Positions 1 through 49,694 are shown, counted from the first letter of the stretch. The stretch is DNA of 49,694 bases from Verrucomicrobiota bacterium (GCA_043783345.1 JAYVZM010000411.1:1-49694); one strand, 5' to 3'. Notes: generated by a model not told the origin, from the letters alone. Translations and numbers: made by a program.

Positions 1-98
1 GGCGCGCGGAATTGCCGGGCGTCTCGGCGAGCGACGGATCGAAGGCCCGCTCAAGGAGGCGGAAATGGTCCTCGGTGGTGAGACGCTCGACGTGGGCG
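1..98. repeat. Terminal direct repeat, copy 1 (circular assembly overlap)
   Basis: 1-98 is identical to 49597-49694 (ggcgcgcggaattgcc...gacgtgggcg). Confidence 0.97.
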
Positions 99-607
99 AG
101 GTCGCCAAAGATCGCCCGCATCTGGTCGCCAAAGCGGCCGAAGGCGGCGCGGTGCTGCGCCAGGGACCGCCGCATGTGTTCGGCCTTGGCTTCGCGGCGG
201 AAGTTGAAAGCTCCTAAGTTAGTAGCTTTGACGGCAACGAACACTATCAGTTCCTCCGCGCGGAGCTGTTGCTTGCGGTGGAGGGCGCGGAACCTGGCGC
301 TGTGGGCGGTCCGGCGGTTCCGGACTGCCGGGAAGGTGGCTTTGGCCGTAACCGCGTCGTAGTGATCGAGGACGCTGACAAAGGGGGCGGTGGGCCGAAA
401 GCGGAACTGGATGCGGTGATCCGGGGGCAGCGCCTGCAGGAGCAAGACGAGTTTGTCGCGTAAGGACTCCTGGACGGACTCGGCCGCTGCGCGGGCGTCC
501 AGGGTGCGGACCCGGAAGCCCTGGGCGAGGGCTCCGTTGACGGAGAGGTCCTCCCAGGCGATTAGATCCTCAATGAGGAAGCCATCAGGTGCGTTCGAGT
601 GGAGCAT
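1..607 (-). CDS. virB4: VirB4-family T4SS ATPase, N-terminal part (spans the circular junction; about 890 aa in total)
   Basis: ATG at 607 opens MLHSNAPDGFLIEDLIAWEDLSVNGALAQGFRV..., with no stop through position 1. It continues in frame via the overlap into the 47531..49582 ORF (...PGNSARQHNADLSILEQLFSSG). The ORF track missed it because of the window edge. Confidence 0.9.
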   Translation of the reverse strand, partial: MLHSNAPDGFLIEDLIAWEDLSVNGALAQGFRVRTLDARAAAESVQESLRDKLVLLLQALPPDHRIQFRFRPTAPFVSVLDHYDAVTAKATFPAVRNRRTAHSARFRALHRKQQLRAEELIVFVAVKATNLGAFNFRREAKAEHMRRSLAQHRAAFGRFGDQMRAIFGDLAHVERLTTEDHFRLLERAFDPSLAETPGNSAR

Positions 608-929
608 TCGCGTAGGGGTGGGGCACTTTGCCGCGGCGGGGGAACTCCTCCTCGGCGCGCATGAGGACCGATTCCTCGACCCAATCCATGAGGTAGCCGG
701 GCGGCTTGCCCTGGATGAGGAAGAGGCACGCGCCGGTGACGCCAGTCGCCGGGCCCGCGGTGACGAAAAGCGCGGGGACCCAAGCAATATGCATCTGCAT
801 GTGAAGCAGGGTCAGCGCCATGGCCGCGACGGTCCACGCGGCCGCAACCGGGAAGAGCGCGGCGCGCTCCAGGCCGAACATTTCCGGCTGGCGTCGGCGC
901 CCGGCAAATGTCTCCCGTGTAGACTTCAC
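585..929 (-). CDS. VirB3/TraL-like small membrane protein
   Basis: 114 aa with two hydrophobic segments and a GKPPGY motif. It lies between the pilin-like gene and virB4 and overlaps the virB4 start. Confidence 0.7.
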   Translation of the reverse strand: MKSTRETFAGRRRQPEMFGLERAALFPVAAAWTVAAMALTLLHMQMHIAWVPALFVTAGPATGVTGACLFLIQGKPPGYLMDWVEESVLMRAEEEFPRRGKVPHPYANAPLERT

Positions 930-931
930 GG

Positions 932-1237
932 TCAGTTGAATTTCGGGTCAACGACCGCGCCACCCATACCGCCGACTGCGAACATTACCGAGACGATCGC
1001 CACAGCGATCGCGCAGAGAAACGCCGAAACAAAGCACCACTTGGACATTTCGGGATTGCGGCCGCGCGAGAAGATCCCGGTGAGGAAGAGCACGATCGCC
1101 GCCATGAACGTAAAAATGACGATGATGCCAATGCCGCTCGAAATGAGGTCCTTGAAGCCCGCGACGGTGGTGACTGCCGCAACGGGGAGTTGCGGGAGGT
1201 GATGGACAGGGAGTAATTTAATGAGTGTAGTATTCAT
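932..1237 (-). CDS. VirB2/TrbC-like conjugative pilin precursor
   Basis: 101 aa: leader plus two long hydrophobic helices separated by a short basic loop (SRGRNPE). First gene of the virB-like operon. Confidence 0.7.
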   Translation of the reverse strand: MNTTLIKLLPVHHLPQLPVAAVTTVAGFKDLISSGIGIIVIFTFMAAIVLFLTGIFSRGRNPEMSKWCFVSAFLCAIAVAIVSVMFAVGGMGGAVVDPKFN

Positions 1238-1256
1238 GATTGGGATTGCGCGATAT

Positions 1257-1285
1257 TAATAACTTAGTATGTTTAACCGAGTCAA
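1257..1285 (-). promoter_or_regulatory. Putative sigma70 promoter of the T4SS operon overlapped by a palindromic operator (TAATAACTTAGTA, 1257-1269)
   Basis: The minus strand reads TTGACT-N18-TATTAA in the AT-rich divergent gap. The operator matches the TACTAA-N-TTAGTA palindrome found elsewhere. Confidence 0.55.
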
Positions 1286-1294
1286 GGCTTCCAT

Positions 1295-1579
1295 ATGCTC
1301 AAAAACAAACACGTATTCAGCTTCCAAACCGATGCAGAGGTCGCCGACAAGGTCGGTCAACTGACCGGGTTTTGCGCGTCAAACGGCTGCCGCGCGTCGG
1401 ACGGTCTTATCATGCGGGCTCTTTTGATGAAGGCAGACTGCGACGATCCCGGGTTCATTGGTTTGGTGCGAGCTCAATTGGACAAGGAGAAGGCCGCGCG
1501 GCGTGCCGCGAACGCGGAAAACGTGGGCAAAGGGGCCGCCGGCCATGGAACTCTACGCCAAAAGGCAAAGCGCCGCTAA
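1295..1579 (+). CDS. Small putative DNA-binding (ribbon-helix-helix-like) regulator
   Basis: 94 aa, divergent from the tra operon. N-terminal beta-like HVFSFQT is followed by helices, and it shares G-x-[RK]-A-x3-L-x2-RAL...D..GF with the ParA partner at 14041..14412. Confidence 0.55.
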   Translation: MLKNKHVFSFQTDAEVADKVGQLTGFCASNGCRASDGLIMRALLMKADCDDPGFIGLVRAQLDKEKAARRAANAENVGKGAAGHGTLRQKAKRR

Positions 1580-2462
1580 CCGGCTCGCGGGCCTGGGGGA
1601 GATCCTGAGCGCGGAAGTGATCGCCCAGGATCACGTCATCGCGCCCGTCGCGGAAATCGTGACCCATGGCGAGCTCGAGCTGTCGAAGAAGAGCAAACCG
1701 CGCGGGTCATTCATGTTTCTTGGGCCCACCGGCGTCGGCAAGACGCAGCTGGCGAAGGCGCTCGCCCGTGCGCTTGGTGGTGACCTGGTGGCGATGGACC
1801 TGTCGGAATTCCAAACGCCGGAGAGCGTGGACGTGTTCCTGGGGCGCGGAGCGAACGAGGACGGGCGATTCGGCGCGGCGATGGCGCGCAGCGCAAATCC
1901 TCGCGTCGTGCTTTTCGATGAATTCGAGAAGGCGTATGCGAAGCTGCTGGACGTCTTCTTGCAGGTCCTCGACGAAGGCCGGTTGACCGTGGCGAGCGGC
2001 CGCGTGTTCGACCTGCGGCCGCTCTACATCGTCCTGACGACGAATCTCGGCGCCGCCGCGGCGGCGCGGATGCGGCACAATTCGGACACCGCGGTCGAAC
2101 GGACCGTCGTGCAATACGCCCGGCAGAACGTGCGGCCGGAATTCTTTGCGCGGGTCGATCACGTCGCGGTTTTCCGGCGGCTCGGTCTTAATGCCCAGGA
2201 GCGGGTTTGCGGCTACCATATCGGGAAGAAGCTGGCGGAGCTCGCGCGTGAGGGTATCGAGCTGACGATCGATGCGAGGGCCGAGCAATTCATCCTGGGC
2301 GATGGGTTTTCGGAAATGGACGGTGCGCGTCCGCTCGAGCGCGCGATCTACAAGCATATCAACCGTCCGATCGTCGCTCATCTGCGGGCTGGCAAGGTGC
2401 TGCGCGGGCATTTGCGAGTGAACGTTGACGGCAGCGGTCTTGAGATACGGGAGCTTGGGTAG
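1545..2462 (+). CDS. Stand-alone ClpA/ClpB-type AAA+ ATPase (second nucleotide-binding domain only)
   Basis: VIAQDHVI, PRGSFMFLGPTGVGKT (Walker A), VVLFDEFEKA (Walker B), LQVLDEGRLT, TTNLG, RPEFFAR, GARPLERAI. Start set at ATG 1545 (305 aa). Confidence 0.88.
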   Translation: MELYAKRQSAANRLAGLGEILSAEVIAQDHVIAPVAEIVTHGELELSKKSKPRGSFMFLGPTGVGKTQLAKALARALGGDLVAMDLSEFQTPESVDVFLGRGANEDGRFGAAMARSANPRVVLFDEFEKAYAKLLDVFLQVLDEGRLTVASGRVFDLRPLYIVLTTNLGAAAAARMRHNSDTAVERTVVQYARQNVRPEFFARVDHVAVFRRLGLNAQERVCGYHIGKKLAELAREGIELTIDARAEQFILGDGFSEMDGARPLERAIYKHINRPIVAHLRAGKVLRGHLRVNVDGSGLEIRELG

Positions 2463-2583
2463 TGGGGTCTTTTGAATCATGGTTTGAAAGAAGCACGTCG
2501 AAGATTGCCCACAGGACGCCCATAAGCATGCTTATAGCACCCCCGGCGAGTGCGCCCAATATCCACCTCTCGATTTTCCCATT

Positions 2584-2958
2584 ATGGACATTCAATCCTT
2601 CCTTGTTGGCATCGGCTTTGGTGGCGTGGTCAGTGCTTGGGCTACCCATCACTTTACTGTTTCGAGAATGGCTATCGCTGACAAAAACGACTTCCGGGGA
2701 TACTTGGGACGATGGATCGGAGCCATGAAACAAATGAACGGGAGCGACGAGCTTCAGATTAGACGCATCTATTTTGAATACGTGCCGCATCTGCCGGGCT
2801 ATGCCGGAAAGCTCGACAAGACATTCGTTTGGCGAGGCCGATTCCGTGCCTTGTGCCGCAGCTTGGGGGACATAAAGGCCGAAGATATAAATTGCCAGAA
2901 TGGCGACTGCCGAATCCTTGTGGCGTCCCGAATCGAGGCACTTATTGATTTTGTCTAG
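2584..2958 (+). CDS. Hypothetical protein with N-terminal membrane anchor
   Basis: 124 aa with a hydrophobic N-terminus (FLVGIGFGGVVSAW). Visibly more AT-rich than the backbone. Confidence 0.55.
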   Translation: MDIQSFLVGIGFGGVVSAWATHHFTVSRMAIADKNDFRGYLGRWIGAMKQMNGSDELQIRRIYFEYVPHLPGYAGKLDKTFVWRGRFRALCRSLGDIKAEDINCQNGDCRILVASRIEALIDFV

Positions 2959-3015
2959 ATTCTCGACTCGGGGCTGCCTGGGCTCGTAGGATCGAAAGTG
3001 AAATCCCACCCCGTT

Positions 3016-3477
3016 ATGAAATTAAACATTCCCGTTGTCGTCGCTATTTTCTGTGCGCTCGTGGTGAGCGCTAGTGCCGGTCGTTCTGAACGGAAAGCCC
3101 AGGCACTGGCCGACTCGGGCAAGCCGGTTGCCGTTAAAGGTGCAACGCCGATCACTGTCGCGGGTGAATACAATGCTACTTTTGACGCGGTGGTGAAGAT
3201 GCTGCAGAAAGCGGATGAATCGGTGGTGCTTGCCGATCGTGATGCCGGCATGATCGCCACCGAAATCGAAATCACGGGCAAGGCGAGGCAGACGGGAACC
3301 CGCACGATCGTGACGTTCATCAAGGAGGCGGAAAAGGAGACGACAGTGAAAGTCGCGGTGACCGTGCAGACACGCTACAAGGTCCTGCAGGTCGAGCCTT
3401 GGAGCGATCCGAAGCTTGATGCGGATCTGACCGCGGCCGCGGTGGCGAAGTTCAAGACCGCTCTCGGCCCCAAATAA
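3016..3477 (+). CDS. Secreted/periplasmic hypothetical protein
   Basis: Signal peptide MKLNIPVVVAIFCALVVSASA, then a helix plus beta-sheet pattern (YNATFDAVVKML...DRDAGMIAT). Confidence 0.7.
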   Translation: MKLNIPVVVAIFCALVVSASAGRSERKAQALADSGKPVAVKGATPITVAGEYNATFDAVVKMLQKADESVVLADRDAGMIATEIEITGKARQTGTRTIVTFIKEAEKETTVKVAVTVQTRYKVLQVEPWSDPKLDADLTAAAVAKFKTALGPK

Positions 3478-3510
3478 TGGGGCTGCGGATTTAGGCGCGT
3501 GGATCCGCTC

Positions 3511-3900
3511 TCAGGTTAGCAGTTCGATTGTGGGAACAGTCCGGCGGAGCACGGTGAGCAGTTTCGGACCCGACCACTCAACGAACGGAACGGACACCAG
3601 GTCGTAGCCGAGTTTCTGAACCACAGTCCGCAGTGAAGAATCTGCGAACGCTGTCAGAAGGTCGTTTTCCTCAAGCCAGAAGACCGGGACGCCCTGGGCG
3701 ACGTGGACCGGGATGTTTTCCTCCATGTGGGCAATGACGGTGGCTACCACGGCCGCGGAGACCATGACCCATTCTTTCTGGCTTTCGAAAACGCAAATTC
3801 GCCCCCGTTGAATTGTGCCGGGCTGCGGGGGCATCCTGGTCCGAGGTTTAACCCGACTGCTTGGTGCTGGTAGCGGCTCGACTGACTTTGCGGTCTTCAA
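3511..3900 (-). CDS. Hypothetical protein
   Basis: 129-aa ORF convergent with the 3016..3477 gene, with a plausible promoter upstream. Start uncertain (TTG). Confidence 0.45.
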   Translation of the reverse strand: MKTAKSVEPLPAPSSRVKPRTRMPPQPGTIQRGRICVFESQKEWVMVSAAVVATVIAHMEENIPVHVAQGVPVFWLEENDLLTAFADSSLRTVVQKLGYDLVSVPFVEWSGPKLLTVLRRTVPTIELLT

Positions 3901-3914
3901 ACGGGAAAATATTC

Positions 3915-3942
3915 GAAACGCACAATATATCTTATGTCTTAT
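3915..3942 (+). other. dif-like XerC/XerD recombination site
   Basis: GAAACGCACAA-TATATC-TTATGTCTTAT versus E. coli dif GGTGCGCATAA-TGTATA-TTATGTTAAAT: 7/11, 4/6 and 8/11 matches with 11-6-11 architecture, intergenic. Confidence 0.55.
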
Positions 3943-3960
3943 ATAGGCCTGCGCTGCATT

Positions 3961-3990
3961 ATGTTACGAAGCATGAAGCCCGGCCGTCAA
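3961..3990 (-). promoter_or_regulatory. Putative sigma70 promoter
   Basis: Minus strand TTGACG-N18-TAACAT upstream of 3511..3900. Confidence 0.4.
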
Positions 3991-4107
3991 GAACGAACGC
4001 GTCAGCCTGGCAATCCATCTGGTTTACACTGCGGACAAGCGGGACGCCGATTCTCCGGCGCCGGCGGGCGCCGTTTTGCGCGGGAGCTCATGGTTTTTTG
4101 CGGATCA

Positions 4108-4374
4108 TTAGAAAGTGTCGGGCACGGCGTGGAATGGTCGCGTGTCCGGAATTTCCTCGGTGTCGGCCGTGATCAAGCGGCCCGCCGGGATCTCGTGCCA
4201 GGCACCGCTTTCGTAGCGACGGAGGTCCGGGAGGCGAAGGATCTCGCACATGCCCACGTCGGCGAATTCAAAGTCGCCCGGGGTTGGTTCGGTGACGCGC
4301 ATCGTCTTCGGTTCACCGTCGGGGTAAACAATCAGATAATTGGTCGCGGGGATGGCTGGCTCAGGATTTGGCAT
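4108..4374 (-). CDS. Small acidic hypothetical protein
   Basis: 88 aa, 22 bp downstream of the coupling protein on the same strand. Confidence 0.55.
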   Translation of the reverse strand: MPNPEPAIPATNYLIVYPDGEPKTMRVTEPTPGDFEFADVGMCEILRLPDLRRYESGAWHEIPAGRLITADTEEIPDTRPFHAVPDTF

Positions 4375-4396
4375 GGGAAGGATTGGAGGTTGAGGC

Positions 4397-5926
4397 TCAC
4401 CAGAACTGCAGGCGGCGCCAGGTATACCAAGGTGGCGTGCCTTTGCCGTCGTCGGTGAGTGGTGGTATCTCCGTTCGGAAAAAGTCGTGGGCGCTGTCGG
4501 TCGCGTGTCGAACGATCGCGTGGAAGTCGCGCAGCCGGCGGCCGAATTCCCATTCGCCGAGGATCGGCTTAACCTTGGGCGCCTTGTTGATCGTGGTCAC
4601 GCCGCGCGTGACGCTGCGGCTGGTCTCCATGATTTCGTGGGCGCCGATCAGGGAAGAAGCGAGCTTGCGGCCTTCGGTTGAGGCGAGGCGGAAAATGACG
4701 TGCGTGCCGAGGTTGGCTTTGAGCACATCGAGCTTGGGCTTCGAATCGAGCGGCGGGAGCGCCGAGGTGTAGCATTGCATCATGAGCCAGACCGCGCAGC
4801 GCGCCGAGCGCATCTTGTCGAGTGTGTTGAAATCCGAGTAGCCGTCCTCGGAGGAAAGGAGGCTGTTATGGCCTTCGTCGAAAAGCCCAAGGTGCATGTT
4901 GAGGTGAGCAAGCGAACCCCCGGTGTTGCGGTCGAAACGGCCGAGGGAATCCCGATAGTAGAGGATCTTCATGAACGCCTGGATGTGCTTGCGCTCGCGA
5001 AGGAATTGCTGGGGGATCGAAACGAGCAACACCTTCGCGTCGTCCATCGCGGTGATGTCGACGGTCGGGTCGGCGGAACAGAAAACCTCCTGGATCTCTT
5101 CCGTGATATAGGGATTGGTGTAGTTCTCGATCGTGCCGCGGATGCCGGAGAATTCTTCCGGCGCCTTCGCGAGATATTGTTTCCAGCCATCGAAGAGCGC
5201 GTTCGCACGATCGCGGTCCGCCGGGTTCGCGAACTCTCGCTCCATCATGAGCGATAGAACCGAATCCATGATGTTGGGAAACTTAATAAATTCGTAGATG
5301 CCGGGGATTGTTGGAACGAGCCCGGCGTGGTGGATGGTCTCCATTGCTTCGGCCATGCGGTCGATCGCCTGCGTTTTGAAATGTGATTGCGATGTTTTCT
5401 GACCCTGCGAGACGGCCGTGTCCACGATGAGCTGAGCGTGGCTTGCCCAGGATATGGAGCGGTCACCGATGAGATTCAACCGCCAGCGCGGCGGCTCGCC
5501 TGGCTGGCCGAACAATCGCGGCCTCAGTGTCACCAGCTTGTCGCTCTTTCCGAGTGCGGCGAAAACGCGCTTGGTGATGATGTGCATGTCACCCTTTTCG
5601 TCGGTGATGATGCCGCCCCAGTCGGGGCGGTTGCGCGTCAGGTCTATCATCATCCGCTTCGCCAGCTCGGTTTTCCCGGTGCCAGGCTGGCCGACAACGA
5701 TGCCGTGGCGGCAAAAATCGTTGTCGTTGAGGTGAACGGGGCCGAAAGAGAACGCGGCGCCCTTCTTGGTCTGCTCCTCGGGCGGTGCGACGATGCTACC
5801 GATCACCGCAAGGATGCCGACGCCAACGGCACAATAGACGAGCGTCGGCGTCTTGAGGAACCACGCAAAGCAGCCGATCGCGGCCGCTACGCCAATGAGC
5901 GCGAGGTTCGGTGTCCGGTCGCTCAT
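4397..5926 (-). CDS. Type IV coupling protein (VirD4/TraD/TrwB family)
   Basis: Two N-terminal TM helices, Walker A GIVVGQPGTGKT, ITDEKGD, Walker B LGLFDEGH, and a K.RSA...Q motif. Adjacent to the relaxase. Confidence 0.88.
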   Translation of the reverse strand: MSDRTPNLALIGVAAAIGCFAWFLKTPTLVYCAVGVGILAVIGSIVAPPEEQTKKGAAFSFGPVHLNDNDFCRHGIVVGQPGTGKTELAKRMMIDLTRNRPDWGGIITDEKGDMHIITKRVFAALGKSDKLVTLRPRLFGQPGEPPRWRLNLIGDRSISWASHAQLIVDTAVSQGQKTSQSHFKTQAIDRMAEAMETIHHAGLVPTIPGIYEFIKFPNIMDSVLSLMMEREFANPADRDRANALFDGWKQYLAKAPEEFSGIRGTIENYTNPYITEEIQEVFCSADPTVDITAMDDAKVLLVSIPQQFLRERKHIQAFMKILYYRDSLGRFDRNTGGSLAHLNMHLGLFDEGHNSLLSSEDGYSDFNTLDKMRSARCAVWLMMQCYTSALPPLDSKPKLDVLKANLGTHVIFRLASTEGRKLASSLIGAHEIMETSRSVTRGVTTINKAPKVKPILGEWEFGRRLRDFHAIVRHATDSAHDFFRTEIPPLTDDGKGTPPWYTWRRLQFW

Positions 5927-6213
5927 CGAGCGGCAACGGGCGAGGCTGCGGAGCGGCGTCCCCTGCCCTTCTTTTTGAGCTTCGCGTCGCGAATAAAGCG
6001 CGCAACGGCGGTTGCTCTGACCTCCATGCCTGCCTTGGTGAACAGCTCGGCGATCTGCGCGCTGTTCGCCTGCTCGGCGAGGAGAGACGCAATTTTTTCG
6101 CGGTAAGGCCAGAGTGGCGAATTCGCGAGCGGGTTGGCGTTCTTTTCCTTCAACTCGGCGAGCGCCTTGTCGAGGACGGATAGGACGGCGGGATTGGGGT
6201 TCGGCGATGACAT
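5923..6213 (-). CDS. Putative relaxosome accessory DNA-binding protein
   Basis: 96 aa from ATG 6213, helical with a basic tail (LWPYREKIASLLAEQANSAQIAELF...VARFIR). Coupled to the T4CP gene (ATGA overlap) and divergent from the relaxase. Confidence 0.6.
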   Translation of the reverse strand: MSSPNPNPAVLSVLDKALAELKEKNANPLANSPLWPYREKIASLLAEQANSAQIAELFTKAGMEVRATAVARFIRDAKLKKKGRGRRSAASPVAAR

Positions 6214-6355
6214 ATCGCCGGAACTAACGCAGCGTAATGCGCTGTCAACGCAACTGCGTGAAGTGCAGGTAGGTAGGATTTTCCTTGCGCAGCAAGGGGT
6301 AAACTGTCCAAAAGATTCGGCAAAACCCCTGGTTTTGCCAGAAGCTTGCTGAATT
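6214..6355. promoter_or_regulatory. Divergent promoter region / candidate oriT
   Basis: Several inverted repeats between the accessory gene and the relaxase: GGCAAAACC-cct-GGTTTTGCC (6319-6339), CCTTGC-gca-GCAAGG (6283-6297), ACGCA-ac-TGCGT. Confidence 0.45.
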
Positions 6356-9103
6356 GTGATAACCCCCACTGCTCAAACCTCGCTTGCCAATGCGAAAAAA
6401 TACTTTCGCGAGCACCTTCGCGTCGGTGACTATTACTCGCAAGACGAGTCGATTGAAGGCGAATGGTTCGGCGAGGGAGCGAAGCGACTCGAGCTGAGCG
6501 GCAAGGTTGCCGAAAAAGATTTCGTGGCGATGTGCCAGGGTAACAATCCGAAGTCGGGGGAACTGCTCACTCAGCGGAAAAATTCGACGAGGAACGAGGA
6601 CGGGAAGAATCTGGCCAACCGTCGGGTGTTCTATGACTTTGTCTTTCGTCCGCCGAAGTCGGTTTCGATTGTCGCGTATCTGTCCGACGAGCGAATCGTG
6701 AAGCTCCATCGGGAGTCGGTGAAGACAGCGCTGCGGTCGCTGGAGAAGTATGCCGAGACGCGGGTGCGTCTGGATGGTGCGTGCACGGATCGTCGCACGG
6801 GAAACATCGTTGCGGCGCTCTTCGAACACGACACCTCGCGTGAGCAAGACCCCCTGCTCCACACGCACGCGGTGGCGTTCAATGCGACTTTCGACGCGGT
6901 GGAGGACCGCTGGAAGGCGCTCCAGTCGCGTGAAATGTTCAAGGCGCTTTCATACGCTGATGCCGTGTATAATCAGGAAATGACGCGCGAGCTAATACGG
7001 CTCGGCTACCGCGTTGACCAGCACGGCAAATCTTGGGAAATCGCCGGCATCAGCCGCGATTTGATCGAACGGTTTTCCAAGCGGCGAGCGCAGATTGAGA
7101 AGCGTGTTGCGGAAGAGATGGCGAAGCCGGGGAACGCCAATGCGGACCGTCACCAGGTGCGCGAGCGCATCGCCCGCGAGGAGCGGAAGCGGAAAATTCG
7201 CGGCGCTGACAAGCAGGCGCTCCGGGCGAAATGGCGGTCGGAACTCGGCGCGGACGGTGCGCGTATGATCGCGGCCGTCAAGCCGGCCGCCCGGGCCGTC
7301 CTGGGCACCCTGCCCCGCGCGGACTACGCGGCCGCGGTCGCCTGGGGCAAGTCCTTCGTTTTCGAGCGCAAGAGCGTGGTCCGCGTTCACGAGCTCATCG
7401 CGGCCGCCGCGCGCCGGATCGTCGGTTTTGATGCGACGATCGAGGAGCTGACCAGGCAGATTTATCGCGCCGGCATCGTGCGCGAAGAGGACGGCGAGCG
7501 CGTCGCCTCGGTGGAAGGCCTCCGGCGCGAGTGGGCGATCGTGGAGCGGGCCAAACATGAGCGCGGCCGTCACCGGCCGCTCGTCGGCGCGCCCGACCTT
7601 TCCGGGTCGTCACTTGACGCCGAGCAGCGCGCGGCCGTCGTGCGTCTGCTGACTTCGCGCGACGGTGTGACGATCTTCCGCGGTGCCGCCGGGACGGGCA
7701 AATCTACCACGCTGCGCGAATTGAATGGTCAGTTGAAAGCTGCCGGCGTGAAGGTTGTCGTCGCCGCGCCGCAGGCGAAGCAGGCGCGCAATCTCGAGTG
7801 CGACGGCCTTCCGGCCGTCACGCTCGCCAAGCTGCTGCAGACCGGCGAACTGCCGCTCGGTGCGGTGGTCCTGGTGGACGAGGCCGGGCAGGTGGGCGGC
7901 CGACAGATGGAAGCCCTTTTCGACCTCGCGCGGCGGCACGCCGCGCGCCTGATTTTGTCGGGTGACACGCGGCAGCATCCGTCCGTTGAGGCTTCGGATG
8001 CCATGCGGGCCTTGGAGAGTTTTGCGGGCGTCACGACCGCAGAAATCCGCAGGGTGCGGCGGCAGGATCCCAAACTCGGCCAGACGGCCGCCGAGCGCGC
8101 GACGATCACGGCTTATCGCGGCGCCGTAGAGGCGGCCGCGGACGGCCAGGCCGTCCCGGCGCTGTCGCTGCTGTTGGCCGCCGGCTGCGTCGAAAATCTC
8201 GCCGGACGGGATCTAATCGCGGCGGCGGCCGCCGAGTATGAACGCCAGCACGCGGCGGGCCTGCGGGTGCTCGCCGTCAGTCAAACGCGCGCGATGGTGC
8301 GGGATCTGAATGCCGCGATTGTGGAGCGCCTCGAGGCGCGCGGCGAAGTGCGCGAGGTGCGCGAGGTCCTCAGTCTCGCGCCGCGCGACGTGCATGTCGC
8401 AGAAAAGGAATTGCCGGAAACCTACACCCCGGGGACAGTGCTCCGCCTCGTGCGGGATTACGGCACGTTGCGCCGCGGGGACCTGGTTAAGGTTGATGGG
8501 ATCAAGGGCGGCTCGCTCCTGGTGCGCGACGTCGACGGCCACGCGCGGCGCGCCTCACTCGCCTATCGCGACCGCTGGGAACTGCTCGAGGAACACACCC
8601 TCCGCGTCGGCATCGGCTCGGTGCTGCAGCTCCGCGCGAACGGCGTGTGCGTCGCCGGCAAAAAGATCGTCAACGGCGAGCTGGTCCGGGTGACCGGCTT
8701 TGAGGACGACGGGACAATCCGGGTGCGCGACCTGGCGGGCGTGGAAAAGCGCCTTGGGCACAGTCAGCGCGTGATGCAGCTCGGCTACGCGGTCACCTCC
8801 TACGGCTCCCAGGGCGAAACGGTGGACGCGATCATCCTGGCGGACGCCGGCGTCGCCGCGGCCACGAACAAGAAGCAGTGGTATGTCTCGATTTCCCGCG
8901 CCCGCCGGCGCATTTCCGTTTTCACTCATGACGCGCGCGAGCTCGCGCAGCGCATCGCCGCCAGCGGCGACCGGATGCTCGCCCTCGAGCTGCCGGCGAA
9001 GCGCGCCATCCAGGTCGCCCGGCGCAGCATCGTGCAACGGATCGTGCGTCGGGTCCGCGTCACCGCCGCAGTCGTCCGTCGCCGCGTCAAAATTTCCGTA
9101 TGA
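6356..9103 (+). CDS. MOBF relaxase-helicase (TrwC/TraI family)
   Basis: N-terminal KYFREHLRVGDYY, YDFVFRPPKSVS, HUH motif FEHDTSREQDPLLHTH and FSKRR. Helicase motifs GAAGTGKS, VDEAGQ, GDTRQH, GYAVTSYGSQGETVD and YVSISRAR. Confidence 0.95.
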   Translation: MITPTAQTSLANAKKYFREHLRVGDYYSQDESIEGEWFGEGAKRLELSGKVAEKDFVAMCQGNNPKSGELLTQRKNSTRNEDGKNLANRRVFYDFVFRPPKSVSIVAYLSDERIVKLHRESVKTALRSLEKYAETRVRLDGACTDRRTGNIVAALFEHDTSREQDPLLHTHAVAFNATFDAVEDRWKALQSREMFKALSYADAVYNQEMTRELIRLGYRVDQHGKSWEIAGISRDLIERFSKRRAQIEKRVAEEMAKPGNANADRHQVRERIAREERKRKIRGADKQALRAKWRSELGADGARMIAAVKPAARAVLGTLPRADYAAAVAWGKSFVFERKSVVRVHELIAAAARRIVGFDATIEELTRQIYRAGIVREEDGERVASVEGLRREWAIVERAKHERGRHRPLVGAPDLSGSSLDAEQRAAVVRLLTSRDGVTIFRGAAGTGKSTTLRELNGQLKAAGVKVVVAAPQAKQARNLECDGLPAVTLAKLLQTGELPLGAVVLVDEAGQVGGRQMEALFDLARRHAARLILSGDTRQHPSVEASDAMRALESFAGVTTAEIRRVRRQDPKLGQTAAERATITAYRGAVEAAADGQAVPALSLLLAAGCVENLAGRDLIAAAAAEYERQHAAGLRVLAVSQTRAMVRDLNAAIVERLEARGEVREVREVLSLAPRDVHVAEKELPETYTPGTVLRLVRDYGTLRRGDLVKVDGIKGGSLLVRDVDGHARRASLAYRDRWELLEEHTLRVGIGSVLQLRANGVCVAGKKIVNGELVRVTGFEDDGTIRVRDLAGVEKRLGHSQRVMQLGYAVTSYGSQGETVDAIILADAGVAAATNKKQWYVSISRARRRISVFTHDARELAQRIAASGDRMLALELPAKRAIQVARRSIVQRIVRRVRVTAAVVRRRVKISV

Positions 9104-9528
9104 GCTCCCACCCTACCCTCCGCTCCCAAATTGCCGCGAAAAATTCGCCGCCGGCTGCGCCGGCGGACACGGCCGCCGACGCAGTTGCTGAGAAAAAGAA
9201 CACCGCGGCCGATACCTCCGAATGTTACAGTTCCGGTGACAACGCGCTGGGTGTCCTCGTCTATACCGGCGACACTCTGTTCGCGTTTCCCTACGCTCAT
9301 TATCTGTTCGCCCAGACCGTCGACAAAGCAGGTGTCGCGATCCGGTTCGCGACTCACCGGATCTTAATCGTCGGCGAAGGCCTCGAGCCGATCGTGCAGG
9401 ATCTCGCGGAGCAGCGCCTGACTGCCCTTCGGGTGATTCCGAAACGATTTGCGGTGCAGCGGAAATTGGCGGTCTGGATCGAGCGCATCGAGGTGACGGA
9501 AGTCACCGAGGAATCCGCGCCAGGCTGA
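9100..9528 (+). CDS. Relaxase-coupled hypothetical protein
   Basis: 142 aa, ATGA overlap with the relaxase stop. Beta-rich domain (FAFPYAHYLFA...IRFATHRILIVGEGL). Confidence 0.7.
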   Translation: MSSHPTLRSQIAAKNSPPAAPADTAADAVAEKKNTAADTSECYSSGDNALGVLVYTGDTLFAFPYAHYLFAQTVDKAGVAIRFATHRILIVGEGLEPIVQDLAEQRLTALRVIPKRFAVQRKLAVWIERIEVTEVTEESAPG

Positions 9529-9529
9529 C

Positions 9530-9885
9530 GCAGGTTTGCGAACCGCGCCTTCGGCGTGACCATAGGGGGCGCGCCCCCTCTGGACTCCCTGCCGGTTCCG
9601 CGCTGCGCGCGGGAGTTTAAGGCATTGCCTACCCAAAGGCATGACAACCTGACCCGATGCAGCAGCTGGGGCGACAAGAGAGGCCTGGGAAAGCAGAACG
9701 GCCCCGGAGGTCCGGGGCCGTCAGGCTGTTTGCCTTTTGGGGCTACCTCGGCGCTCGGGGTCGCTCTCCAGCGTTGCCCCTATCCTCCTCGGCAGCGCGC
9801 ACAGATTGCGCGTTTCGTCTCGCGGAGTCGAGCGCTTTTGCGCCCGAGAGAGACGGCCTGGCGGCCGTCCCTCCGGGGCAACATC
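9530..9885. other. Non-coding nested hairpin region (candidate single-strand origin / oriT-proximal structure)
   Basis: AGGGGGC-gc-GCCCCCT (9564-9579), ACGGCCCCGGA-gg-TCCGGGGCCGT (9698-9721), and long-range pairs 9632-9641/9731-9741 and 9773-9780/9875-9882. Confidence 0.6.
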
Positions 9886-9886
9886 G

Positions 9887-10675
9887 TCACACATTCGCGA
9901 GCCGCTTCGCCGCGCGGAAGGCGGCCGTTTTGAAGCGATCAGCTTCGCCGCCAAGATTCGAGCCGAGAAAACGGCGCTCGTCGGTGCGCTCGTCTGCGCG
10001 GTAGCCCTTCACGTGGTCGGCCGTGATCTTCGTTGCGGCCAGCGCTTCGTAGATCGCGAAGGTCGCCCGCGTCGTCGCATTCGCCCAGCCGATCGTTTCG
10101 ATCGCGTTCTTCAACCGCACATCAACGCCCCGCGCGTGCGTGACGTAGAGGCGGGCCGCGTCGGTTTCGGCCATCTTGAGTGTGTTCGCGCACACAACGC
10201 GGACGTCGGTCAGGCGACCCGTGACCGCGCGCATCCCGTCATGACCATTCGAAAGCAGGAGATAGGAACGGTGCTCCGAGTCGGCGAACTGGCGTTCTCC
10301 GATCTTCACGAGCGCCCACACGATGCGGCCGCCGCGGAGGCTGCCCGCGGTTTCGATCACCGGCCGGTAATCGCTGTCCACCTGGGCCAGCGCTTCTGCG
10401 ATTTCGAGCAAGCGTTCATTCTGCACGGGCTGCCAGCCTTTCGGGACAATGCCCAGGACCTCGCGGTTATCGCTGCGGCGGTTGAGTTGATACGCCGCGA
10501 CCTGCTTCATGTCGCCGTCGAAGACGGGCTCCTGGACAACCTGCCAGGCGAGCTTGGCGGCCGTCAGGGCCTCGGTCGCGGTGGGAAGCCCGGCAACGAT
10601 CGTGCCAAGGCGGTGCCAGGGTGTGACGTTGTTAGCGGAGACCATGTGATCGGAGGAAGTGATTTCGTGAGCCAT
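9887..10675 (-). CDS. DUF932-family (phage/plasmid TIGR03299-like) protein
   Basis: TPWHRLG, A.L.W.V, R.D..EVLG.V...WQPVQN, IETAGSLRGGR.VW, YLLLSNGHDG, RVVCANTL. The C-terminal part appears shortened. Confidence 0.85.
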   Translation of the reverse strand: MAHEITSSDHMVSANNVTPWHRLGTIVAGLPTATEALTAAKLAWQVVQEPVFDGDMKQVAAYQLNRRSDNREVLGIVPKGWQPVQNERLLEIAEALAQVDSDYRPVIETAGSLRGGRIVWALVKIGERQFADSEHRSYLLLSNGHDGMRAVTGRLTDVRVVCANTLKMAETDAARLYVTHARGVDVRLKNAIETIGWANATTRATFAIYEALAATKITADHVKGYRADERTDERRFLGSNLGGEADRFKTAAFRAAKRLANV

Positions 10676-10704
10676 ATTGTTTTTGAGTTGGAGGTTTAAG
10701 TTAC

Positions 10705-10740
10705 ATAACTAGCTTGGCTAGCCTAGCTAGCTAAGCAAGC
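10705..10740. repeat. 9-bp nnnGCTAGC array (putative parS/operator), site A
   Basis: ataactagc ttggctagc ctagctagc taagcaagc, upstream of DUF932. Confidence 0.7.
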
Positions 10741-10779
10741 ACAAACCGGCGATTTCTCGAAAAACTTTCGCTGGCTTTC

Positions 10780-11160
10780 TGGCTTTCCGCTCGAGTTTGC
10801 GACATGCGGCGCAGATCGCGGCCACCCCGCACGTGCATCAACGGCCAAAGTCCCGCTCGGCCCTAGGGGTTTCACCATTTTGTATTCAGAATCCGGGGTG
10901 TGGGAACCGAAAGCGGCTGTCGCGCAGCAGCGCGACTGGTGCCGCTTTTGGGAGAGGGCGAAGCCCTCTCCAGGGGCCGGGGGCGGTAGCCACCGTGCGA
11001 GCTGACGCGAGCAGCGCCGCCGTAGGACGGCGCAGTCGATTTGACCGGCGGAGCGTAGCGGAGACGGTCTGGGGGCGCGGGGGGCGGAGCGAAGCGTAGC
11101 CGCCCGACGGGGAGGGGTCTGGGGAACCAAATCCTCAGTCCGCAGCCGGCTTCCCCACCC
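10780..11160. other. Non-coding hairpin-rich region next to oriV (ssi/ssDNA-promoter-like)
   Basis: GGAGAGGGC-gaa-GCCCTCTCC (10951-10971), GTCGCGC-agca-GCGCGAC (10919-10936) enclosed by AAAGCGGC/GCCGCTTT. The overlapping ORFs are low-complexity. Confidence 0.55.
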
Positions 11161-11246
11161 TCTCCTAATTCTTCGGTTAAATGGTATCTTCGGCTAGGGT
11201 GTCATAAAAATCAATTAACTGCCTGCCGATCAATGCGGAGCAAAAA

Positions 11247-11516
11247 ACCTTTCCGACTCTCCACACCCTAAAATCGCCGACCTTTCCGACCGCCGGCACC
11301 CTACGGCCAAAATTGGCACCCCCTTTCCGACTCCCCACACCCTATTTGGGGGACCTTTCCGACCGCCAGCACCCTATTCGCTAGACCTTTCCGACTCCCC
11401 ACACCCTACGCGAGGCACCTTTCCGACCGCCCACCCCCTATTTGCTCTCGCCCCTGGGCACCTTTCCGACCGCCCACCCCCTATTTTGGGCGACCTTTCC
11501 GACCGCCAGCACCCTA
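11247..11516 (+). repeat. oriV: Replication origin: eight 24-bp iterons
   Basis: Consensus ACCTTTCCGAC(t/c)(c/g)cc..CACCCTA starting at 11247, 11280, 11321, 11353, 11385, 11417, 11460 and 11493 (spacing 32-33 or 41-43 bp). An AT-rich tract lies at about 11165-11220, and rep is adjacent. Confidence 0.9.
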
Positions 11517-12602
11517 CTTCAGCCGCCGTAGCTCTTGGGCGGTGCGGTTTGCTTTTATCACGTCGTCAATGACGCTCAGACTCGGGAAGAGCACAAACCG
11601 GCAGTCTTGCAGCGGCGGCCGATTGCCTTTCGCCGGGCCATAGCTCGGGAACTCGATCCAGCCGGCGAATTCCTGGCCCAGCCAATTGGTTTTCATGATC
11701 ACGTCCTGTTCGCGGAGCTTGGTGAGCGCCCGGCGCACCGCGCGGAGTGCGCGCGTTGTGTCGGCGTAGCTGAAACCGGTTTCGCGCAGGATCGTCGTGA
11801 GCGCCAAATGGTAGCCGGCGCGCTCGTTTTTGTTCACCTGGAACTCGTAGAGATCCATTTCGCCCGCCTGGGTGTAGTTGTGCGACATGCGCGAGTAAAT
11901 CCACCGCGCCAGCTCGTTTTTTGGCCGCATCAGCCGTGCAAAGTCGATCCGCCGGAATGTCCGTTGCACAATCGAGCGCGTGACGAAGGGATGAAATTTC
12001 GCGGCGATCGTGTGCTCGCGGCCCTCCTTGTCGCCGGTCTTGCGTTTGCACCAAGCGACGTCCTGCAGGATGTTCGCGGTGCGGCCTGCGACCGCGTCGT
12101 TGTCGATGTCGCCGGAAACCTCGAGACGTGAGCCCTGCAGGACCTTCAAGGCCTCCTCGAGCTGCGCGATCGTGAAATGGTGGTTCTGCTCGGCAAGGAT
12201 CTTGCGCAGCCGGTAGAGCGTGAAGCGCACCCACACCTCAACGTTGCCGTTCTCAGCGCGCGGCGCGGCGATATTCGAAAGGTCGTCGGCCGCCATTTTC
12301 CGGAGCGTCTTTTCGACCAGGTTCTCGCGCAGGCCTGGCAGGATCGTCGCTGGTGCTCCGTTCTTGCGTTTGATGACCGCTGGGGAGATCCGGACTTGAA
12401 AGGTTCGGCCGCGAAACTGCTTTGTCGCTTCAATGAAGCGGAGCCCCTCCCGGGCGTGCTCGCCCGAATAGGTCATCAGGGCGTCGAAAAGTTCGATGGT
12501 GTTGCTTTTGCCGTCCTCGGTGGTGTCAACGAAGGGTGCGACCAGCTCGAGGCCGGGCAGGTCGGGGGTGTTGTCGCTGGTAGGGGTCAGGGGATGGCGC
12601 AT
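11514..12602 (-). CDS. rep: Plasmid replication initiator protein
   Basis: ELFDAL, LPGLRENLVEKTLRKMA, VRFTLYRLRKIL, FHPFVTRSI and LARWIYSRMSHNYTQA resemble winged-helix plasmid initiators. It abuts the iteron array. Confidence 0.85.
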   Translation of the reverse strand: MRHPLTPTSDNTPDLPGLELVAPFVDTTEDGKSNTIELFDALMTYSGEHAREGLRFIEATKQFRGRTFQVRISPAVIKRKNGAPATILPGLRENLVEKTLRKMAADDLSNIAAPRAENGNVEVWVRFTLYRLRKILAEQNHHFTIAQLEEALKVLQGSRLEVSGDIDNDAVAGRTANILQDVAWCKRKTGDKEGREHTIAAKFHPFVTRSIVQRTFRRIDFARLMRPKNELARWIYSRMSHNYTQAGEMDLYEFQVNKNERAGYHLALTTILRETGFSYADTTRALRAVRRALTKLREQDVIMKTNWLGQEFAGWIEFPSYGPAKGNRPPLQDCRFVLFPSLSVIDDVIKANRTAQELRRLK

Positions 12603-12645
12603 ATTGGGTGAAATCAGGTAAAAAGTCCGCCGGCGAGGTCCCGGT

Positions 12646-12670
12646 TAGGGTGCCGGGAGTCCGTTAAAGG
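12646..12670 (-). promoter_or_regulatory. Degenerate iteron upstream of rep (putative autorepression site)
   Basis: Minus strand CCTTTAACGGACTCCCGGCACCCTA versus iteron CCTTTCCGACTCCCCACACCCTA / ...CGCCGGCACCCTA. Confidence 0.6.
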
Positions 12671-12789
12671 GCCAGCAATGGCCAGAATGGCCGCTTTTGC
12701 GTTATACGAGGTCGGTTGCTGGGGGGCGGTCATGTGCCGGAGAAGGGAGATTAGGGCCTGTAGCGTCGAAATGCGGCCTGCTGGCGGGT

Positions 12790-13209
12790 CTATTTCGCGG
12801 TTTCAGGGGTCGTGGGGGTCGTTTGACGGTTCCATTCGTTTACGAAGCCCAAAAGTTCGGTCATCGTGATGTGGGTGTGTTCATCGGGATGCTGGTCGTC
12901 GTGGAGGTCGGCGAACGTGCGGCCGAAGGAGCTAGTATAGCCAATGCGGTTGTCCGGGGTCTGGTAGACGGCGAAAACGATGCGGGCCTCACCGGTGAGG
13001 GTATCGGTGACGATCAATGCCTTCACCTTGGGGTGCAGCTCGAGGTAGGTGGTGGTGTATCGGCCGGTGGAGGCCGGGTTGCCGGCAGGCTGCAGGGGTG
13101 CGGCCCCGGCACGAGCCTCCTGGGCGAATGCGCCGGCGGTGAGAACGGCGGCGGCGACGATCGCGAGAACCGCGAGGCGGGAACGAAATGATAGAGGTGA
13201 AGTTTTCAT
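12790..13209 (-). CDS. Secreted hypothetical protein
   Basis: 139 aa from ATG 13209, signal peptide MKTSPLSFRSRLAVLAIVAAAVLTAGAFA|Q. Confidence 0.65.
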   Translation of the reverse strand: MKTSPLSFRSRLAVLAIVAAAVLTAGAFAQEARAGAAPLQPAGNPASTGRYTTTYLELHPKVKALIVTDTLTGEARIVFAVYQTPDNRIGYTSSFGRTFADLHDDQHPDEHTHITMTELLGFVNEWNRQTTPTTPETAK

Positions 13210-13226
13210 GATGGGTTGGGGTTGGG

Positions 13227-13688
13227 TTAGACGGAGAGTATCTGTCCACGATATTGTAGCATCATAATTCCCGCGATCAGAGCGGGCTTGCTGAGGGTGC
13301 CTACGGCCGCCACGTCCTCGGGGTGTCGCTCCTGGTATTCGGCCAGCTGCGCCGCTTCGGCCGCATCGATCGGGCGCAGCGCTTGCACGATCGGGCGGCG
13401 GGCGAGCTCGGCCGTCGACGGCATGGCTCGTGCGGGTTCCCGGGTGGCGTAGGTGCGGGCAAACCCGCAACTGCGCCCCACTCCCCTCGCCTCTTTCTCG
13501 CTCGGGAATCGCTCTGCCGGCGCCAGCTCGGCCGCGGTGAATGCGCGGCGGCGCCGCGGGACCAGCGGAACCAAGCGGTGGCCACCCTCCCCGTCGCGGA
13601 CTACGACGTGCCAGAGTCCGGCTACCTTGCCGAGGGCGACGAACTGCAGGGTCGGCCTGGTCAGGTAAGGGGCTTGGGTTTCGGACAT
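13227..13688 (-). CDS. Hypothetical protein
   Basis: 153 aa, co-oriented in the par/rep gene run and preceded by a GCTAGC array. Confidence 0.55.
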   Translation of the reverse strand: MSETQAPYLTRPTLQFVALGKVAGLWHVVVRDGEGGHRLVPLVPRRRRAFTAAELAPAERFPSEKEARGVGRSCGFARTYATREPARAMPSTAELARRPIVQALRPIDAAEAAQLAEYQERHPEDVAAVGTLSKPALIAGIMMLQYRGQILSV

Positions 13689-13693
13689 GGCGA

Positions 13694-13729
13694 AAAGACT
13701 GCCAAGATAGCCAAGCTAGCTAAGCTGGG
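13694..13729. repeat. 9-bp nnnGCTAGC array, site B
   Basis: aaagactgc caagatagc caagctagc taagctggg. Confidence 0.6.
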
Positions 13730-14033
13730 CGAACCACGGCCCGGCCGCCCGGACGAGCTCGTTGTAGCGGTTCGGGACAAACGGCAGGCTCGAGGGGAAA
13801 CGGATCTGCGCCGCGGCGCTGTGAAATTCATCCTCGCCGCGGGCGGCCGCGAGTGCCGTGGCGTCGGCGCTTTCCTGCCAGGAGCCCTCGGGATCGAGGT
13901 GGAAGGCGTGGAGTGTCGGGTGCGCGCCGGCGTGCACCTGCAGGAAGATCCGCACCAGGGCCGGGCCGCTGTCGTGCGCGGCGATTTCGCAGGCGCGCGG
14001 GCTGCAGCCGAGAAAGCGGGAGAGTGGCTGCAT
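13716..14033 (-). CDS. Hypothetical protein
   Basis: 105 aa from ATG 14033 (MQPLSRFLGC...), 7 bp after the previous stop. Confidence 0.5.
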   Translation of the reverse strand: MQPLSRFLGCSPRACEIAAHDSGPALVRIFLQVHAGAHPTLHAFHLDPEGSWQESADATALAAARGEDEFHSAAAQIRFPSSLPFVPNRYNELVRAAGPWFAQLS

Positions 14034-14040
14034 GGTGCGC

Positions 14041-14412
14041 TCAGGCCTCCCCTGCCCCGCTGTCCTGGATGCCGCGCCGGGCATCGAGCTTTTCGGCGTC
14101 GTCGTAGCGTTTGACGAAACCCTCGTCGAGGACGCCGTGGTGGATGAGTGCGCGCACGGTCAGCGATCGCTCGGCCTTGCGGCCGGTGGCACGCAGATAC
14201 TTTTGCGCCTCCTCGATGCGATCGAGATCCCACTGGTAGTAAACCATAGTGGTCTTAAGGGTGCCCGTGCTCAGTTTCTTTTTCGGCGTGGGGCCCGGCA
14301 GCGGCAAGTGGGCCGGCGAGCGCAAGGGCGCCTTCGTGAGAGAGGCCGAGGGCTTCGCGGCCGCGGATGATTTCTTGATGAGGGCGGACAGACTGGTTTT
14401 GGGTTTACTCAT
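14041..14412 (-). CDS. Putative centromere-binding partner of ParA (ParG-like, type Ib)
   Basis: 123 aa from ATG 14412. Disordered basic N-terminal tail followed by a strand-helix-helix-like segment (KTTMVYY...LDRIEE...SLTVRALI), directly downstream of parA. Confidence 0.6.
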   Translation of the reverse strand: MSKPKTSLSALIKKSSAAAKPSASLTKAPLRSPAHLPLPGPTPKKKLSTGTLKTTMVYYQWDLDRIEEAQKYLRATGRKAERSLTVRALIHHGVLDEGFVKRYDDAEKLDARRGIQDSGAGEA

Positions 14413-14425
14413 AGGGAGTCGGTGG

Positions 14426-14452
14426 GTGGGTAGCTTGGCTAGCTGGGGTTGC
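14426..14452. repeat. 9-bp nnnGCTAGC array, site C
   Basis: gtgggtagc ttggctagc tggggttgc, between parA and its partner gene. Confidence 0.55.
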
Positions 14453-14477
14453 TGGGCTGTGGAAGATTGTGGGCCGA

Positions 14478-15056
14478 TCAGGAATAGAGCTCGAGGGCGA
14501 GGCTCTTGAGCTGGGAGCGCGCCTCGGTGTCGAGGACGCTCCAGCCGAACTGCAGCATGTTCGTGTAGCCGGCGAAATCCGAGAGCGTCGTGTCGAGGAT
14601 CTGGATGTCGAGGCCCTCGGCCTTGACCAGCTGGCGGAACTGCTTGGCCAGGGCCGTGCGCGCGTCGCTGCGGTTGATGAGGAGGCGGTAGATCTTTTTC
14701 GGGTAGATCTTCCGCAGGTGCTCGATCGAGTCGCGGGTCGTCCAGAGGTCGGGCCACGAGGGCGCGCACGGGAGGATCAGGGCGTCGGACTGCTCGAGGG
14801 CCCGGTGCAAGGCGCGCTCGGTGAAGTCCAGGCGCGGCGGTCCGTCCACGATGAGGACATGAGGATCCTCGATTTCGCCGTAAGGGCGGATGTTCTCCTC
14901 GCCGCTTTTCGCGAGCGCCTGGAGAATGGTATTCTGGCCGTCGGCCGAAATGAGCGCGACACGTTTGCCGTGGCGGGCGAGGGCGATGGCGACGCCGAAA
15001 GCGGCGGTCGTTTTGCCGGAGCCGCCCTTGCCGTTGACGAAAGCACAGGTGAACAT
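14478..15056 (-). CDS. parA: ParA-family partition ATPase (short, type Ib)
   Basis: Deviant Walker A NGKGGSGKTT, IVDGPP, ALEQSDALILPCAPS, LLINR. 192 aa with no N-terminal HTH. Confidence 0.9.
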   Translation of the reverse strand: MFTCAFVNGKGGSGKTTAAFGVAIALARHGKRVALISADGQNTILQALAKSGEENIRPYGEIEDPHVLIVDGPPRLDFTERALHRALEQSDALILPCAPSWPDLWTTRDSIEHLRKIYPKKIYRLLINRSDARTALAKQFRQLVKAEGLDIQILDTTLSDFAGYTNMLQFGWSVLDTEARSQLKSLALELYS

Positions 15057-15059
15057 AGG

Positions 15060-15095
15060 AAAGGTTGCTAAGCTAGCTAAGGTTGCTTGGCCGGC
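15060..15095. repeat. 9-bp nnnGCTAGC array, site D
   Basis: aaaggttgc taagctagc taaggttgc ttggccggc, immediately upstream of parA. Confidence 0.65.
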
Positions 15096-15280
15096 CTGGC
15101 TGCCGGCGCCGGCGGTTGCTGGGCGGCCGCCTTGGCCTTGGCGTCGGTGATGGCCTGGCGGGTGTGGCGGTAGACGGCGACACCCAGCTCGACGAACGTG
15201 CTGCAGAAGGCTACCGCGACGAGGACGATCATGAGGACAAAGATCACCCGGCGAGGCAGGAGGTGAAAAGGATGCAACAT
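15077..15280 (-). CDS. Small membrane protein
   Basis: 67 aa with one long hydrophobic helix. Confidence 0.55.
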   Translation of the reverse strand: MLHPFHLLPRRVIFVLMIVLVAVAFCSTFVELGVAVYRHTRQAITDAKAKAAAQQPPAPAARPAKQP

Positions 15281-15282
15281 AG

Positions 15283-15318
15283 TTGGCTAGCTGAGGTAGC
15301 TAAGATGGCAAAGCTAGC
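15283..15318. repeat. 9-bp nnnGCTAGC array, site E
   Basis: ttggctagc tgaggtagc taagatggc aaagctagc. Confidence 0.65.
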
Positions 15319-15604
15319 CCGGAGTCAACTTCCATTGCGCCAGGGTGGCCGCGGCAAAGCCGGCGGCGAAGACGCCGGCGTGCCAGTCCGCAAGCGCCCG
15401 CGAGGGGCTGGTGAACCGGTAGTCGGCCAGCCTGGGGGCGAGCCCGACCAGCTGGTAATCGGCATGGAAAATCTGCCAGGACAGGCACCGGACCTCGCCG
15501 TCCTCGGAAAGGAACCAGGCGGAAGCGGGTTCCGGTCCGGCGCCCACACAGAGCGCGAGCCGGAAATCCGGCTCTCGCTCGGCGACGAACAGGCCGGGGA
15601 TCAT
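15314..15604 (-). CDS. Hypothetical protein
   Basis: 96 aa from ATG 15604 (MIPGLFVAERE...), ATGA overlap with the upstream gene. Confidence 0.55.
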   Translation of the reverse strand: MIPGLFVAEREPDFRLALCVGAGPEPASAWFLSEDGEVRCLSWQIFHADYQLVGLAPRLADYRFTSPSRALADWHAGVFAAGFAAATLAQWKLTPG

Positions 15605-15840
15605 GGTGGATCTCCTCCGCGCCGGCGCCGGCGGCGTTCGGCCCTTTCGGCGTCGACGCGGGCTCTGACGCCCTGGCGGTAGCACCAATCCAGCGGCAGG
15701 GAAACGGTGTAGCGCCGTCCCTGCTCGCGCATGACCAGCACGTCGCCCGGCCCGAGCTGGGCGACGATCCGGCGCGGCCGCGAGCCAAAGCGATAGGCGC
15801 TCAAGCTGACACGGCGCACCGTGCGGTCGATGAGGGTCAT
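15601..15840 (-). CDS. Small basic hypothetical protein
   Basis: 79 aa, ATGA overlaps at both ends, Arg-rich. Confidence 0.6.
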   Translation of the reverse strand: MTLIDRTVRRVSLSAYRFGSRPRRIVAQLGPGDVLVMREQGRRYTVSLPLDWCYRQGVRARVDAERAERRRRRRGGDPP

Positions 15841-16310
15841 GGCTCGGGGTAGCGACCCAGGAGGTCGGCGAGATGCTCGAAAAGGGCCTGCTCGCCATTG
15901 AGCGCGTCGGTGAGCCGGACGATTTCCGGTTCGGGATCCCCGTGGGCGATCGCGCTTGTCCGCTCGTCGGAGAGCCGGGCACCGCGGGCGATCCCCACGG
16001 CATGGAGCACGCGCAGGGCGTGGTCGACGTCCAGGCGGGACGGAAAAGGCTCCTCGGTGAGAGGGAGCGGCTTCGGGTGGCGCCAGAGCGAAAGCGATTC
16101 GGCCTGCTGGTCACAGGTCATGCGCACGGTGTCGGGCCAGACGGCGAGGATCGCCTTGTCGATCGAGGCGCCCAGGGCGGCGACGTCCGGGGTTTCGACC
16201 CCCGCGAAGCGGAAGGTCGCCAGGAACGACCAGCCGGCCGCCTGCATGATGTCGGGCGGCACGGCGTCAGCCGGTCGGCCGAGAGTGCGGAGCAGTTCGG
16301 CGAAGTTCAT
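15837..16310 (-). CDS. Hypothetical protein
   Basis: 157 aa from ATG 16310 (alternative start 16340). First gene of the run leading to parA. Confidence 0.55.
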   Translation of the reverse strand: MNFAELLRTLGRPADAVPPDIMQAAGWSFLATFRFAGVETPDVAALGASIDKAILAVWPDTVRMTCDQQAESLSLWRHPKPLPLTEEPFPSRLDVDHALRVLHAVGIARGARLSDERTSAIAHGDPEPEIVRLTDALNGEQALFEHLADLLGRYPEP

Positions 16311-16497
16311 GGGTGGGGGCAGGAGGCGGAGGGCGTGCATGAGAGGGGGCGGTGATTGATCGGGGAACCGCGGAAGCGGTGGGGGGGGCGGGGGCGAAAG
16401 GGCGGGGAGGCGGAGAGCCTACCGACCCGGACCGCGGCGCGCGAAGCGCTGCGGGGAGAGCGACCGGAGCGAGGGGGGCAGTTCATGCCTGCACTGC

Positions 16498-16542
16498 TTA
16501 GCGCGCTAAGCTAGCTAAGCAAGCTTAAAACCCTTAGCTAGC
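16498..16542. repeat. 9-bp nnnGCTAGC array, site F
   Basis: ttagcgcgc taagctagc taagcaagc ttaaaaccc ttagctagc, in the divergent gap upstream of the par gene run. Confidence 0.7.
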
Positions 16543-16820
16543 TAAGATTTTAAGCCGTGCCGGCGGTCTACGCTCAGTCCGGCGGTGCGCTGCGCTGTCG
16601 TCGCGCCAAGGCCAGCGGCGCAACTTCCCCGGGTCGGGGGGGGGCGAGTTCGAATGTAGCCCGCAACCGCGGCCGCGTGGAGGCTGCAGCGACGGGCAAG
16701 GAGAGGGAGCAGGCTAACATGGCCGGGAGCGTCCCAGAAAACACCCTCCGGACAAGCTGCTTGCCACGAACGGCGCTGTCTTGACTGGAGTTGCGCTGTG
16801 TCTGACCGATAAGACAAGGT

Positions 16821-17525
16821 ATGTCTCAAGCCTGTCCGCCCCAAACCAGCAAAACCCGGCGTCCCGCCGGGCCTCTCGCGGGCATCCGGCTCGTGATCGT
16901 GGAGGACATGAAGCTCTGGCGGGAGCTGGTGGCGGTCGTCCTGGGCGACCAGGGAGCGCAAATCGTCGGCCGCGAGGCGACTGTGGCGGGGGCGGTGGCT
17001 GCGATCGAGGCGAACAAGCCAGACGTGGTGCTGTTGGACCTGTTCTTGGAAAAAGAAGACGGTTTGGATGTGATCCGGCAGACGCAAAAGCGTAGGCTGC
17101 GGACGAAATGGGTCGTGCTGACGGCCAACGCCCGGCCATTCACACTGCGGGAGGCGCTGCGTTTGGGGGTGCAAGGAGTGGTGACGAAGACCGGTGACAA
17201 CAACGCCGCCCTGGTGACAGGCGTGCAAAGGGTGGCCGGTGGCGAGGAATACTACTCGAAGGAGGTGAGTTCAGTGCTGGCGGAGCTGGTGCGATGCGAG
17301 CAGGCAAAACGGCTGTCGCCCCAGGAGGAGCAAGTGCTGCGGCGCCTCGCCGGTGGCGAGACGATCAAGGAAGTCGCGCACGCCCTCAATGTGGAAGCCG
17401 GGACAGTCGGCAAATACCTCCAGCGGATACGCGAAAAGTGGGGTCTTCCGCCGGCGGAGCCGGTGGTGGTGGTCGTCGAGGCGGCGCACCGCCTCGGGCT
17501 GCTCAGCCGGTCCTCGGGCGGTTAA
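16821..17525 (+). CDS. NarL/LuxR-family response regulator
   Basis: Receiver domain (LVIVED, PDVVLLDL, DGLDVI, VVLT, GVQGVVTK) plus LuxR HTH (LSPQEEQVLRRLAGGETIKEVAHALNVEAGTV). Confidence 0.9.
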   Translation: MSQACPPQTSKTRRPAGPLAGIRLVIVEDMKLWRELVAVVLGDQGAQIVGREATVAGAVAAIEANKPDVVLLDLFLEKEDGLDVIRQTQKRRLRTKWVVLTANARPFTLREALRLGVQGVVTKTGDNNAALVTGVQRVAGGEEYYSKEVSSVLAELVRCEQAKRLSPQEEQVLRRLAGGETIKEVAHALNVEAGTVGKYLQRIREKWGLPPAEPVVVVVEAAHRLGLLSRSSGG

Positions 17526-17549
17526 GCTAGCTAAGCTAGCTTGGGTAGC
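17523..17549. repeat. 9-bp nnnGCTAGC array, site G
   Basis: taagctagc taagctagc ttgggtagc, beginning at the regulator's stop codon. Confidence 0.7.
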
Positions 17550-18007
17550 AAACCCGCGACTGCGGCCACGGCGGTCCGGGGGCGGCGATCGGACGAGCCG
17601 GCGATAGCCGGCGGGCAACAGAAAAGCGTTTAGCGAGCCAAACAGCTCGTAGCTTTTCAGGCGAAACCTCGCCGGTGTTGCGGCACGGCCTGGCGTGCCC
17701 CGACCGAGCGGGTAGCGAGGATTTCGCCGCCCCCGGACCGCCGTGGAGTGCGGAGAAGCCGCGGGATGCGGCCGCGGAGGCCCGGCCGGAGGGCGTGAGC
17801 CGCGGGCGGGAGCGTCGGGAGCAATGTGCTGAGCGTTCGGCGCAAGCCGAGCCGTGGGGCAGCGAAGCTTGTTGCGACCAAAGCGGAGCCCGGGGCGAAG
17901 CCCGCAGGCCGGGCCGGAGCGGGGGCCGCGACAGCGGCGATAAAAGCCGCGCAGGTGCGCGCTGGGCGGCCTGAAGCCGCCGGCGCGGGGTCGGCGGGAT
18001 CTACTGG

Positions 18008-18811
18008 CTAGAAAAGTTCCAGCTGGGCCACCTCGAGGGTTGCGGGTCCGGCCGAGTCCGGGGTGGGGGAGGGTGCCCCGGCATCGGGCTCCTGTTCTTC
18101 CGGCTGGTCCTCGTCGTCGGCTTCGTGCCGGTTGGATTCGAGACCGGAAGCGAACGCGAAGTCCTGATCGATCGCGGGGATCGCGCCGGTCGGTTCCGGC
18201 GTGGTCCGGGGAGGCAGCGAGAGGTAGGCGTCTGCCGCGAAGCAGATGAACGGCCCGCCGTGGCCGGTGGTGGGACATTCGGCGAGGTCGCCGGCGAGGA
18301 GTCGCGCGACCCAGGGAGCGAAGAGCCGGACCCGTGCGATCGCCTGAGCGCAATGCTCGTTATTCCAGGTGCCGCCGGTCGGCTCTGGTTGGAGTGCCGG
18401 GGTGTCGGCGATGGTCGTCAATAGCCGGTAGGCGTGCTGCCAGAGGAGGATTCTGTCGTCGTCGCGAGCGAAAAAGCCGCGGTCGATCGCGGAAGTGGCA
18501 TGGTGTGACAGGTGGATATACCGCTGGATCGAGTCGCCCTGCAGCCGGGCGAAAGCCCGGCGGCAGCTCGTCAGCATTGACGAGGTTTCGCGCTCGTTCT
18601 CGAGCGCGAGCTTTTCGAGGATCTCCTGGGTTGGAGTCGGAGCGGCCGGTCCGCAGCTCATGGAGCGGTAGCCGGTATGGCTGACGGGGAAATAACCGCG
18701 TTCGATCGCGTGGAGCTCGCCGCCGAATTGCGAGCGACGGTAAGCGACCGGGCGGCCGCGCACGGTGAAAATTTCATCCGGAACGGTGAGACTGTCGGAA
18801 TCGTTGTTCAT
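18008..18811 (-). CDS. Hypothetical protein with C-terminal beta-clamp-binding-like motif
   Basis: 267 aa from ATG 18811. Contains PVSHTGYRS and an acidic disordered tail, and ends AQLELF. Confidence 0.7.
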   Translation of the reverse strand: MNNDSDSLTVPDEIFTVRGRPVAYRRSQFGGELHAIERGYFPVSHTGYRSMSCGPAAPTPTQEILEKLALENERETSSMLTSCRRAFARLQGDSIQRYIHLSHHATSAIDRGFFARDDDRILLWQHAYRLLTTIADTPALQPEPTGGTWNNEHCAQAIARVRLFAPWVARLLAGDLAECPTTGHGGPFICFAADAYLSLPPRTTPEPTGAIPAIDQDFAFASGLESNRHEADDEDQPEEQEPDAGAPSPTPDSAGPATLEVAQLELF

Positions 18812-18822
18812 GATCTGCGGAG

Positions 18823-19434
18823 TCAGTTGTTGCCGAGCAGTTCTTCCGCTTTGGCCAGGGCCAACTCGGCGGCTTCCTCTGCGGTGGTGCCGCCGTCGCC
18901 GCCGAATTCTTTGAGGCCGCGGATCGCGTCCCGCAGGTCCTCGAGGGCGTCGACCGCGGCGTGGGCGGGCTCGCCGTCGAAGTTCAGCCGTTCGCACAGT
19001 GCGTCGATTTCCTCGAGGGTGAGTTCCGAGGTGGTTTCGTCGTCCTGTTCCATGTCGCGCTGCAGGTAGCGGAGGGCTTCGATCGTCGCGGAGGCCTCGC
19101 GATCGGTGAGCCGGTGGAGTGAGTCCGCCGGCGCGGCCGCTGGCGTCGGCTTGAGCGGTTCGCCCTCGAGACTGAGGGAGGATTGCGGCCAGTCGCGGCC
19201 GTCCTCGTCGGTCCAGAGTGGTTCGCCGCGCTCGATGCGCTGGGTTTGGGTGTCCCAATGGATCTTGGACTCTCCTTCGCATTCGAAGGCGATCGAGCCG
19301 TCCGGATTGCGGCCGTGGGCGACCACGTGGGCGGTGGCGAGCAATTCGTCGGCCGTCCCGACGATGCGTTTCCCATTGGGAGCGTAGAGTTCGCGGGCCT
19401 CGCGGCCAGTGGTGAGATGCGGATGCGATTTCAT
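18823..19434 (-). CDS. Acidic hypothetical protein
   Basis: 203 aa from ATG 19434. Motif WDTQ...WTDEDG..W and a Glu/Asp-rich helical C-terminal half. Confidence 0.7.
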   Translation of the reverse strand: MKSHPHLTTGREARELYAPNGKRIVGTADELLATAHVVAHGRNPDGSIAFECEGESKIHWDTQTQRIERGEPLWTDEDGRDWPQSSLSLEGEPLKPTPAAAPADSLHRLTDREASATIEALRYLQRDMEQDDETTSELTLEEIDALCERLNFDGEPAHAAVDALEDLRDAIRGLKEFGGDGGTTAEEAAELALAKAEELLGNN

Positions 19435-19500
19435 GGTGAATGCGCGCGGCCGCGCGCCTGCCGCCGGGTCATCCGGTGGCATCGAGGCGTTTAGCCGAGC

Positions 19501-19611
19501 GCGTTTCTGCCGGGCACACCAGGTCAAGCGGCGCGTTGGCGCCGCGGAGGCGGAAAGCCCGTGCCCCTGGGGCCGGGCGGGCCTTGACGGTGTGGCAGGC
19601 TGGGGAAACGC
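19501..19611. promoter_or_regulatory. Large stem-loop resembling a single-stranded DNA promoter (Frpo-like)
   Basis: Nested pairing GCGTTTC/GAAACGC, CACACC/GGTGTG and GTCAAG/CTTGAC (a -35-like hexamer in the stem), upstream of the 19434 gene. Confidence 0.5.
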
Positions 19612-19792
19612 TGCTGCCCAGCCTCAGTGAGTTGGCCGCGGAATCGCGGGGTGGGGGTTGGTTCGCCGGCGTCGGCAAAGTGGTAATGCGGCTGGTCCCT
19701 GGTCCTCGCGGCCTGGCGGCGAGGACCTCGAGCGATCGCGAAGGTCCCGCTGAGTTGCATTTGGAATGTTTCGCGCCAACCTCCTGTCCTTT

Positions 19793-19972
19793 ATGGATCA
19801 GTCACCCGATCGCTTTGCCGCGGCCGCGAAAAGGCTAAATGCTTTGATCGAAGAATTCGAGCAAGCGGACGTGGACGAGGCTGTCGGTGATGACAGCCGC
19901 CAAATTAAAGAAGAACTCATTGCGCACTTTCTGCGGGAGTTCGCAGGCGATGGCTCGCAGCAATTGCGCTGA
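19793..19972 (+). CDS. Small acidic hypothetical protein
   Basis: 59 aa from ATG 19793, 13 bp upstream of the SRAP gene. Confidence 0.5.
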   Translation: MDQSPDRFAAAAKRLNALIEEFEQADVDEAVGDDSRQIKEELIAHFLREFAGDGSQQLR

Positions 19973-19985
19973 ACAATTCCTGCCC

Positions 19986-20660
19986 ATGTGCGGTCGCTAT
20001 GTGTTGAAGAACCCGGGCCAGGCCAGAAAGGCGCTGGAACGCCTGGGCGTTAAGGTTGAGGCGAGCGTAGCGTTGCCGGAGCGCTATAACGTGGCCCCGA
20101 CGCAGACCATGCCAGTGGTTCGCGGAGGTCCGGAGTGGGATCTTGCAACATTGCGCTGGGGACATTTCGCGCAATTCGCGCCAGGTGCGAAGCCCACTTT
20201 GCTGGTGAACGGGCGCTCCGAGCTGGCGGCAGAAAAAAAGACCTTCAAGAAAGCGGTCGAGGAACGCCGTTGTATCGTTCCCGCGGACGGCTTTTTTGAG
20301 TGGAAGTTGAACCCAAATAGTAAGTTCAAGCTGCCGTTCTATATCCGGTGCCGGGGCGAACCGACCTTCTGGATTGCCGGTTTGCACTGGCCCGAAAGTG
20401 AAAGCGAGCCAGGCAACTATATTTTACTCACCACCGGCCCCAACGAGCTTGTCGCCACCATTCACGATCGAATGCCAGTGATCTTGGACGATGCGGCCGC
20501 GAAGGAGTGGCTGGCGCCTGGTCCGCTCCTGCCGGGGCGAATGGCTGGCCTTTGTGCCAGCTATCCCGCCTCGGAAATGGTGGCCGATGCCGTGGGGACT
20601 CTGGTCAACAGTGCCCGCAACGACGTCCCGGAGTGCGTGGAACTCGCGATGCTGCAGTGA
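19986..20660 (+). CDS. SRAP / YedK (HMCES-like) abasic-site processing protein
   Basis: N-terminal MCGRY, RYNVAPTQ, L.WG, NGRSE, RRCIVPADGFFEW, IHDRMPVIL. Confidence 0.93.
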   Translation: MCGRYVLKNPGQARKALERLGVKVEASVALPERYNVAPTQTMPVVRGGPEWDLATLRWGHFAQFAPGAKPTLLVNGRSELAAEKKTFKKAVEERRCIVPADGFFEWKLNPNSKFKLPFYIRCRGEPTFWIAGLHWPESESEPGNYILLTTGPNELVATIHDRMPVILDDAAAKEWLAPGPLLPGRMAGLCASYPASEMVADAVGTLVNSARNDVPECVELAMLQ

Positions 20661-21013
20661 GTGAATCGGAGCAAATCTACTTTCTTCTGACGCATCTGTT
20701 ATCCCTGCGCACGGCGGATGGGCGGCCAGTGGTGCACGGGCCGGGCCTGCTGGCCGAAATGTGCGAGGATCCTCCGCGCGAAACTTTCGGGATCACAGTG
20801 GAGGAGTTGGCGGCTTTCCTGGCGGGTTCACCTGACGACATGGCCACGGCCTCGGCGACGACGCTGGTCCTCTCCGGCCGCGTCAACTTTGCCTACCGAA
20901 TCGTGGTCGGGGCGGTGACACCGCCTTACCGGGTGGATTGGCTGTGCGCGACGGCCTCGCGCGATTTCCTTTCGCCCCGGTGGCCAGCCTTCCGCAATGG
21001 TCGACGGCTGTAG
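20657..21013 (+). CDS. Hypothetical protein
   Basis: 118 aa from a GTG overlapping the SRAP stop (GTGA). Confidence 0.5.
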   Translation: MSESEQIYFLLTHLLSLRTADGRPVVHGPGLLAEMCEDPPRETFGITVEELAAFLAGSPDDMATASATTLVLSGRVNFAYRIVVGAVTPPYRVDWLCATASRDFLSPRWPAFRNGRRL

Positions 21014-21043
21014 GGGAGAGGACGGCCAGGCCGTCGACGGTCC

Positions 21044-21079
21044 TCAGCTAGCTAGGCTAGCTCAGCAAGCTTAGTCGGC
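21044..21079. repeat. 9-bp nnnGCTAGC array, site H
   Basis: tcagctagc taggctagc tcagcaagc ttagtcggc, between convergent genes. Confidence 0.65.
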
Positions 21080-21128
21080 CAGCTCCGCGGCTGCGGGCTG
21101 GTGGATCTTGACCGTGCCGGGCTCGAGG

Positions 21129-21827
21129 CTAGAAGCGAGGAGTTGTGACACGGTGCGACGGAACTTGCGGATTTCGGATGCACTCCAGGTTGCGGAGGCC
21201 GTAGATGTAGTAGGCTTCCCGGGAGGTGAGCCGGTCGTAGTCGAAGCCGAGGTGAGTTGTGATCGTAGAGAGCTCATTGCGGAAACGGGCGGCAATGCCC
21301 ATGAGGACGGTATTGTCCGGAACCAGGTTGGAGGAAAACAGGTGACTCGAAAGTGACATGGCGCCGAGGACATCGCCGCCCTTGGCCTGGATGTGGCCGC
21401 GGAGATTCGCAATCGAGGAACCGAAGGCGCAGATGTCGTGGCAAATGAGATAAGATCCTTTCGGCGGCTGGCCGTCGTAGCCCGACTGGTTGAGGAGTCG
21501 CGAAACGGAGTCGGCCGGGACCTCGGTGCGCTGTTTCTCGCGCACGATCGAGGCGACCAACTCGGCCCCCGTCTCGCGCGCGACGAGTTCGGCCAAGGCG
21601 AGCGCGAGCGGGTTGAAGCGGCCGTCGGGCGAGAATTCGATCGTGGGGCACACGTAGTCCACGCGGCCGCTCCATTGGGCGGGCCGGAGGAACGTGCGGG
21701 CGACGTCCCGCGCGGCCTTGAGGTCGCCGCCCCGGGCGGCCGCATACAGCGGATGAGCCTCGAGGTTCGCCCGGGAGGTGTGGGTGATGACGGAAGGAAA
21801 TTTTCCCCATGGGAATCGGGTAACCAT
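21129..21827 (-). CDS. Phosphoribosyltransferase-fold protein, degenerate PRPP loop
   Basis: HPLYAAARGGD..AA, NPL..ALA, YLICHDICAFGSSIANLRGHI..KGG.V and LTSREA.Y resemble mobile-element PRTase-like proteins. Start set at ATG 21827. Confidence 0.65.
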   Translation of the reverse strand: MVTRFPWGKFPSVITHTSRANLEAHPLYAAARGGDLKAARDVARTFLRPAQWSGRVDYVCPTIEFSPDGRFNPLALALAELVARETGAELVASIVREKQRTEVPADSVSRLLNQSGYDGQPPKGSYLICHDICAFGSSIANLRGHIQAKGGDVLGAMSLSSHLFSSNLVPDNTVLMGIAARFRNELSTITTHLGFDYDRLTSREAYYIYGLRNLECIRNPQVPSHRVTTPRF

Positions 21828-21907
21828 AAAGCAAAAGGCTGGGACGCACAGAGCGCCCCAGCCTTCGCGTAGCAACAAACGCCAACGGACGACTGGCCCG
21901 TTAAACG

Positions 21908-22291
21908 TCAGACTTTCGGTGCGATGGCGGTTCGTTGTGCAACTGCTTGCTGAGCTAACGCCTGTTGGGCGACACTGCGATAAGCGGACGACTGCTTGGC
22001 AGCAGGAATCTTGGCGATCGCGGCATCGACCTTGGCCTTCAAGGCCGGGTCCGCTTCGACGACGGCACGAAGAGCGTCGACCTTGGTTGCCACTGACTCG
22101 GCGCGCTTCATGCGGTTAAGCATGAGCTTCCGGACCAGGACGGTCTTCTCCATCTTCATGTAGGCGTCGTGGAGTCCCGGATTCTCGGCGATGAACTGGT
22201 TGATTTTCGCGTCGATTTCGGGATTCACTCGCTGACCTTGGGACTTGTCGGTTTTCCGACGTTCACTGAGCTGTTGGCTGAGCGCTGTCAT
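21908..22291 (-). CDS. Helical hypothetical protein
   Basis: 127 aa with protein-like composition, ending IAPKV. Confidence 0.75.
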   Translation of the reverse strand: MTALSQQLSERRKTDKSQGQRVNPEIDAKINQFIAENPGLHDAYMKMEKTVLVRKLMLNRMKRAESVATKVDALRAVVEADPALKAKVDAAIAKIPAAKQSSAYRSVAQQALAQQAVAQRTAIAPKV

Positions 22292-22450
22292 GGACGTATT
22301 ATTTCACGTAGGGCCTCGCATTGGTGCCGGGTGCGAGGGTTATATTGGCCCGGCGCGGCCGGAGCAGTCCGTCGATAGACGGGCCGCCCTGGCCACAAGC
22401 TGATGGAATGATGCTTAACCCTTCGGCGGGGGTCATGGCAAGTTACTAAG

Positions 22451-22735
22451 TTATGCCGTGGGGAGGCCCGCCGCGGTCTCCTCGGCGGTTTCCGCGTCGT
22501 CCTGGCCTCCCAGGTCGATCGGATTGCGGGTGAGGCTGAAAACGATCGAGCGGGCCAGGAAATCGGGCTCCATCGCCAGCAGGTGCACCTTGATGACTTC
22601 ATCGGCGGTAAGATCGAGGCCGGACTTTTCGTGCACGATTTTTTGCACGCGCGCGACCATTTCGGCGATTACCTTGTCGGCGTCCTGGAAGGTCGGGCGC
22701 TGTTCCCCGGGGGGCACGGTGGCGCGCGCGCTCAT
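22451..22735 (-). CDS. Hypothetical protein
   Basis: 94 aa, ATGA overlap with the ssb stop. Confidence 0.65.
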   Translation of the reverse strand: MSARATVPPGEQRPTFQDADKVIAEMVARVQKIVHEKSGLDLTADEVIKVHLLAMEPDFLARSIVFSLTRNPIDLGGQDDAETAEETAAGLPTA

Positions 22736-23115
22736 GTGCGGGGGCCGCGCGCCCGCGGCGTTGAGGGCTGCGGTTGCGCCGCGGGCTCGCCGGTCTTTTC
22801 CTCGCCCTTGGTGCGCGGGATCGGCGTGAGCTTGTCCGCGCGAATGGTGAAGAATTCCTTGTCGCCCTTGAGGTCGTAGTCGAGTTCGCCGGTGACGACA
22901 AAACGCGAGCCCTTCGTCACGACCTTTTTCGCATAGTTGCGCGTGTTCGCCCCAAAGAGCACGCCAATGGGAACGGCCTTTTCGAGGGGTTTCTTGCCGT
23001 CGTCGGTGCCGGCATAACGATTGTGGATGGCAAAGACGGTCGCGAAGGTTTCGCGATCGACGAGTTCAGCAGCGGCATTCACCTCGAGGGTGATGGTGTT
23101 GATGTTGTGGCTCAT
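22732..23115 (-). CDS. ssb: Single-stranded DNA-binding protein (divergent)
   Basis: 127 aa from ATG 23115. SSB OB-fold pattern: INTITL, V.FG...Y....TKGSRFVVTGELDY, TIRADKL. No acidic tip. Confidence 0.7.
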   Translation of the reverse strand: MSHNINTITLEVNAAAELVDRETFATVFAIHNRYAGTDDGKKPLEKAVPIGVLFGANTRNYAKKVVTKGSRFVVTGELDYDLKGDKEFFTIRADKLTPIPRTKGEEKTGEPAAQPQPSTPRARGPRT

Positions 23116-23606
23116 TTTGTGGCGGGGTTGAAGGGGAGGGGCAGGGTGGCGGTGATGAGGGCCGTGGCGAAGCGCTGGCCGTCCTGGTTGAGGACCAGGT
23201 TGACGGCCTCGATGCGCGTGCTGGGGCGTTCCTCGAGCTTTTTGAGGACGCGGAGAAATTCCGGGTAGTCGCGCAGCTGCGCGGCGTCCTTGCTGAACGC
23301 GTAACGAGCGAGCTGCACCGTGGCCTTGGTTTCGGTGCTGATCTGCTGCGCGGTCCAACCTTTCGGGAGCTCCTGCTGGAAGGTTTCGACGGCCGCCGGC
23401 GTCCAGAGCGCGCCCAGGGCGCGTTCGGCCTCGGCGGCCATGGTGCGGCTCTGGCCGGCGAAGCCCACCAGGTCTTTTTGCTCGGCCTCGAGCTTGGCGA
23501 CGCCCGGATCGGAGCTCGAGAGATTCGGCGGCCGCACCAGCCGGAGCGTGACGACCAGGGCGAACAAGCCGAGGGCGGCGGCGAGGATGATGATAGATTT
23601 TTTCAT
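23112..23606 (-). CDS. PilO/GspM-like alignment protein
   Basis: N-terminal TM, coiled coil, and a ferredoxin-like C-terminus (YPEFLRVLKKLEERPSTRIEAVNL). Located in the pilus operon. Confidence 0.6.
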   Translation of the reverse strand: MKKSIIILAAALGLFALVVTLRLVRPPNLSSSDPGVAKLEAEQKDLVGFAGQSRTMAAEAERALGALWTPAAVETFQQELPKGWTAQQISTETKATVQLARYAFSKDAAQLRDYPEFLRVLKKLEERPSTRIEAVNLVLNQDGQRFATALITATLPLPFNPATK

Positions 23607-23836
23607 GGGGGGAGAGAGTGCAGGTGAAAGCGCGCGATTTTCGCGCGATCGGGCGGGGCGCTCGTTTGGTGGGCGCGGTAGAGAGTGACGGCGACGCCGA
23701 GGTAGCGGATATGCTCGGCAGCCTGGTCGTAGCCGTTGGCGCGGAGGGCGGCGGCCAATTCGACCGGCGAGGTGCTGACCAGCAACGCCGCCGCGGCGTA
23801 AACCGTCTGCATCGGGTCGTTGGCCGCCTCGCTCAT
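23603..23836 (-). CDS. Small hypothetical protein
   Basis: 77 aa with ATGA overlaps on both sides. Confidence 0.5.
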   Translation of the reverse strand: MSEAANDPMQTVYAAAALLVSTSPVELAAALRANGYDQAAEHIRYLGVAVTLYRAHQTSAPPDRAKIARFHLHSLPP

Positions 23837-25071
23837 GGTTTGAGAGTCCCGGTGAGCGTCCACGCGGCCGAGTTCAACGTGGCCTTGGGGGCCTTGAACT
23901 CCCAGGGCCGCGCGCCGCCGGCGGCCAAGGAGTCGATGAACTGCGCGAAGGGGCCTTTCTCCTGGCCGACGCCTTCGTAGGCGATGCCGTCGATCGTAAA
24001 CTGCGCGTCGCGATACCGGAAGCCCTGGAGCTGCAGGGCCGGCGGCATCGCCTGGGTCACCGCGTCCAGAAAGGCGCTCGGCCGGGGATTGGGCAGGGGC
24101 ACGGCGTCTACGACCTCCTTGGCGCCCAGGTAGGCGTCCTTAGCGGCCGTCAGCTTCGCCACCTCGGCAGTCAGCGTCCGGCGTCGTTGTTCGATGTTCT
24201 TTTCGTTCTGGAGCGCTCGGTAGCTATCGACGCCGTAGTCATACGCGAGGACGCCCGCGGCGAGCGTAGCGACAGCGGCAATCGCCAGGAGCGTGTGCGC
24301 CCGGCGCCACTTGAACGGCCGTTGCGCGAGGTTGGCGCAGTCGGAAGGCGAGAACGCCTCCGTGGCGAGAAACACCGGCCAGGTTTCCACCCGCGGGGTA
24401 AGGGCGTGTGATCCGAGGAAATCGGTGACGCGGGGGGGAATTTCCTCGGTTTCGCAGACCACCAGGACGTGCGCCGGCGGGTTCTTGCGGCTCGCGAGCG
24501 CGGCCCCGAGGTGCTCTGTCAAGGTGTCGAAGCTGCGGAGGAGGCGGATGGCCGGCTTGCCGAGCTCGTTGACGTGATAGAACAGGTAGTCGTCGCCGGC
24601 GACGAGCAATGCGAGGTCGAGGCCGTCGGATTTCGTCCGGACCGTGAGCAGCGCCGCCGGCGGGACGGCGACGCGCACACGGGCGGAATGGTTTTCCGCC
24701 AGCAGGTGGAAAACATGCTCGAGGCGCGGCCGGGCTTCGTAGTGGAGCACGGTCGTGTATTTCCCATCGAGGTGAGGTTGGGGTTTCGTGACGGCCCAGG
24801 AAATCGCCGGGTTCGTCAGCTCCCGATACTCGCCGGCGAAGATCTTGCCGAGCTTCGCGCGCGTGGTGTTCGCGCACTCGGCAACCACGCAATGCAATTC
24901 GTGGGGCTGATACACGACATCGAAGATACTCGGCGCGGGATTGGCCTCGTCGAGCATTTGCATGATCGCGGCCGACATGTCCGCGCCATCGGGCAGCGCG
25001 CGCACGGTCGCGCTGCCCGACGCCGAGTAGATGAGTGTGTTGCCGAATACGGCAAGAACGGGCGTGGTCAT
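23833..25071 (-). CDS. PilM-PilN fusion / GspL-like alignment protein
   Basis: Cytoplasmic domain of about 255 aa, then a TM helix, a coiled coil and a PilN-like domain (FLDAVTQAMPPALQL...FTIDGIAY...QFIDSL). Confidence 0.7.
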   Translation of the reverse strand: MTTPVLAVFGNTLIYSASGSATVRALPDGADMSAAIMQMLDEANPAPSIFDVVYQPHELHCVVAECANTTRAKLGKIFAGEYRELTNPAISWAVTKPQPHLDGKYTTVLHYEARPRLEHVFHLLAENHSARVRVAVPPAALLTVRTKSDGLDLALLVAGDDYLFYHVNELGKPAIRLLRSFDTLTEHLGAALASRKNPPAHVLVVCETEEIPPRVTDFLGSHALTPRVETWPVFLATEAFSPSDCANLAQRPFKWRRAHTLLAIAAVATLAAGVLAYDYGVDSYRALQNEKNIEQRRRTLTAEVAKLTAAKDAYLGAKEVVDAVPLPNPRPSAFLDAVTQAMPPALQLQGFRYRDAQFTIDGIAYEGVGQEKGPFAQFIDSLAAGGARPWEFKAPKATLNSAAWTLTGTLKP

Positions 25072-25844
25072 CAGACGTCGAGGATGTAGATGTAAACCGT
25101 CGTGGCGCCGTTGACCGGCGTGTCATAGACGACCGCGCCTTTGCGATCGAGGGTCGATTCGTTCGTGCTGAAATTGTCGCCGTCGATTTTCTTGCTGATC
25201 TTGTAGGCGACACTCGCGGGGCAATTCGGGATGACAACGTAAACGATCCGGCGGCCGGTCGCGATGTTGCTCGAGCCATCGAGGAAGAAGTTCGCGCCTT
25301 GAGCGCTTTCGGGGGTTGTGGCATTCGACACCCTGCACTCCACGCGATTGCACAACGAATAGTCGCGCGTGGGCGCGGCATCCGGGCTCATCTTGAACGA
25401 CTGCGTCGGAATATCCCAAAGCACGTCGGCCGCCGCGGAGTTCGTGGCGACGAGGTTCGGGCCGGCCGGGATGTTGATGCCCCGCTCCGCGCATTTCTCG
25501 GTGAGCAACGCGGGCGCCAGCGTGGTGCAGTTGGAAATTGTGGCAAAGGCCGTCGCGCTGAATAACGCCCCTGTGGCCGGGATCTGGCCGCCGGCGGTTG
25601 CCTCGGTGATCGGGACCACGTTGCCGTGCTCCAGGGCGAATTGCGTCGTCGCATCTTTGATGGATTTGACGGCCGTCGTGACTGCGGACGCCTTGCCGTT
25701 TTCAGCGGCGAGGGTGTAGCCGGCGATCAGCGTGCCGATGATGGCGGTGACAATGGCTGCCGCGATCAGGATTTCAGTAAGCGTGAAGCCACGCGTCGAA
25801 CGAGGGAGCTTTTGGGCTCCGAGCTTGTTGGTATGTTTTTTCAT
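25071..25844 (-). CDS. Type IV pilin (candidate major pilin)
   Basis: Class III signal RSTRG|FTLTEILIAAAIV, ATG 25844, 257 aa, several Cys residues. Confidence 0.88.
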   Translation of the reverse strand: MKKHTNKLGAQKLPRSTRGFTLTEILIAAAIVTAIIGTLIAGYTLAAENGKASAVTTAVKSIKDATTQFALEHGNVVPITEATAGGQIPATGALFSATAFATISNCTTLAPALLTEKCAERGINIPAGPNLVATNSAAADVLWDIPTQSFKMSPDAAPTRDYSLCNRVECRVSNATTPESAQGANFFLDGSSNIATGRRIVYVVIPNCPASVAYKISKKIDGDNFSTNESTLDRKGAVVYDTPVNGATTVYIYILDV

Positions 25845-25848
25845 GGGA

Positions 25849-26616
25849 TCAAAAATGGATGACGTAGAGGTAAACGTCGGTCCGGTCGTTGACCGGGGCC
25901 GCGTAGGCAGCCGGGCCGATGTCGTTGGCCGCGCCGGCCGCCGGTTGGGAATCCGGGGTGTTCGCCGCCTTCGCGAGGGCGAGGGCAAAGGACGCGGTGA
26001 CATTCGGCAGGCGATAATAGACCACGACGCGTTGCGCAGAGAGGTCCACGGCACGGGAAAGACGAAAGTTCGCGCCCAGAGCGGCGCTGGGGGCGGTGCT
26101 GGGGTCGCTCAGGCGCGACTCGAGGCGCGGCCAGGTGACGGCGATGGGGGCAGCGGTCCAATCGGCGGCCGCGGTGGAATACTGCGCGGCCGGCGAAAAG
26201 AGAAACGTCTTCGAAGCAGTATCCCATTTGACTGCTTCGGCCCATAGCGGCTGGGAAGTCCCATAGGACGGGGGCGTAAAGCCCTCCACGATGCGATATG
26301 CGAGCATGATGGCGTCGAAGTTCGCCGCCTGGTCCTGCTTAGCGACGGAGCCGCCGGCGAGCGCGCCGGAACTCAATACGGTCCCCCCATTACCGGCCCG
26401 CGTTACGGGCAGCGGCTCAGGCAGGGTGCGGGCGTTCACAGCGTCGCGAATGAAGAGGCCATGTTCGCGGGCCCGCCGCAGAAGCGCGCCGGCGCGCGCT
26501 CGTTCGGAGGCCGCGCCGAAAGCGGCTATGAGGGTGCCGAGGATCGCGGTCACAATGGCGGCCGCGATCAGTATCTCGGTGAGCGTGAAAGCCCGGGTGC
26601 TGCGGAAGGTTTTCAT
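25849..26616 (-). CDS. Type IV pilin (paralogue)
   Basis: MKTFRSTRA|FTLTEILIAAAIV, 255 aa. Shares R.E.R.S...P.SA.GANF with its neighbour. Confidence 0.85.
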   Translation of the reverse strand: MKTFRSTRAFTLTEILIAAAIVTAILGTLIAAFGAASERARAGALLRRAREHGLFIRDAVNARTLPEPLPVTRAGNGGTVLSSGALAGGSVAKQDQAANFDAIMLAYRIVEGFTPPSYGTSQPLWAEAVKWDTASKTFLFSPAAQYSTAAADWTAAPIAVTWPRLESRLSDPSTAPSAALGANFRLSRAVDLSAQRVVVYYRLPNVTASFALALAKAANTPDSQPAAGAANDIGPAAYAAPVNDRTDVYLYVIHF

Positions 26617-28274
26617 AGCAGGTTGGCAAAAACGTCCTCGATCGTTGTCAGGCCGGCCGCCGCCTTGCGGAGGCCGTCGTCGCGCAGCGTGCGCGCGCCG
26701 TGTTGTTCGATCAGCCGGGCGCGGCACACGGCTTCGCTGGCGCCGGAGGTGACGAGTTCGGCGATGGCATCGAAGCGGAAGATTTCAAAAACACCGATCC
26801 GGCCTTTTTTGCCGCGGCGACACTCCGGGCAGCCCTTCACGTTGGCGCGATATAGCTGCGTCCCGGCGGGGAGCTGGTAGCGATCGCACAGCGCGGAGCT
26901 CTGCGGGTGGGGTTCACGGCAATGCGGGCAGAGGCGCGGCACGAGGCGTTGCCCAATCGAGGCCTTCACGGCGCTTGCGACGAGAAAAGGATCTATGTGC
27001 GATTTCCACCCGAGGAACCGGGAGAGGACGCCGGTGGCGTCGTTGGTGTGGAGTGTCGAGAACACCAGGTGCCCGGTGAGGGCGGCGCTCAGCGCCAGCG
27101 CGCCGGTCGCCACGTCGCGGGTCTCGCCCACCAGGATGACATCCGGGTCGTGCCGCATGAAATTGCGGAGAATATTGTCGAAGCTAAGCGAGGTTAGTTC
27201 GTTCCGGATGCGCTCGTTGATTGAAACCTGCGTGTAGTCGGGAATCGTGTATTCCACCGGCTCCTCGGCGGTGAGGATCTTCAAATCCCGGACGGGCAGC
27301 GTCGCAAGGGCGCTATACATGAGCGTCGTTTTGCCGGAGCCGGTCGGGCCGGTGCAGTAGATCAGGCCATAAGGCAGGGCGAGGATGTCGCGCAGCTGCG
27401 CGATATGCTCGTCCCACATACCGAGCTCGGCGAAACTGAGAATGTTCGCCGTCTGGTCCTGGATGCGAATGACGGCATTCTCGGCGACCTGGGCCGGAAG
27501 CGTGCTGACGCGGAAGGTGTATTTCCGGGAACCGAACTCCTCGGAGAACTGGCCGTCTTGCGGCAGGCGGCGCTCAGAGATATTGAGGCGGGCGGCGGTC
27601 TTCACCGCCTGCACGAGCGAATTATTCTCGTCCCGGGCGATGTAGTTGTGGTCGGAGATCTCACCGTCGACGCGCAACCGGATCCGAACGTTGTTCGGCA
27701 TGTTCTCGATGTGGATGTCGCTCGCCCGTTCCTGCACGGCCACCCGGATGAGTGCGTGCAGGTAGTCGTTGTTATTTTCGATCGTGAGGAGTTCCCGGTG
27801 GGCCTCGTCGATCGCAGCTAGGATGTCCTTCTTCGCCGCGACGCGGAAATTGACGTGCCGGCCGGGGAAATCGCGGGTCGCGTCCGTGAGGGTGTAGGTC
27901 GCCGGATTCGCAACGGCGATTTCAACACTTTGGCGCGTGGCCTTAAACGGGAGGATGACGTGTTGAACTGCAGCGGGACGCGACAGCAGGCGCGCGGCCG
28001 CGCGGTCCACCACGGCCGGGGTGAGGTCCACGAGCGCGAGCTTGTGGCGCTTGGCGAAGTGCTCGGCGATGCGGCGCGGGGTCACCATCGCCAGGTGCTC
28101 GAGCATGTCGGCAAGTGTCCCCTGCTGGTGCTGGCGGAGCTGCGCGAGCGCGGTTTCGAGCTGGGCCGGGGTCAGGCTGCCCTCTTCGACCAGCGCGGTT
28201 CCGAGCCACAACGCCCCGGCAACGCCGTTGCCGGCGGCCGGGCTGTTCTTCGTCGGGTTTTGCGTTTGCAGCAT
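26613..28274 (-). CDS. pilB: PilB/GspE-type pilus assembly ATPase
   Basis: ASDIHIE, R.RVDG, ERRLPQDG, GPTGSGKTT, EEPVEY, RHDPDVILVGETRD, TGHLVFSTLHTN, Cys metal site CPHC...GCPEC, GRIGVFE. ATG 28274. Confidence 0.93.
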   Translation of the reverse strand: MLQTQNPTKNSPAAGNGVAGALWLGTALVEEGSLTPAQLETALAQLRQHQQGTLADMLEHLAMVTPRRIAEHFAKRHKLALVDLTPAVVDRAAARLLSRPAAVQHVILPFKATRQSVEIAVANPATYTLTDATRDFPGRHVNFRVAAKKDILAAIDEAHRELLTIENNNDYLHALIRVAVQERASDIHIENMPNNVRIRLRVDGEISDHNYIARDENNSLVQAVKTAARLNISERRLPQDGQFSEEFGSRKYTFRVSTLPAQVAENAVIRIQDQTANILSFAELGMWDEHIAQLRDILALPYGLIYCTGPTGSGKTTLMYSALATLPVRDLKILTAEEPVEYTIPDYTQVSINERIRNELTSLSFDNILRNFMRHDPDVILVGETRDVATGALALSAALTGHLVFSTLHTNDATGVLSRFLGWKSHIDPFLVASAVKASIGQRLVPRLCPHCREPHPQSSALCDRYQLPAGTQLYRANVKGCPECRRGKKGRIGVFEIFRFDAIAELVTSGASEAVCRARLIEQHGARTLRDDGLRKAAAGLTTIEDVFANLL

Positions 28275-28284
28275 GGCGGGTTCG

Positions 28285-29838
28285 TCAGCGGACGGCAACG
28301 GGAGCGATGGCGGCCGGAGGCACGGCCGCGACGCGGGCGGCCCCGGCGCTCGGCGAGTGGATTCGCGCGGTGATGATGATGACAAGCTCGCTACGCTGCG
28401 TTGTGCGGGCGTCGGTCCGGAAAAGTGCGCCGATAAACGGGATTTTCGCTAAACCAGGCGCGCCGCGCGTGGCGGTGCCCACGGTCGAATTGGCGAGGCC
28501 GGCCAGAATCGTGGTGTCACCACTCTTGAGGCTGAGTCGGGTGCCCGCGCGCTGCACGTCGGTGACGGCCGCCTGCTGGCGGTTGTCGGGACTCTTGTCG
28601 ACGCGGACGAGGTTCGAGCGCTCGGGTTTGACATCGAGGATGGTGTCGTAAGGCGTCGGGATGGAGGCGGTGACGGAAAAGATCGTCCCAAAGGTCAGTG
28701 TCTCCTTCGTGTAAACGGCGTTCTCGGTGGTGGTCGTCCCGGTGGTCGTGTTGCCGGTGGTCTGGGTTGCGCTGAGGGTGAAGAAGCCCTGCTCGCGGCC
28801 AACTACGAGGTAAGCCGTCTGGTTGTTCATAACGCGCACCTGGGGTTTTGCGATCGTGCGGACCTCGGCCTGTTCGCTGAGCGCGTTGATGAACGCGGTG
28901 ATTTTGCCGGCGGAGATTTTGGCCGTCAGGGTATTGGCCGGAAGGGTGCTTGGCCCGATCGACGTAATGTCCGTCGCAAGGCTCGCCGCCTGCAGGGTGA
29001 TGTCGCCGAGCTTCGCGGTTATTGCGGAGTAATCGACCCCGAGTTTGTGGTCGTCGTTTGTCGTCACCTCGAGGATTTGGGCGTCGATGTCCACCTGTCG
29101 GCCGACTTTCTCGTTCGTTTGCGCCACATAGGGAGCATAGTGTTCGCGGTGGCGCTTAGGGGAGGCGGTCACGATAAGGAGGCCGCTATTCGGGTTTATC
29201 GTGAAGTGCTCTGAGGCCCGCGCGGTGCTTTTCAGGTCGGCTGCGATGTCCTGCCAGAAGTCCGCCTCGTTCTTTTCGGAAATCGAAATGTTGCTCTGGC
29301 CGCCGGTCTGGCTGTTGCCCGATATGCCGTTGCCGGTCGTCAGGTTTTGCTGGTTCGTCCCGCCGTTTTGATTCTGGCTGTTGAGGCTGCCGCTTGAGCT
29401 GCTGGAAAGCGCGATGCTGGTCTGGCTCGAGCTGGTGCGGGTGTTCGGCGAGGCGAGGAATTCGTAGAATACCTCTTGCTGCGCCTTGATGTAGACGTGG
29501 CCGCCTGTCTCTTCGTAGAAGAGGTCCAGCGGCTGCACGATGGCATCCAGGATGCTGCGGACGGTGCCGCCGGCGGGCAGATCGCGATTGATTTCTCCGG
29601 TGATCGCCGGATCAACGATGAAGGGAATGCCGTAGGTGCGGCCGAGGAGGAAGAACGCTTGTTCGAGCGGCTGCTTGGCCACGTTGTAGGCGTGCGCCGG
29701 TTGATCGAGGAGCGACGGCGGCGGCGGGGGGGGAGCGACCGCCAGCTCCGGGGGCGGCGTGGGAGTTTGCGCGTCTTGCCCCTGGGCAAGGCGGCCCAGG
29801 AGGGCGAAGGCGAGGAGGAGCTTAATTTTTGATTTCAT
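28285..29838 (-). CDS. Secretin (PilQ/GspD/MshL-like)
   Basis: Signal peptide from ATG 29838, S/G/N-rich insert, QVDIDAQILEV, NNQTA, GDT.ILAGL, PGLAKIPFIGALF, SELVIIITARI. Confidence 0.9.
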   Translation of the reverse strand: MKSKIKLLLAFALLGRLAQGQDAQTPTPPPELAVAPPPPPPSLLDQPAHAYNVAKQPLEQAFFLLGRTYGIPFIVDPAITGEINRDLPAGGTVRSILDAIVQPLDLFYEETGGHVYIKAQQEVFYEFLASPNTRTSSSQTSIALSSSSSGSLNSQNQNGGTNQQNLTTGNGISGNSQTGGQSNISISEKNEADFWQDIAADLKSTARASEHFTINPNSGLLIVTASPKRHREHYAPYVAQTNEKVGRQVDIDAQILEVTTNDDHKLGVDYSAITAKLGDITLQAASLATDITSIGPSTLPANTLTAKISAGKITAFINALSEQAEVRTIAKPQVRVMNNQTAYLVVGREQGFFTLSATQTTGNTTTGTTTTENAVYTKETLTFGTIFSVTASIPTPYDTILDVKPERSNLVRVDKSPDNRQQAAVTDVQRAGTRLSLKSGDTTILAGLANSTVGTATRGAPGLAKIPFIGALFRTDARTTQRSELVIIITARIHSPSAGAARVAAVPPAAIAPVAVR

Positions 29839-30853
29839 CGGGACGGGAGTGGTGGTTGCGGGCTTCTTCGGAAGTGATGAGGCGGCGGCCGAGCAGACGT
29901 TCAATGTGTTCATCGAAGGTCTGCATTCCGGCCATGCGGCCGGCGGCAAGGACGCCGGCGAGCTGGTGGAGTTTGTTTTCGCGAATCGTGACGCGGGCGC
30001 CGTTCGTCGCGGTAAGGAGTTCGAAAATCGCAGTCCGTTTGCCGTCGACGGTGTTAACGAGGCGCTGCGCGAGGACCGCGCGCAGGCAACCGTCAATCAT
30101 GGCGCACACCGTTTGCCGTTCACTGCCCGGAAAGATGCTGATCATGCGGTCCAAGATCGTCGTCGCGTCGCCGCCGTGCACGGTGGCGAAGACCTGGTGA
30201 CCGGTGTTTGCCGCGATGAGCGCGGTGAAGATCGTCTCCGGGTCGCGCAGTTCGCCAAGAGCGATTACGTCCGGGTCTTTGCGGAGCGCGTCTTTGAGGG
30301 CATCTGTCCAGGAAGTGAAGTCGTGCCCGTAGGCGAGCTGGTAGACGACGGATGACTCGCGGGCGGTGTGCACGAACTCGATCGGGTTTTCGGCCGTGAC
30401 GATCACGGCGGAACCGTTGCGGTTGATGCGATCCAGCGTGGCCGCGAGCGTCGTGCTTTTACCTGAGCCGGTCGCTCCGCCAATCAGGAAGAGGCCTTGC
30501 GGTTTCTGCATCGCCGAGACGAAGGTCGGCGGGAGTCCGTGGATGGATTCGAGCGTCGGCGGTGTGACCGGGATGTGTCGGAGGACGATCGCACGGCGCC
30601 CGCGCGTGGTGAAGCGGTGGAGCCGGAAGCGCCGCCGGGCGCCACTGACTACGATATCGAGTTCGTCGTCAGCGGCGGGAGCCTGCTTTTCCAGTTCGGC
30701 GAGGATCTCCTCGGTGACCCGGACATCCTCCACAGATCGCAAGCGGCCCTCAACGCGCACCCGCAACGCGGAGCCTGGCGTCAGGTGCCAGTCTGACGGC
30801 AGCTCGTTGGCGAGCGTGGCGGCGAGCCAGGGAAAGGACGTGGGGGTGGGCAT
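29822..30853 (-). CDS. pilT: PilT/PilU-family ATPase
   Basis: GATGSGKSTTLA, ENPIEFVH, ALRKDPDVIALGELRD, TGHQVFATVH, GMQTFD. The AIRNLIRE motif is diverged to GARVTIRE. Confidence 0.85.
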   Translation of the reverse strand: MPTPTSFPWLAATLANELPSDWHLTPGSALRVRVEGRLRSVEDVRVTEEILAELEKQAPAADDELDIVVSGARRRFRLHRFTTRGRRAIVLRHIPVTPPTLESIHGLPPTFVSAMQKPQGLFLIGGATGSGKSTTLAATLDRINRNGSAVIVTAENPIEFVHTARESSVVYQLAYGHDFTSWTDALKDALRKDPDVIALGELRDPETIFTALIAANTGHQVFATVHGGDATTILDRMISIFPGSERQTVCAMIDGCLRAVLAQRLVNTVDGKRTAIFELLTATNGARVTIRENKLHQLAGVLAAGRMAGMQTFDEHIERLLGRRLITSEEARNHHSRPDEIKN

Positions 30854-33800
30854 CAGGGTCGGTCGCGGACCATGTTCGAACCGGGCTTCTGCTTGTCGCC
30901 GAGTTCGTCCGGCTGTTCCGACTGTTTGAAGCGGGCGGCCAGGAAGGTCGTTATGGAGCGGACGACGGCAGGTGCGGCCGCGTAGGTCGCGTCGCCGTCC
31001 TGGTCAGCTTGGACAGTCACGGCGCCAGCGCCGGTGAAGTTCAATGTCGCGCCGCCAAGAGAGGCGGGGCCCCCAACGAGTGTGAAGCGCACGGGGAGGC
31101 CGCTGGTCGAGGTAGCCGAAAGCACGAGGCTTCCCGACCCGTCTCCGTTGAGGCGGAGCGTCGCCGGCGGATTGAAGGAAATCGTCTGCGCGATCTTGGC
31201 CGCGAATAGACCCGTGATGGTCTTGTTGGCGTCCATCGTGACGAGGAGCGGATTGGAGAGGCCGGAGGCGTCGCCGGTCCACCCAATGAAGCGGCCGGTC
31301 GGCTGGGGGGTGGCGGTGATCGTGACGCCGTTGCCGGCGTTGTAGGTGCCCCCAGGCGTGACGCTGCCCGGGCCGCTGGCGCTCGTGGTGAGCGTGTAGG
31401 TGACCTGGACGATGTTCCACGCGACAGGGCCCGCGGAGCCACTGTAGTTGCCGGTGCCGGTGACACTCACCGAGTAACTGCCGACGGCCGTTGCTGAGGC
31501 GGTGCCCGACGTGCTGTAGGTGGCGCCACCGACGCTGGGCGTGACCGTGGGGCCATGCGCCGCACCGTCGTAGTTGAACGAGGTCGGCGAGACGGTAAAG
31601 GTCACGCTGGCGGCCGTGATGGCATAGGATCCGTTCTTGGTGACGGTGTAGTTGCTGCTGCGGTCGCCGCCGCCGCCGGCGGTAATGGCAACGGTCTGGA
31701 GACCAGGGTAGCTGCCCACGTTCGCGCTGCTCGTGTTCGCGAAGCCATAGCCGATCGAGTCACCGCCGGCGAGTGTGCCAGAGGTGATCGAAGCCGCTGC
31801 GCCGGTCGGCGCGGTGGTGCCGTTGTAGGTCTTGCTTCCGGTCAGCGTGACAATCAGCGGCCGCGTGTTGAAGGTGACGGTGTAGGTCGGCGAATACGCG
31901 GAGTTGTTGTAGGTCGTATCGCCGGCACGATAGGCGCGTAAGAGAACCGTTCCGACGCTCGAGGCAGTGACTACGCCCGACGAACTGACGGCGCCGGCGC
32001 TGGCGCTGCCGCCGGCGACGAGTTCGAAAACGTAACTACCCGAGCCATTGCCGCCGGTGGCGGACGCGGTAAACGAGTCACCATAGAGGGCAGTGCCGCC
32101 CGCGCTTGTGACGGCTGTGGATTGCGTTGCTTTCGTGATGGTGATGGCCTGATTTGGTGCATCCGTGCGCGCGCCGCTGGCGTCCACGGCCGCCAGGGCG
32201 AACGTGTAGGAGCCCGCCCCGTCAGTAGCCGTGAAACCAAAGGTGTGCGTCAGCGTGCCTGCGGACGCCGCGGAAGTGTTCGCGGGGGTGAGTGCCCCCG
32301 AGACGACAACGGAGTTGTCGGCGCGAATCGTGAGCCAACCGCGGTTCGGCGTCGCGATCCACAGGTTGGAATACGAGTAGTTGGCGTCCGCGTCGTTGAC
32401 GGTCATCGTGACCGTGATTGTCTGGCCAAGCGTCCGCTCAGCCGAGAGCGAGAACGACGCTGTGGGCGCGCGATTCGTGGGGTAGTAGTTGCCGGAGTAA
32501 AGCCAGCCAGTCGCGGCGCCGGCGGAGTCGTAGGCCTGGGCGCGGAAAGTATAATAATTTCCCGGCTTGATTCCGACAGCGAACGCGGTCGCCGGCGAGA
32601 CGGAGGAGCCGGTCGCGCCAAACGAAGTATCAGTGTAGGCCTGCCAGGCGCCGCCGTTCGTCGAGTATTCGACGACAATTCGGGTGAGGTTGCCGTCGGC
32701 GTCGGACGCGGACGCGCGCGCGTATTCGGTGCCACCATAATAGAATGAGGTCGGGATGTCATACCATGCGATCGTCGGAGCTTGGTTTGCCTGGGTGACC
32801 GTGATCGTCGCGAGCGCGACGTTGGAGGCATACCAGTTGCCGTCTCCCGCGTCCTGGACGCTGACGGAGTAGGTGCCCGTCGAGTTGAAAGTTACTAACT
32901 TAGTAGCACCTGAGCCCGAAGCAGAACCGCCCCAGGAGTAATTGCCCGTCGAGCCGCCGGCCGCGCTGAACGTGATCGACTGGCCGGTGGTGATGCTCGC
33001 GCTGCCCGGGTTGATCGAGACGGAGCCTTGGCTGGCGGGGTTTATTGTCCACGAAAGATTCGAGCTGCCGGTGTGGTTGCCGTCGGTCGTATAGACGTTC
33101 ATCGCGTAGCTGCCGGCGTTGACGGCGCCCGTGGTTCCGCCGGTGCCGTAGCTGAGTCCGTTCGTGTCGCCGGAAGCGCCGACGCCAGGCGCTTGATATC
33201 CTCCGTTGTAGGTGAATGCGGTTTGAGTGAGATAAAACCCTACTGAGGCGGGATTGATCGTGTAGTCGGCCGAGCCGAAGCCCGCATAGCCATTGTTGCC
33301 GTTATACTCGACGTGGTAGTTGGTGCCTGCATTAGTCGCAGAGGACGTGCCGGTCGTGCTATAGCTGGCCTCGGCAGGTGAGGGATTTGGGTTCGGGCCT
33401 TGTGCGCCGCCATTGTAGGTGAACGAGAGGGGAGACGGGCTGAAAGAAACCGGTATCGCGGGCGGCGGTGGTCCACTGCTTGCGCCAAGATTCACGTTGG
33501 TCGAAGTCCAAATCGTTGTCGCCACAAGCGAGTTGTTCCACTGTGCGCGATCGTAGAGTCGGACAGTGTAAGAGCCGGCAGCTAGTCCCGCGACGTTCCA
33601 GGTTGCCGAAAGCTGGCCTTCGGCGCAGGTTCCTTGCGTCGCGTAGCGGGTCACTGAATACCCGAGGTTGGAGAAATTTGCGGACGATGATTGCAGAGAC
33701 GGGCCGGTGTTTCGGAAAATATTACCGCTCACCCAGGCGATGACGTTGCCGCCTCCGTCAACAAGTTCAATGCGGCCAGGTGCGCTGTTATACGGGTCGT

Positions 33801-33948
33801 CATCGGAGGTCCACTCGAAGGAGAACACCAGGTTGTAGGACGAAGCGGGAACCGTGATGGTTTCCGTTCGGTATGAGCTTGTCAGACCCGCCCGCGCCAG
33901 CGTGGCGACGAGGGCAAGGGAGAGTAGAGCGGTAGTTATTGCTTTCAT
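30853..33948 (-). CDS. Large secreted adhesin-like protein with Ig-like/MBG-type repeats
   Basis: 1031 aa from ATG 33948 with a signal peptide; Thr/Ser/Gly-rich. Repeated [FS]TYNG...NAG.Y units, NQAPT/NRAPT Ig starts, an InlB-B-like repeat (F.GW.GD...VTMDANKTI) and a QTISF repeat. Confidence 0.82.
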   Translation of the reverse strand: MKAITTALLSLALVATLARAGLTSSYRTETITVPASSYNLVFSFEWTSDDDPYNSAPGRIELVDGGGNVIAWVSGNIFRNTGPSLQSSSANFSNLGYSVTRYATQGTCAEGQLSATWNVAGLAAGSYTVRLYDRAQWNNSLVATTIWTSTNVNLGASSGPPPPAIPVSFSPSPLSFTYNGGAQGPNPNPSPAEASYSTTGTSSATNAGTNYHVEYNGNNGYAGFGSADYTINPASVGFYLTQTAFTYNGGYQAPGVGASGDTNGLSYGTGGTTGAVNAGSYAMNVYTTDGNHTGSSNLSWTINPASQGSVSINPGSASITTGQSITFSAAGGSTGNYSWGGSASGSGATKLVTFNSTGTYSVSVQDAGDGNWYASNVALATITVTQANQAPTIAWYDIPTSFYYGGTEYARASASDADGNLTRIVVEYSTNGGAWQAYTDTSFGATGSSVSPATAFAVGIKPGNYYTFRAQAYDSAGAATGWLYSGNYYPTNRAPTASFSLSAERTLGQTITVTMTVNDADANYSYSNLWIATPNRGWLTIRADNSVVVSGALTPANTSAASAGTLTHTFGFTATDGAGSYTFALAAVDASGARTDAPNQAITITKATQSTAVTSAGGTALYGDSFTASATGGNGSGSYVFELVAGGSASAGAVSSSGVVTASSVGTVLLRAYRAGDTTYNNSAYSPTYTVTFNTRPLIVTLTGSKTYNGTTAPTGAAASITSGTLAGGDSIGYGFANTSSANVGSYPGLQTVAITAGGGGDRSSNYTVTKNGSYAITAASVTFTVSPTSFNYDGAAHGPTVTPSVGGATYSTSGTASATAVGSYSVSVTGTGNYSGSAGPVAWNIVQVTYTLTTSASGPGSVTPGGTYNAGNGVTITATPQPTGRFIGWTGDASGLSNPLLVTMDANKTITGLFAAKIAQTISFNPPATLRLNGDGSGSLVLSATSTSGLPVRFTLVGGPASLGGATLNFTGAGAVTVQADQDGDATYAAAPAVVRSITTFLAARFKQSEQPDELGDKQKPGSNMVRDRP

Positions 33949-36002
33949 TGGTTTGGCACGGAAAAGCGGGGCAGGTAACAACGGATGAGCGCGAGCGTGG
34001 CCAGTGCGGCGAGGAACCAGCCGCTCGGTGCGCCGCCACCGCCACCGCTGCCGCCTCCAGAGGGCGGCGGTGGCGGTGGTTGGGTGGTCACGGTGACTGT
34101 GGCGCTACTGCTCGTGACAGCTCCCGCGAGATTTGAGACGGTGACCGTGTAGGCACCGGCGTCCGCGGAGGCTGACGTTTTCGCGTAGCTCGAGGCTGTC
34201 GCGCCGGAAATCGCGCTGCCGTCTTTCGACCACTGATATGAGAGGCCTCCGCCAGTGGCGGTGACACTCAGGCTGAAATTCGAACCGCTGGTCGCGGAAA
34301 CATTCTGCGGCTGCGTGGTGATGGCCGGAGCGACGATCGCGGCGCCGAACGCGGCGATCGTCGCGGCATTGTCGTTGAGGACTTTCGCATTGTAGGCAGC
34401 TCTCGGATCGGTGACGGGAAGGCCGAGCGGGAGCGTTCCCCAATCAACGTCGATGTTTGTCCCCGAATAGTCGGCAAGGGCGCTTGTGACGCGGACACTG
34501 ATGTTCGGGTTGCTGAAATACGGAATGACCGAACTACCATAGCTCATAATCGTTCCGGCTGTTCGTGGACTCGTGACTGTGTAGGTGCCGTTCGCAAATG
34601 TCGCGCTAGCCGGAATGGTCGTCGTGGCGCCATTCTCAATGAATGTGAGAGACCCATCCGCATTGACGGTTTTGCTAGCTCCGGGTCCCGGGGTATAAGT
34701 CCATACGAAAGGCGAATTCCAGAGGCTTCCGTAGCAATAGAAACCGTCGGCGTCCCTTGCTTCCAAACCGGTGCCGTTTGCGCCAGCGTTTGCACGGTCG
34801 TGTTGGCATCCAAAATTGTGCCCGAGTTCATGAATTGTGGCCTTGTAGGACGTGCCCCAAAGCGCGATTGCGCGGGCGCGGCCGGCGCTGTTGACTGCGA
34901 TGGCTTTCCCGCCGGTGTGCGCAATGCCGGCTGAGGTCGCTCCTTTTATATTATTGGGGAGCCAAAGAAGAACCTGAGCGGCGCCCGTTTGGTATGCTTG
35001 GCCCGCAACCCAATCGCCGATGGCGCCGCCCGTCGCAATGGCATTTAGATCGAAATCGATCTGCGCGCCGGCGTCGGGCCGCGTGTAGGCCGGCGCCTGC
35101 TTCACGCCAAGGTATTTCCAGCGGAAGGCGGTGACGGCGGAATTCGCCAGAACAACGTTGCCGCTCTCGATGTAGGCCTTGGAGCGGCCGTCGATCGTGT
35201 CGGCCGAGCCGGCCGCCGCGAGCGCAGCGGCGTCATAAAGGAACAGGACACCGACCTGGAGCGCGTCGCCTTCCAGGGCGGAAGATCCAAACGCAACCTC
35301 GCTCGGGCTGCCCGTGTAGTTGCTGCCGACGGTGTAGGAGGCAAGCGCGCCGGTGTATTGCGCCTTGAAGATCGCGCTCGTGGTCGGCGCCTGGGCGGTG
35401 GTGCGGTCGGGCATCACACCGCCGATCGCGCAGCCTTCTTCGCCTGGCTGAGATTCGCTGATGATGGTTTCGCCCTCGGCGTCGGTGTCGAACGCGAACT
35501 GGCTCGAGCCGGGGACAATCATGACGGAGTGGAAGCCGCCGCCGGGTGTCGCCACGGCGACCAGGGAGCTGCCGGGAATTTCGCGGACGGTGCCGAACCA
35601 GGTTACGTAGCGGCCTTCATCTTTGACGGCCGTGCGCTCGAAGGTGAGCGGGAGGTCCGGGTAGGGCGCAACCGTGATCTTCGTCCGGGCTCGGCCGAAG
35701 TCATGCCAGCTTGCGGGTAGTTCGTCCTGGCCTGGGTAAGCGGCCCTCGTGCTGGCGGGCGCCGGCTCGGGCGGTTGCGCGGCGACCGCAGCGCGAGGCG
35801 CGATCGCCGGCAACCGGCGGGCTGCAGACTCCCCAGTCTTTCGGCCCGCTGGGGATTCGCGCTCCGGCACACACACGACCGGGGCCCGGGGGTTCGGCAA
35901 GATGGTGGAAGCGGTCCGCGACGGCGAGCGGAACGTGAGGACGGCGAACGACCCTGCGAGAGCAAGGGTCGTGATAAGCAGGGGGATTCTGCGGCTTTTC
36001 AT
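33945..36002 (-). CDS. Metzincin (M12/reprolysin-like) zinc metalloprotease with Ig domain and GlyGly-CTERM-like anchor
   Basis: HELGHNFGCQH zinc motif, Met-turn GTIMSY, Ig domain APAITTQP...SYQWSKDG, and tail PPPPPPSGGGSGGGGGAPSGWFLAALATLALIR. Confidence 0.88.
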   Translation of the reverse strand: MKSRRIPLLITTLALAGSFAVLTFRSPSRTASTILPNPRAPVVCVPERESPAGRKTGESAARRLPAIAPRAAVAAQPPEPAPASTRAAYPGQDELPASWHDFGRARTKITVAPYPDLPLTFERTAVKDEGRYVTWFGTVREIPGSSLVAVATPGGGFHSVMIVPGSSQFAFDTDAEGETIISESQPGEEGCAIGGVMPDRTTAQAPTTSAIFKAQYTGALASYTVGSNYTGSPSEVAFGSSALEGDALQVGVLFLYDAAALAAAGSADTIDGRSKAYIESGNVVLANSAVTAFRWKYLGVKQAPAYTRPDAGAQIDFDLNAIATGGAIGDWVAGQAYQTGAAQVLLWLPNNIKGATSAGIAHTGGKAIAVNSAGRARAIALWGTSYKATIHELGHNFGCQHDRANAGANGTGLEARDADGFYCYGSLWNSPFVWTYTPGPGASKTVNADGSLTFIENGATTTIPASATFANGTYTVTSPRTAGTIMSYGSSVIPYFSNPNISVRVTSALADYSGTNIDVDWGTLPLGLPVTDPRAAYNAKVLNDNAATIAAFGAAIVAPAITTQPQNVSATSGSNFSLSVTATGGGLSYQWSKDGSAISGATASSYAKTSASADAGAYTVTVSNLAGAVTSSSATVTVTTQPPPPPPSGGGSGGGGGAPSGWFLAALATLALIRCYLPRFSVPNQ

Positions 36003-36018
36003 TGGGAGCTAGTGTTTA

Positions 36019-36031
36019 TACTAACTTATTA
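36019..36031. promoter_or_regulatory. Palindromic operator upstream of the protease-pilus operon
   Basis: TACTAACTTATTA. The extended match TAACTTA(g/t)TATGTTT is 14/15 identical to 1260-1274. The minus strand also reads TTGCCG-N18-CATAAT. Confidence 0.6.
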
Positions 36032-36145
36032 TGTTTGGATAAAACATTGCCCGGCAAAGTCAATGGCGAGACTTGGCCGGGCAGGACTGGAGAGTGAAAG
36101 GATTGTAAAAACAGGCCTTTCCCTCTCGGTGGGTGTTTCCAGCGG

Positions 36146-36802
36146 TCACGCCTGGCGACCCGCAGGCTCCAAGCGTTCGAGGGCGCCTTTCACGTCCTCG
36201 ATGTAGAGCATTCCCTGGTCCCGACCGAAAAGCGCGGAGAGCACCAAGAGGAAATCCTTGGTCAGCTCGTCGTCCATGTAGTTGAGACGGGAAAGATCGG
36301 CGGGCTCGCCCTGCACAATCGACGCAAGCAGCGCGCGCAGGCCCCGACCGGAAGAGGCGGCGCTGTGGCCGCGGATGAACTCGACCAGACGGTTGAGCGC
36401 GTCGCGGTGGGCGCCCCCGGTCGTCCACCAATGCAGCCAATCGGCGCCCGCCTCGCTACCGGCGGCCTCCACGAAGGCGTGCCGAATTTCTTTGTCGGAA
36501 AAACCCTCCTTGCCGCAGCCGAGGATAACGGCAACGAGATCCTTCTGGAGTGACCAGTCCAGGCCACGGATGTCATCCAGGCGAACCTCGAGTGCTTCGC
36601 TGCCGTTGTAACAGGAAGCGAGACAGCGGGTGATGATGGTCGCCTGGGAATTGTCGTGGCCGTAGGCCGCGCGCGCCAGGCGCGGGAGGGCGTCGCGACC
36701 GGCCGCCGCGGCGGCCTTGCCTTCCTTGTCGGCGATCGTGATGGCTGCAAAAAATTCTTTGAGTGCGGCCTGTTCTTCTGGACTGCGATGCGGAGTCGTC
36801 AT
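36146..36802 (-). CDS. Hypothetical protein with an internally duplicated helical domain
   Basis: 218 aa from ATG 36802. RDALPRL..GHD.S....LAS....L..LD..L.KDL recurs as RDALNRL..GHS.....LLAS....DL..MD..L.KDF. Confidence 0.7.
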   Translation of the reverse strand: MTTPHRSPEEQAALKEFFAAITIADKEGKAAAAAGRDALPRLARAAYGHDNSQATIITRCLASCYNGSEALEVRLDDIRGLDWSLQKDLVAVILGCGKEGFSDKEIRHAFVEAAGSEAGADWLHWWTTGGAHRDALNRLVEFIRGHSAASSGRGLRALLASIVQGEPADLSRLNYMDDELTKDFLLVLSALFGRDQGMLYIEDVKGALERLEPAGRQA

Positions 36803-36859
36803 GGGAGTTTTTGTTTTTGGAGTCTGCGGATCGGGTTGGTTGCGCGTGGCCCTCGCGCA

Positions 36860-36895
36860 AGACCTAGCTTGGCTAGCCCAGCTAGCCAAGCAAGC
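36860..36895. repeat. 9-bp nnnGCTAGC array, site I
   Basis: agacctagc ttggctagc ccagctagc caagcaagc. Confidence 0.7.
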
Positions 36896-36928
36896 CCTAA
36901 AACAACTCTAGCGGAAAAACCCGGCGCG

Positions 36929-38203
36929 TCACTGCTGGATACGGAAACGCGGATCCTGCTTTTGCCGGGCCGCGGCTTCGGTCGCAATTGAGACGGTCGC
37001 CCGGCGCAACGGCTCATGCAGTGCAATGGGGTAGAGCGCGGCCAGGGTCGAGAGGGGGGTGGCGAGCGCGTATTGGTGCTGCGAAAACGCTTCGACCAAG
37101 CCCGCGGCCACCAGCGCGTCCAGGGACCGTTTGATCGTGCCGGGGTTCATGTTCACGATTTCCGTGTTCATCCGCGTTAGCGGGTTGATGCCAGGGTTGA
37201 GGCCGACGAAGCGAAGGACGTGGGTCTGCCGGGCTGAAAGGGTGCGAATCTGCGGCTGGGTCGTCTGCGTTGTGAGGACGGTGTGAAGCAACGCCTCGCG
37301 CTGCTTCGCGTCGAAGAGCATCTCCCCTGGTTTGGTCATGTCCCACAGGGTGGCGCACACCTCCGCCACCTCGCCGATCTTGCCCGCCATGAGCGAAGTC
37401 GCGGCGCGGAGCGAATCAAGCTGCCGGCCGCCACGGCGGAAGACCGGCACGGCCCATTCATCGACTTCCGCTCCGGTCAGCGGAGGGACGGCAATTGCGG
37501 TCCCCAGGTGAAGCAGCGGCGCACGCGGGCCGGAATCGAGCTGCGAAAACAGGCGCTGGTTGGAACCGGCGAAAACATAGCGGCAAGCCGTGTGATGCTG
37601 GATTTCGTTGCGGATCGCCCAGACGGTCGGGACCTCCGGCCGTGCCAAAACGAGCTCTTGGATCTCGTCGAAGAGAATTATCGGCCGCATTTTCAGCTTC
37701 ACGGCCGCGAGCTCAAGGCGGCGCAGCCGATACGCGATTTCGATGTCCGGGTCGGCGTAGGGCGCCGCCTTGGCCGGCTGTTCGTCCTTCCGGGCCGCGG
37801 AGAGCTTCGCCGTCAACCCGGCGAACGCGGCTCCTATCTCGGAACCGATCGTGCGCGACGTGCTCCGGGTTTGCTTCTTTTCCATCTCAGCAACCGCCGC
37901 GTGGAGCTTCTTGTGGGCGGAGTGGGGCACGTCGGCCAAGGCCTGGAATTCCTTATCGAGGATATTCCAGAGGATTTCCCCCGGATGCGCGACGTCGGCC
38001 GGGATGGCCTTCAGTGTGACGGCCAGCAGCGGAACGGCTTTTGAGCGCGCGTAGAATGAAACAAGTTCGGTCTTCCCAACCCGGCGGGGCCCGATGAGGC
38101 GAACGATCGCCTTGTCGGCCTCAAGCGCGGAGGCAAATTGATGGTCAATGGGGCGAACGAGGCGCGGAGTATCAACACGGAATGGATTGCGAGCGGAGGC
38201 CAT
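36929..38203 (-). CDS. AAA/archaeal-type P-loop ATPase with probable C-terminal winged helix
   Basis: NPF, LIGPRRVGKT, ILFDEIQ, VFAGS; C-terminal LS..Q..VL...I.RSL..LV..GLV. ATG 38203, 424 aa. Confidence 0.8.
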   Translation of the reverse strand: MASARNPFRVDTPRLVRPIDHQFASALEADKAIVRLIGPRRVGKTELVSFYARSKAVPLLAVTLKAIPADVAHPGEILWNILDKEFQALADVPHSAHKKLHAAVAEMEKKQTRSTSRTIGSEIGAAFAGLTAKLSAARKDEQPAKAAPYADPDIEIAYRLRRLELAAVKLKMRPIILFDEIQELVLARPEVPTVWAIRNEIQHHTACRYVFAGSNQRLFSQLDSGPRAPLLHLGTAIAVPPLTGAEVDEWAVPVFRRGGRQLDSLRAATSLMAGKIGEVAEVCATLWDMTKPGEMLFDAKQREALLHTVLTTQTTQPQIRTLSARQTHVLRFVGLNPGINPLTRMNTEIVNMNPGTIKRSLDALVAAGLVEAFSQHQYALATPLSTLAALYPIALHEPLRRATVSIATEAAARQKQDPRFRIQQ

Positions 38204-38242
38204 GCTTGCAAACTTGCAAGTATGCTTGCAGATTTGCAAGCA
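38203..38242. promoter_or_regulatory. 40-bp near-perfect palindrome of four TTGCA units
   Basis: TGCTTGCAAACTTGCAAGTA|TGCTTGCAGATTTGCAAGCA fills the gap upstream of the ATPase. Confidence 0.65.
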
Positions 38243-38246
38243 CTCT

Positions 38247-39236
38247 TCATTGCGCCGTATAAACCGTGCGGCCGCGGATTGTCTGCTCAGTGAGCTTGGC
38301 GTTCGCCCAACTCGACCCGACCCATAGCCGAACCACGCGGCCCTCGAGGAGCCCGGAAAGGGTGTTCGTGCCGGAACCGGCCGCAAAGAGGGTCGCCGGG
38401 GCGGCCGTCACGCCCGGCGTGTAGGTCGCCAGCGTGTTGTAGGCGACCCAAACCTGGTCGGTCGGGTGCAGGCAGTTGACCACCAGGTCATGCCGGCGCT
38501 GCGTGATCCGAACCACGCGAAGACGCGGGAGGCGTGACTTGCCCGGCGAATCCGAATTCCAGTTCGTAGCCTGGTCGGTCGTCAGGCCGCTCGTCCAGGT
38601 CGCCGGCAACGTGGCATCGCTGCGGTCCCAAGCGGTATTCCAAATATCATCGAACCAGGCTTGCGAGTTGACGTAGGCGGGGAGGGCGAGTTCGTCCGAA
38701 CGACCGACAACGGAGACAAGCAGGTAGCGTTGGCGGTTGGTTTCCGCCGGGGCCTTGATGAGGAGCCGCGGGCGATCGGCCGCGGAGAAAAGCAGGTCGT
38801 AGATCGCGGATTGGGTGGTCTTCGTGACGGCCGCGCCGGCGGCCACGGTAATGCCCCGCGCCCGCGCGATCCGAGAGAACCATTCGTTGCCGGTAATAGA
38901 GGGGTAGGCCGGGGCGGTCGAGGTGGAGAAGGTGGCGACCGTAACCGTGCCGTCGATGTCGTCGGTGACGGCGCCGCCGGCGACCATGCCGGGATTGGAG
39001 GTGGCGCTGACATTGAGCGTGCCCAGTTCGCGGGTCTCAAACGACTGCTCGATGTCTTTCTTCAAGTCGGCGAGCGCGGTGTCCTCGCGCGTCGTCTGCG
39101 CGCGAATCAGCGCGCTCGAGACGGCGGGTGGAATCAGAAACCCGAGAATGAGCGTGGCGATCGTGACGACCACCAGCAGCTCGATGAGGGTGAAGGCGGC
39201 TTGCGGCCGCCGTGGAGAGGGAAGGTTCTTAGACAT
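38247..39236 (-). CDS. Large minor type IV pilin / pseudopilin
   Basis: MSKNLPSPRRPQAA|FTLIELLVVVTI, 329 aa from ATG 39236. Confidence 0.85.
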   Translation of the reverse strand: MSKNLPSPRRPQAAFTLIELLVVVTIATLILGFLIPPAVSSALIRAQTTREDTALADLKKDIEQSFETRELGTLNVSATSNPGMVAGGAVTDDIDGTVTVATFSTSTAPAYPSITGNEWFSRIARARGITVAAGAAVTKTTQSAIYDLLFSAADRPRLLIKAPAETNRQRYLLVSVVGRSDELALPAYVNSQAWFDDIWNTAWDRSDATLPATWTSGLTTDQATNWNSDSPGKSRLPRLRVVRITQRRHDLVVNCLHPTDQVWVAYNTLATYTPGVTAAPATLFAAGSGTNTLSGLLEGRVVRLWVGSSWANAKLTEQTIRGRTVYTAQ

Positions 39237-40434
39237 ATTTGAAAAACTCCGCCATGGGGATGAAGAGCGCGAGGAGCACGGCGCCGATGACGACGCCCAT
39301 GCACACAATGAGGGCAGGGCCGAGCCAACCCAGAGCCGCGGAGACGGCCTCGTTGGCTTCGGTCTCGTATTGGTCAGCGAGGAGCTTGAGCGTTTCGGGC
39401 AGCGCGCCGGTCTCTTCGGCCGTGGCGATCGCCGAAATCGCCTCGGGGGGCAGGTAGCCGCTGCGGCGCAGCGCGGTGCCCAAGTTCGCGCCGGCATCGT
39501 GCATCTCGCGGCGGAGGCGGCGGATTTCGGCGCGCGCGGCCCGGTTGGCGAACATTTCGGAGCAGAGGGCAAGGGTCTCGTCGGCTGTCGCCCCCGACAG
39601 GAGCAGGGCGCGATAGTTCTTGGAAAAGAGCGTCGTGAAAATCGCCTTGTAGATTTTCGAATAGAGCGGCAGCCGGAGGATGGCGCGATCGAGGACCAGG
39701 GCGAGGCGGTCGTTGGCACGGATGCGATTGAACGCGAAGGCGGCGAGCGCGCCGGCGGCAGCGATGAAAAGGCCGTTCGCCCGGAACCACTCGGCGATGC
39801 CGAGGACCGCGACCGTGTAGGCGGGCAACGTCATGTTGAACGCCGCGAGAAGGGTTTTGAAGCGGGGCACGAACCACACCAGAAAGAACACGAGGTAGGC
39901 GGTGCCCAGGAAGATGAGCATTCCGGGATAGGCGGTGGAACGGCGGACCGTGGAACGGATGCGCTCCTGGAAGAGCAGCCAATCCGCCACGTCGTTCAAG
40001 CGCTCGGCCATGGCGTCGGGACCGTTGCCCTCGCCGGCGGCGAGAATCGCGCGGAGGTGGGGCGGCAGCACGCGGGGGAACGCGCCCAGCGCGGAGGTGA
40101 ACGACACCCGCGCGATCGAGAGAGCTCCGTGCACCTGTTGGAGCATTTCGCGCACGGGGCGCGAGCTGTGGCTGTCCTTGAGCGACCCGACGGCCTGCAT
40201 TTCCGGCACACCGCATCGGATCTGCATTCCCAGCTGGCGGAACAGCCAGGCGGTTGTTTTTGGTGGCAGTCTCAGCCGCTGCAGGCGCGCGGAGCTGGCC
40301 ACCTCGTCCACGTCGATGGGGAAGACGCCGCGGAGCCGCAACGCGGCGCGCACGACTTCGGAGCTCGTGCTTTGGATCTCCTCGGTGATTTCCCGTCCGC
40401 TCGCGAGAGCGTAAGTGGCGCGGTAGGTCGGCAT
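39229..40434 (-). CDS. pilC: PilC/GspF inner-membrane platform protein
   Basis: MPTY.A..., LFRQLG, AGE, YP...LV.FVPRF, LP.YT, LRLP, AEETGAL; three TM segments. Confidence 0.92.
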   Translation of the reverse strand: MPTYRATYALASGREITEEIQSTSSEVVRAALRLRGVFPIDVDEVASSARLQRLRLPPKTTAWLFRQLGMQIRCGVPEMQAVGSLKDSHSSRPVREMLQQVHGALSIARVSFTSALGAFPRVLPPHLRAILAAGEGNGPDAMAERLNDVADWLLFQERIRSTVRRSTAYPGMLIFLGTAYLVFFLVWFVPRFKTLLAAFNMTLPAYTVAVLGIAEWFRANGLFIAAAGALAAFAFNRIRANDRLALVLDRAILRLPLYSKIYKAIFTTLFSKNYRALLLSGATADETLALCSEMFANRAARAEIRRLRREMHDAGANLGTALRRSGYLPPEAISAIATAEETGALPETLKLLADQYETEANEAVSAALGWLGPALIVCMGVVIGAVLLALFIPMAEFFKYV

Positions 40435-40440
40435 GGCGAA

Positions 40441-41358
40441 TTACTGCGGGATGCGGACGGTCACCGGATGCTCGCGGGCGAGCGGTATTTGGAGCAGGAA
40501 CGGCGCGCGGAACAGGTAGATCGAATCGCGCGCGATGCCGACGACCTTGAAGCCTTCCCAGGCATCGCCGTTGTTGAGGAGCCGGCCGTTGACGGTCGCG
40601 GTGGGCCGCGGGCCCGGCGCCGTGCCGGTCACTGCGATCTGCAGGTCCCGGAACTGGGTCTCGAGTTGGTGGCGGCGAACAAACGGGTTCGGTTCGTTGC
40701 GATCGATCTGCTCGAGGAGTTCGGGCGAGAGCACGATCGCCCCGTCGCTGTTCGGCGTGAGCGCCTTGTTGAAATCGAATTTCTCCGGTGAGGCCGGGAG
40801 GTCGTCCGCCGCTTTCGCGGCGGCGAGAGCTTCGGGCTGCGCTGAGGCTGGGGAGGATGCCGCGGCGGCCGGGGTTCCCTCACGCGGCGCGGCTTTCGTG
40901 TCGGGCGCGGTTGCGTCGTCCGGCTTGTCAGCGGCGGCGCGCAGCTGCGCGTTGTCGTCGGCGAGCAATTCTAATGCCTGGCGCTGCTGGGCGATGAGCT
41001 GTTGCTGGTCCGCCGAGAACGGCGCCAGCGAAGCGGGATCGGCAACGGCGGATATGACGCCGGAAACGGCGCCGCGTGTCGCCGCGGGATTGCGGTTCCA
41101 TCGCTCCGGCAGTTCCTGGCGATAGACGACTCCGGGCCGATACATGAGTTCCGGATGCGTCGGATCGATGATCTGGCCGACGTAGTAGGCTTTGTAGAGG
41201 CTTGGCGTCGTGATGGCTTCGCTCGGCACGATCGTAGCCGGCCCGGTCGTCCCGGGTGTCGCCGGCGCCGGCGGTGGGGCGTAAGGGCGCGCGGCGCAGC
41301 CTGGGAGGAAGATCGTGATCGCGCAGAGCGCTGCGAGGGTAGGGCGGGGCGATGTCAT
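40441..41358 (-). CDS. Two-domain lipoprotein (conjugation-lipoprotein-like N-domain plus PilP/GspB/MshK-like C-domain)
   Basis: Lipobox FLPG|C; N-domain AYYVGQIIDP....MY....VYR.E...W; Ala/Pro linker; C-domain NPF...ATVNGRLL..GD..EGFKVVGI.RDSIYL. Confidence 0.6.
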   Translation of the reverse strand: MTSPRPTLAALCAITIFLPGCAARPYAPPPAPATPGTTGPATIVPSEAITTPSLYKAYYVGQIIDPTHPELMYRPGVVYRQELPERWNRNPAATRGAVSGVISAVADPASLAPFSADQQQLIAQQRQALELLADDNAQLRAAADKPDDATAPDTKAAPREGTPAAAASSPASAQPEALAAAKAADDLPASPEKFDFNKALTPNSDGAIVLSPELLEQIDRNEPNPFVRRHQLETQFRDLQIAVTGTAPGPRPTATVNGRLLNNGDAWEGFKVVGIARDSIYLFRAPFLLQIPLAREHPVTVRIPQ

Positions 41359-42410
41359 TTGGATAAGGTGGGTTCACGCGCAGCGGCCACGGTCGCGGCC
41401 GTGCCGCGACGGGCGAGCTGCGCGTCGATCGCTTGACGGGGGAAAATGTAGAATTCGGTCCCTGCGGTGACTTGGACGTATACGCCGGAGTCCGTGATCT
41501 GTTTGCGGATCTGGTCCGAATACTGTCCGACGTAGGCCTCGGCGGAGGCCAGCGCGGCGTTGCCCAGCGTTGGCAGCGGATTGCGGATGACCTGGCCCGT
41601 CAGCGCGTTGCTGCTGACATCGTATTGCTTGAGCGCCGAGATGCCGCTTTCCAAGGCGGTGCGGGCCGCCGCCTGGATGCGTTCGTTGTTGAGGTCCTGG
41701 ATGAGTTCGCCGCGCAGGCCGGAGCGGCCGTCCGGGTGGCCCCAGGTCTGAGTCAGGGGGTCGTAGTCGCGGGAGAGCGCGCGCCCGTCCACCTGCAGCT
41801 CGAGGCCGTTGTTCTCGTCCCGGGTGCGCCAAACGAACATCCAGCGGCCGTCGGCCGCGATCCGGTCGCGTTCGTGACCGGGGGCCGTGGAATCGAGGAT
41901 CGCTAGGGTGCCGGCGGGAATGACGAGCTGGGAAACGCCGTCCTGGTCGATGTTTCTCATGTCCTCGAGGACGATCGCAATCACGGGCGAGCCGTCGGCC
42001 GTCGAATCGAGCGTGTTGACGAGTTTGCACGGGATGAGGGTGCCGTAGGGCAGATAGCGGGACGAAACGGCGGGGGCCTTCGGCGCCGGCGCGGGCGTCG
42101 CGGGAGTGTAGAAGGTCATCGGTGCGGGCAGCGCGAGGAGGTTCTTGCGCAGTTCGGCCGGGATCTCCCTGGGGGCGTCGTCGCGGTCCGGCCGCTCGGG
42201 CGGCAACGTCAGCTCGGTGACGGTCTTGCCGATTTCCTTGATCGCGCCGGGGACCGCGGGCTTGCGGTTCACGGCTTCGGCCGGAACCGCCGCGGCGCTC
42301 TCGCGCCGCGAGCGCTGAACGACCGTGACGGTGAGCCAAACAAAAAGCGCCAGGACGGCGGCCGCGAGAAACGGCACACTGAACAGAATGCGGATCGTTT
42401 TGGCGAGCAT
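41355..42410 (-). CDS. VirB10/TrbI-like core complex protein
   Basis: N-terminal TM, Pro-rich linker, YLPYGTLIPCKLVNTLDS, VIPAGT, DG..GLRG, V.AGTEFYIF. ATG 42410. Confidence 0.82.
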   Translation of the reverse strand: MLAKTIRILFSVPFLAAAVLALFVWLTVTVVQRSRRESAAAVPAEAVNRKPAVPGAIKEIGKTVTELTLPPERPDRDDAPREIPAELRKNLLALPAPMTFYTPATPAPAPKAPAVSSRYLPYGTLIPCKLVNTLDSTADGSPVIAIVLEDMRNIDQDGVSQLVIPAGTLAILDSTAPGHERDRIAADGRWMFVWRTRDENNGLELQVDGRALSRDYDPLTQTWGHPDGRSGLRGELIQDLNNERIQAAARTALESGISALKQYDVSSNALTGQVIRNPLPTLGNAALASAEAYVGQYSDQIRKQITDSGVYVQVTAGTEFYIFPRQAIDAQLARRGTAATVAAAREPTLSK

Positions 42411-42418
42411 GGCGTGAG

Positions 42419-42607
42419 TCAGTTTTGCGGGACGATCCGGCGACAGGCCCGCGGCTTGCGACGGGCGCGAGGATCGTTGACGCACGCCGAACAGAGGTCG
42501 GGTTCCACCCAACGGCACGGGCGACCGGTGCGCGCGACGCAGCCGGAGCAATCGTATTCAGTGCAGCCGCAAACACGGCACGCGGTTTCGTTGGTGGTGG
42601 CCTTCAT
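42419..42607 (-). CDS. Small Cys-rich (zinc-binding-like) protein
   Basis: CRVCGCTEYDCSGC....RPCRWVEPDLCSAC. ATGA overlap with the upstream gene, and it fills the gap exactly. Confidence 0.7.
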   Translation of the reverse strand: MKATTNETACRVCGCTEYDCSGCVARTGRPCRWVEPDLCSACVNDPRARRKPRACRRIVPQN

Positions 42608-43599
42608 TTCGAGGGAACAACGTCCACCAGGACGTTGAAGTTGTTTTGGAGATTGATGTTGGCGCGCGTGCCGTCCGGATTGCCGGTAATCGCGAGATAG
42701 GCGACAGCCTGGCCGGTCTGATAGGCGCCGAGGATCTCGGCCAAGCGCGCCCGGGCGCGCTCGTCATCTGTGCTGTGTTTCTTCGCGAGCCGGGCGGCGG
42801 CGAGTCGGGCCGTTATCTGCCGGGCCTCCTCATCGAGCGCGGCGGCATTAGGACACGATGGAATCGTTCCCCTTGCGTCCGCGATGCTGCAAAAGAACGT
42901 GCGTTCGCCGATCTTCACCGCGAGGGAGTCCGGCCGGAATGCCAGCGGCCGCGGCGTCTTGTTCACGAAAACAACGCGAAGGACGATCGTGTCCTCGGCC
43001 TCGAAGCGCCAGGCCTGCTCTATCAGCACGTCGCAAAGTGGGTAGGGAATGCGAAACGACTTCTCCTGGGCGGTGATGTTGCGCTGGTAGCCAGGATAGG
43101 CGGCTGCGATGACGCCGAAGGCCTTCGCCTCATCGAGCATTTCGACCAGCCGAGTGACGCCAACGCGCGGTGTCTTGGCGGAGGCCTTCGCGCGCGCATT
43201 CCCCGACGCCGGCGGCGCCCGGAGTAAGGTCAGGCCGCGGGTCGGTTCGTCGGAGAGGACGAAAACGAAGCCGTAAATCCGCCCCTCAAAAATGACATTC
43301 AGGTCGGACCGCGCGTTCGGCATGATCGCGCGCACGGTGAAATAGTTGGTGGCCGGCTCGTGATCGATCTGGACCGGCTGCGGCGCCGTGTCCGCCGCAC
43401 GCATCAAGCCGATACCCTGGAAGCCAAGGCCGGCGGCCGGAAACACAATCGTGGTCGGCAGGTTCGGCGCGATGCCGACGACGTAGGTTTGGTCCGGCTG
43501 CAGGTATTGCGACTGCATCCGTCCAGTGGGAACGTCGGGCGTGGCGGCCCGGAGGGCGGCCACGGTGGCGCTCATTGCAAGGAATAGTCGAAGTCCCAT
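42604..43599 (-). CDS. VirB9/TraK-like core complex protein
   Basis: Signal peptide, then TTIVFP and LNVIFEGRIY in a two-domain beta-rich layout. Lies between the virB8-like and virB10-like genes. Confidence 0.68.
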   Translation of the reverse strand: MGLRLFLAMSATVAALRAATPDVPTGRMQSQYLQPDQTYVVGIAPNLPTTIVFPAAGLGFQGIGLMRAADTAPQPVQIDHEPATNYFTVRAIMPNARSDLNVIFEGRIYGFVFVLSDEPTRGLTLLRAPPASGNARAKASAKTPRVGVTRLVEMLDEAKAFGVIAAAYPGYQRNITAQEKSFRIPYPLCDVLIEQAWRFEAEDTIVLRVVFVNKTPRPLAFRPDSLAVKIGERTFFCSIADARGTIPSCPNAAALDEEARQITARLAAARLAKKHSTDDERARARLAEILGAYQTGQAVAYLAITGNPDGTRANINLQNNFNVLVDVVPSK

Positions 43600-44186
43600 A
43601 CGGCAAGCGGGGGGCGATTGTTGAGCATCATGTTCGGGTTGCGAACGAGGATGAGTTGGAGAGAAAAACGGCGCGTCTCACTGTGCGGCCGATCGCGAAA
43701 AACGCCGGTGCGGATGAGCTGGCCGGTGAGCGTCACCTTAACGATTTTCTCGTCCTGGACGACGATCTGCGCGGGCTCGGTGATGTTCATCTTCTGGTGA
43801 AACTGCTTCGCGTGAAACTCCTTTGTTTCCGCGGCAATGAGCGCGCGCAGTTTTCCAAGGCAGGACTGACCGCCGCCGCTGCTCTGGTCGGAGAGGAACC
43901 AGCGCTCGAGCTCGGCCGGCCGGTCCGCACCTTCGGGATTGCGCGAGAGCGCGGCGCGCGCGGCCTGGAACGCGCAGTCCTCGTGCAGGTCCGTGGCCTC
44001 GTCAAAGGAGAGGGCGGGGGCCACGGTATACGAGCCGGGGCCGTTCTGGATGATGAAGCGCTCGCGTTGCTTGTGGATCGAGGCTAGCCAGACGGGTTGG
44101 AAAACGGCGATGCCGAGCAAGGCAAAGAGGGCGACGGTTTTCCCGTGCTCGATCGCGCGGCGGTCAATGAATTGGTAGACGCTCAT
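43572..44186 (-). CDS. VirB8/TraE-like protein
   Basis: 204 aa from ATG 44186; one N-terminal TM and an NTF2-like C-terminus (V.LTGQLIR...RNPNMMLNNRPPLAVWDF). Confidence 0.72.
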   Translation of the reverse strand: MSVYQFIDRRAIEHGKTVALFALLGIAVFQPVWLASIHKQRERFIIQNGPGSYTVAPALSFDEATDLHEDCAFQAARAALSRNPEGADRPAELERWFLSDQSSGGGQSCLGKLRALIAAETKEFHAKQFHQKMNITEPAQIVVQDEKIVKVTLTGQLIRTGVFRDRPHSETRRFSLQLILVRNPNMMLNNRPPLAVWDFDYSLQ

Positions 44187-45010
44187 CGGACAAGATGGGT
44201 AGCGTTGAGCATGCTCGTTACGCCGGGCCCGGACAGGGCGGCTCCGCCGTGGGCACAGAGTGAATAGGCGAGCGGCGGCGTGCCGATGATGCCCCCGAGG
44301 AGAATTAGGCCGGAAGCGAACGGGGCGAGGAAGTTGCCGATGAAACCGGCGCCGGCCAGCGAATCGACCCAGGAGACGGAGAGGCCGTTGCTCACGGTGA
44401 AAACGAAACCGGCAATCACGGTGACGATGGCGAAGAAGAGCGGCCAGAGGAGCACGGAAATCCAAAAGGCAATGAAGCCCTGGCACTGATTGCGGATCGC
44501 TGGGATCGTGAGCCCGGCGACCGCCACGGGCATGGCCACCATGCAGAACCGTTCGACCCCGACTTGCACGAATAGCAGGGGAATGGCGATGACCGAGCCA
44601 ATCGTCGCGATGAGTCGCATGAGGCCGACGACGACAAGATCCATGAGGACGCTCCCGACCGCGTTCCATACTGAGAAGTCGAGGCCGGGCTGGTTTACTG
44701 CCGTGTTCACAGCGGCCGTGATTCGGTGGAAAATGTCGGAGAGCCCGGTGTGGTAGTCGAGCAGCGCATAGGGCAGGTAGTAGCAGGCATCGCGCATGAG
44801 ACCGGTCCACAGCGGGATGGCGGCGATAAAGATAGAGGCGACGCAAACGCGCATGAGCGGCTTGAAATGGTCCTGCTTCTCACCGAGGACGGTCATGACG
44901 TAGCCGACGATCGCCAGCATGAAGGCGATCATCATGAATGGCAGCTCGAGGGCGGCGAACGGGCTACCGACTTGGAGACTTTGCAGGGCTTCTAGGAGTT
45001 GTTTGTTCAC
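44183..45010 (-). CDS. VirB6/TrbL-like polytopic membrane protein
   Basis: 275 aa with about six hydrophobic segments and VLLWP, positioned between the virB5-like and virB8-like genes. Confidence 0.72.
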   Translation of the reverse strand: MNKQLLEALQSLQVGSPFAALELPFMMIAFMLAIVGYVMTVLGEKQDHFKPLMRVCVASIFIAAIPLWTGLMRDACYYLPYALLDYHTGLSDIFHRITAAVNTAVNQPGLDFSVWNAVGSVLMDLVVVGLMRLIATIGSVIAIPLLFVQVGVERFCMVAMPVAVAGLTIPAIRNQCQGFIAFWISVLLWPLFFAIVTVIAGFVFTVSNGLSVSWVDSLAGAGFIGNFLAPFASGLILLGGIIGTPPLAYSLCAHGGAALSGPGVTSMLNATHLVR

Positions 45011-45152
45011 GGAGATAGGTGTCGATGGGTTGCGGGAGCTGCCACCCGTTATGGAGGGCGACGAGCGTCCAGAGGAGCCCGCCGGCGAGCACGGCCAGGA
45101 GAATCCTGAAATAGGATGCGAAGACGGTGCGCAGGGGTGGCGGGCGGTCCAT
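44964..45152 (-). CDS. Small membrane protein
   Basis: 62 aa from ATG 45152 with one TM helix; fills the gap between the virB5-like and virB6-like genes. Confidence 0.5.
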   Translation of the reverse strand: MDRPPPLRTVFASYFRILLAVLAGGLLWTLVALHNGWQLPQPIDTYLREQTTPRSPAKSPSR

Positions 45153-45159
45153 GGCGGGT

Positions 45160-45954
45160 TTACTGGCCCAAATTGGCGTCGCGGTCACGGGACTCGCGGA
45201 AGGATTGTCGGAGGCGCTCGCGTTCCACGTCCCGCTCCATCGCGGCGCGATTCTCGTTAAGCGTTGCCTGGACCTGCAGGAGTTTGATCTTCTGGTCGAG
45301 CTGCCGCTGGAGCTCGGTCAAGCGGAGCGTAAGCGTCGCCTTTTTCTCCTGTAATTTCGCGAGCTTTTCCTGGTCGGTGGATTCGATGATTTCTTTGCTC
45401 GTGTCCGCAATGTCGGTGAGGATTTCGGAGATTTCCTTGTTCGCCTGGTCGAGACTGCGCTCCAGGTCGGCGTGCTGGGTGTAGATCGTGTTGAAACGTT
45501 TCAGCTTAGCGTCGTCGTAGGTAAAAGGCGTGCCGTAGGTGGTCTTGAGGTCGAGCGCTTCATAGTTGCCGTGGGCGGTGTAGTTGAGGGCAGGCGTGCC
45601 GGTATCGACGATGGCGTTGATGCGCCAGTTAGCGCCGAGCGTTGCGCGGAGGTTGTCGCCGCGATTTCGAAGGCTGATGGCGCGGTCATAGACACCCTGC
45701 CAGTCCCCGATGCGACCGACGATGTTCGCCTTCATGTTGTTGATTTCTTCGATTGTCCGGAGCTGCTTGCTGGCGAAATCTTCGAATTTTTTGATTTCCT
45801 CTGCCCAATGCGCGAGTTCCTTCACCTCTTTGCCGACTTCCCAGGAGTGCTGAATCGGGTTGAACACGATGTCCCCAACGCCTAATACGGCGAGAACGGG
45901 CGCGGCCGCGGCGGAAGCGGCGAGCGCGACGATAGTGATGGTTTTTGCTTTCAT
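45160..45954 (-). CDS. VirB5/TrbJ-like protein
   Basis: Signal peptide, GDIVFNP motif, all-helical coiled coil, upstream of the virB6-like gene. Confidence 0.72.
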   Translation of the reverse strand: MKAKTITIVALAASAAAAPVLAVLGVGDIVFNPIQHSWEVGKEVKELAHWAEEIKKFEDFASKQLRTIEEINNMKANIVGRIGDWQGVYDRAISLRNRGDNLRATLGANWRINAIVDTGTPALNYTAHGNYEALDLKTTYGTPFTYDDAKLKRFNTIYTQHADLERSLDQANKEISEILTDIADTSKEIIESTDQEKLAKLQEKKATLTLRLTELQRQLDQKIKLLQVQATLNENRAAMERDVERERLRQSFRESRDRDANLGQ

Positions 45955-45975
45955 GCGAATTAGTGGGACGGTGAA

Positions 45976-46335
45976 TTATTGCGGGAGGCGGACGTATTCG
46001 ACCCCCGCGTTGACGATCACGCCGTCGATTTTCCGCGCGGGCACGGTGAGGGGCACCAAATCGGCCTGCGGCCGATTACTGTCCGCAGCGTCGGTGTTCT
46101 GGGTGTTGTTGATCGCCTGGTAGAGCGATTTCGCGGCCTGCAGCTGCCCGAGAGCGTAGGCCTCGCGCAGGCGCACGTCCTTCTTGGTGCCGGCGAGAAT
46201 CTCGGCGTTGCGGCGCTCTTCCGGGGTGGTGGCGTTCTGGGTGGCGACGGTGGAGCGAACGTCGGCGGCGATCTTTTCGCGCGAGGCGCAGCCGGTGAGC
46301 AGCGCGAGGACAGTGACTATGATGAGGGTTCTCAT
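45976..46335 (-). CDS. Small lipoprotein (VirB7-like or entry-exclusion candidate)
   Basis: Lipobox LLTG|C, 119 aa, inside the T4SS operon. Confidence 0.7.
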   Translation of the reverse strand: MRTLIIVTVLALLTGCASREKIAADVRSTVATQNATTPEERRNAEILAGTKKDVRLREAYALGQLQAAKSLYQAINNTQNTDAADSNRPQADLVPLTVPARKIDGVIVNAGVEYVRLPQ

Positions 46336-46580
46336 TTTTGGGTGTGGGATTTGTGATAAGCGGTGACGAAAGCCGGTGCGGCGAGGTCCCGAGCGACGAA
46401 ATACTCCGTAAGATAGTTCACGTATTTGTGGGTGGCCTTTTGGATGAGCAGGAGGTCGCCCGGGAGCTCGGTTGGTGTGCCAATCCGCGTCTGGATCGTT
46501 GTGATCGCCTCCGCGAGCTGGCGGAGGTCCTCGGGCAGGTCGCGAAGAACCGCGTTGTAGTCATGGGCGTTAGAGGGCAT
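46332..46580 (-). CDS. Hypothetical protein
   Basis: 82 aa, coupled to the downstream lipoprotein gene. Confidence 0.6.
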   Translation of the reverse strand: MPSNAHDYNAVLRDLPEDLRQLAEAITTIQTRIGTPTELPGDLLLIQKATHKYVNYLTEYFVARDLAAPAFVTAYHKSHTQK

Positions 46581-46589
46581 TGCGGATGG

Positions 46590-47534
46590 TTAGAAACCGG
46601 CGGTGCGCAAAGCAGGGGTGGCCGCGGCGGTGCGACCGCTGGCGATCGTGAGCGGTCGGGTTGGAGAGGGGGCGCGGGAGAGTTGCGCCGAAAGGGAGCC
46701 GGACCGTGGCGGCTGCGGCCTGGTGCCATCGGACTCACGCATCCGCTCACCGTTATCCCGGCGCAGTTCGTCCGCCGCGGACCCGGCGTTGGCGTGTATG
46801 CCCGCTTTCATCCGCTCGACCTCGGCGGGATCGGGGCGCTCCTGGTCGCGAGGCGTAACCCGCGCGACGGCCGCCCGGATGGCGGAACTGATGGCGTTTG
46901 GCGTCTTGCGGGCCCAGGCGATCGAGCGGCCGAAATCGCGGCCCGTGACGGTGGAGAATAACGGTTGATTTGGGCTGGCGGCCGGCGGGGCGAGTTTCGC
47001 TGGCTGGAAAAGAATCGCGGGCGTGGCACCTGCGAGCACTTCCTGGATTCGCTCGGTGGCCTCGGTGAGAGGTAGTGACCCGAGGCGGGCGACGTCGGCC
47101 ACGAGCTGCTGCGCGTAAACTTTCACGGCGGGATGGTCCGGCTTGCGCTTCGGGTCATCATAGATTTTGCAGAGCCGTTCGATTCTCGTTGTGACCTCGT
47201 TGCGCGCGAGCGGCGCGCCGATAAGATCCTTGATGCTCGTCGGGTCGGTAAAACGCTGGTCGACCGCCGGCAAGTCCGCGGAGCCTTCGCGTGAGGTGAG
47301 CAAGGCGGCGACGCGGCTGTGGAGCTTCTGGAGGGCGCTGCGGCAACGCTCGTAGCTTGCGTAGTCCGGTTCGTAGCAGCCGTGCTGCCGGACTTCGTAA
47401 CTCTCCCGAATCGTGGCGGCCGCGCCGCCGACATTCGGGAGGAGCTTCGCGAGTTCGTCAGCGGCGTTCATTGTGACGCCTGCCGGCAGGGTGCCAGCCG
47501 CGAGCGCGGCGAGTTCATTCGGCTTGAGGTTCAT
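46590..47534 (-). CDS. Hypothetical cytoplasmic protein
   Basis: 314 aa, ATGA overlap with the virB4 stop. Helical N-terminal part and a disordered basic C-terminal tail. Confidence 0.65.
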   Translation of the reverse strand: MNLKPNELAALAAGTLPAGVTMNAADELAKLLPNVGGAAATIRESYEVRQHGCYEPDYASYERCRSALQKLHSRVAALLTSREGSADLPAVDQRFTDPTSIKDLIGAPLARNEVTTRIERLCKIYDDPKRKPDHPAVKVYAQQLVADVARLGSLPLTEATERIQEVLAGATPAILFQPAKLAPPAASPNQPLFSTVTGRDFGRSIAWARKTPNAISSAIRAAVARVTPRDQERPDPAEVERMKAGIHANAGSAADELRRDNGERMRESDGTRPQPPRSGSLSAQLSRAPSPTRPLTIASGRTAAATPALRTAGF

Positions 47535-49694
47535 CGTTTATCTCCTGGGCTGAGTTGCGGGGCCGGAACCATGGGCAGGTAGAGTCGCGCCGTGCCGGCG
47601 AGGGCGGGCACAAGGCTGGGGTTGTAGTAGACGAGCGACGAATAGCGGTCGCCGGCCGGGAGCATTTCCGGGGTGGGGAAACTGAGGATCTCTTTTTGAA
47701 TCGGCTCGGGCAGTCGGCCCGGAAGGCGCTCGGCGAGCGCCGTGACATCCTCGGTGTCGAGCTGTTTGAGGAGGATGTATTGGCGGCAGTTGCCGATGAC
47801 GTAGGGAGCAACGCCGGTGTCGAGGAGCTTCCTGAGCTGTTGGATCACCATCCAAATGACGCAGCTATATTTCCGCATCTGCGTGCAAAATTCCACGATC
47901 AGCTTGTCGGCATCGGGCACGTCGAGGTAGCGCATCATCTCCTCGAGCACGACGCGCTTCCTCAGATGGCGCGGCATGTTGATGATGCGCTGGCGGATTT
48001 TGCCGGTCATGAGAAGCGAGACGGCAGTTTTGAGTTCCTTTTGCTCTTCGGGAATTTTGCCGAGTTCGAAGTGCACGACGCGGCTGTCGAGCGGGACGGT
48101 GGAAACCCCGTCGAAGAGGGGACCGTAGTCGCCCTCGGCAGCGGACCAATTCCGGAGCATGGTCGCCATGTCGTTCAACTCGTCGCTGCGGAATTCCGGC
48201 ATCCGGTGGGTCAGCATCAGCTCGGCAAGGGCGGCGTGCTGCGGATATTCGTCCGGCCGGAAGCGCGTGAAGACGTGTTGCTCGAGCAACGGCCGCGTCG
48301 CGTTGTCATGGGCGAAGTGGAAAATGTCGCTCTCGGTCAGGTCCTTCACGAAAGAGCAAATGCGGTCCTCGCCGGCGGCCAGGCCGTCGCGGATGACCGT
48401 GTAGGCGTCCGTGAGGCTGTCGTCATGGGTCATGTGCTGGCGGTGCCAGAGATGCACTGCGTAGGACTCGCGCTGCACGATGTTCGCGAGTTCGCGGTTC
48501 TTGCGAAGCCAGTCGCCGGCGGCCGTGGCGTAGAGCAGGCGCAGGTATTGATTGAGGATCGCGCGGCGGCGCGAAACGATCATTGGGTCTTTCGGCGTCC
48601 CGGTCATGTGGAGCGCGAGCGCCGAGGCGAAACTGGTGTGAAGCGAACTGAGCGGCAGACCGCCGGTGTCCAGATAGTTGATCGTGTGGGTGCCGTCCAC
48701 CTGGACGCGGATCGTTTTGCAACCGTGGGCCTCGGTGTAGGGGGTGTAGTCGCTGCCTTCCTCGATGATCGTCTCGAACTCGTAGTAAGGCGCGGACTGG
48801 AACATCATGTCGTTTAGAGTCGTCGTCTTGCCGGCGCCGGTGGAGCCGATGAAAAGCGTGTGCTGCGCGGTGGCGGGCGTTCCCAGGAAGGACGGGATGG
48901 CGACAATCGAGCGCGGGGCGTCGGTCGGGGTATCCTTCGTCGCGCCGTCCATCAGGATTTCGGGGGCGTCCGGCCTGCCTTCGAACGTGCTTGTGAACGG
49001 CACGATGTCGGCGAGGTCGATGTCCACCATGTCGACGTGGCGCTTGTCGTAGCCGTAGGTCCAGCCTGGCAGGGTCGCGTAGAAGAGTTTCCGGGTGGTG
49101 GTCGCGAGGTTCGCCAGGTGGCATTGGACGCCGTTCATTCCTTCCAGCGCGCGCTTCGCGAGCGCAACGCGGGAAGTCAGGTCCTCCTCGGTCTTGGCCC
49201 ACACCCGCACCGTGTAGAGGGCAGAGAGCATTTTCTGGCTGCCCCGGTAGAGCCGGCGAATCTGTTCCTCCTCCAGGTTTTTCGACTCGTCCTTGGATAC
49301 GCTCTGCTCGCCGCGCTGCGCGGCGTCGGCGTTTTCCTTTCGCAGCGTCGAAACCGCGTCCTCCTTCTTCGTTATGAGCTTCTCCATGTCGATGTGGTGC
49401 GCATTGGTGACGAGCTCGTAGTCGTTGAAGGGAAGGCGGGCGAGGGCGTGGAACAGGCCCGATTCGCTGCGGAGCTGGCAGCTCCGCAGCGTTACGATCG
49501 TCTGATAATACCCATTCAGGTGGATGCCGTGCGGGGCGTGACTCGCGATGCCGGACGAGAAGAGTTGCTCGAGGATGGACAAATCCGCGTTGTGCTGGCG
49601 CGCGGAATTGCCGGGCGTCTCGGCGAGCGACGGATCGAAGGCCCGCTCAAGGAGGCGGAAATGGTCCTCGGTGGTGAGACGCTCGACGTGGGCG
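47531..49694 (-). CDS. virB4: VirB4-family T4SS ATPase, C-terminal part
   Basis: HTLFIGSTGAGKT (Walker A), IIEEGSDY, YGPLFDG, VHFEL, KRVVLEE (Walker B), QMRKY...IQQ. In frame with 1..607. Confidence 0.92.
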   Translation of the reverse strand, partial: AHVERLTTEDHFRLLERAFDPSLAETPGNSARQHNADLSILEQLFSSGIASHAPHGIHLNGYYQTIVTLRSCQLRSESGLFHALARLPFNDYELVTNAHHIDMEKLITKKEDAVSTLRKENADAAQRGEQSVSKDESKNLEEEQIRRLYRGSQKMLSALYTVRVWAKTEEDLTSRVALAKRALEGMNGVQCHLANLATTTRKLFYATLPGWTYGYDKRHVDMVDIDLADIVPFTSTFEGRPDAPEILMDGATKDTPTDAPRSIVAIPSFLGTPATAQHTLFIGSTGAGKTTTLNDMMFQSAPYYEFETIIEEGSDYTPYTEAHGCKTIRVQVDGTHTINYLDTGGLPLSSLHTSFASALALHMTGTPKDPMIVSRRRAILNQYLRLLYATAAGDWLRKNRELANIVQRESYAVHLWHRQHMTHDDSLTDAYTVIRDGLAAGEDRICSFVKDLTESDIFHFAHDNATRPLLEQHVFTRFRPDEYPQHAALAELMLTHRMPEFRSDELNDMATMLRNWSAAEGDYGPLFDGVSTVPLDSRVVHFELGKIPEEQKELKTAVSLLMTGKIRQRIINMPRHLRKRVVLEEMMRYLDVPDADKLIVEFCTQMRKYSCVIWMVIQQLRKLLDTGVAPYVIGNCRQYILLKQLDTEDVTALAERLPGRLPEPIQKEILSFPTPEMLPAGDRYSSLVYYNPSLVPALAGTARLYLPMVPAPQLSPGDKR
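49597..49694. repeat. Terminal direct repeat, copy 2
   Basis: Identical to 1-98. Confidence 0.97.

Follow-up and report, generated by a model that had tools for sequence, protein, structure and literature searches.

A likely self-transmissible plasmid of Verrucomicrobiota encoding an accessory type IV pilus next to its VirB-like transfer genes

The window analysed in this work, a stretch of 49,694 nucleotides from a Verrucomicrobiota bacterium (GCA_043783345.1, JAYVZM010000411.1), corresponds to an entire circular element in which the genes of a VirB-like transfer channel run into a block of type IV pilus genes through the gene of a chimeric lipoprotein. Judging from its gene content, we think it fairly probable that this is a conjugative plasmid whose accessory pilus catches and holds recipients for DNA delivery through the channel, recipient capture and hand-over being what we infer. 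In our best reading, the pilus would work like the IncI thin pilus, though with type IVa-like components, and would belong to an apparently unclassified transfer system of Verrucomicrobiota, a phylum whose gene transfer is little described in the literature searched. The host is likely an Opitutaceae bacterium.

A circular element with conjugation and maintenance genes

An exact 98-bp repeat at the two ends of the window implies that the whole of it is a circular element of ~49.6 kb. Read across the circular junction, virB4 forms one frame with zero internal stops, and an 82%-identical relative (L031) shows the same order across the junction genes on a single contig. The element codes for a MOBF (TrwC) relaxase-helicase (6356..9103, plus strand; PF08751, E 2e-81), a type IV coupling protein (4397..5926, minus strand; PF02534, PF10412) and a ClpB-D2-like AAA+ ATPase (1458..2462, plus strand), which is a conserved neighbour of the Verrucomicrobiota transfer system. 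Unstranded iteron-like direct repeats (11247..11522) are a likely replication origin, and the likely replication initiator (11514..12602, minus strand), without family match, has a 31%-identical relative on a Termitidicoccus plasmid; ParA is encoded at 14478..15056 on the minus strand. A circle with relaxase, coupling protein and VirB4, together with replication parts that include this Rep without family match, makes up the gene set of a conjugative plasmid, and the element is likely self-transmissible. We ruled out an integrated element, as its contig (C411) gave zero tyrosine integrase matches, and a phage or prophage, as two scans found no relatives among viral contigs. Four other genomes (G144, G156, G321 and G402) likewise have no tyrosine integrase closer than 100 kb to their pilus-bearing loci; a large serine recombinase flanks the locus G144:C5, a single case. 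Since scans for promoters and terminators returned numbers at chance level (3 versus 2.5 and 22 versus 19.9, respectively), operon structure was read from gene spacing alone.

A VirB-like transfer channel outside the sampled classes

The initial annotation described a conjugative type IV secretion system continuing into a type IV pilus system, and all the genes that it named are present on the minus strand near the positions given, as are the other protein genes placed in this and the following sections. It located the run between 22451 and 49694, where most of it indeed lies; virB2, virB3 and the first part of virB4, however, lie outside it, at the window's left end. The channel is VirB2-10-like, without VirB11, in the order virB2-3-4...5-6-8-9-10. 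The VirB2-like pilin (932..1237), 74% identical to the L031 copy, was recognized by its size, two hydrophobic segments and position, and the VirB3-like membrane protein (585..929) by position, neither having a family match. VirB4 crosses the circular junction (N-terminal part, 1..607; C-terminal part, 47531..49694); the whole ATPase has ~890 aa and scores under the model cut-offs (92 bits on TIGR00929, cut-off 643; 80 on TraC-F, cut-off 567). It is followed by two ORFs of 314 and 82 aa (46332..47534, minus strand) with no assigned function, found otherwise only in the closest relative, and by a 119-aa lipoprotein (45976..46335) common to pilus-less elements too. The VirB5-like protein (45160..45954) has no PF07996 match of its own, but the same-position ORF in the relative L094 passes that cut-off; the VirB6-like polytopic membrane protein (44183..45010) was likewise assigned by position, its L094 counterpart weakly matching TraG_N (E 0.001). 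The VirB8-like protein (43572..44186) has DotI/TraM, PFL_4703, VirB8, TraK-B and TraE as neighbours in Atlas feature space, at 0.92–0.93. For the VirB9/TraK-like outer-membrane core protein (42604..43599; predicted model pLDDT 88), the top Foldseek matches are core-complex chains of the F plasmid, Dot/Icm and R388 (E 9e-11 to 2e-6), and VirB10/TrbI (41355..42410) matches PF03743 (E 1e-14). From virB4 to the first pilin, gaps are at most 21 bp, as annotated, save for 193 bp between virB9 and virB10, closed by a 62-codon Cys-rich ORF (42419-42607). Profile searches against PDB sequences with the VirB8-like, VirB9-like, PilO-like and lipoprotein domain A alignments retrieved no true relative, so that folds or features were required for these assignments.

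In a VirB4 tree, 21 Verrucomicrobiota sequences form their own clade (support 99), outside the references for MPF_T, F, I, B and FATA; this position concerns these five of the eight MPF classes only, sampled with three references for MPF_F and one each for MPF_I and MPF_B (TraU, TraG) and for MPF_FATA (CD1110-type). No MPF_G model matched VirB4 at E 0.01, and one of 31 VirB9-like proteins touched TIGR03749 (E 0.03). Like all our trees, this one is a quick search with long branches. The system shares with MPF_T (R388, VirB) the gene order, with homologues of VirB5, 6, 8, 9 and 10 in sequence (VirB5 and VirB6 via a relative and position only), and with R388 the MOBF relaxase. Unlike MPF_T, it lacks VirB11 (the PF00437 matches over cut-off on the contig are PilB and PilT only), its VirB4 falls outside the T clade and a likely TraV-like lipoprotein follows VirB10. 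The lack of VirB11, the F core complex as top fold match of the VirB9-like protein and the likely TraV-like lipoprotein after VirB10 recall MPF_F, from which the system differs by its VirB5- and VirB6-like genes and by a VirB4 outside the F clade; TraN, TraH, TraU, TraW and TraF had no match among the element ORFs scanned. Thus, within the five classes sampled, the arrangement matches no described one, and we consider it a candidate new mating-pair class.

A pilus block downstream of virB10

The pilus genes are not interleaved with the VirB genes, as had been proposed, but form one block downstream of virB10. After the chimeric lipoprotein come the PilC/GspF platform protein (39229..40434; PF00482, E 1e-35) and large pilin 1 (38247..39236; PF07963; 14-residue leader, 315 aa mature). 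An AAA ATPase gene (36929-38203) and a DUF7673 gene, together at 36146..38203 with gaps of 43, 126 and 143 bp around them, interrupt the block and separate the two runs. The second (36002-22451) is tightly coupled, as first described, with gaps of -17 to +10 bp. It encodes a secreted M12-type metalloprotease (33945..36002) with an Ig domain and a C-terminal tail that is hydrophobic and rich in glycine, a 1031-aa adhesin-like protein (30853..33948; PF18998) in a slot of variable length, a PilT-type ATPase (29822..30853), a secretin (28285..29838) whose top match is MshL (183 bits, cut-off 250, versus 88 on PilN-R64), and a PilB assembly ATPase with an MshEN domain (26613..28274). Two paralogous pilins follow (25071..26616; leaders of 9 and 19 residues, 246 and 238 aa mature), where the relatives checked have one, and then a PilM-PilN-like fusion (23833..25071) whose C-terminal part gives a profile match (E 5e-4) to PilN in the T4aP model 3jc8, the other part being presumably PilM. 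A PilO-like protein (23112..23606; weak top Foldseek match to P. aeruginosa PilO, E 0.0098, TM 0.47) and an SSB-like protein (22732..23115; PF00436, E 0.054, below cut-off) follow. A conserved 127-aa protein (21908..22291), which in pilus-less elements comes after the lipoprotein, marks the far edge of the block.

All three pilins show the F+1/E+5 N-termini reported. PilT was also correctly recognized: its score on the PilT/PilU model TIGR01420 is 298 bits (cut-off 319), versus 133 on TraJ, and it groups within PilT/PilU, away from R64 TraJ. The system had been called complete, and the named genes are there, but the element ORFs scanned yielded no prepilin peptidase; the search of its own genome gave one, on the chromosomal contig C338. 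PilB, PilC, a secretin and PilM, N, O and P equivalents (weak profile or fold matches for N, O and P, M presumed) are type IVa pilus parts, whereas the pilins (238–315 aa) exceed the ~150–175 aa given for type IVa major pilins in the available part of PMC9045228, and the peptidase lies on a chromosomal contig only.

The 29 element PilB sequences, all those sampled, form one clade (SH-aLRT 93), separate from the chromosomal PilB/GspE of six Opitutales genomes and of the host and from R64 PilQ. Recent capture of host pilus genes, which would have undermined the initial interpretation, is ruled out: host PilB, GspE and PilT show 31–40% identity over long matches and lie on separate branches. Most PilBs of relatives, ~395 aa long, do not contain the N-terminal domain.

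A chimeric lipoprotein at the junction

Beyond what had been annotated, we observed that the lipoprotein encoded between virB10 and pilC (40441..41358) is chimeric and carries a pilus-specific domain. It consists of a likely TraV-like domain (residues ~42–95), a coiled coil and a GspC/GspB/PilP-like C-terminal domain (~194–305). The GspC/PilP-like domain occurs on the junction lipoprotein in all 29 pilus-bearing loci and in none of 53 pilus-less loci. The N-terminal domain is likely TraV-like: by hhalign, the lipoprotein matches TraV with a probability of 54% (E 1.3e-4), and F TraV tied for first among 2725 control ORFs, yet with E 0.52. Atlas TraV rows fell below the bar, and Pfam, NCBIfam and PDB gave no match for this domain. 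Complex prediction for lipoprotein residues 21–145 with VirB9 and VirB10 lent weak support, scoring 0.48, against 0.21 for the best control, with contacts agreeing at least 47% and partner pLDDT of at least 59. We give it little weight: 116 of 157 solved pairs and two of 215 mismatched pairs reach the mark, scores up to 0.60 comprise just 18 solved pairs plus both mismatches, and a similar complex (the F core) is already solved.

A recurrent but accessory module

The predicted linkage of virB10, lipoprotein and pilC recurs, as pilC follows virB10 in 39 of the 113 relative loci fetched, and the arrangement is therefore not due to chance. The other 74 loci of the same transfer system, a few of which end early, show no pilC; the pilus is thus accessory and the channel does without it. 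Relatives do retain the pil genes, and the virB10-lipoprotein-pilC-pilin junction is kept across two deep VirB10 lineages with 36–41% identity to each other's seed. Within the host family, 115 of 400 genomes contain a VirB10 relative. The same gene order, pilT included, occurs in NZ_CP109797, a Termitidicoccus plasmid from a cultured isolate; standard plasmid typing misses this transfer system, calling that plasmid non-mobilizable, to which its frameshifted record may contribute.

The pilus had been proposed to be retractile, and PilT is indeed encoded in the window. Yet pilT is absent from 32 of the 33 relatives with a visible slot, so PilT-driven retraction is not a defining feature; the TAV5 plasmid also carries the gene, which brings PilT to three plasmids altogether. 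Elements with no pilus, with a pilus but no PilT, and with both provide a natural series in which the contribution of adhesion and retraction to mating can be examined. The pilin-to-secretin slot ranges from 122 to 6217 bp over 33 loci, with an adhesin-like gene with a similar C-terminal tail in 31 of them, a pattern that would be expected of a partner-selecting adhesin.

Congruence between transfer and pilus trees, which had been anticipated, is partial: they have eight of 20 splits in common (shuffles: mean 0.23, maximum 3) and also conflict at well-supported nodes, which implies that the pilus module has been swapped between elements.

Comparison with other plasmid and attachment pili

Among the closest parallels are the type IV pili of IncI plasmids, which are required for mating in broth and in the gut and carry specificity adhesins, according to the portions of PMC9045228 and PMC12282955 available. 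TP114 (IncI2) and R64 (IncI1) are likewise conjugative plasmids that encode a type IV pilus of their own together with a variable adhesin. Theirs, however, is type IVb and comes with a dedicated peptidase and a shufflon (TP114 PilS has a 26-residue leader and 185 aa), whereas the Verrucomicrobiota element has leaders of 9–19 residues with F+1, larger pilins, PilN/PilO/PilP-like parts, a PilB apart from R64 PilQ and a pilus domain fused onto a transfer lipoprotein. No shufflase was found on the element, and neither the long-leader PilS-type pilin nor the PilQ-type ATPase of type IVb thin pili is present. The Verrucomicrobiota elements would represent a second independent route by which a type IV pilus and conjugation are linked. 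They could also serve as native vectors for delivery into a phylum for which genetic tools are scarce.

The top secretin match (MshL) and the MshEN domain of PilB recall the MSHA pilus, whose set comprises mshA, mshE, mshG and mshL as well as mshM, in a model without peptidase in the locus (PMC6668835, as far as its available text goes); unlike it, the scores here are below cut-off and there are only two to three pilins.

The initial interpretation is partly supported. PilT-type pili also stand beside conjugation genes on unrelated plasmids. Transfer genes accompany pilB/pilT on IncP-2 Pseudomonas megaplasmids (PMC8849076, in the part available) and likewise on pGSUB1, pTEGF4, pMESIL02 and Ca. 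Manganitrophus plasmids. In pTEGF4, virB8-11, virD4 and pil genes share one strand, the secretin is MshL-like and PilT groups with that of the window (support 92, long branches). All these plasmids differ by their F- or T-type transfer and other gene orders, and the accessible portions of the sources report no mating role for their pili. No description of this layout turned up in the literature searched, mostly outside subscription journals; supplementary tables of large plasmid or ICE surveys may list such elements.

Proposed function and alternatives

In the proposed mechanism, the host prepilin peptidase would mature the plasmid pilins, and PilB, PilC, PilMN and PilO would build a filament that extends through the secretin of the plasmid. 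The large adhesin of the variable slot, at the tip or on the surface, would set the partner range. In the window plasmid, PilT might then retract the filament and narrow the gap, while most relatives would manage without it. The chimeric lipoprotein would act as the secretin-binding component (PilP/GspC) and may in addition anchor the base of the pilus to the transfer core. Relaxase and coupling protein would finally pass single-stranded DNA through the channel. Against this reading, no TraV-like domain was detected for 22 of the 25 lipoproteins that belong to the larger pilus-bearing clade.

A bolder version, which we regard as rather unlikely, would make this a ninth, unclassified MPF class; in one of its branches, the lipoprotein would bolt a retractile pilus onto the core, its TraV-like end gripping VirB9/VirB10 and its PilP-like end the secretin, and recipients would be reeled in to the mouth of the DNA channel.

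It is also unlikely that the pilus is mere cargo for host particle adhesion or biofilm, sharing the transfer-operon promoter without any part in mating. MshEN domains, of the c-di-GMP-binding type, are typical of attachment pili, and the window PilB carries one. In addition, a sister pilT-secretin-pilB-pilin-pilM module sits amid housekeeping genes on two chromosomes (L268 and L269), with no transfer gene detected within the 20 kb read, so that such a pilus can serve ends other than capture, and swapping of the module between elements fits cargo as well. A junction fixed across deep lineages and a domain fused to a core transfer lipoprotein are, by contrast, unexpected of cargo.

About as unlikely is a type II secretion-like exporter that would display or release the adhesin and the protease without forming a long capture filament. 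For PilC the GspF model scores highest, for PilB the GspE and PilB models tie, and the C-terminal domain of the lipoprotein matches both GspC and GspB; large pilins number only two or three and PilT is usually absent. GlyGly-CTERM proteins exit by type II secretion in Vibrio, and the protease tail weakly matches that family (E 0.003). However, the protease, which also occurs on the Termitidicoccus plasmid, is found in only two pilus-bearing loci (L031, L079), the module of L087 has no adhesin at all, and PilN- and PilO-type parts, an MshL-like secretin and PilT in three plasmids suit an exporter poorly.

Finally, it is very improbable that the PilT-type ATPase stands in for the VirB11 that the element lacks, as might be suggested by the PilT-related TraJ of MPF_I (PMC4027160, in its available part) or by DotB, because its gene is part of the pilus block, 112 of the 113 stretches fetched around the transfer system lack it, and the protein itself sides with PilT rather than with R64 TraJ in both score and tree.

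Conserved junction between the transfer and pilus genes

The link between virB10 and pilus genes reported in the initial annotation is real and conserved. The analysis covered 113 loci with a VirB10 relative, 3 taken from collection scans and the others from two sets of 10 and 100 fetched regions. Among these loci, chosen non-randomly among the best-scoring rows of the family and phylum VirB10 scans, with 20 further prepared regions left out, a lipoprotein gene was recovered downstream of virB10 in 82 of the 113, and pilC directly follows the lipoprotein in 39 of the 113. The remaining loci run on into a gene of 127 aa (42), are labelled through ClpB as the first downstream match (18) or show neither (14). 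Because the 127-aa gene marks the far end of the pilus block in the window, the block is flanked by two genes that lie close together in pilus-less elements. In the VirB10 tree (stop-to-stop ORFs, quick search), pilus-bearing loci form two clades. The small clade (6 rows, support 98) includes the window; the large clade (35 rows, support 100) is adjoined by pilus-less clades. Many large-clade members come from contigs 100 kb to 8.9 Mb long and are therefore probably integrated; a serine recombinase occurs on one flank of one of its pilus-bearing loci. Both a single old gain followed by losses and recombination-driven movement at a fixed junction fit this distribution. One pilus-bearing element is adjoined by a Wadjet-like gene set (DUF3375, SMC-like, JetD; L037:18163 to L038:4799).

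The lipoprotein at the junction (window 40441..41358, minus strand) contains two domains, for which profiles were seeded on the window copy. The C-terminal domain is present in 29/29 pilus-bearing loci versus 0/53 others, the N-terminal domain in 52/53 others versus 7/29 pilus-bearing. The former resembles the GspC domain of 3oss (E 0.008), and 17 of 22 members also match Pfam T2SSB; in GspC and PilP, this fold is the secretin-binding part. The latter aligns with TraV (five sequences, four annotated as TraV and one positional) at a probability of 54% (E 1.3e-4), has TraV among its Atlas neighbours below the naming bar and received no TraV call from family libraries; the protein carrying it occupies TraV's place in F-type operons. 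With both domains, the window lipoprotein is a true fusion of a common transfer-system part with a pilus part.

Most likely, by analogy, the pilus is an accessory that captures recipients, working like the IncI thin pilus; the likeness lies in this proposed role, the Verrucomicrobiota pilus being outside that family. A composite machine, in which the chimeric lipoprotein would join a retractile pilus to the transfer-channel core, seems to us unlikely. The fusion is the strongest hint of physical coupling, but of 25 lipoproteins in the large clade 22 show no N-terminal domain, which counts against a general bridge. Three features recommend the accessory pilus and its transfer system for experimental work: the fused lipoprotein, a VirB4 clade outside the classes tested, and a natural series of elements with or without a pilus and with or without PilT.

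Content and origin of the pilus block

Past virB10, the window carries the lipoprotein, pilC and a pilin; an AAA ATPase and DUF7673; and protease, adhesin, pilT, secretin, pilB, two pilins, pilMN, pilO and ssb. The PilN, PilO and PilP equivalents weakly match type IVa or type II components by profile or fold, and the pilins have short leaders, F+1 and E+5, yet are large (238-315 aa). The pilus had been called complete, but no prepilin peptidase was found on the circular contig C411; the bin has one, on the chromosomal contig C338. The distance from the first pilin to the secretin varies from 122 to 6217 bp (33 loci), and adhesin-like genes with similar C-terminal tails occupy 31 of the 33 slots. 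PilY1-type adhesins are described as attaching to the pilus tip via a C-terminal strand (PMC13533445), and the slot adhesins may do likewise.

The stress placed on PilT in the initial annotation applies to only a few plasmids. Among the 33 pilus-bearing loci with a visible pilin-to-secretin stretch, 32 lack pilT; the exception, L079, encodes a PilT identical to that of plasmid NZ_CP109797, so that the two are counted once. On the TAV5 plasmid, pilT-secretin-pilB-pilin lies downstream of virB4, whereas virB8 and virB10 are at other sites. A whole-genome search of G144 gave no PilT-like match on its two element contigs. In all, three plasmids showed a PilT, and none of the large-contig loci did. 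Its absence is compatible with retraction, since PilT-independent retraction is known (PMC6668835). The NZ_CP109797 record (L178, L179; Termitidicoccus, 102,402 bp) contains many frameshifts, is typed non-mobilizable despite a relaxase and transfer genes, and has the appearance of two copies of a 51-kb plasmid joined head to tail. At 34473-41852, three to four genes of the TAV5 plasmid (CP007054, L180) are duplicated in inverted orientation. PilB/GspE/PilT-family ATPase matches number 7 to 13 per genome in G000, G144, G189, G237, G246, G402 and G441, many for one cell.

Recent capture of host pilus genes, for which the initial annotation had suggested a check, is at odds with the ATPase tree (102 rows, 4 truncated rows dropped, quick search), where every element PilB falls into a single group (29 rows, support 93), separate from chromosomal PilB/GspE and R64 PilQ. 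Element PilTs fall within PilT/PilU, distant from R64 TraJ, and the locus L078 pairs with the window in the PilB and VirB10 trees alike. Inside the element PilB clade lie two free-standing chromosomal modules (L268:10401-19039 and L269:10725-18081; pilT-secretin-pilB-pilin-pilM among housekeeping genes), with no transfer genes detected within 20 kb, which may be either the source of the element pilus or domesticated copies. The expected congruence of transfer and pilus trees is partial: the VirB8-9-10 and PilC-secretin-PilB trees, built for the window and 22 loci, agree on 8 of 20 splits against a shuffled mean of 0.23, and distances in the large clade give a Mantel rho of 0.38, but several well-supported splits conflict. 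As read from these trees, the two modules travel together and also get exchanged.

Known pairings of pili and conjugation

Type IV pili of IncI plasmids, which are type IVb, aid mating, and the 11 pil genes of TP114 are split between two clusters (PMC9045228, PMC12282955, PMC6232867); pilB and pilT of IncP-2 megaplasmids are listed as motility genes (PMC8849076), and ICEAfe1 has a single pilB-like gene among tra genes (PMC6370655). We found no description of the Verrucomicrobiota system in open-licence papers and preprints. Five PilT-bearing plasmids from among 64 matches were examined: three have pilus clusters inside or adjoining annotated transfer genes (Geoalkalibacter, Ca. Manganitrophus and Limnohabitans), one has a pilus cluster and is typed MPF_T, and one a lone pilT. 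The theme of pilus plus transfer genes is therefore wider than this lineage. These three plasmids and that of Allomeiothermus (L198, L199, L200, L201) carry PilT-containing pilus clusters, are all typed non-mobilizable, and possibly represent a repeated, little described pairing.

Class of the transfer system

VirB10 of the window has a clear family match, the Atlas neighbours of the VirB8-like protein are exclusively VirB8-clan, and the predicted structure of the VirB9-like protein resembles chains from the F, Dot/Icm and R388 outer-membrane cores. Assignment of VirB5 and VirB6 rests on position and one relative, that of VirB2 and VirB3 on position and size; an ATPase-family search of C411 yielded no VirB11. 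VirB10 relatives occur in 115/400 other genomes of the family and 37/400 sampled phylum-wide. VirB4 phylogeny underlies the division of MPF systems into eight classes, in a study whose main text leaves Verrucomicrobia unmentioned (PMC4027160). The window VirB4 scores far below each class cut-off listed, and 21 Verrucomicrobiota VirB4s form a single long-stemmed clade (SH-aLRT 99, quick search). By VirB4 sequence, the system lies outside the five classes tested, T and F (2 and 3 references) and I, B and FATA (one reference apiece); G, C and FA were outside this set. A stand-alone ClpB-D2-like AAA+ ATPase (window 1458-2462, plus strand), kept next to this transfer system, either ahead of virB2 or past the lipoprotein, also neighbours transfer genes in L036, L039, L042, L044 and the 18 type-C loci with ClpB as first downstream match; it may be a core ATPase of this VirB11-less system. 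A Cys-rich ORF of 62 codons (42419-42607, minus strand) fills the virB9/virB10 gap.

The circular element and its likely host

C411, wholly covered by the window, is the largest of the 462 contigs of a bin with 73% completeness. Its two ends share an identical stretch of 98 bases, so that it can be read as a circle of 49,596 bp, and virB4 starts at 607, crosses the circular junction and ends at 47531 with 0 internal stops. L031, a metagenome contig 82% identical, carries ClpB-virB2-virB3-virB4 to pilC and pilin unbroken. Besides a MOBF relaxase of TrwC type and a coupling protein, the circle encodes ParA and a likely Rep without family match, and has iteron-like repeats (11247-11522); a search gave 0 tyrosine integrase matches. 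A soil run from a different study holds a variant about 94% alike, covering much of 29.7-49.7 kb, one contig of which spans virB10 through the first pilin (X3); this variant lacks 77 bases at the virB9/virB10 gap. Among 72,556 plasmids, a VirB4 search gave 5 matches, the two best being Opitutaceae plasmids. As these two plasmids and an Opitutaceae bin (L033) are the only relatives with a name, the host is likely a member of the Opitutaceae, assignment of a plasmid to a bin itself being uncertain. The non-transfer half encodes a DUF932 protein (9887-10675), a LuxR-type response regulator without kinase (16821-17525) and an SOS-response peptidase (SRAP; 19887-20660). A terminator-like hairpin of 14 pairs (21834-21866) precedes a conserved ORF (21129-21830, minus strand) without family match, which has a relative on the Termitidicoccus plasmid and, judged by eye, looks like a phosphoribosyltransferase-fold protein.
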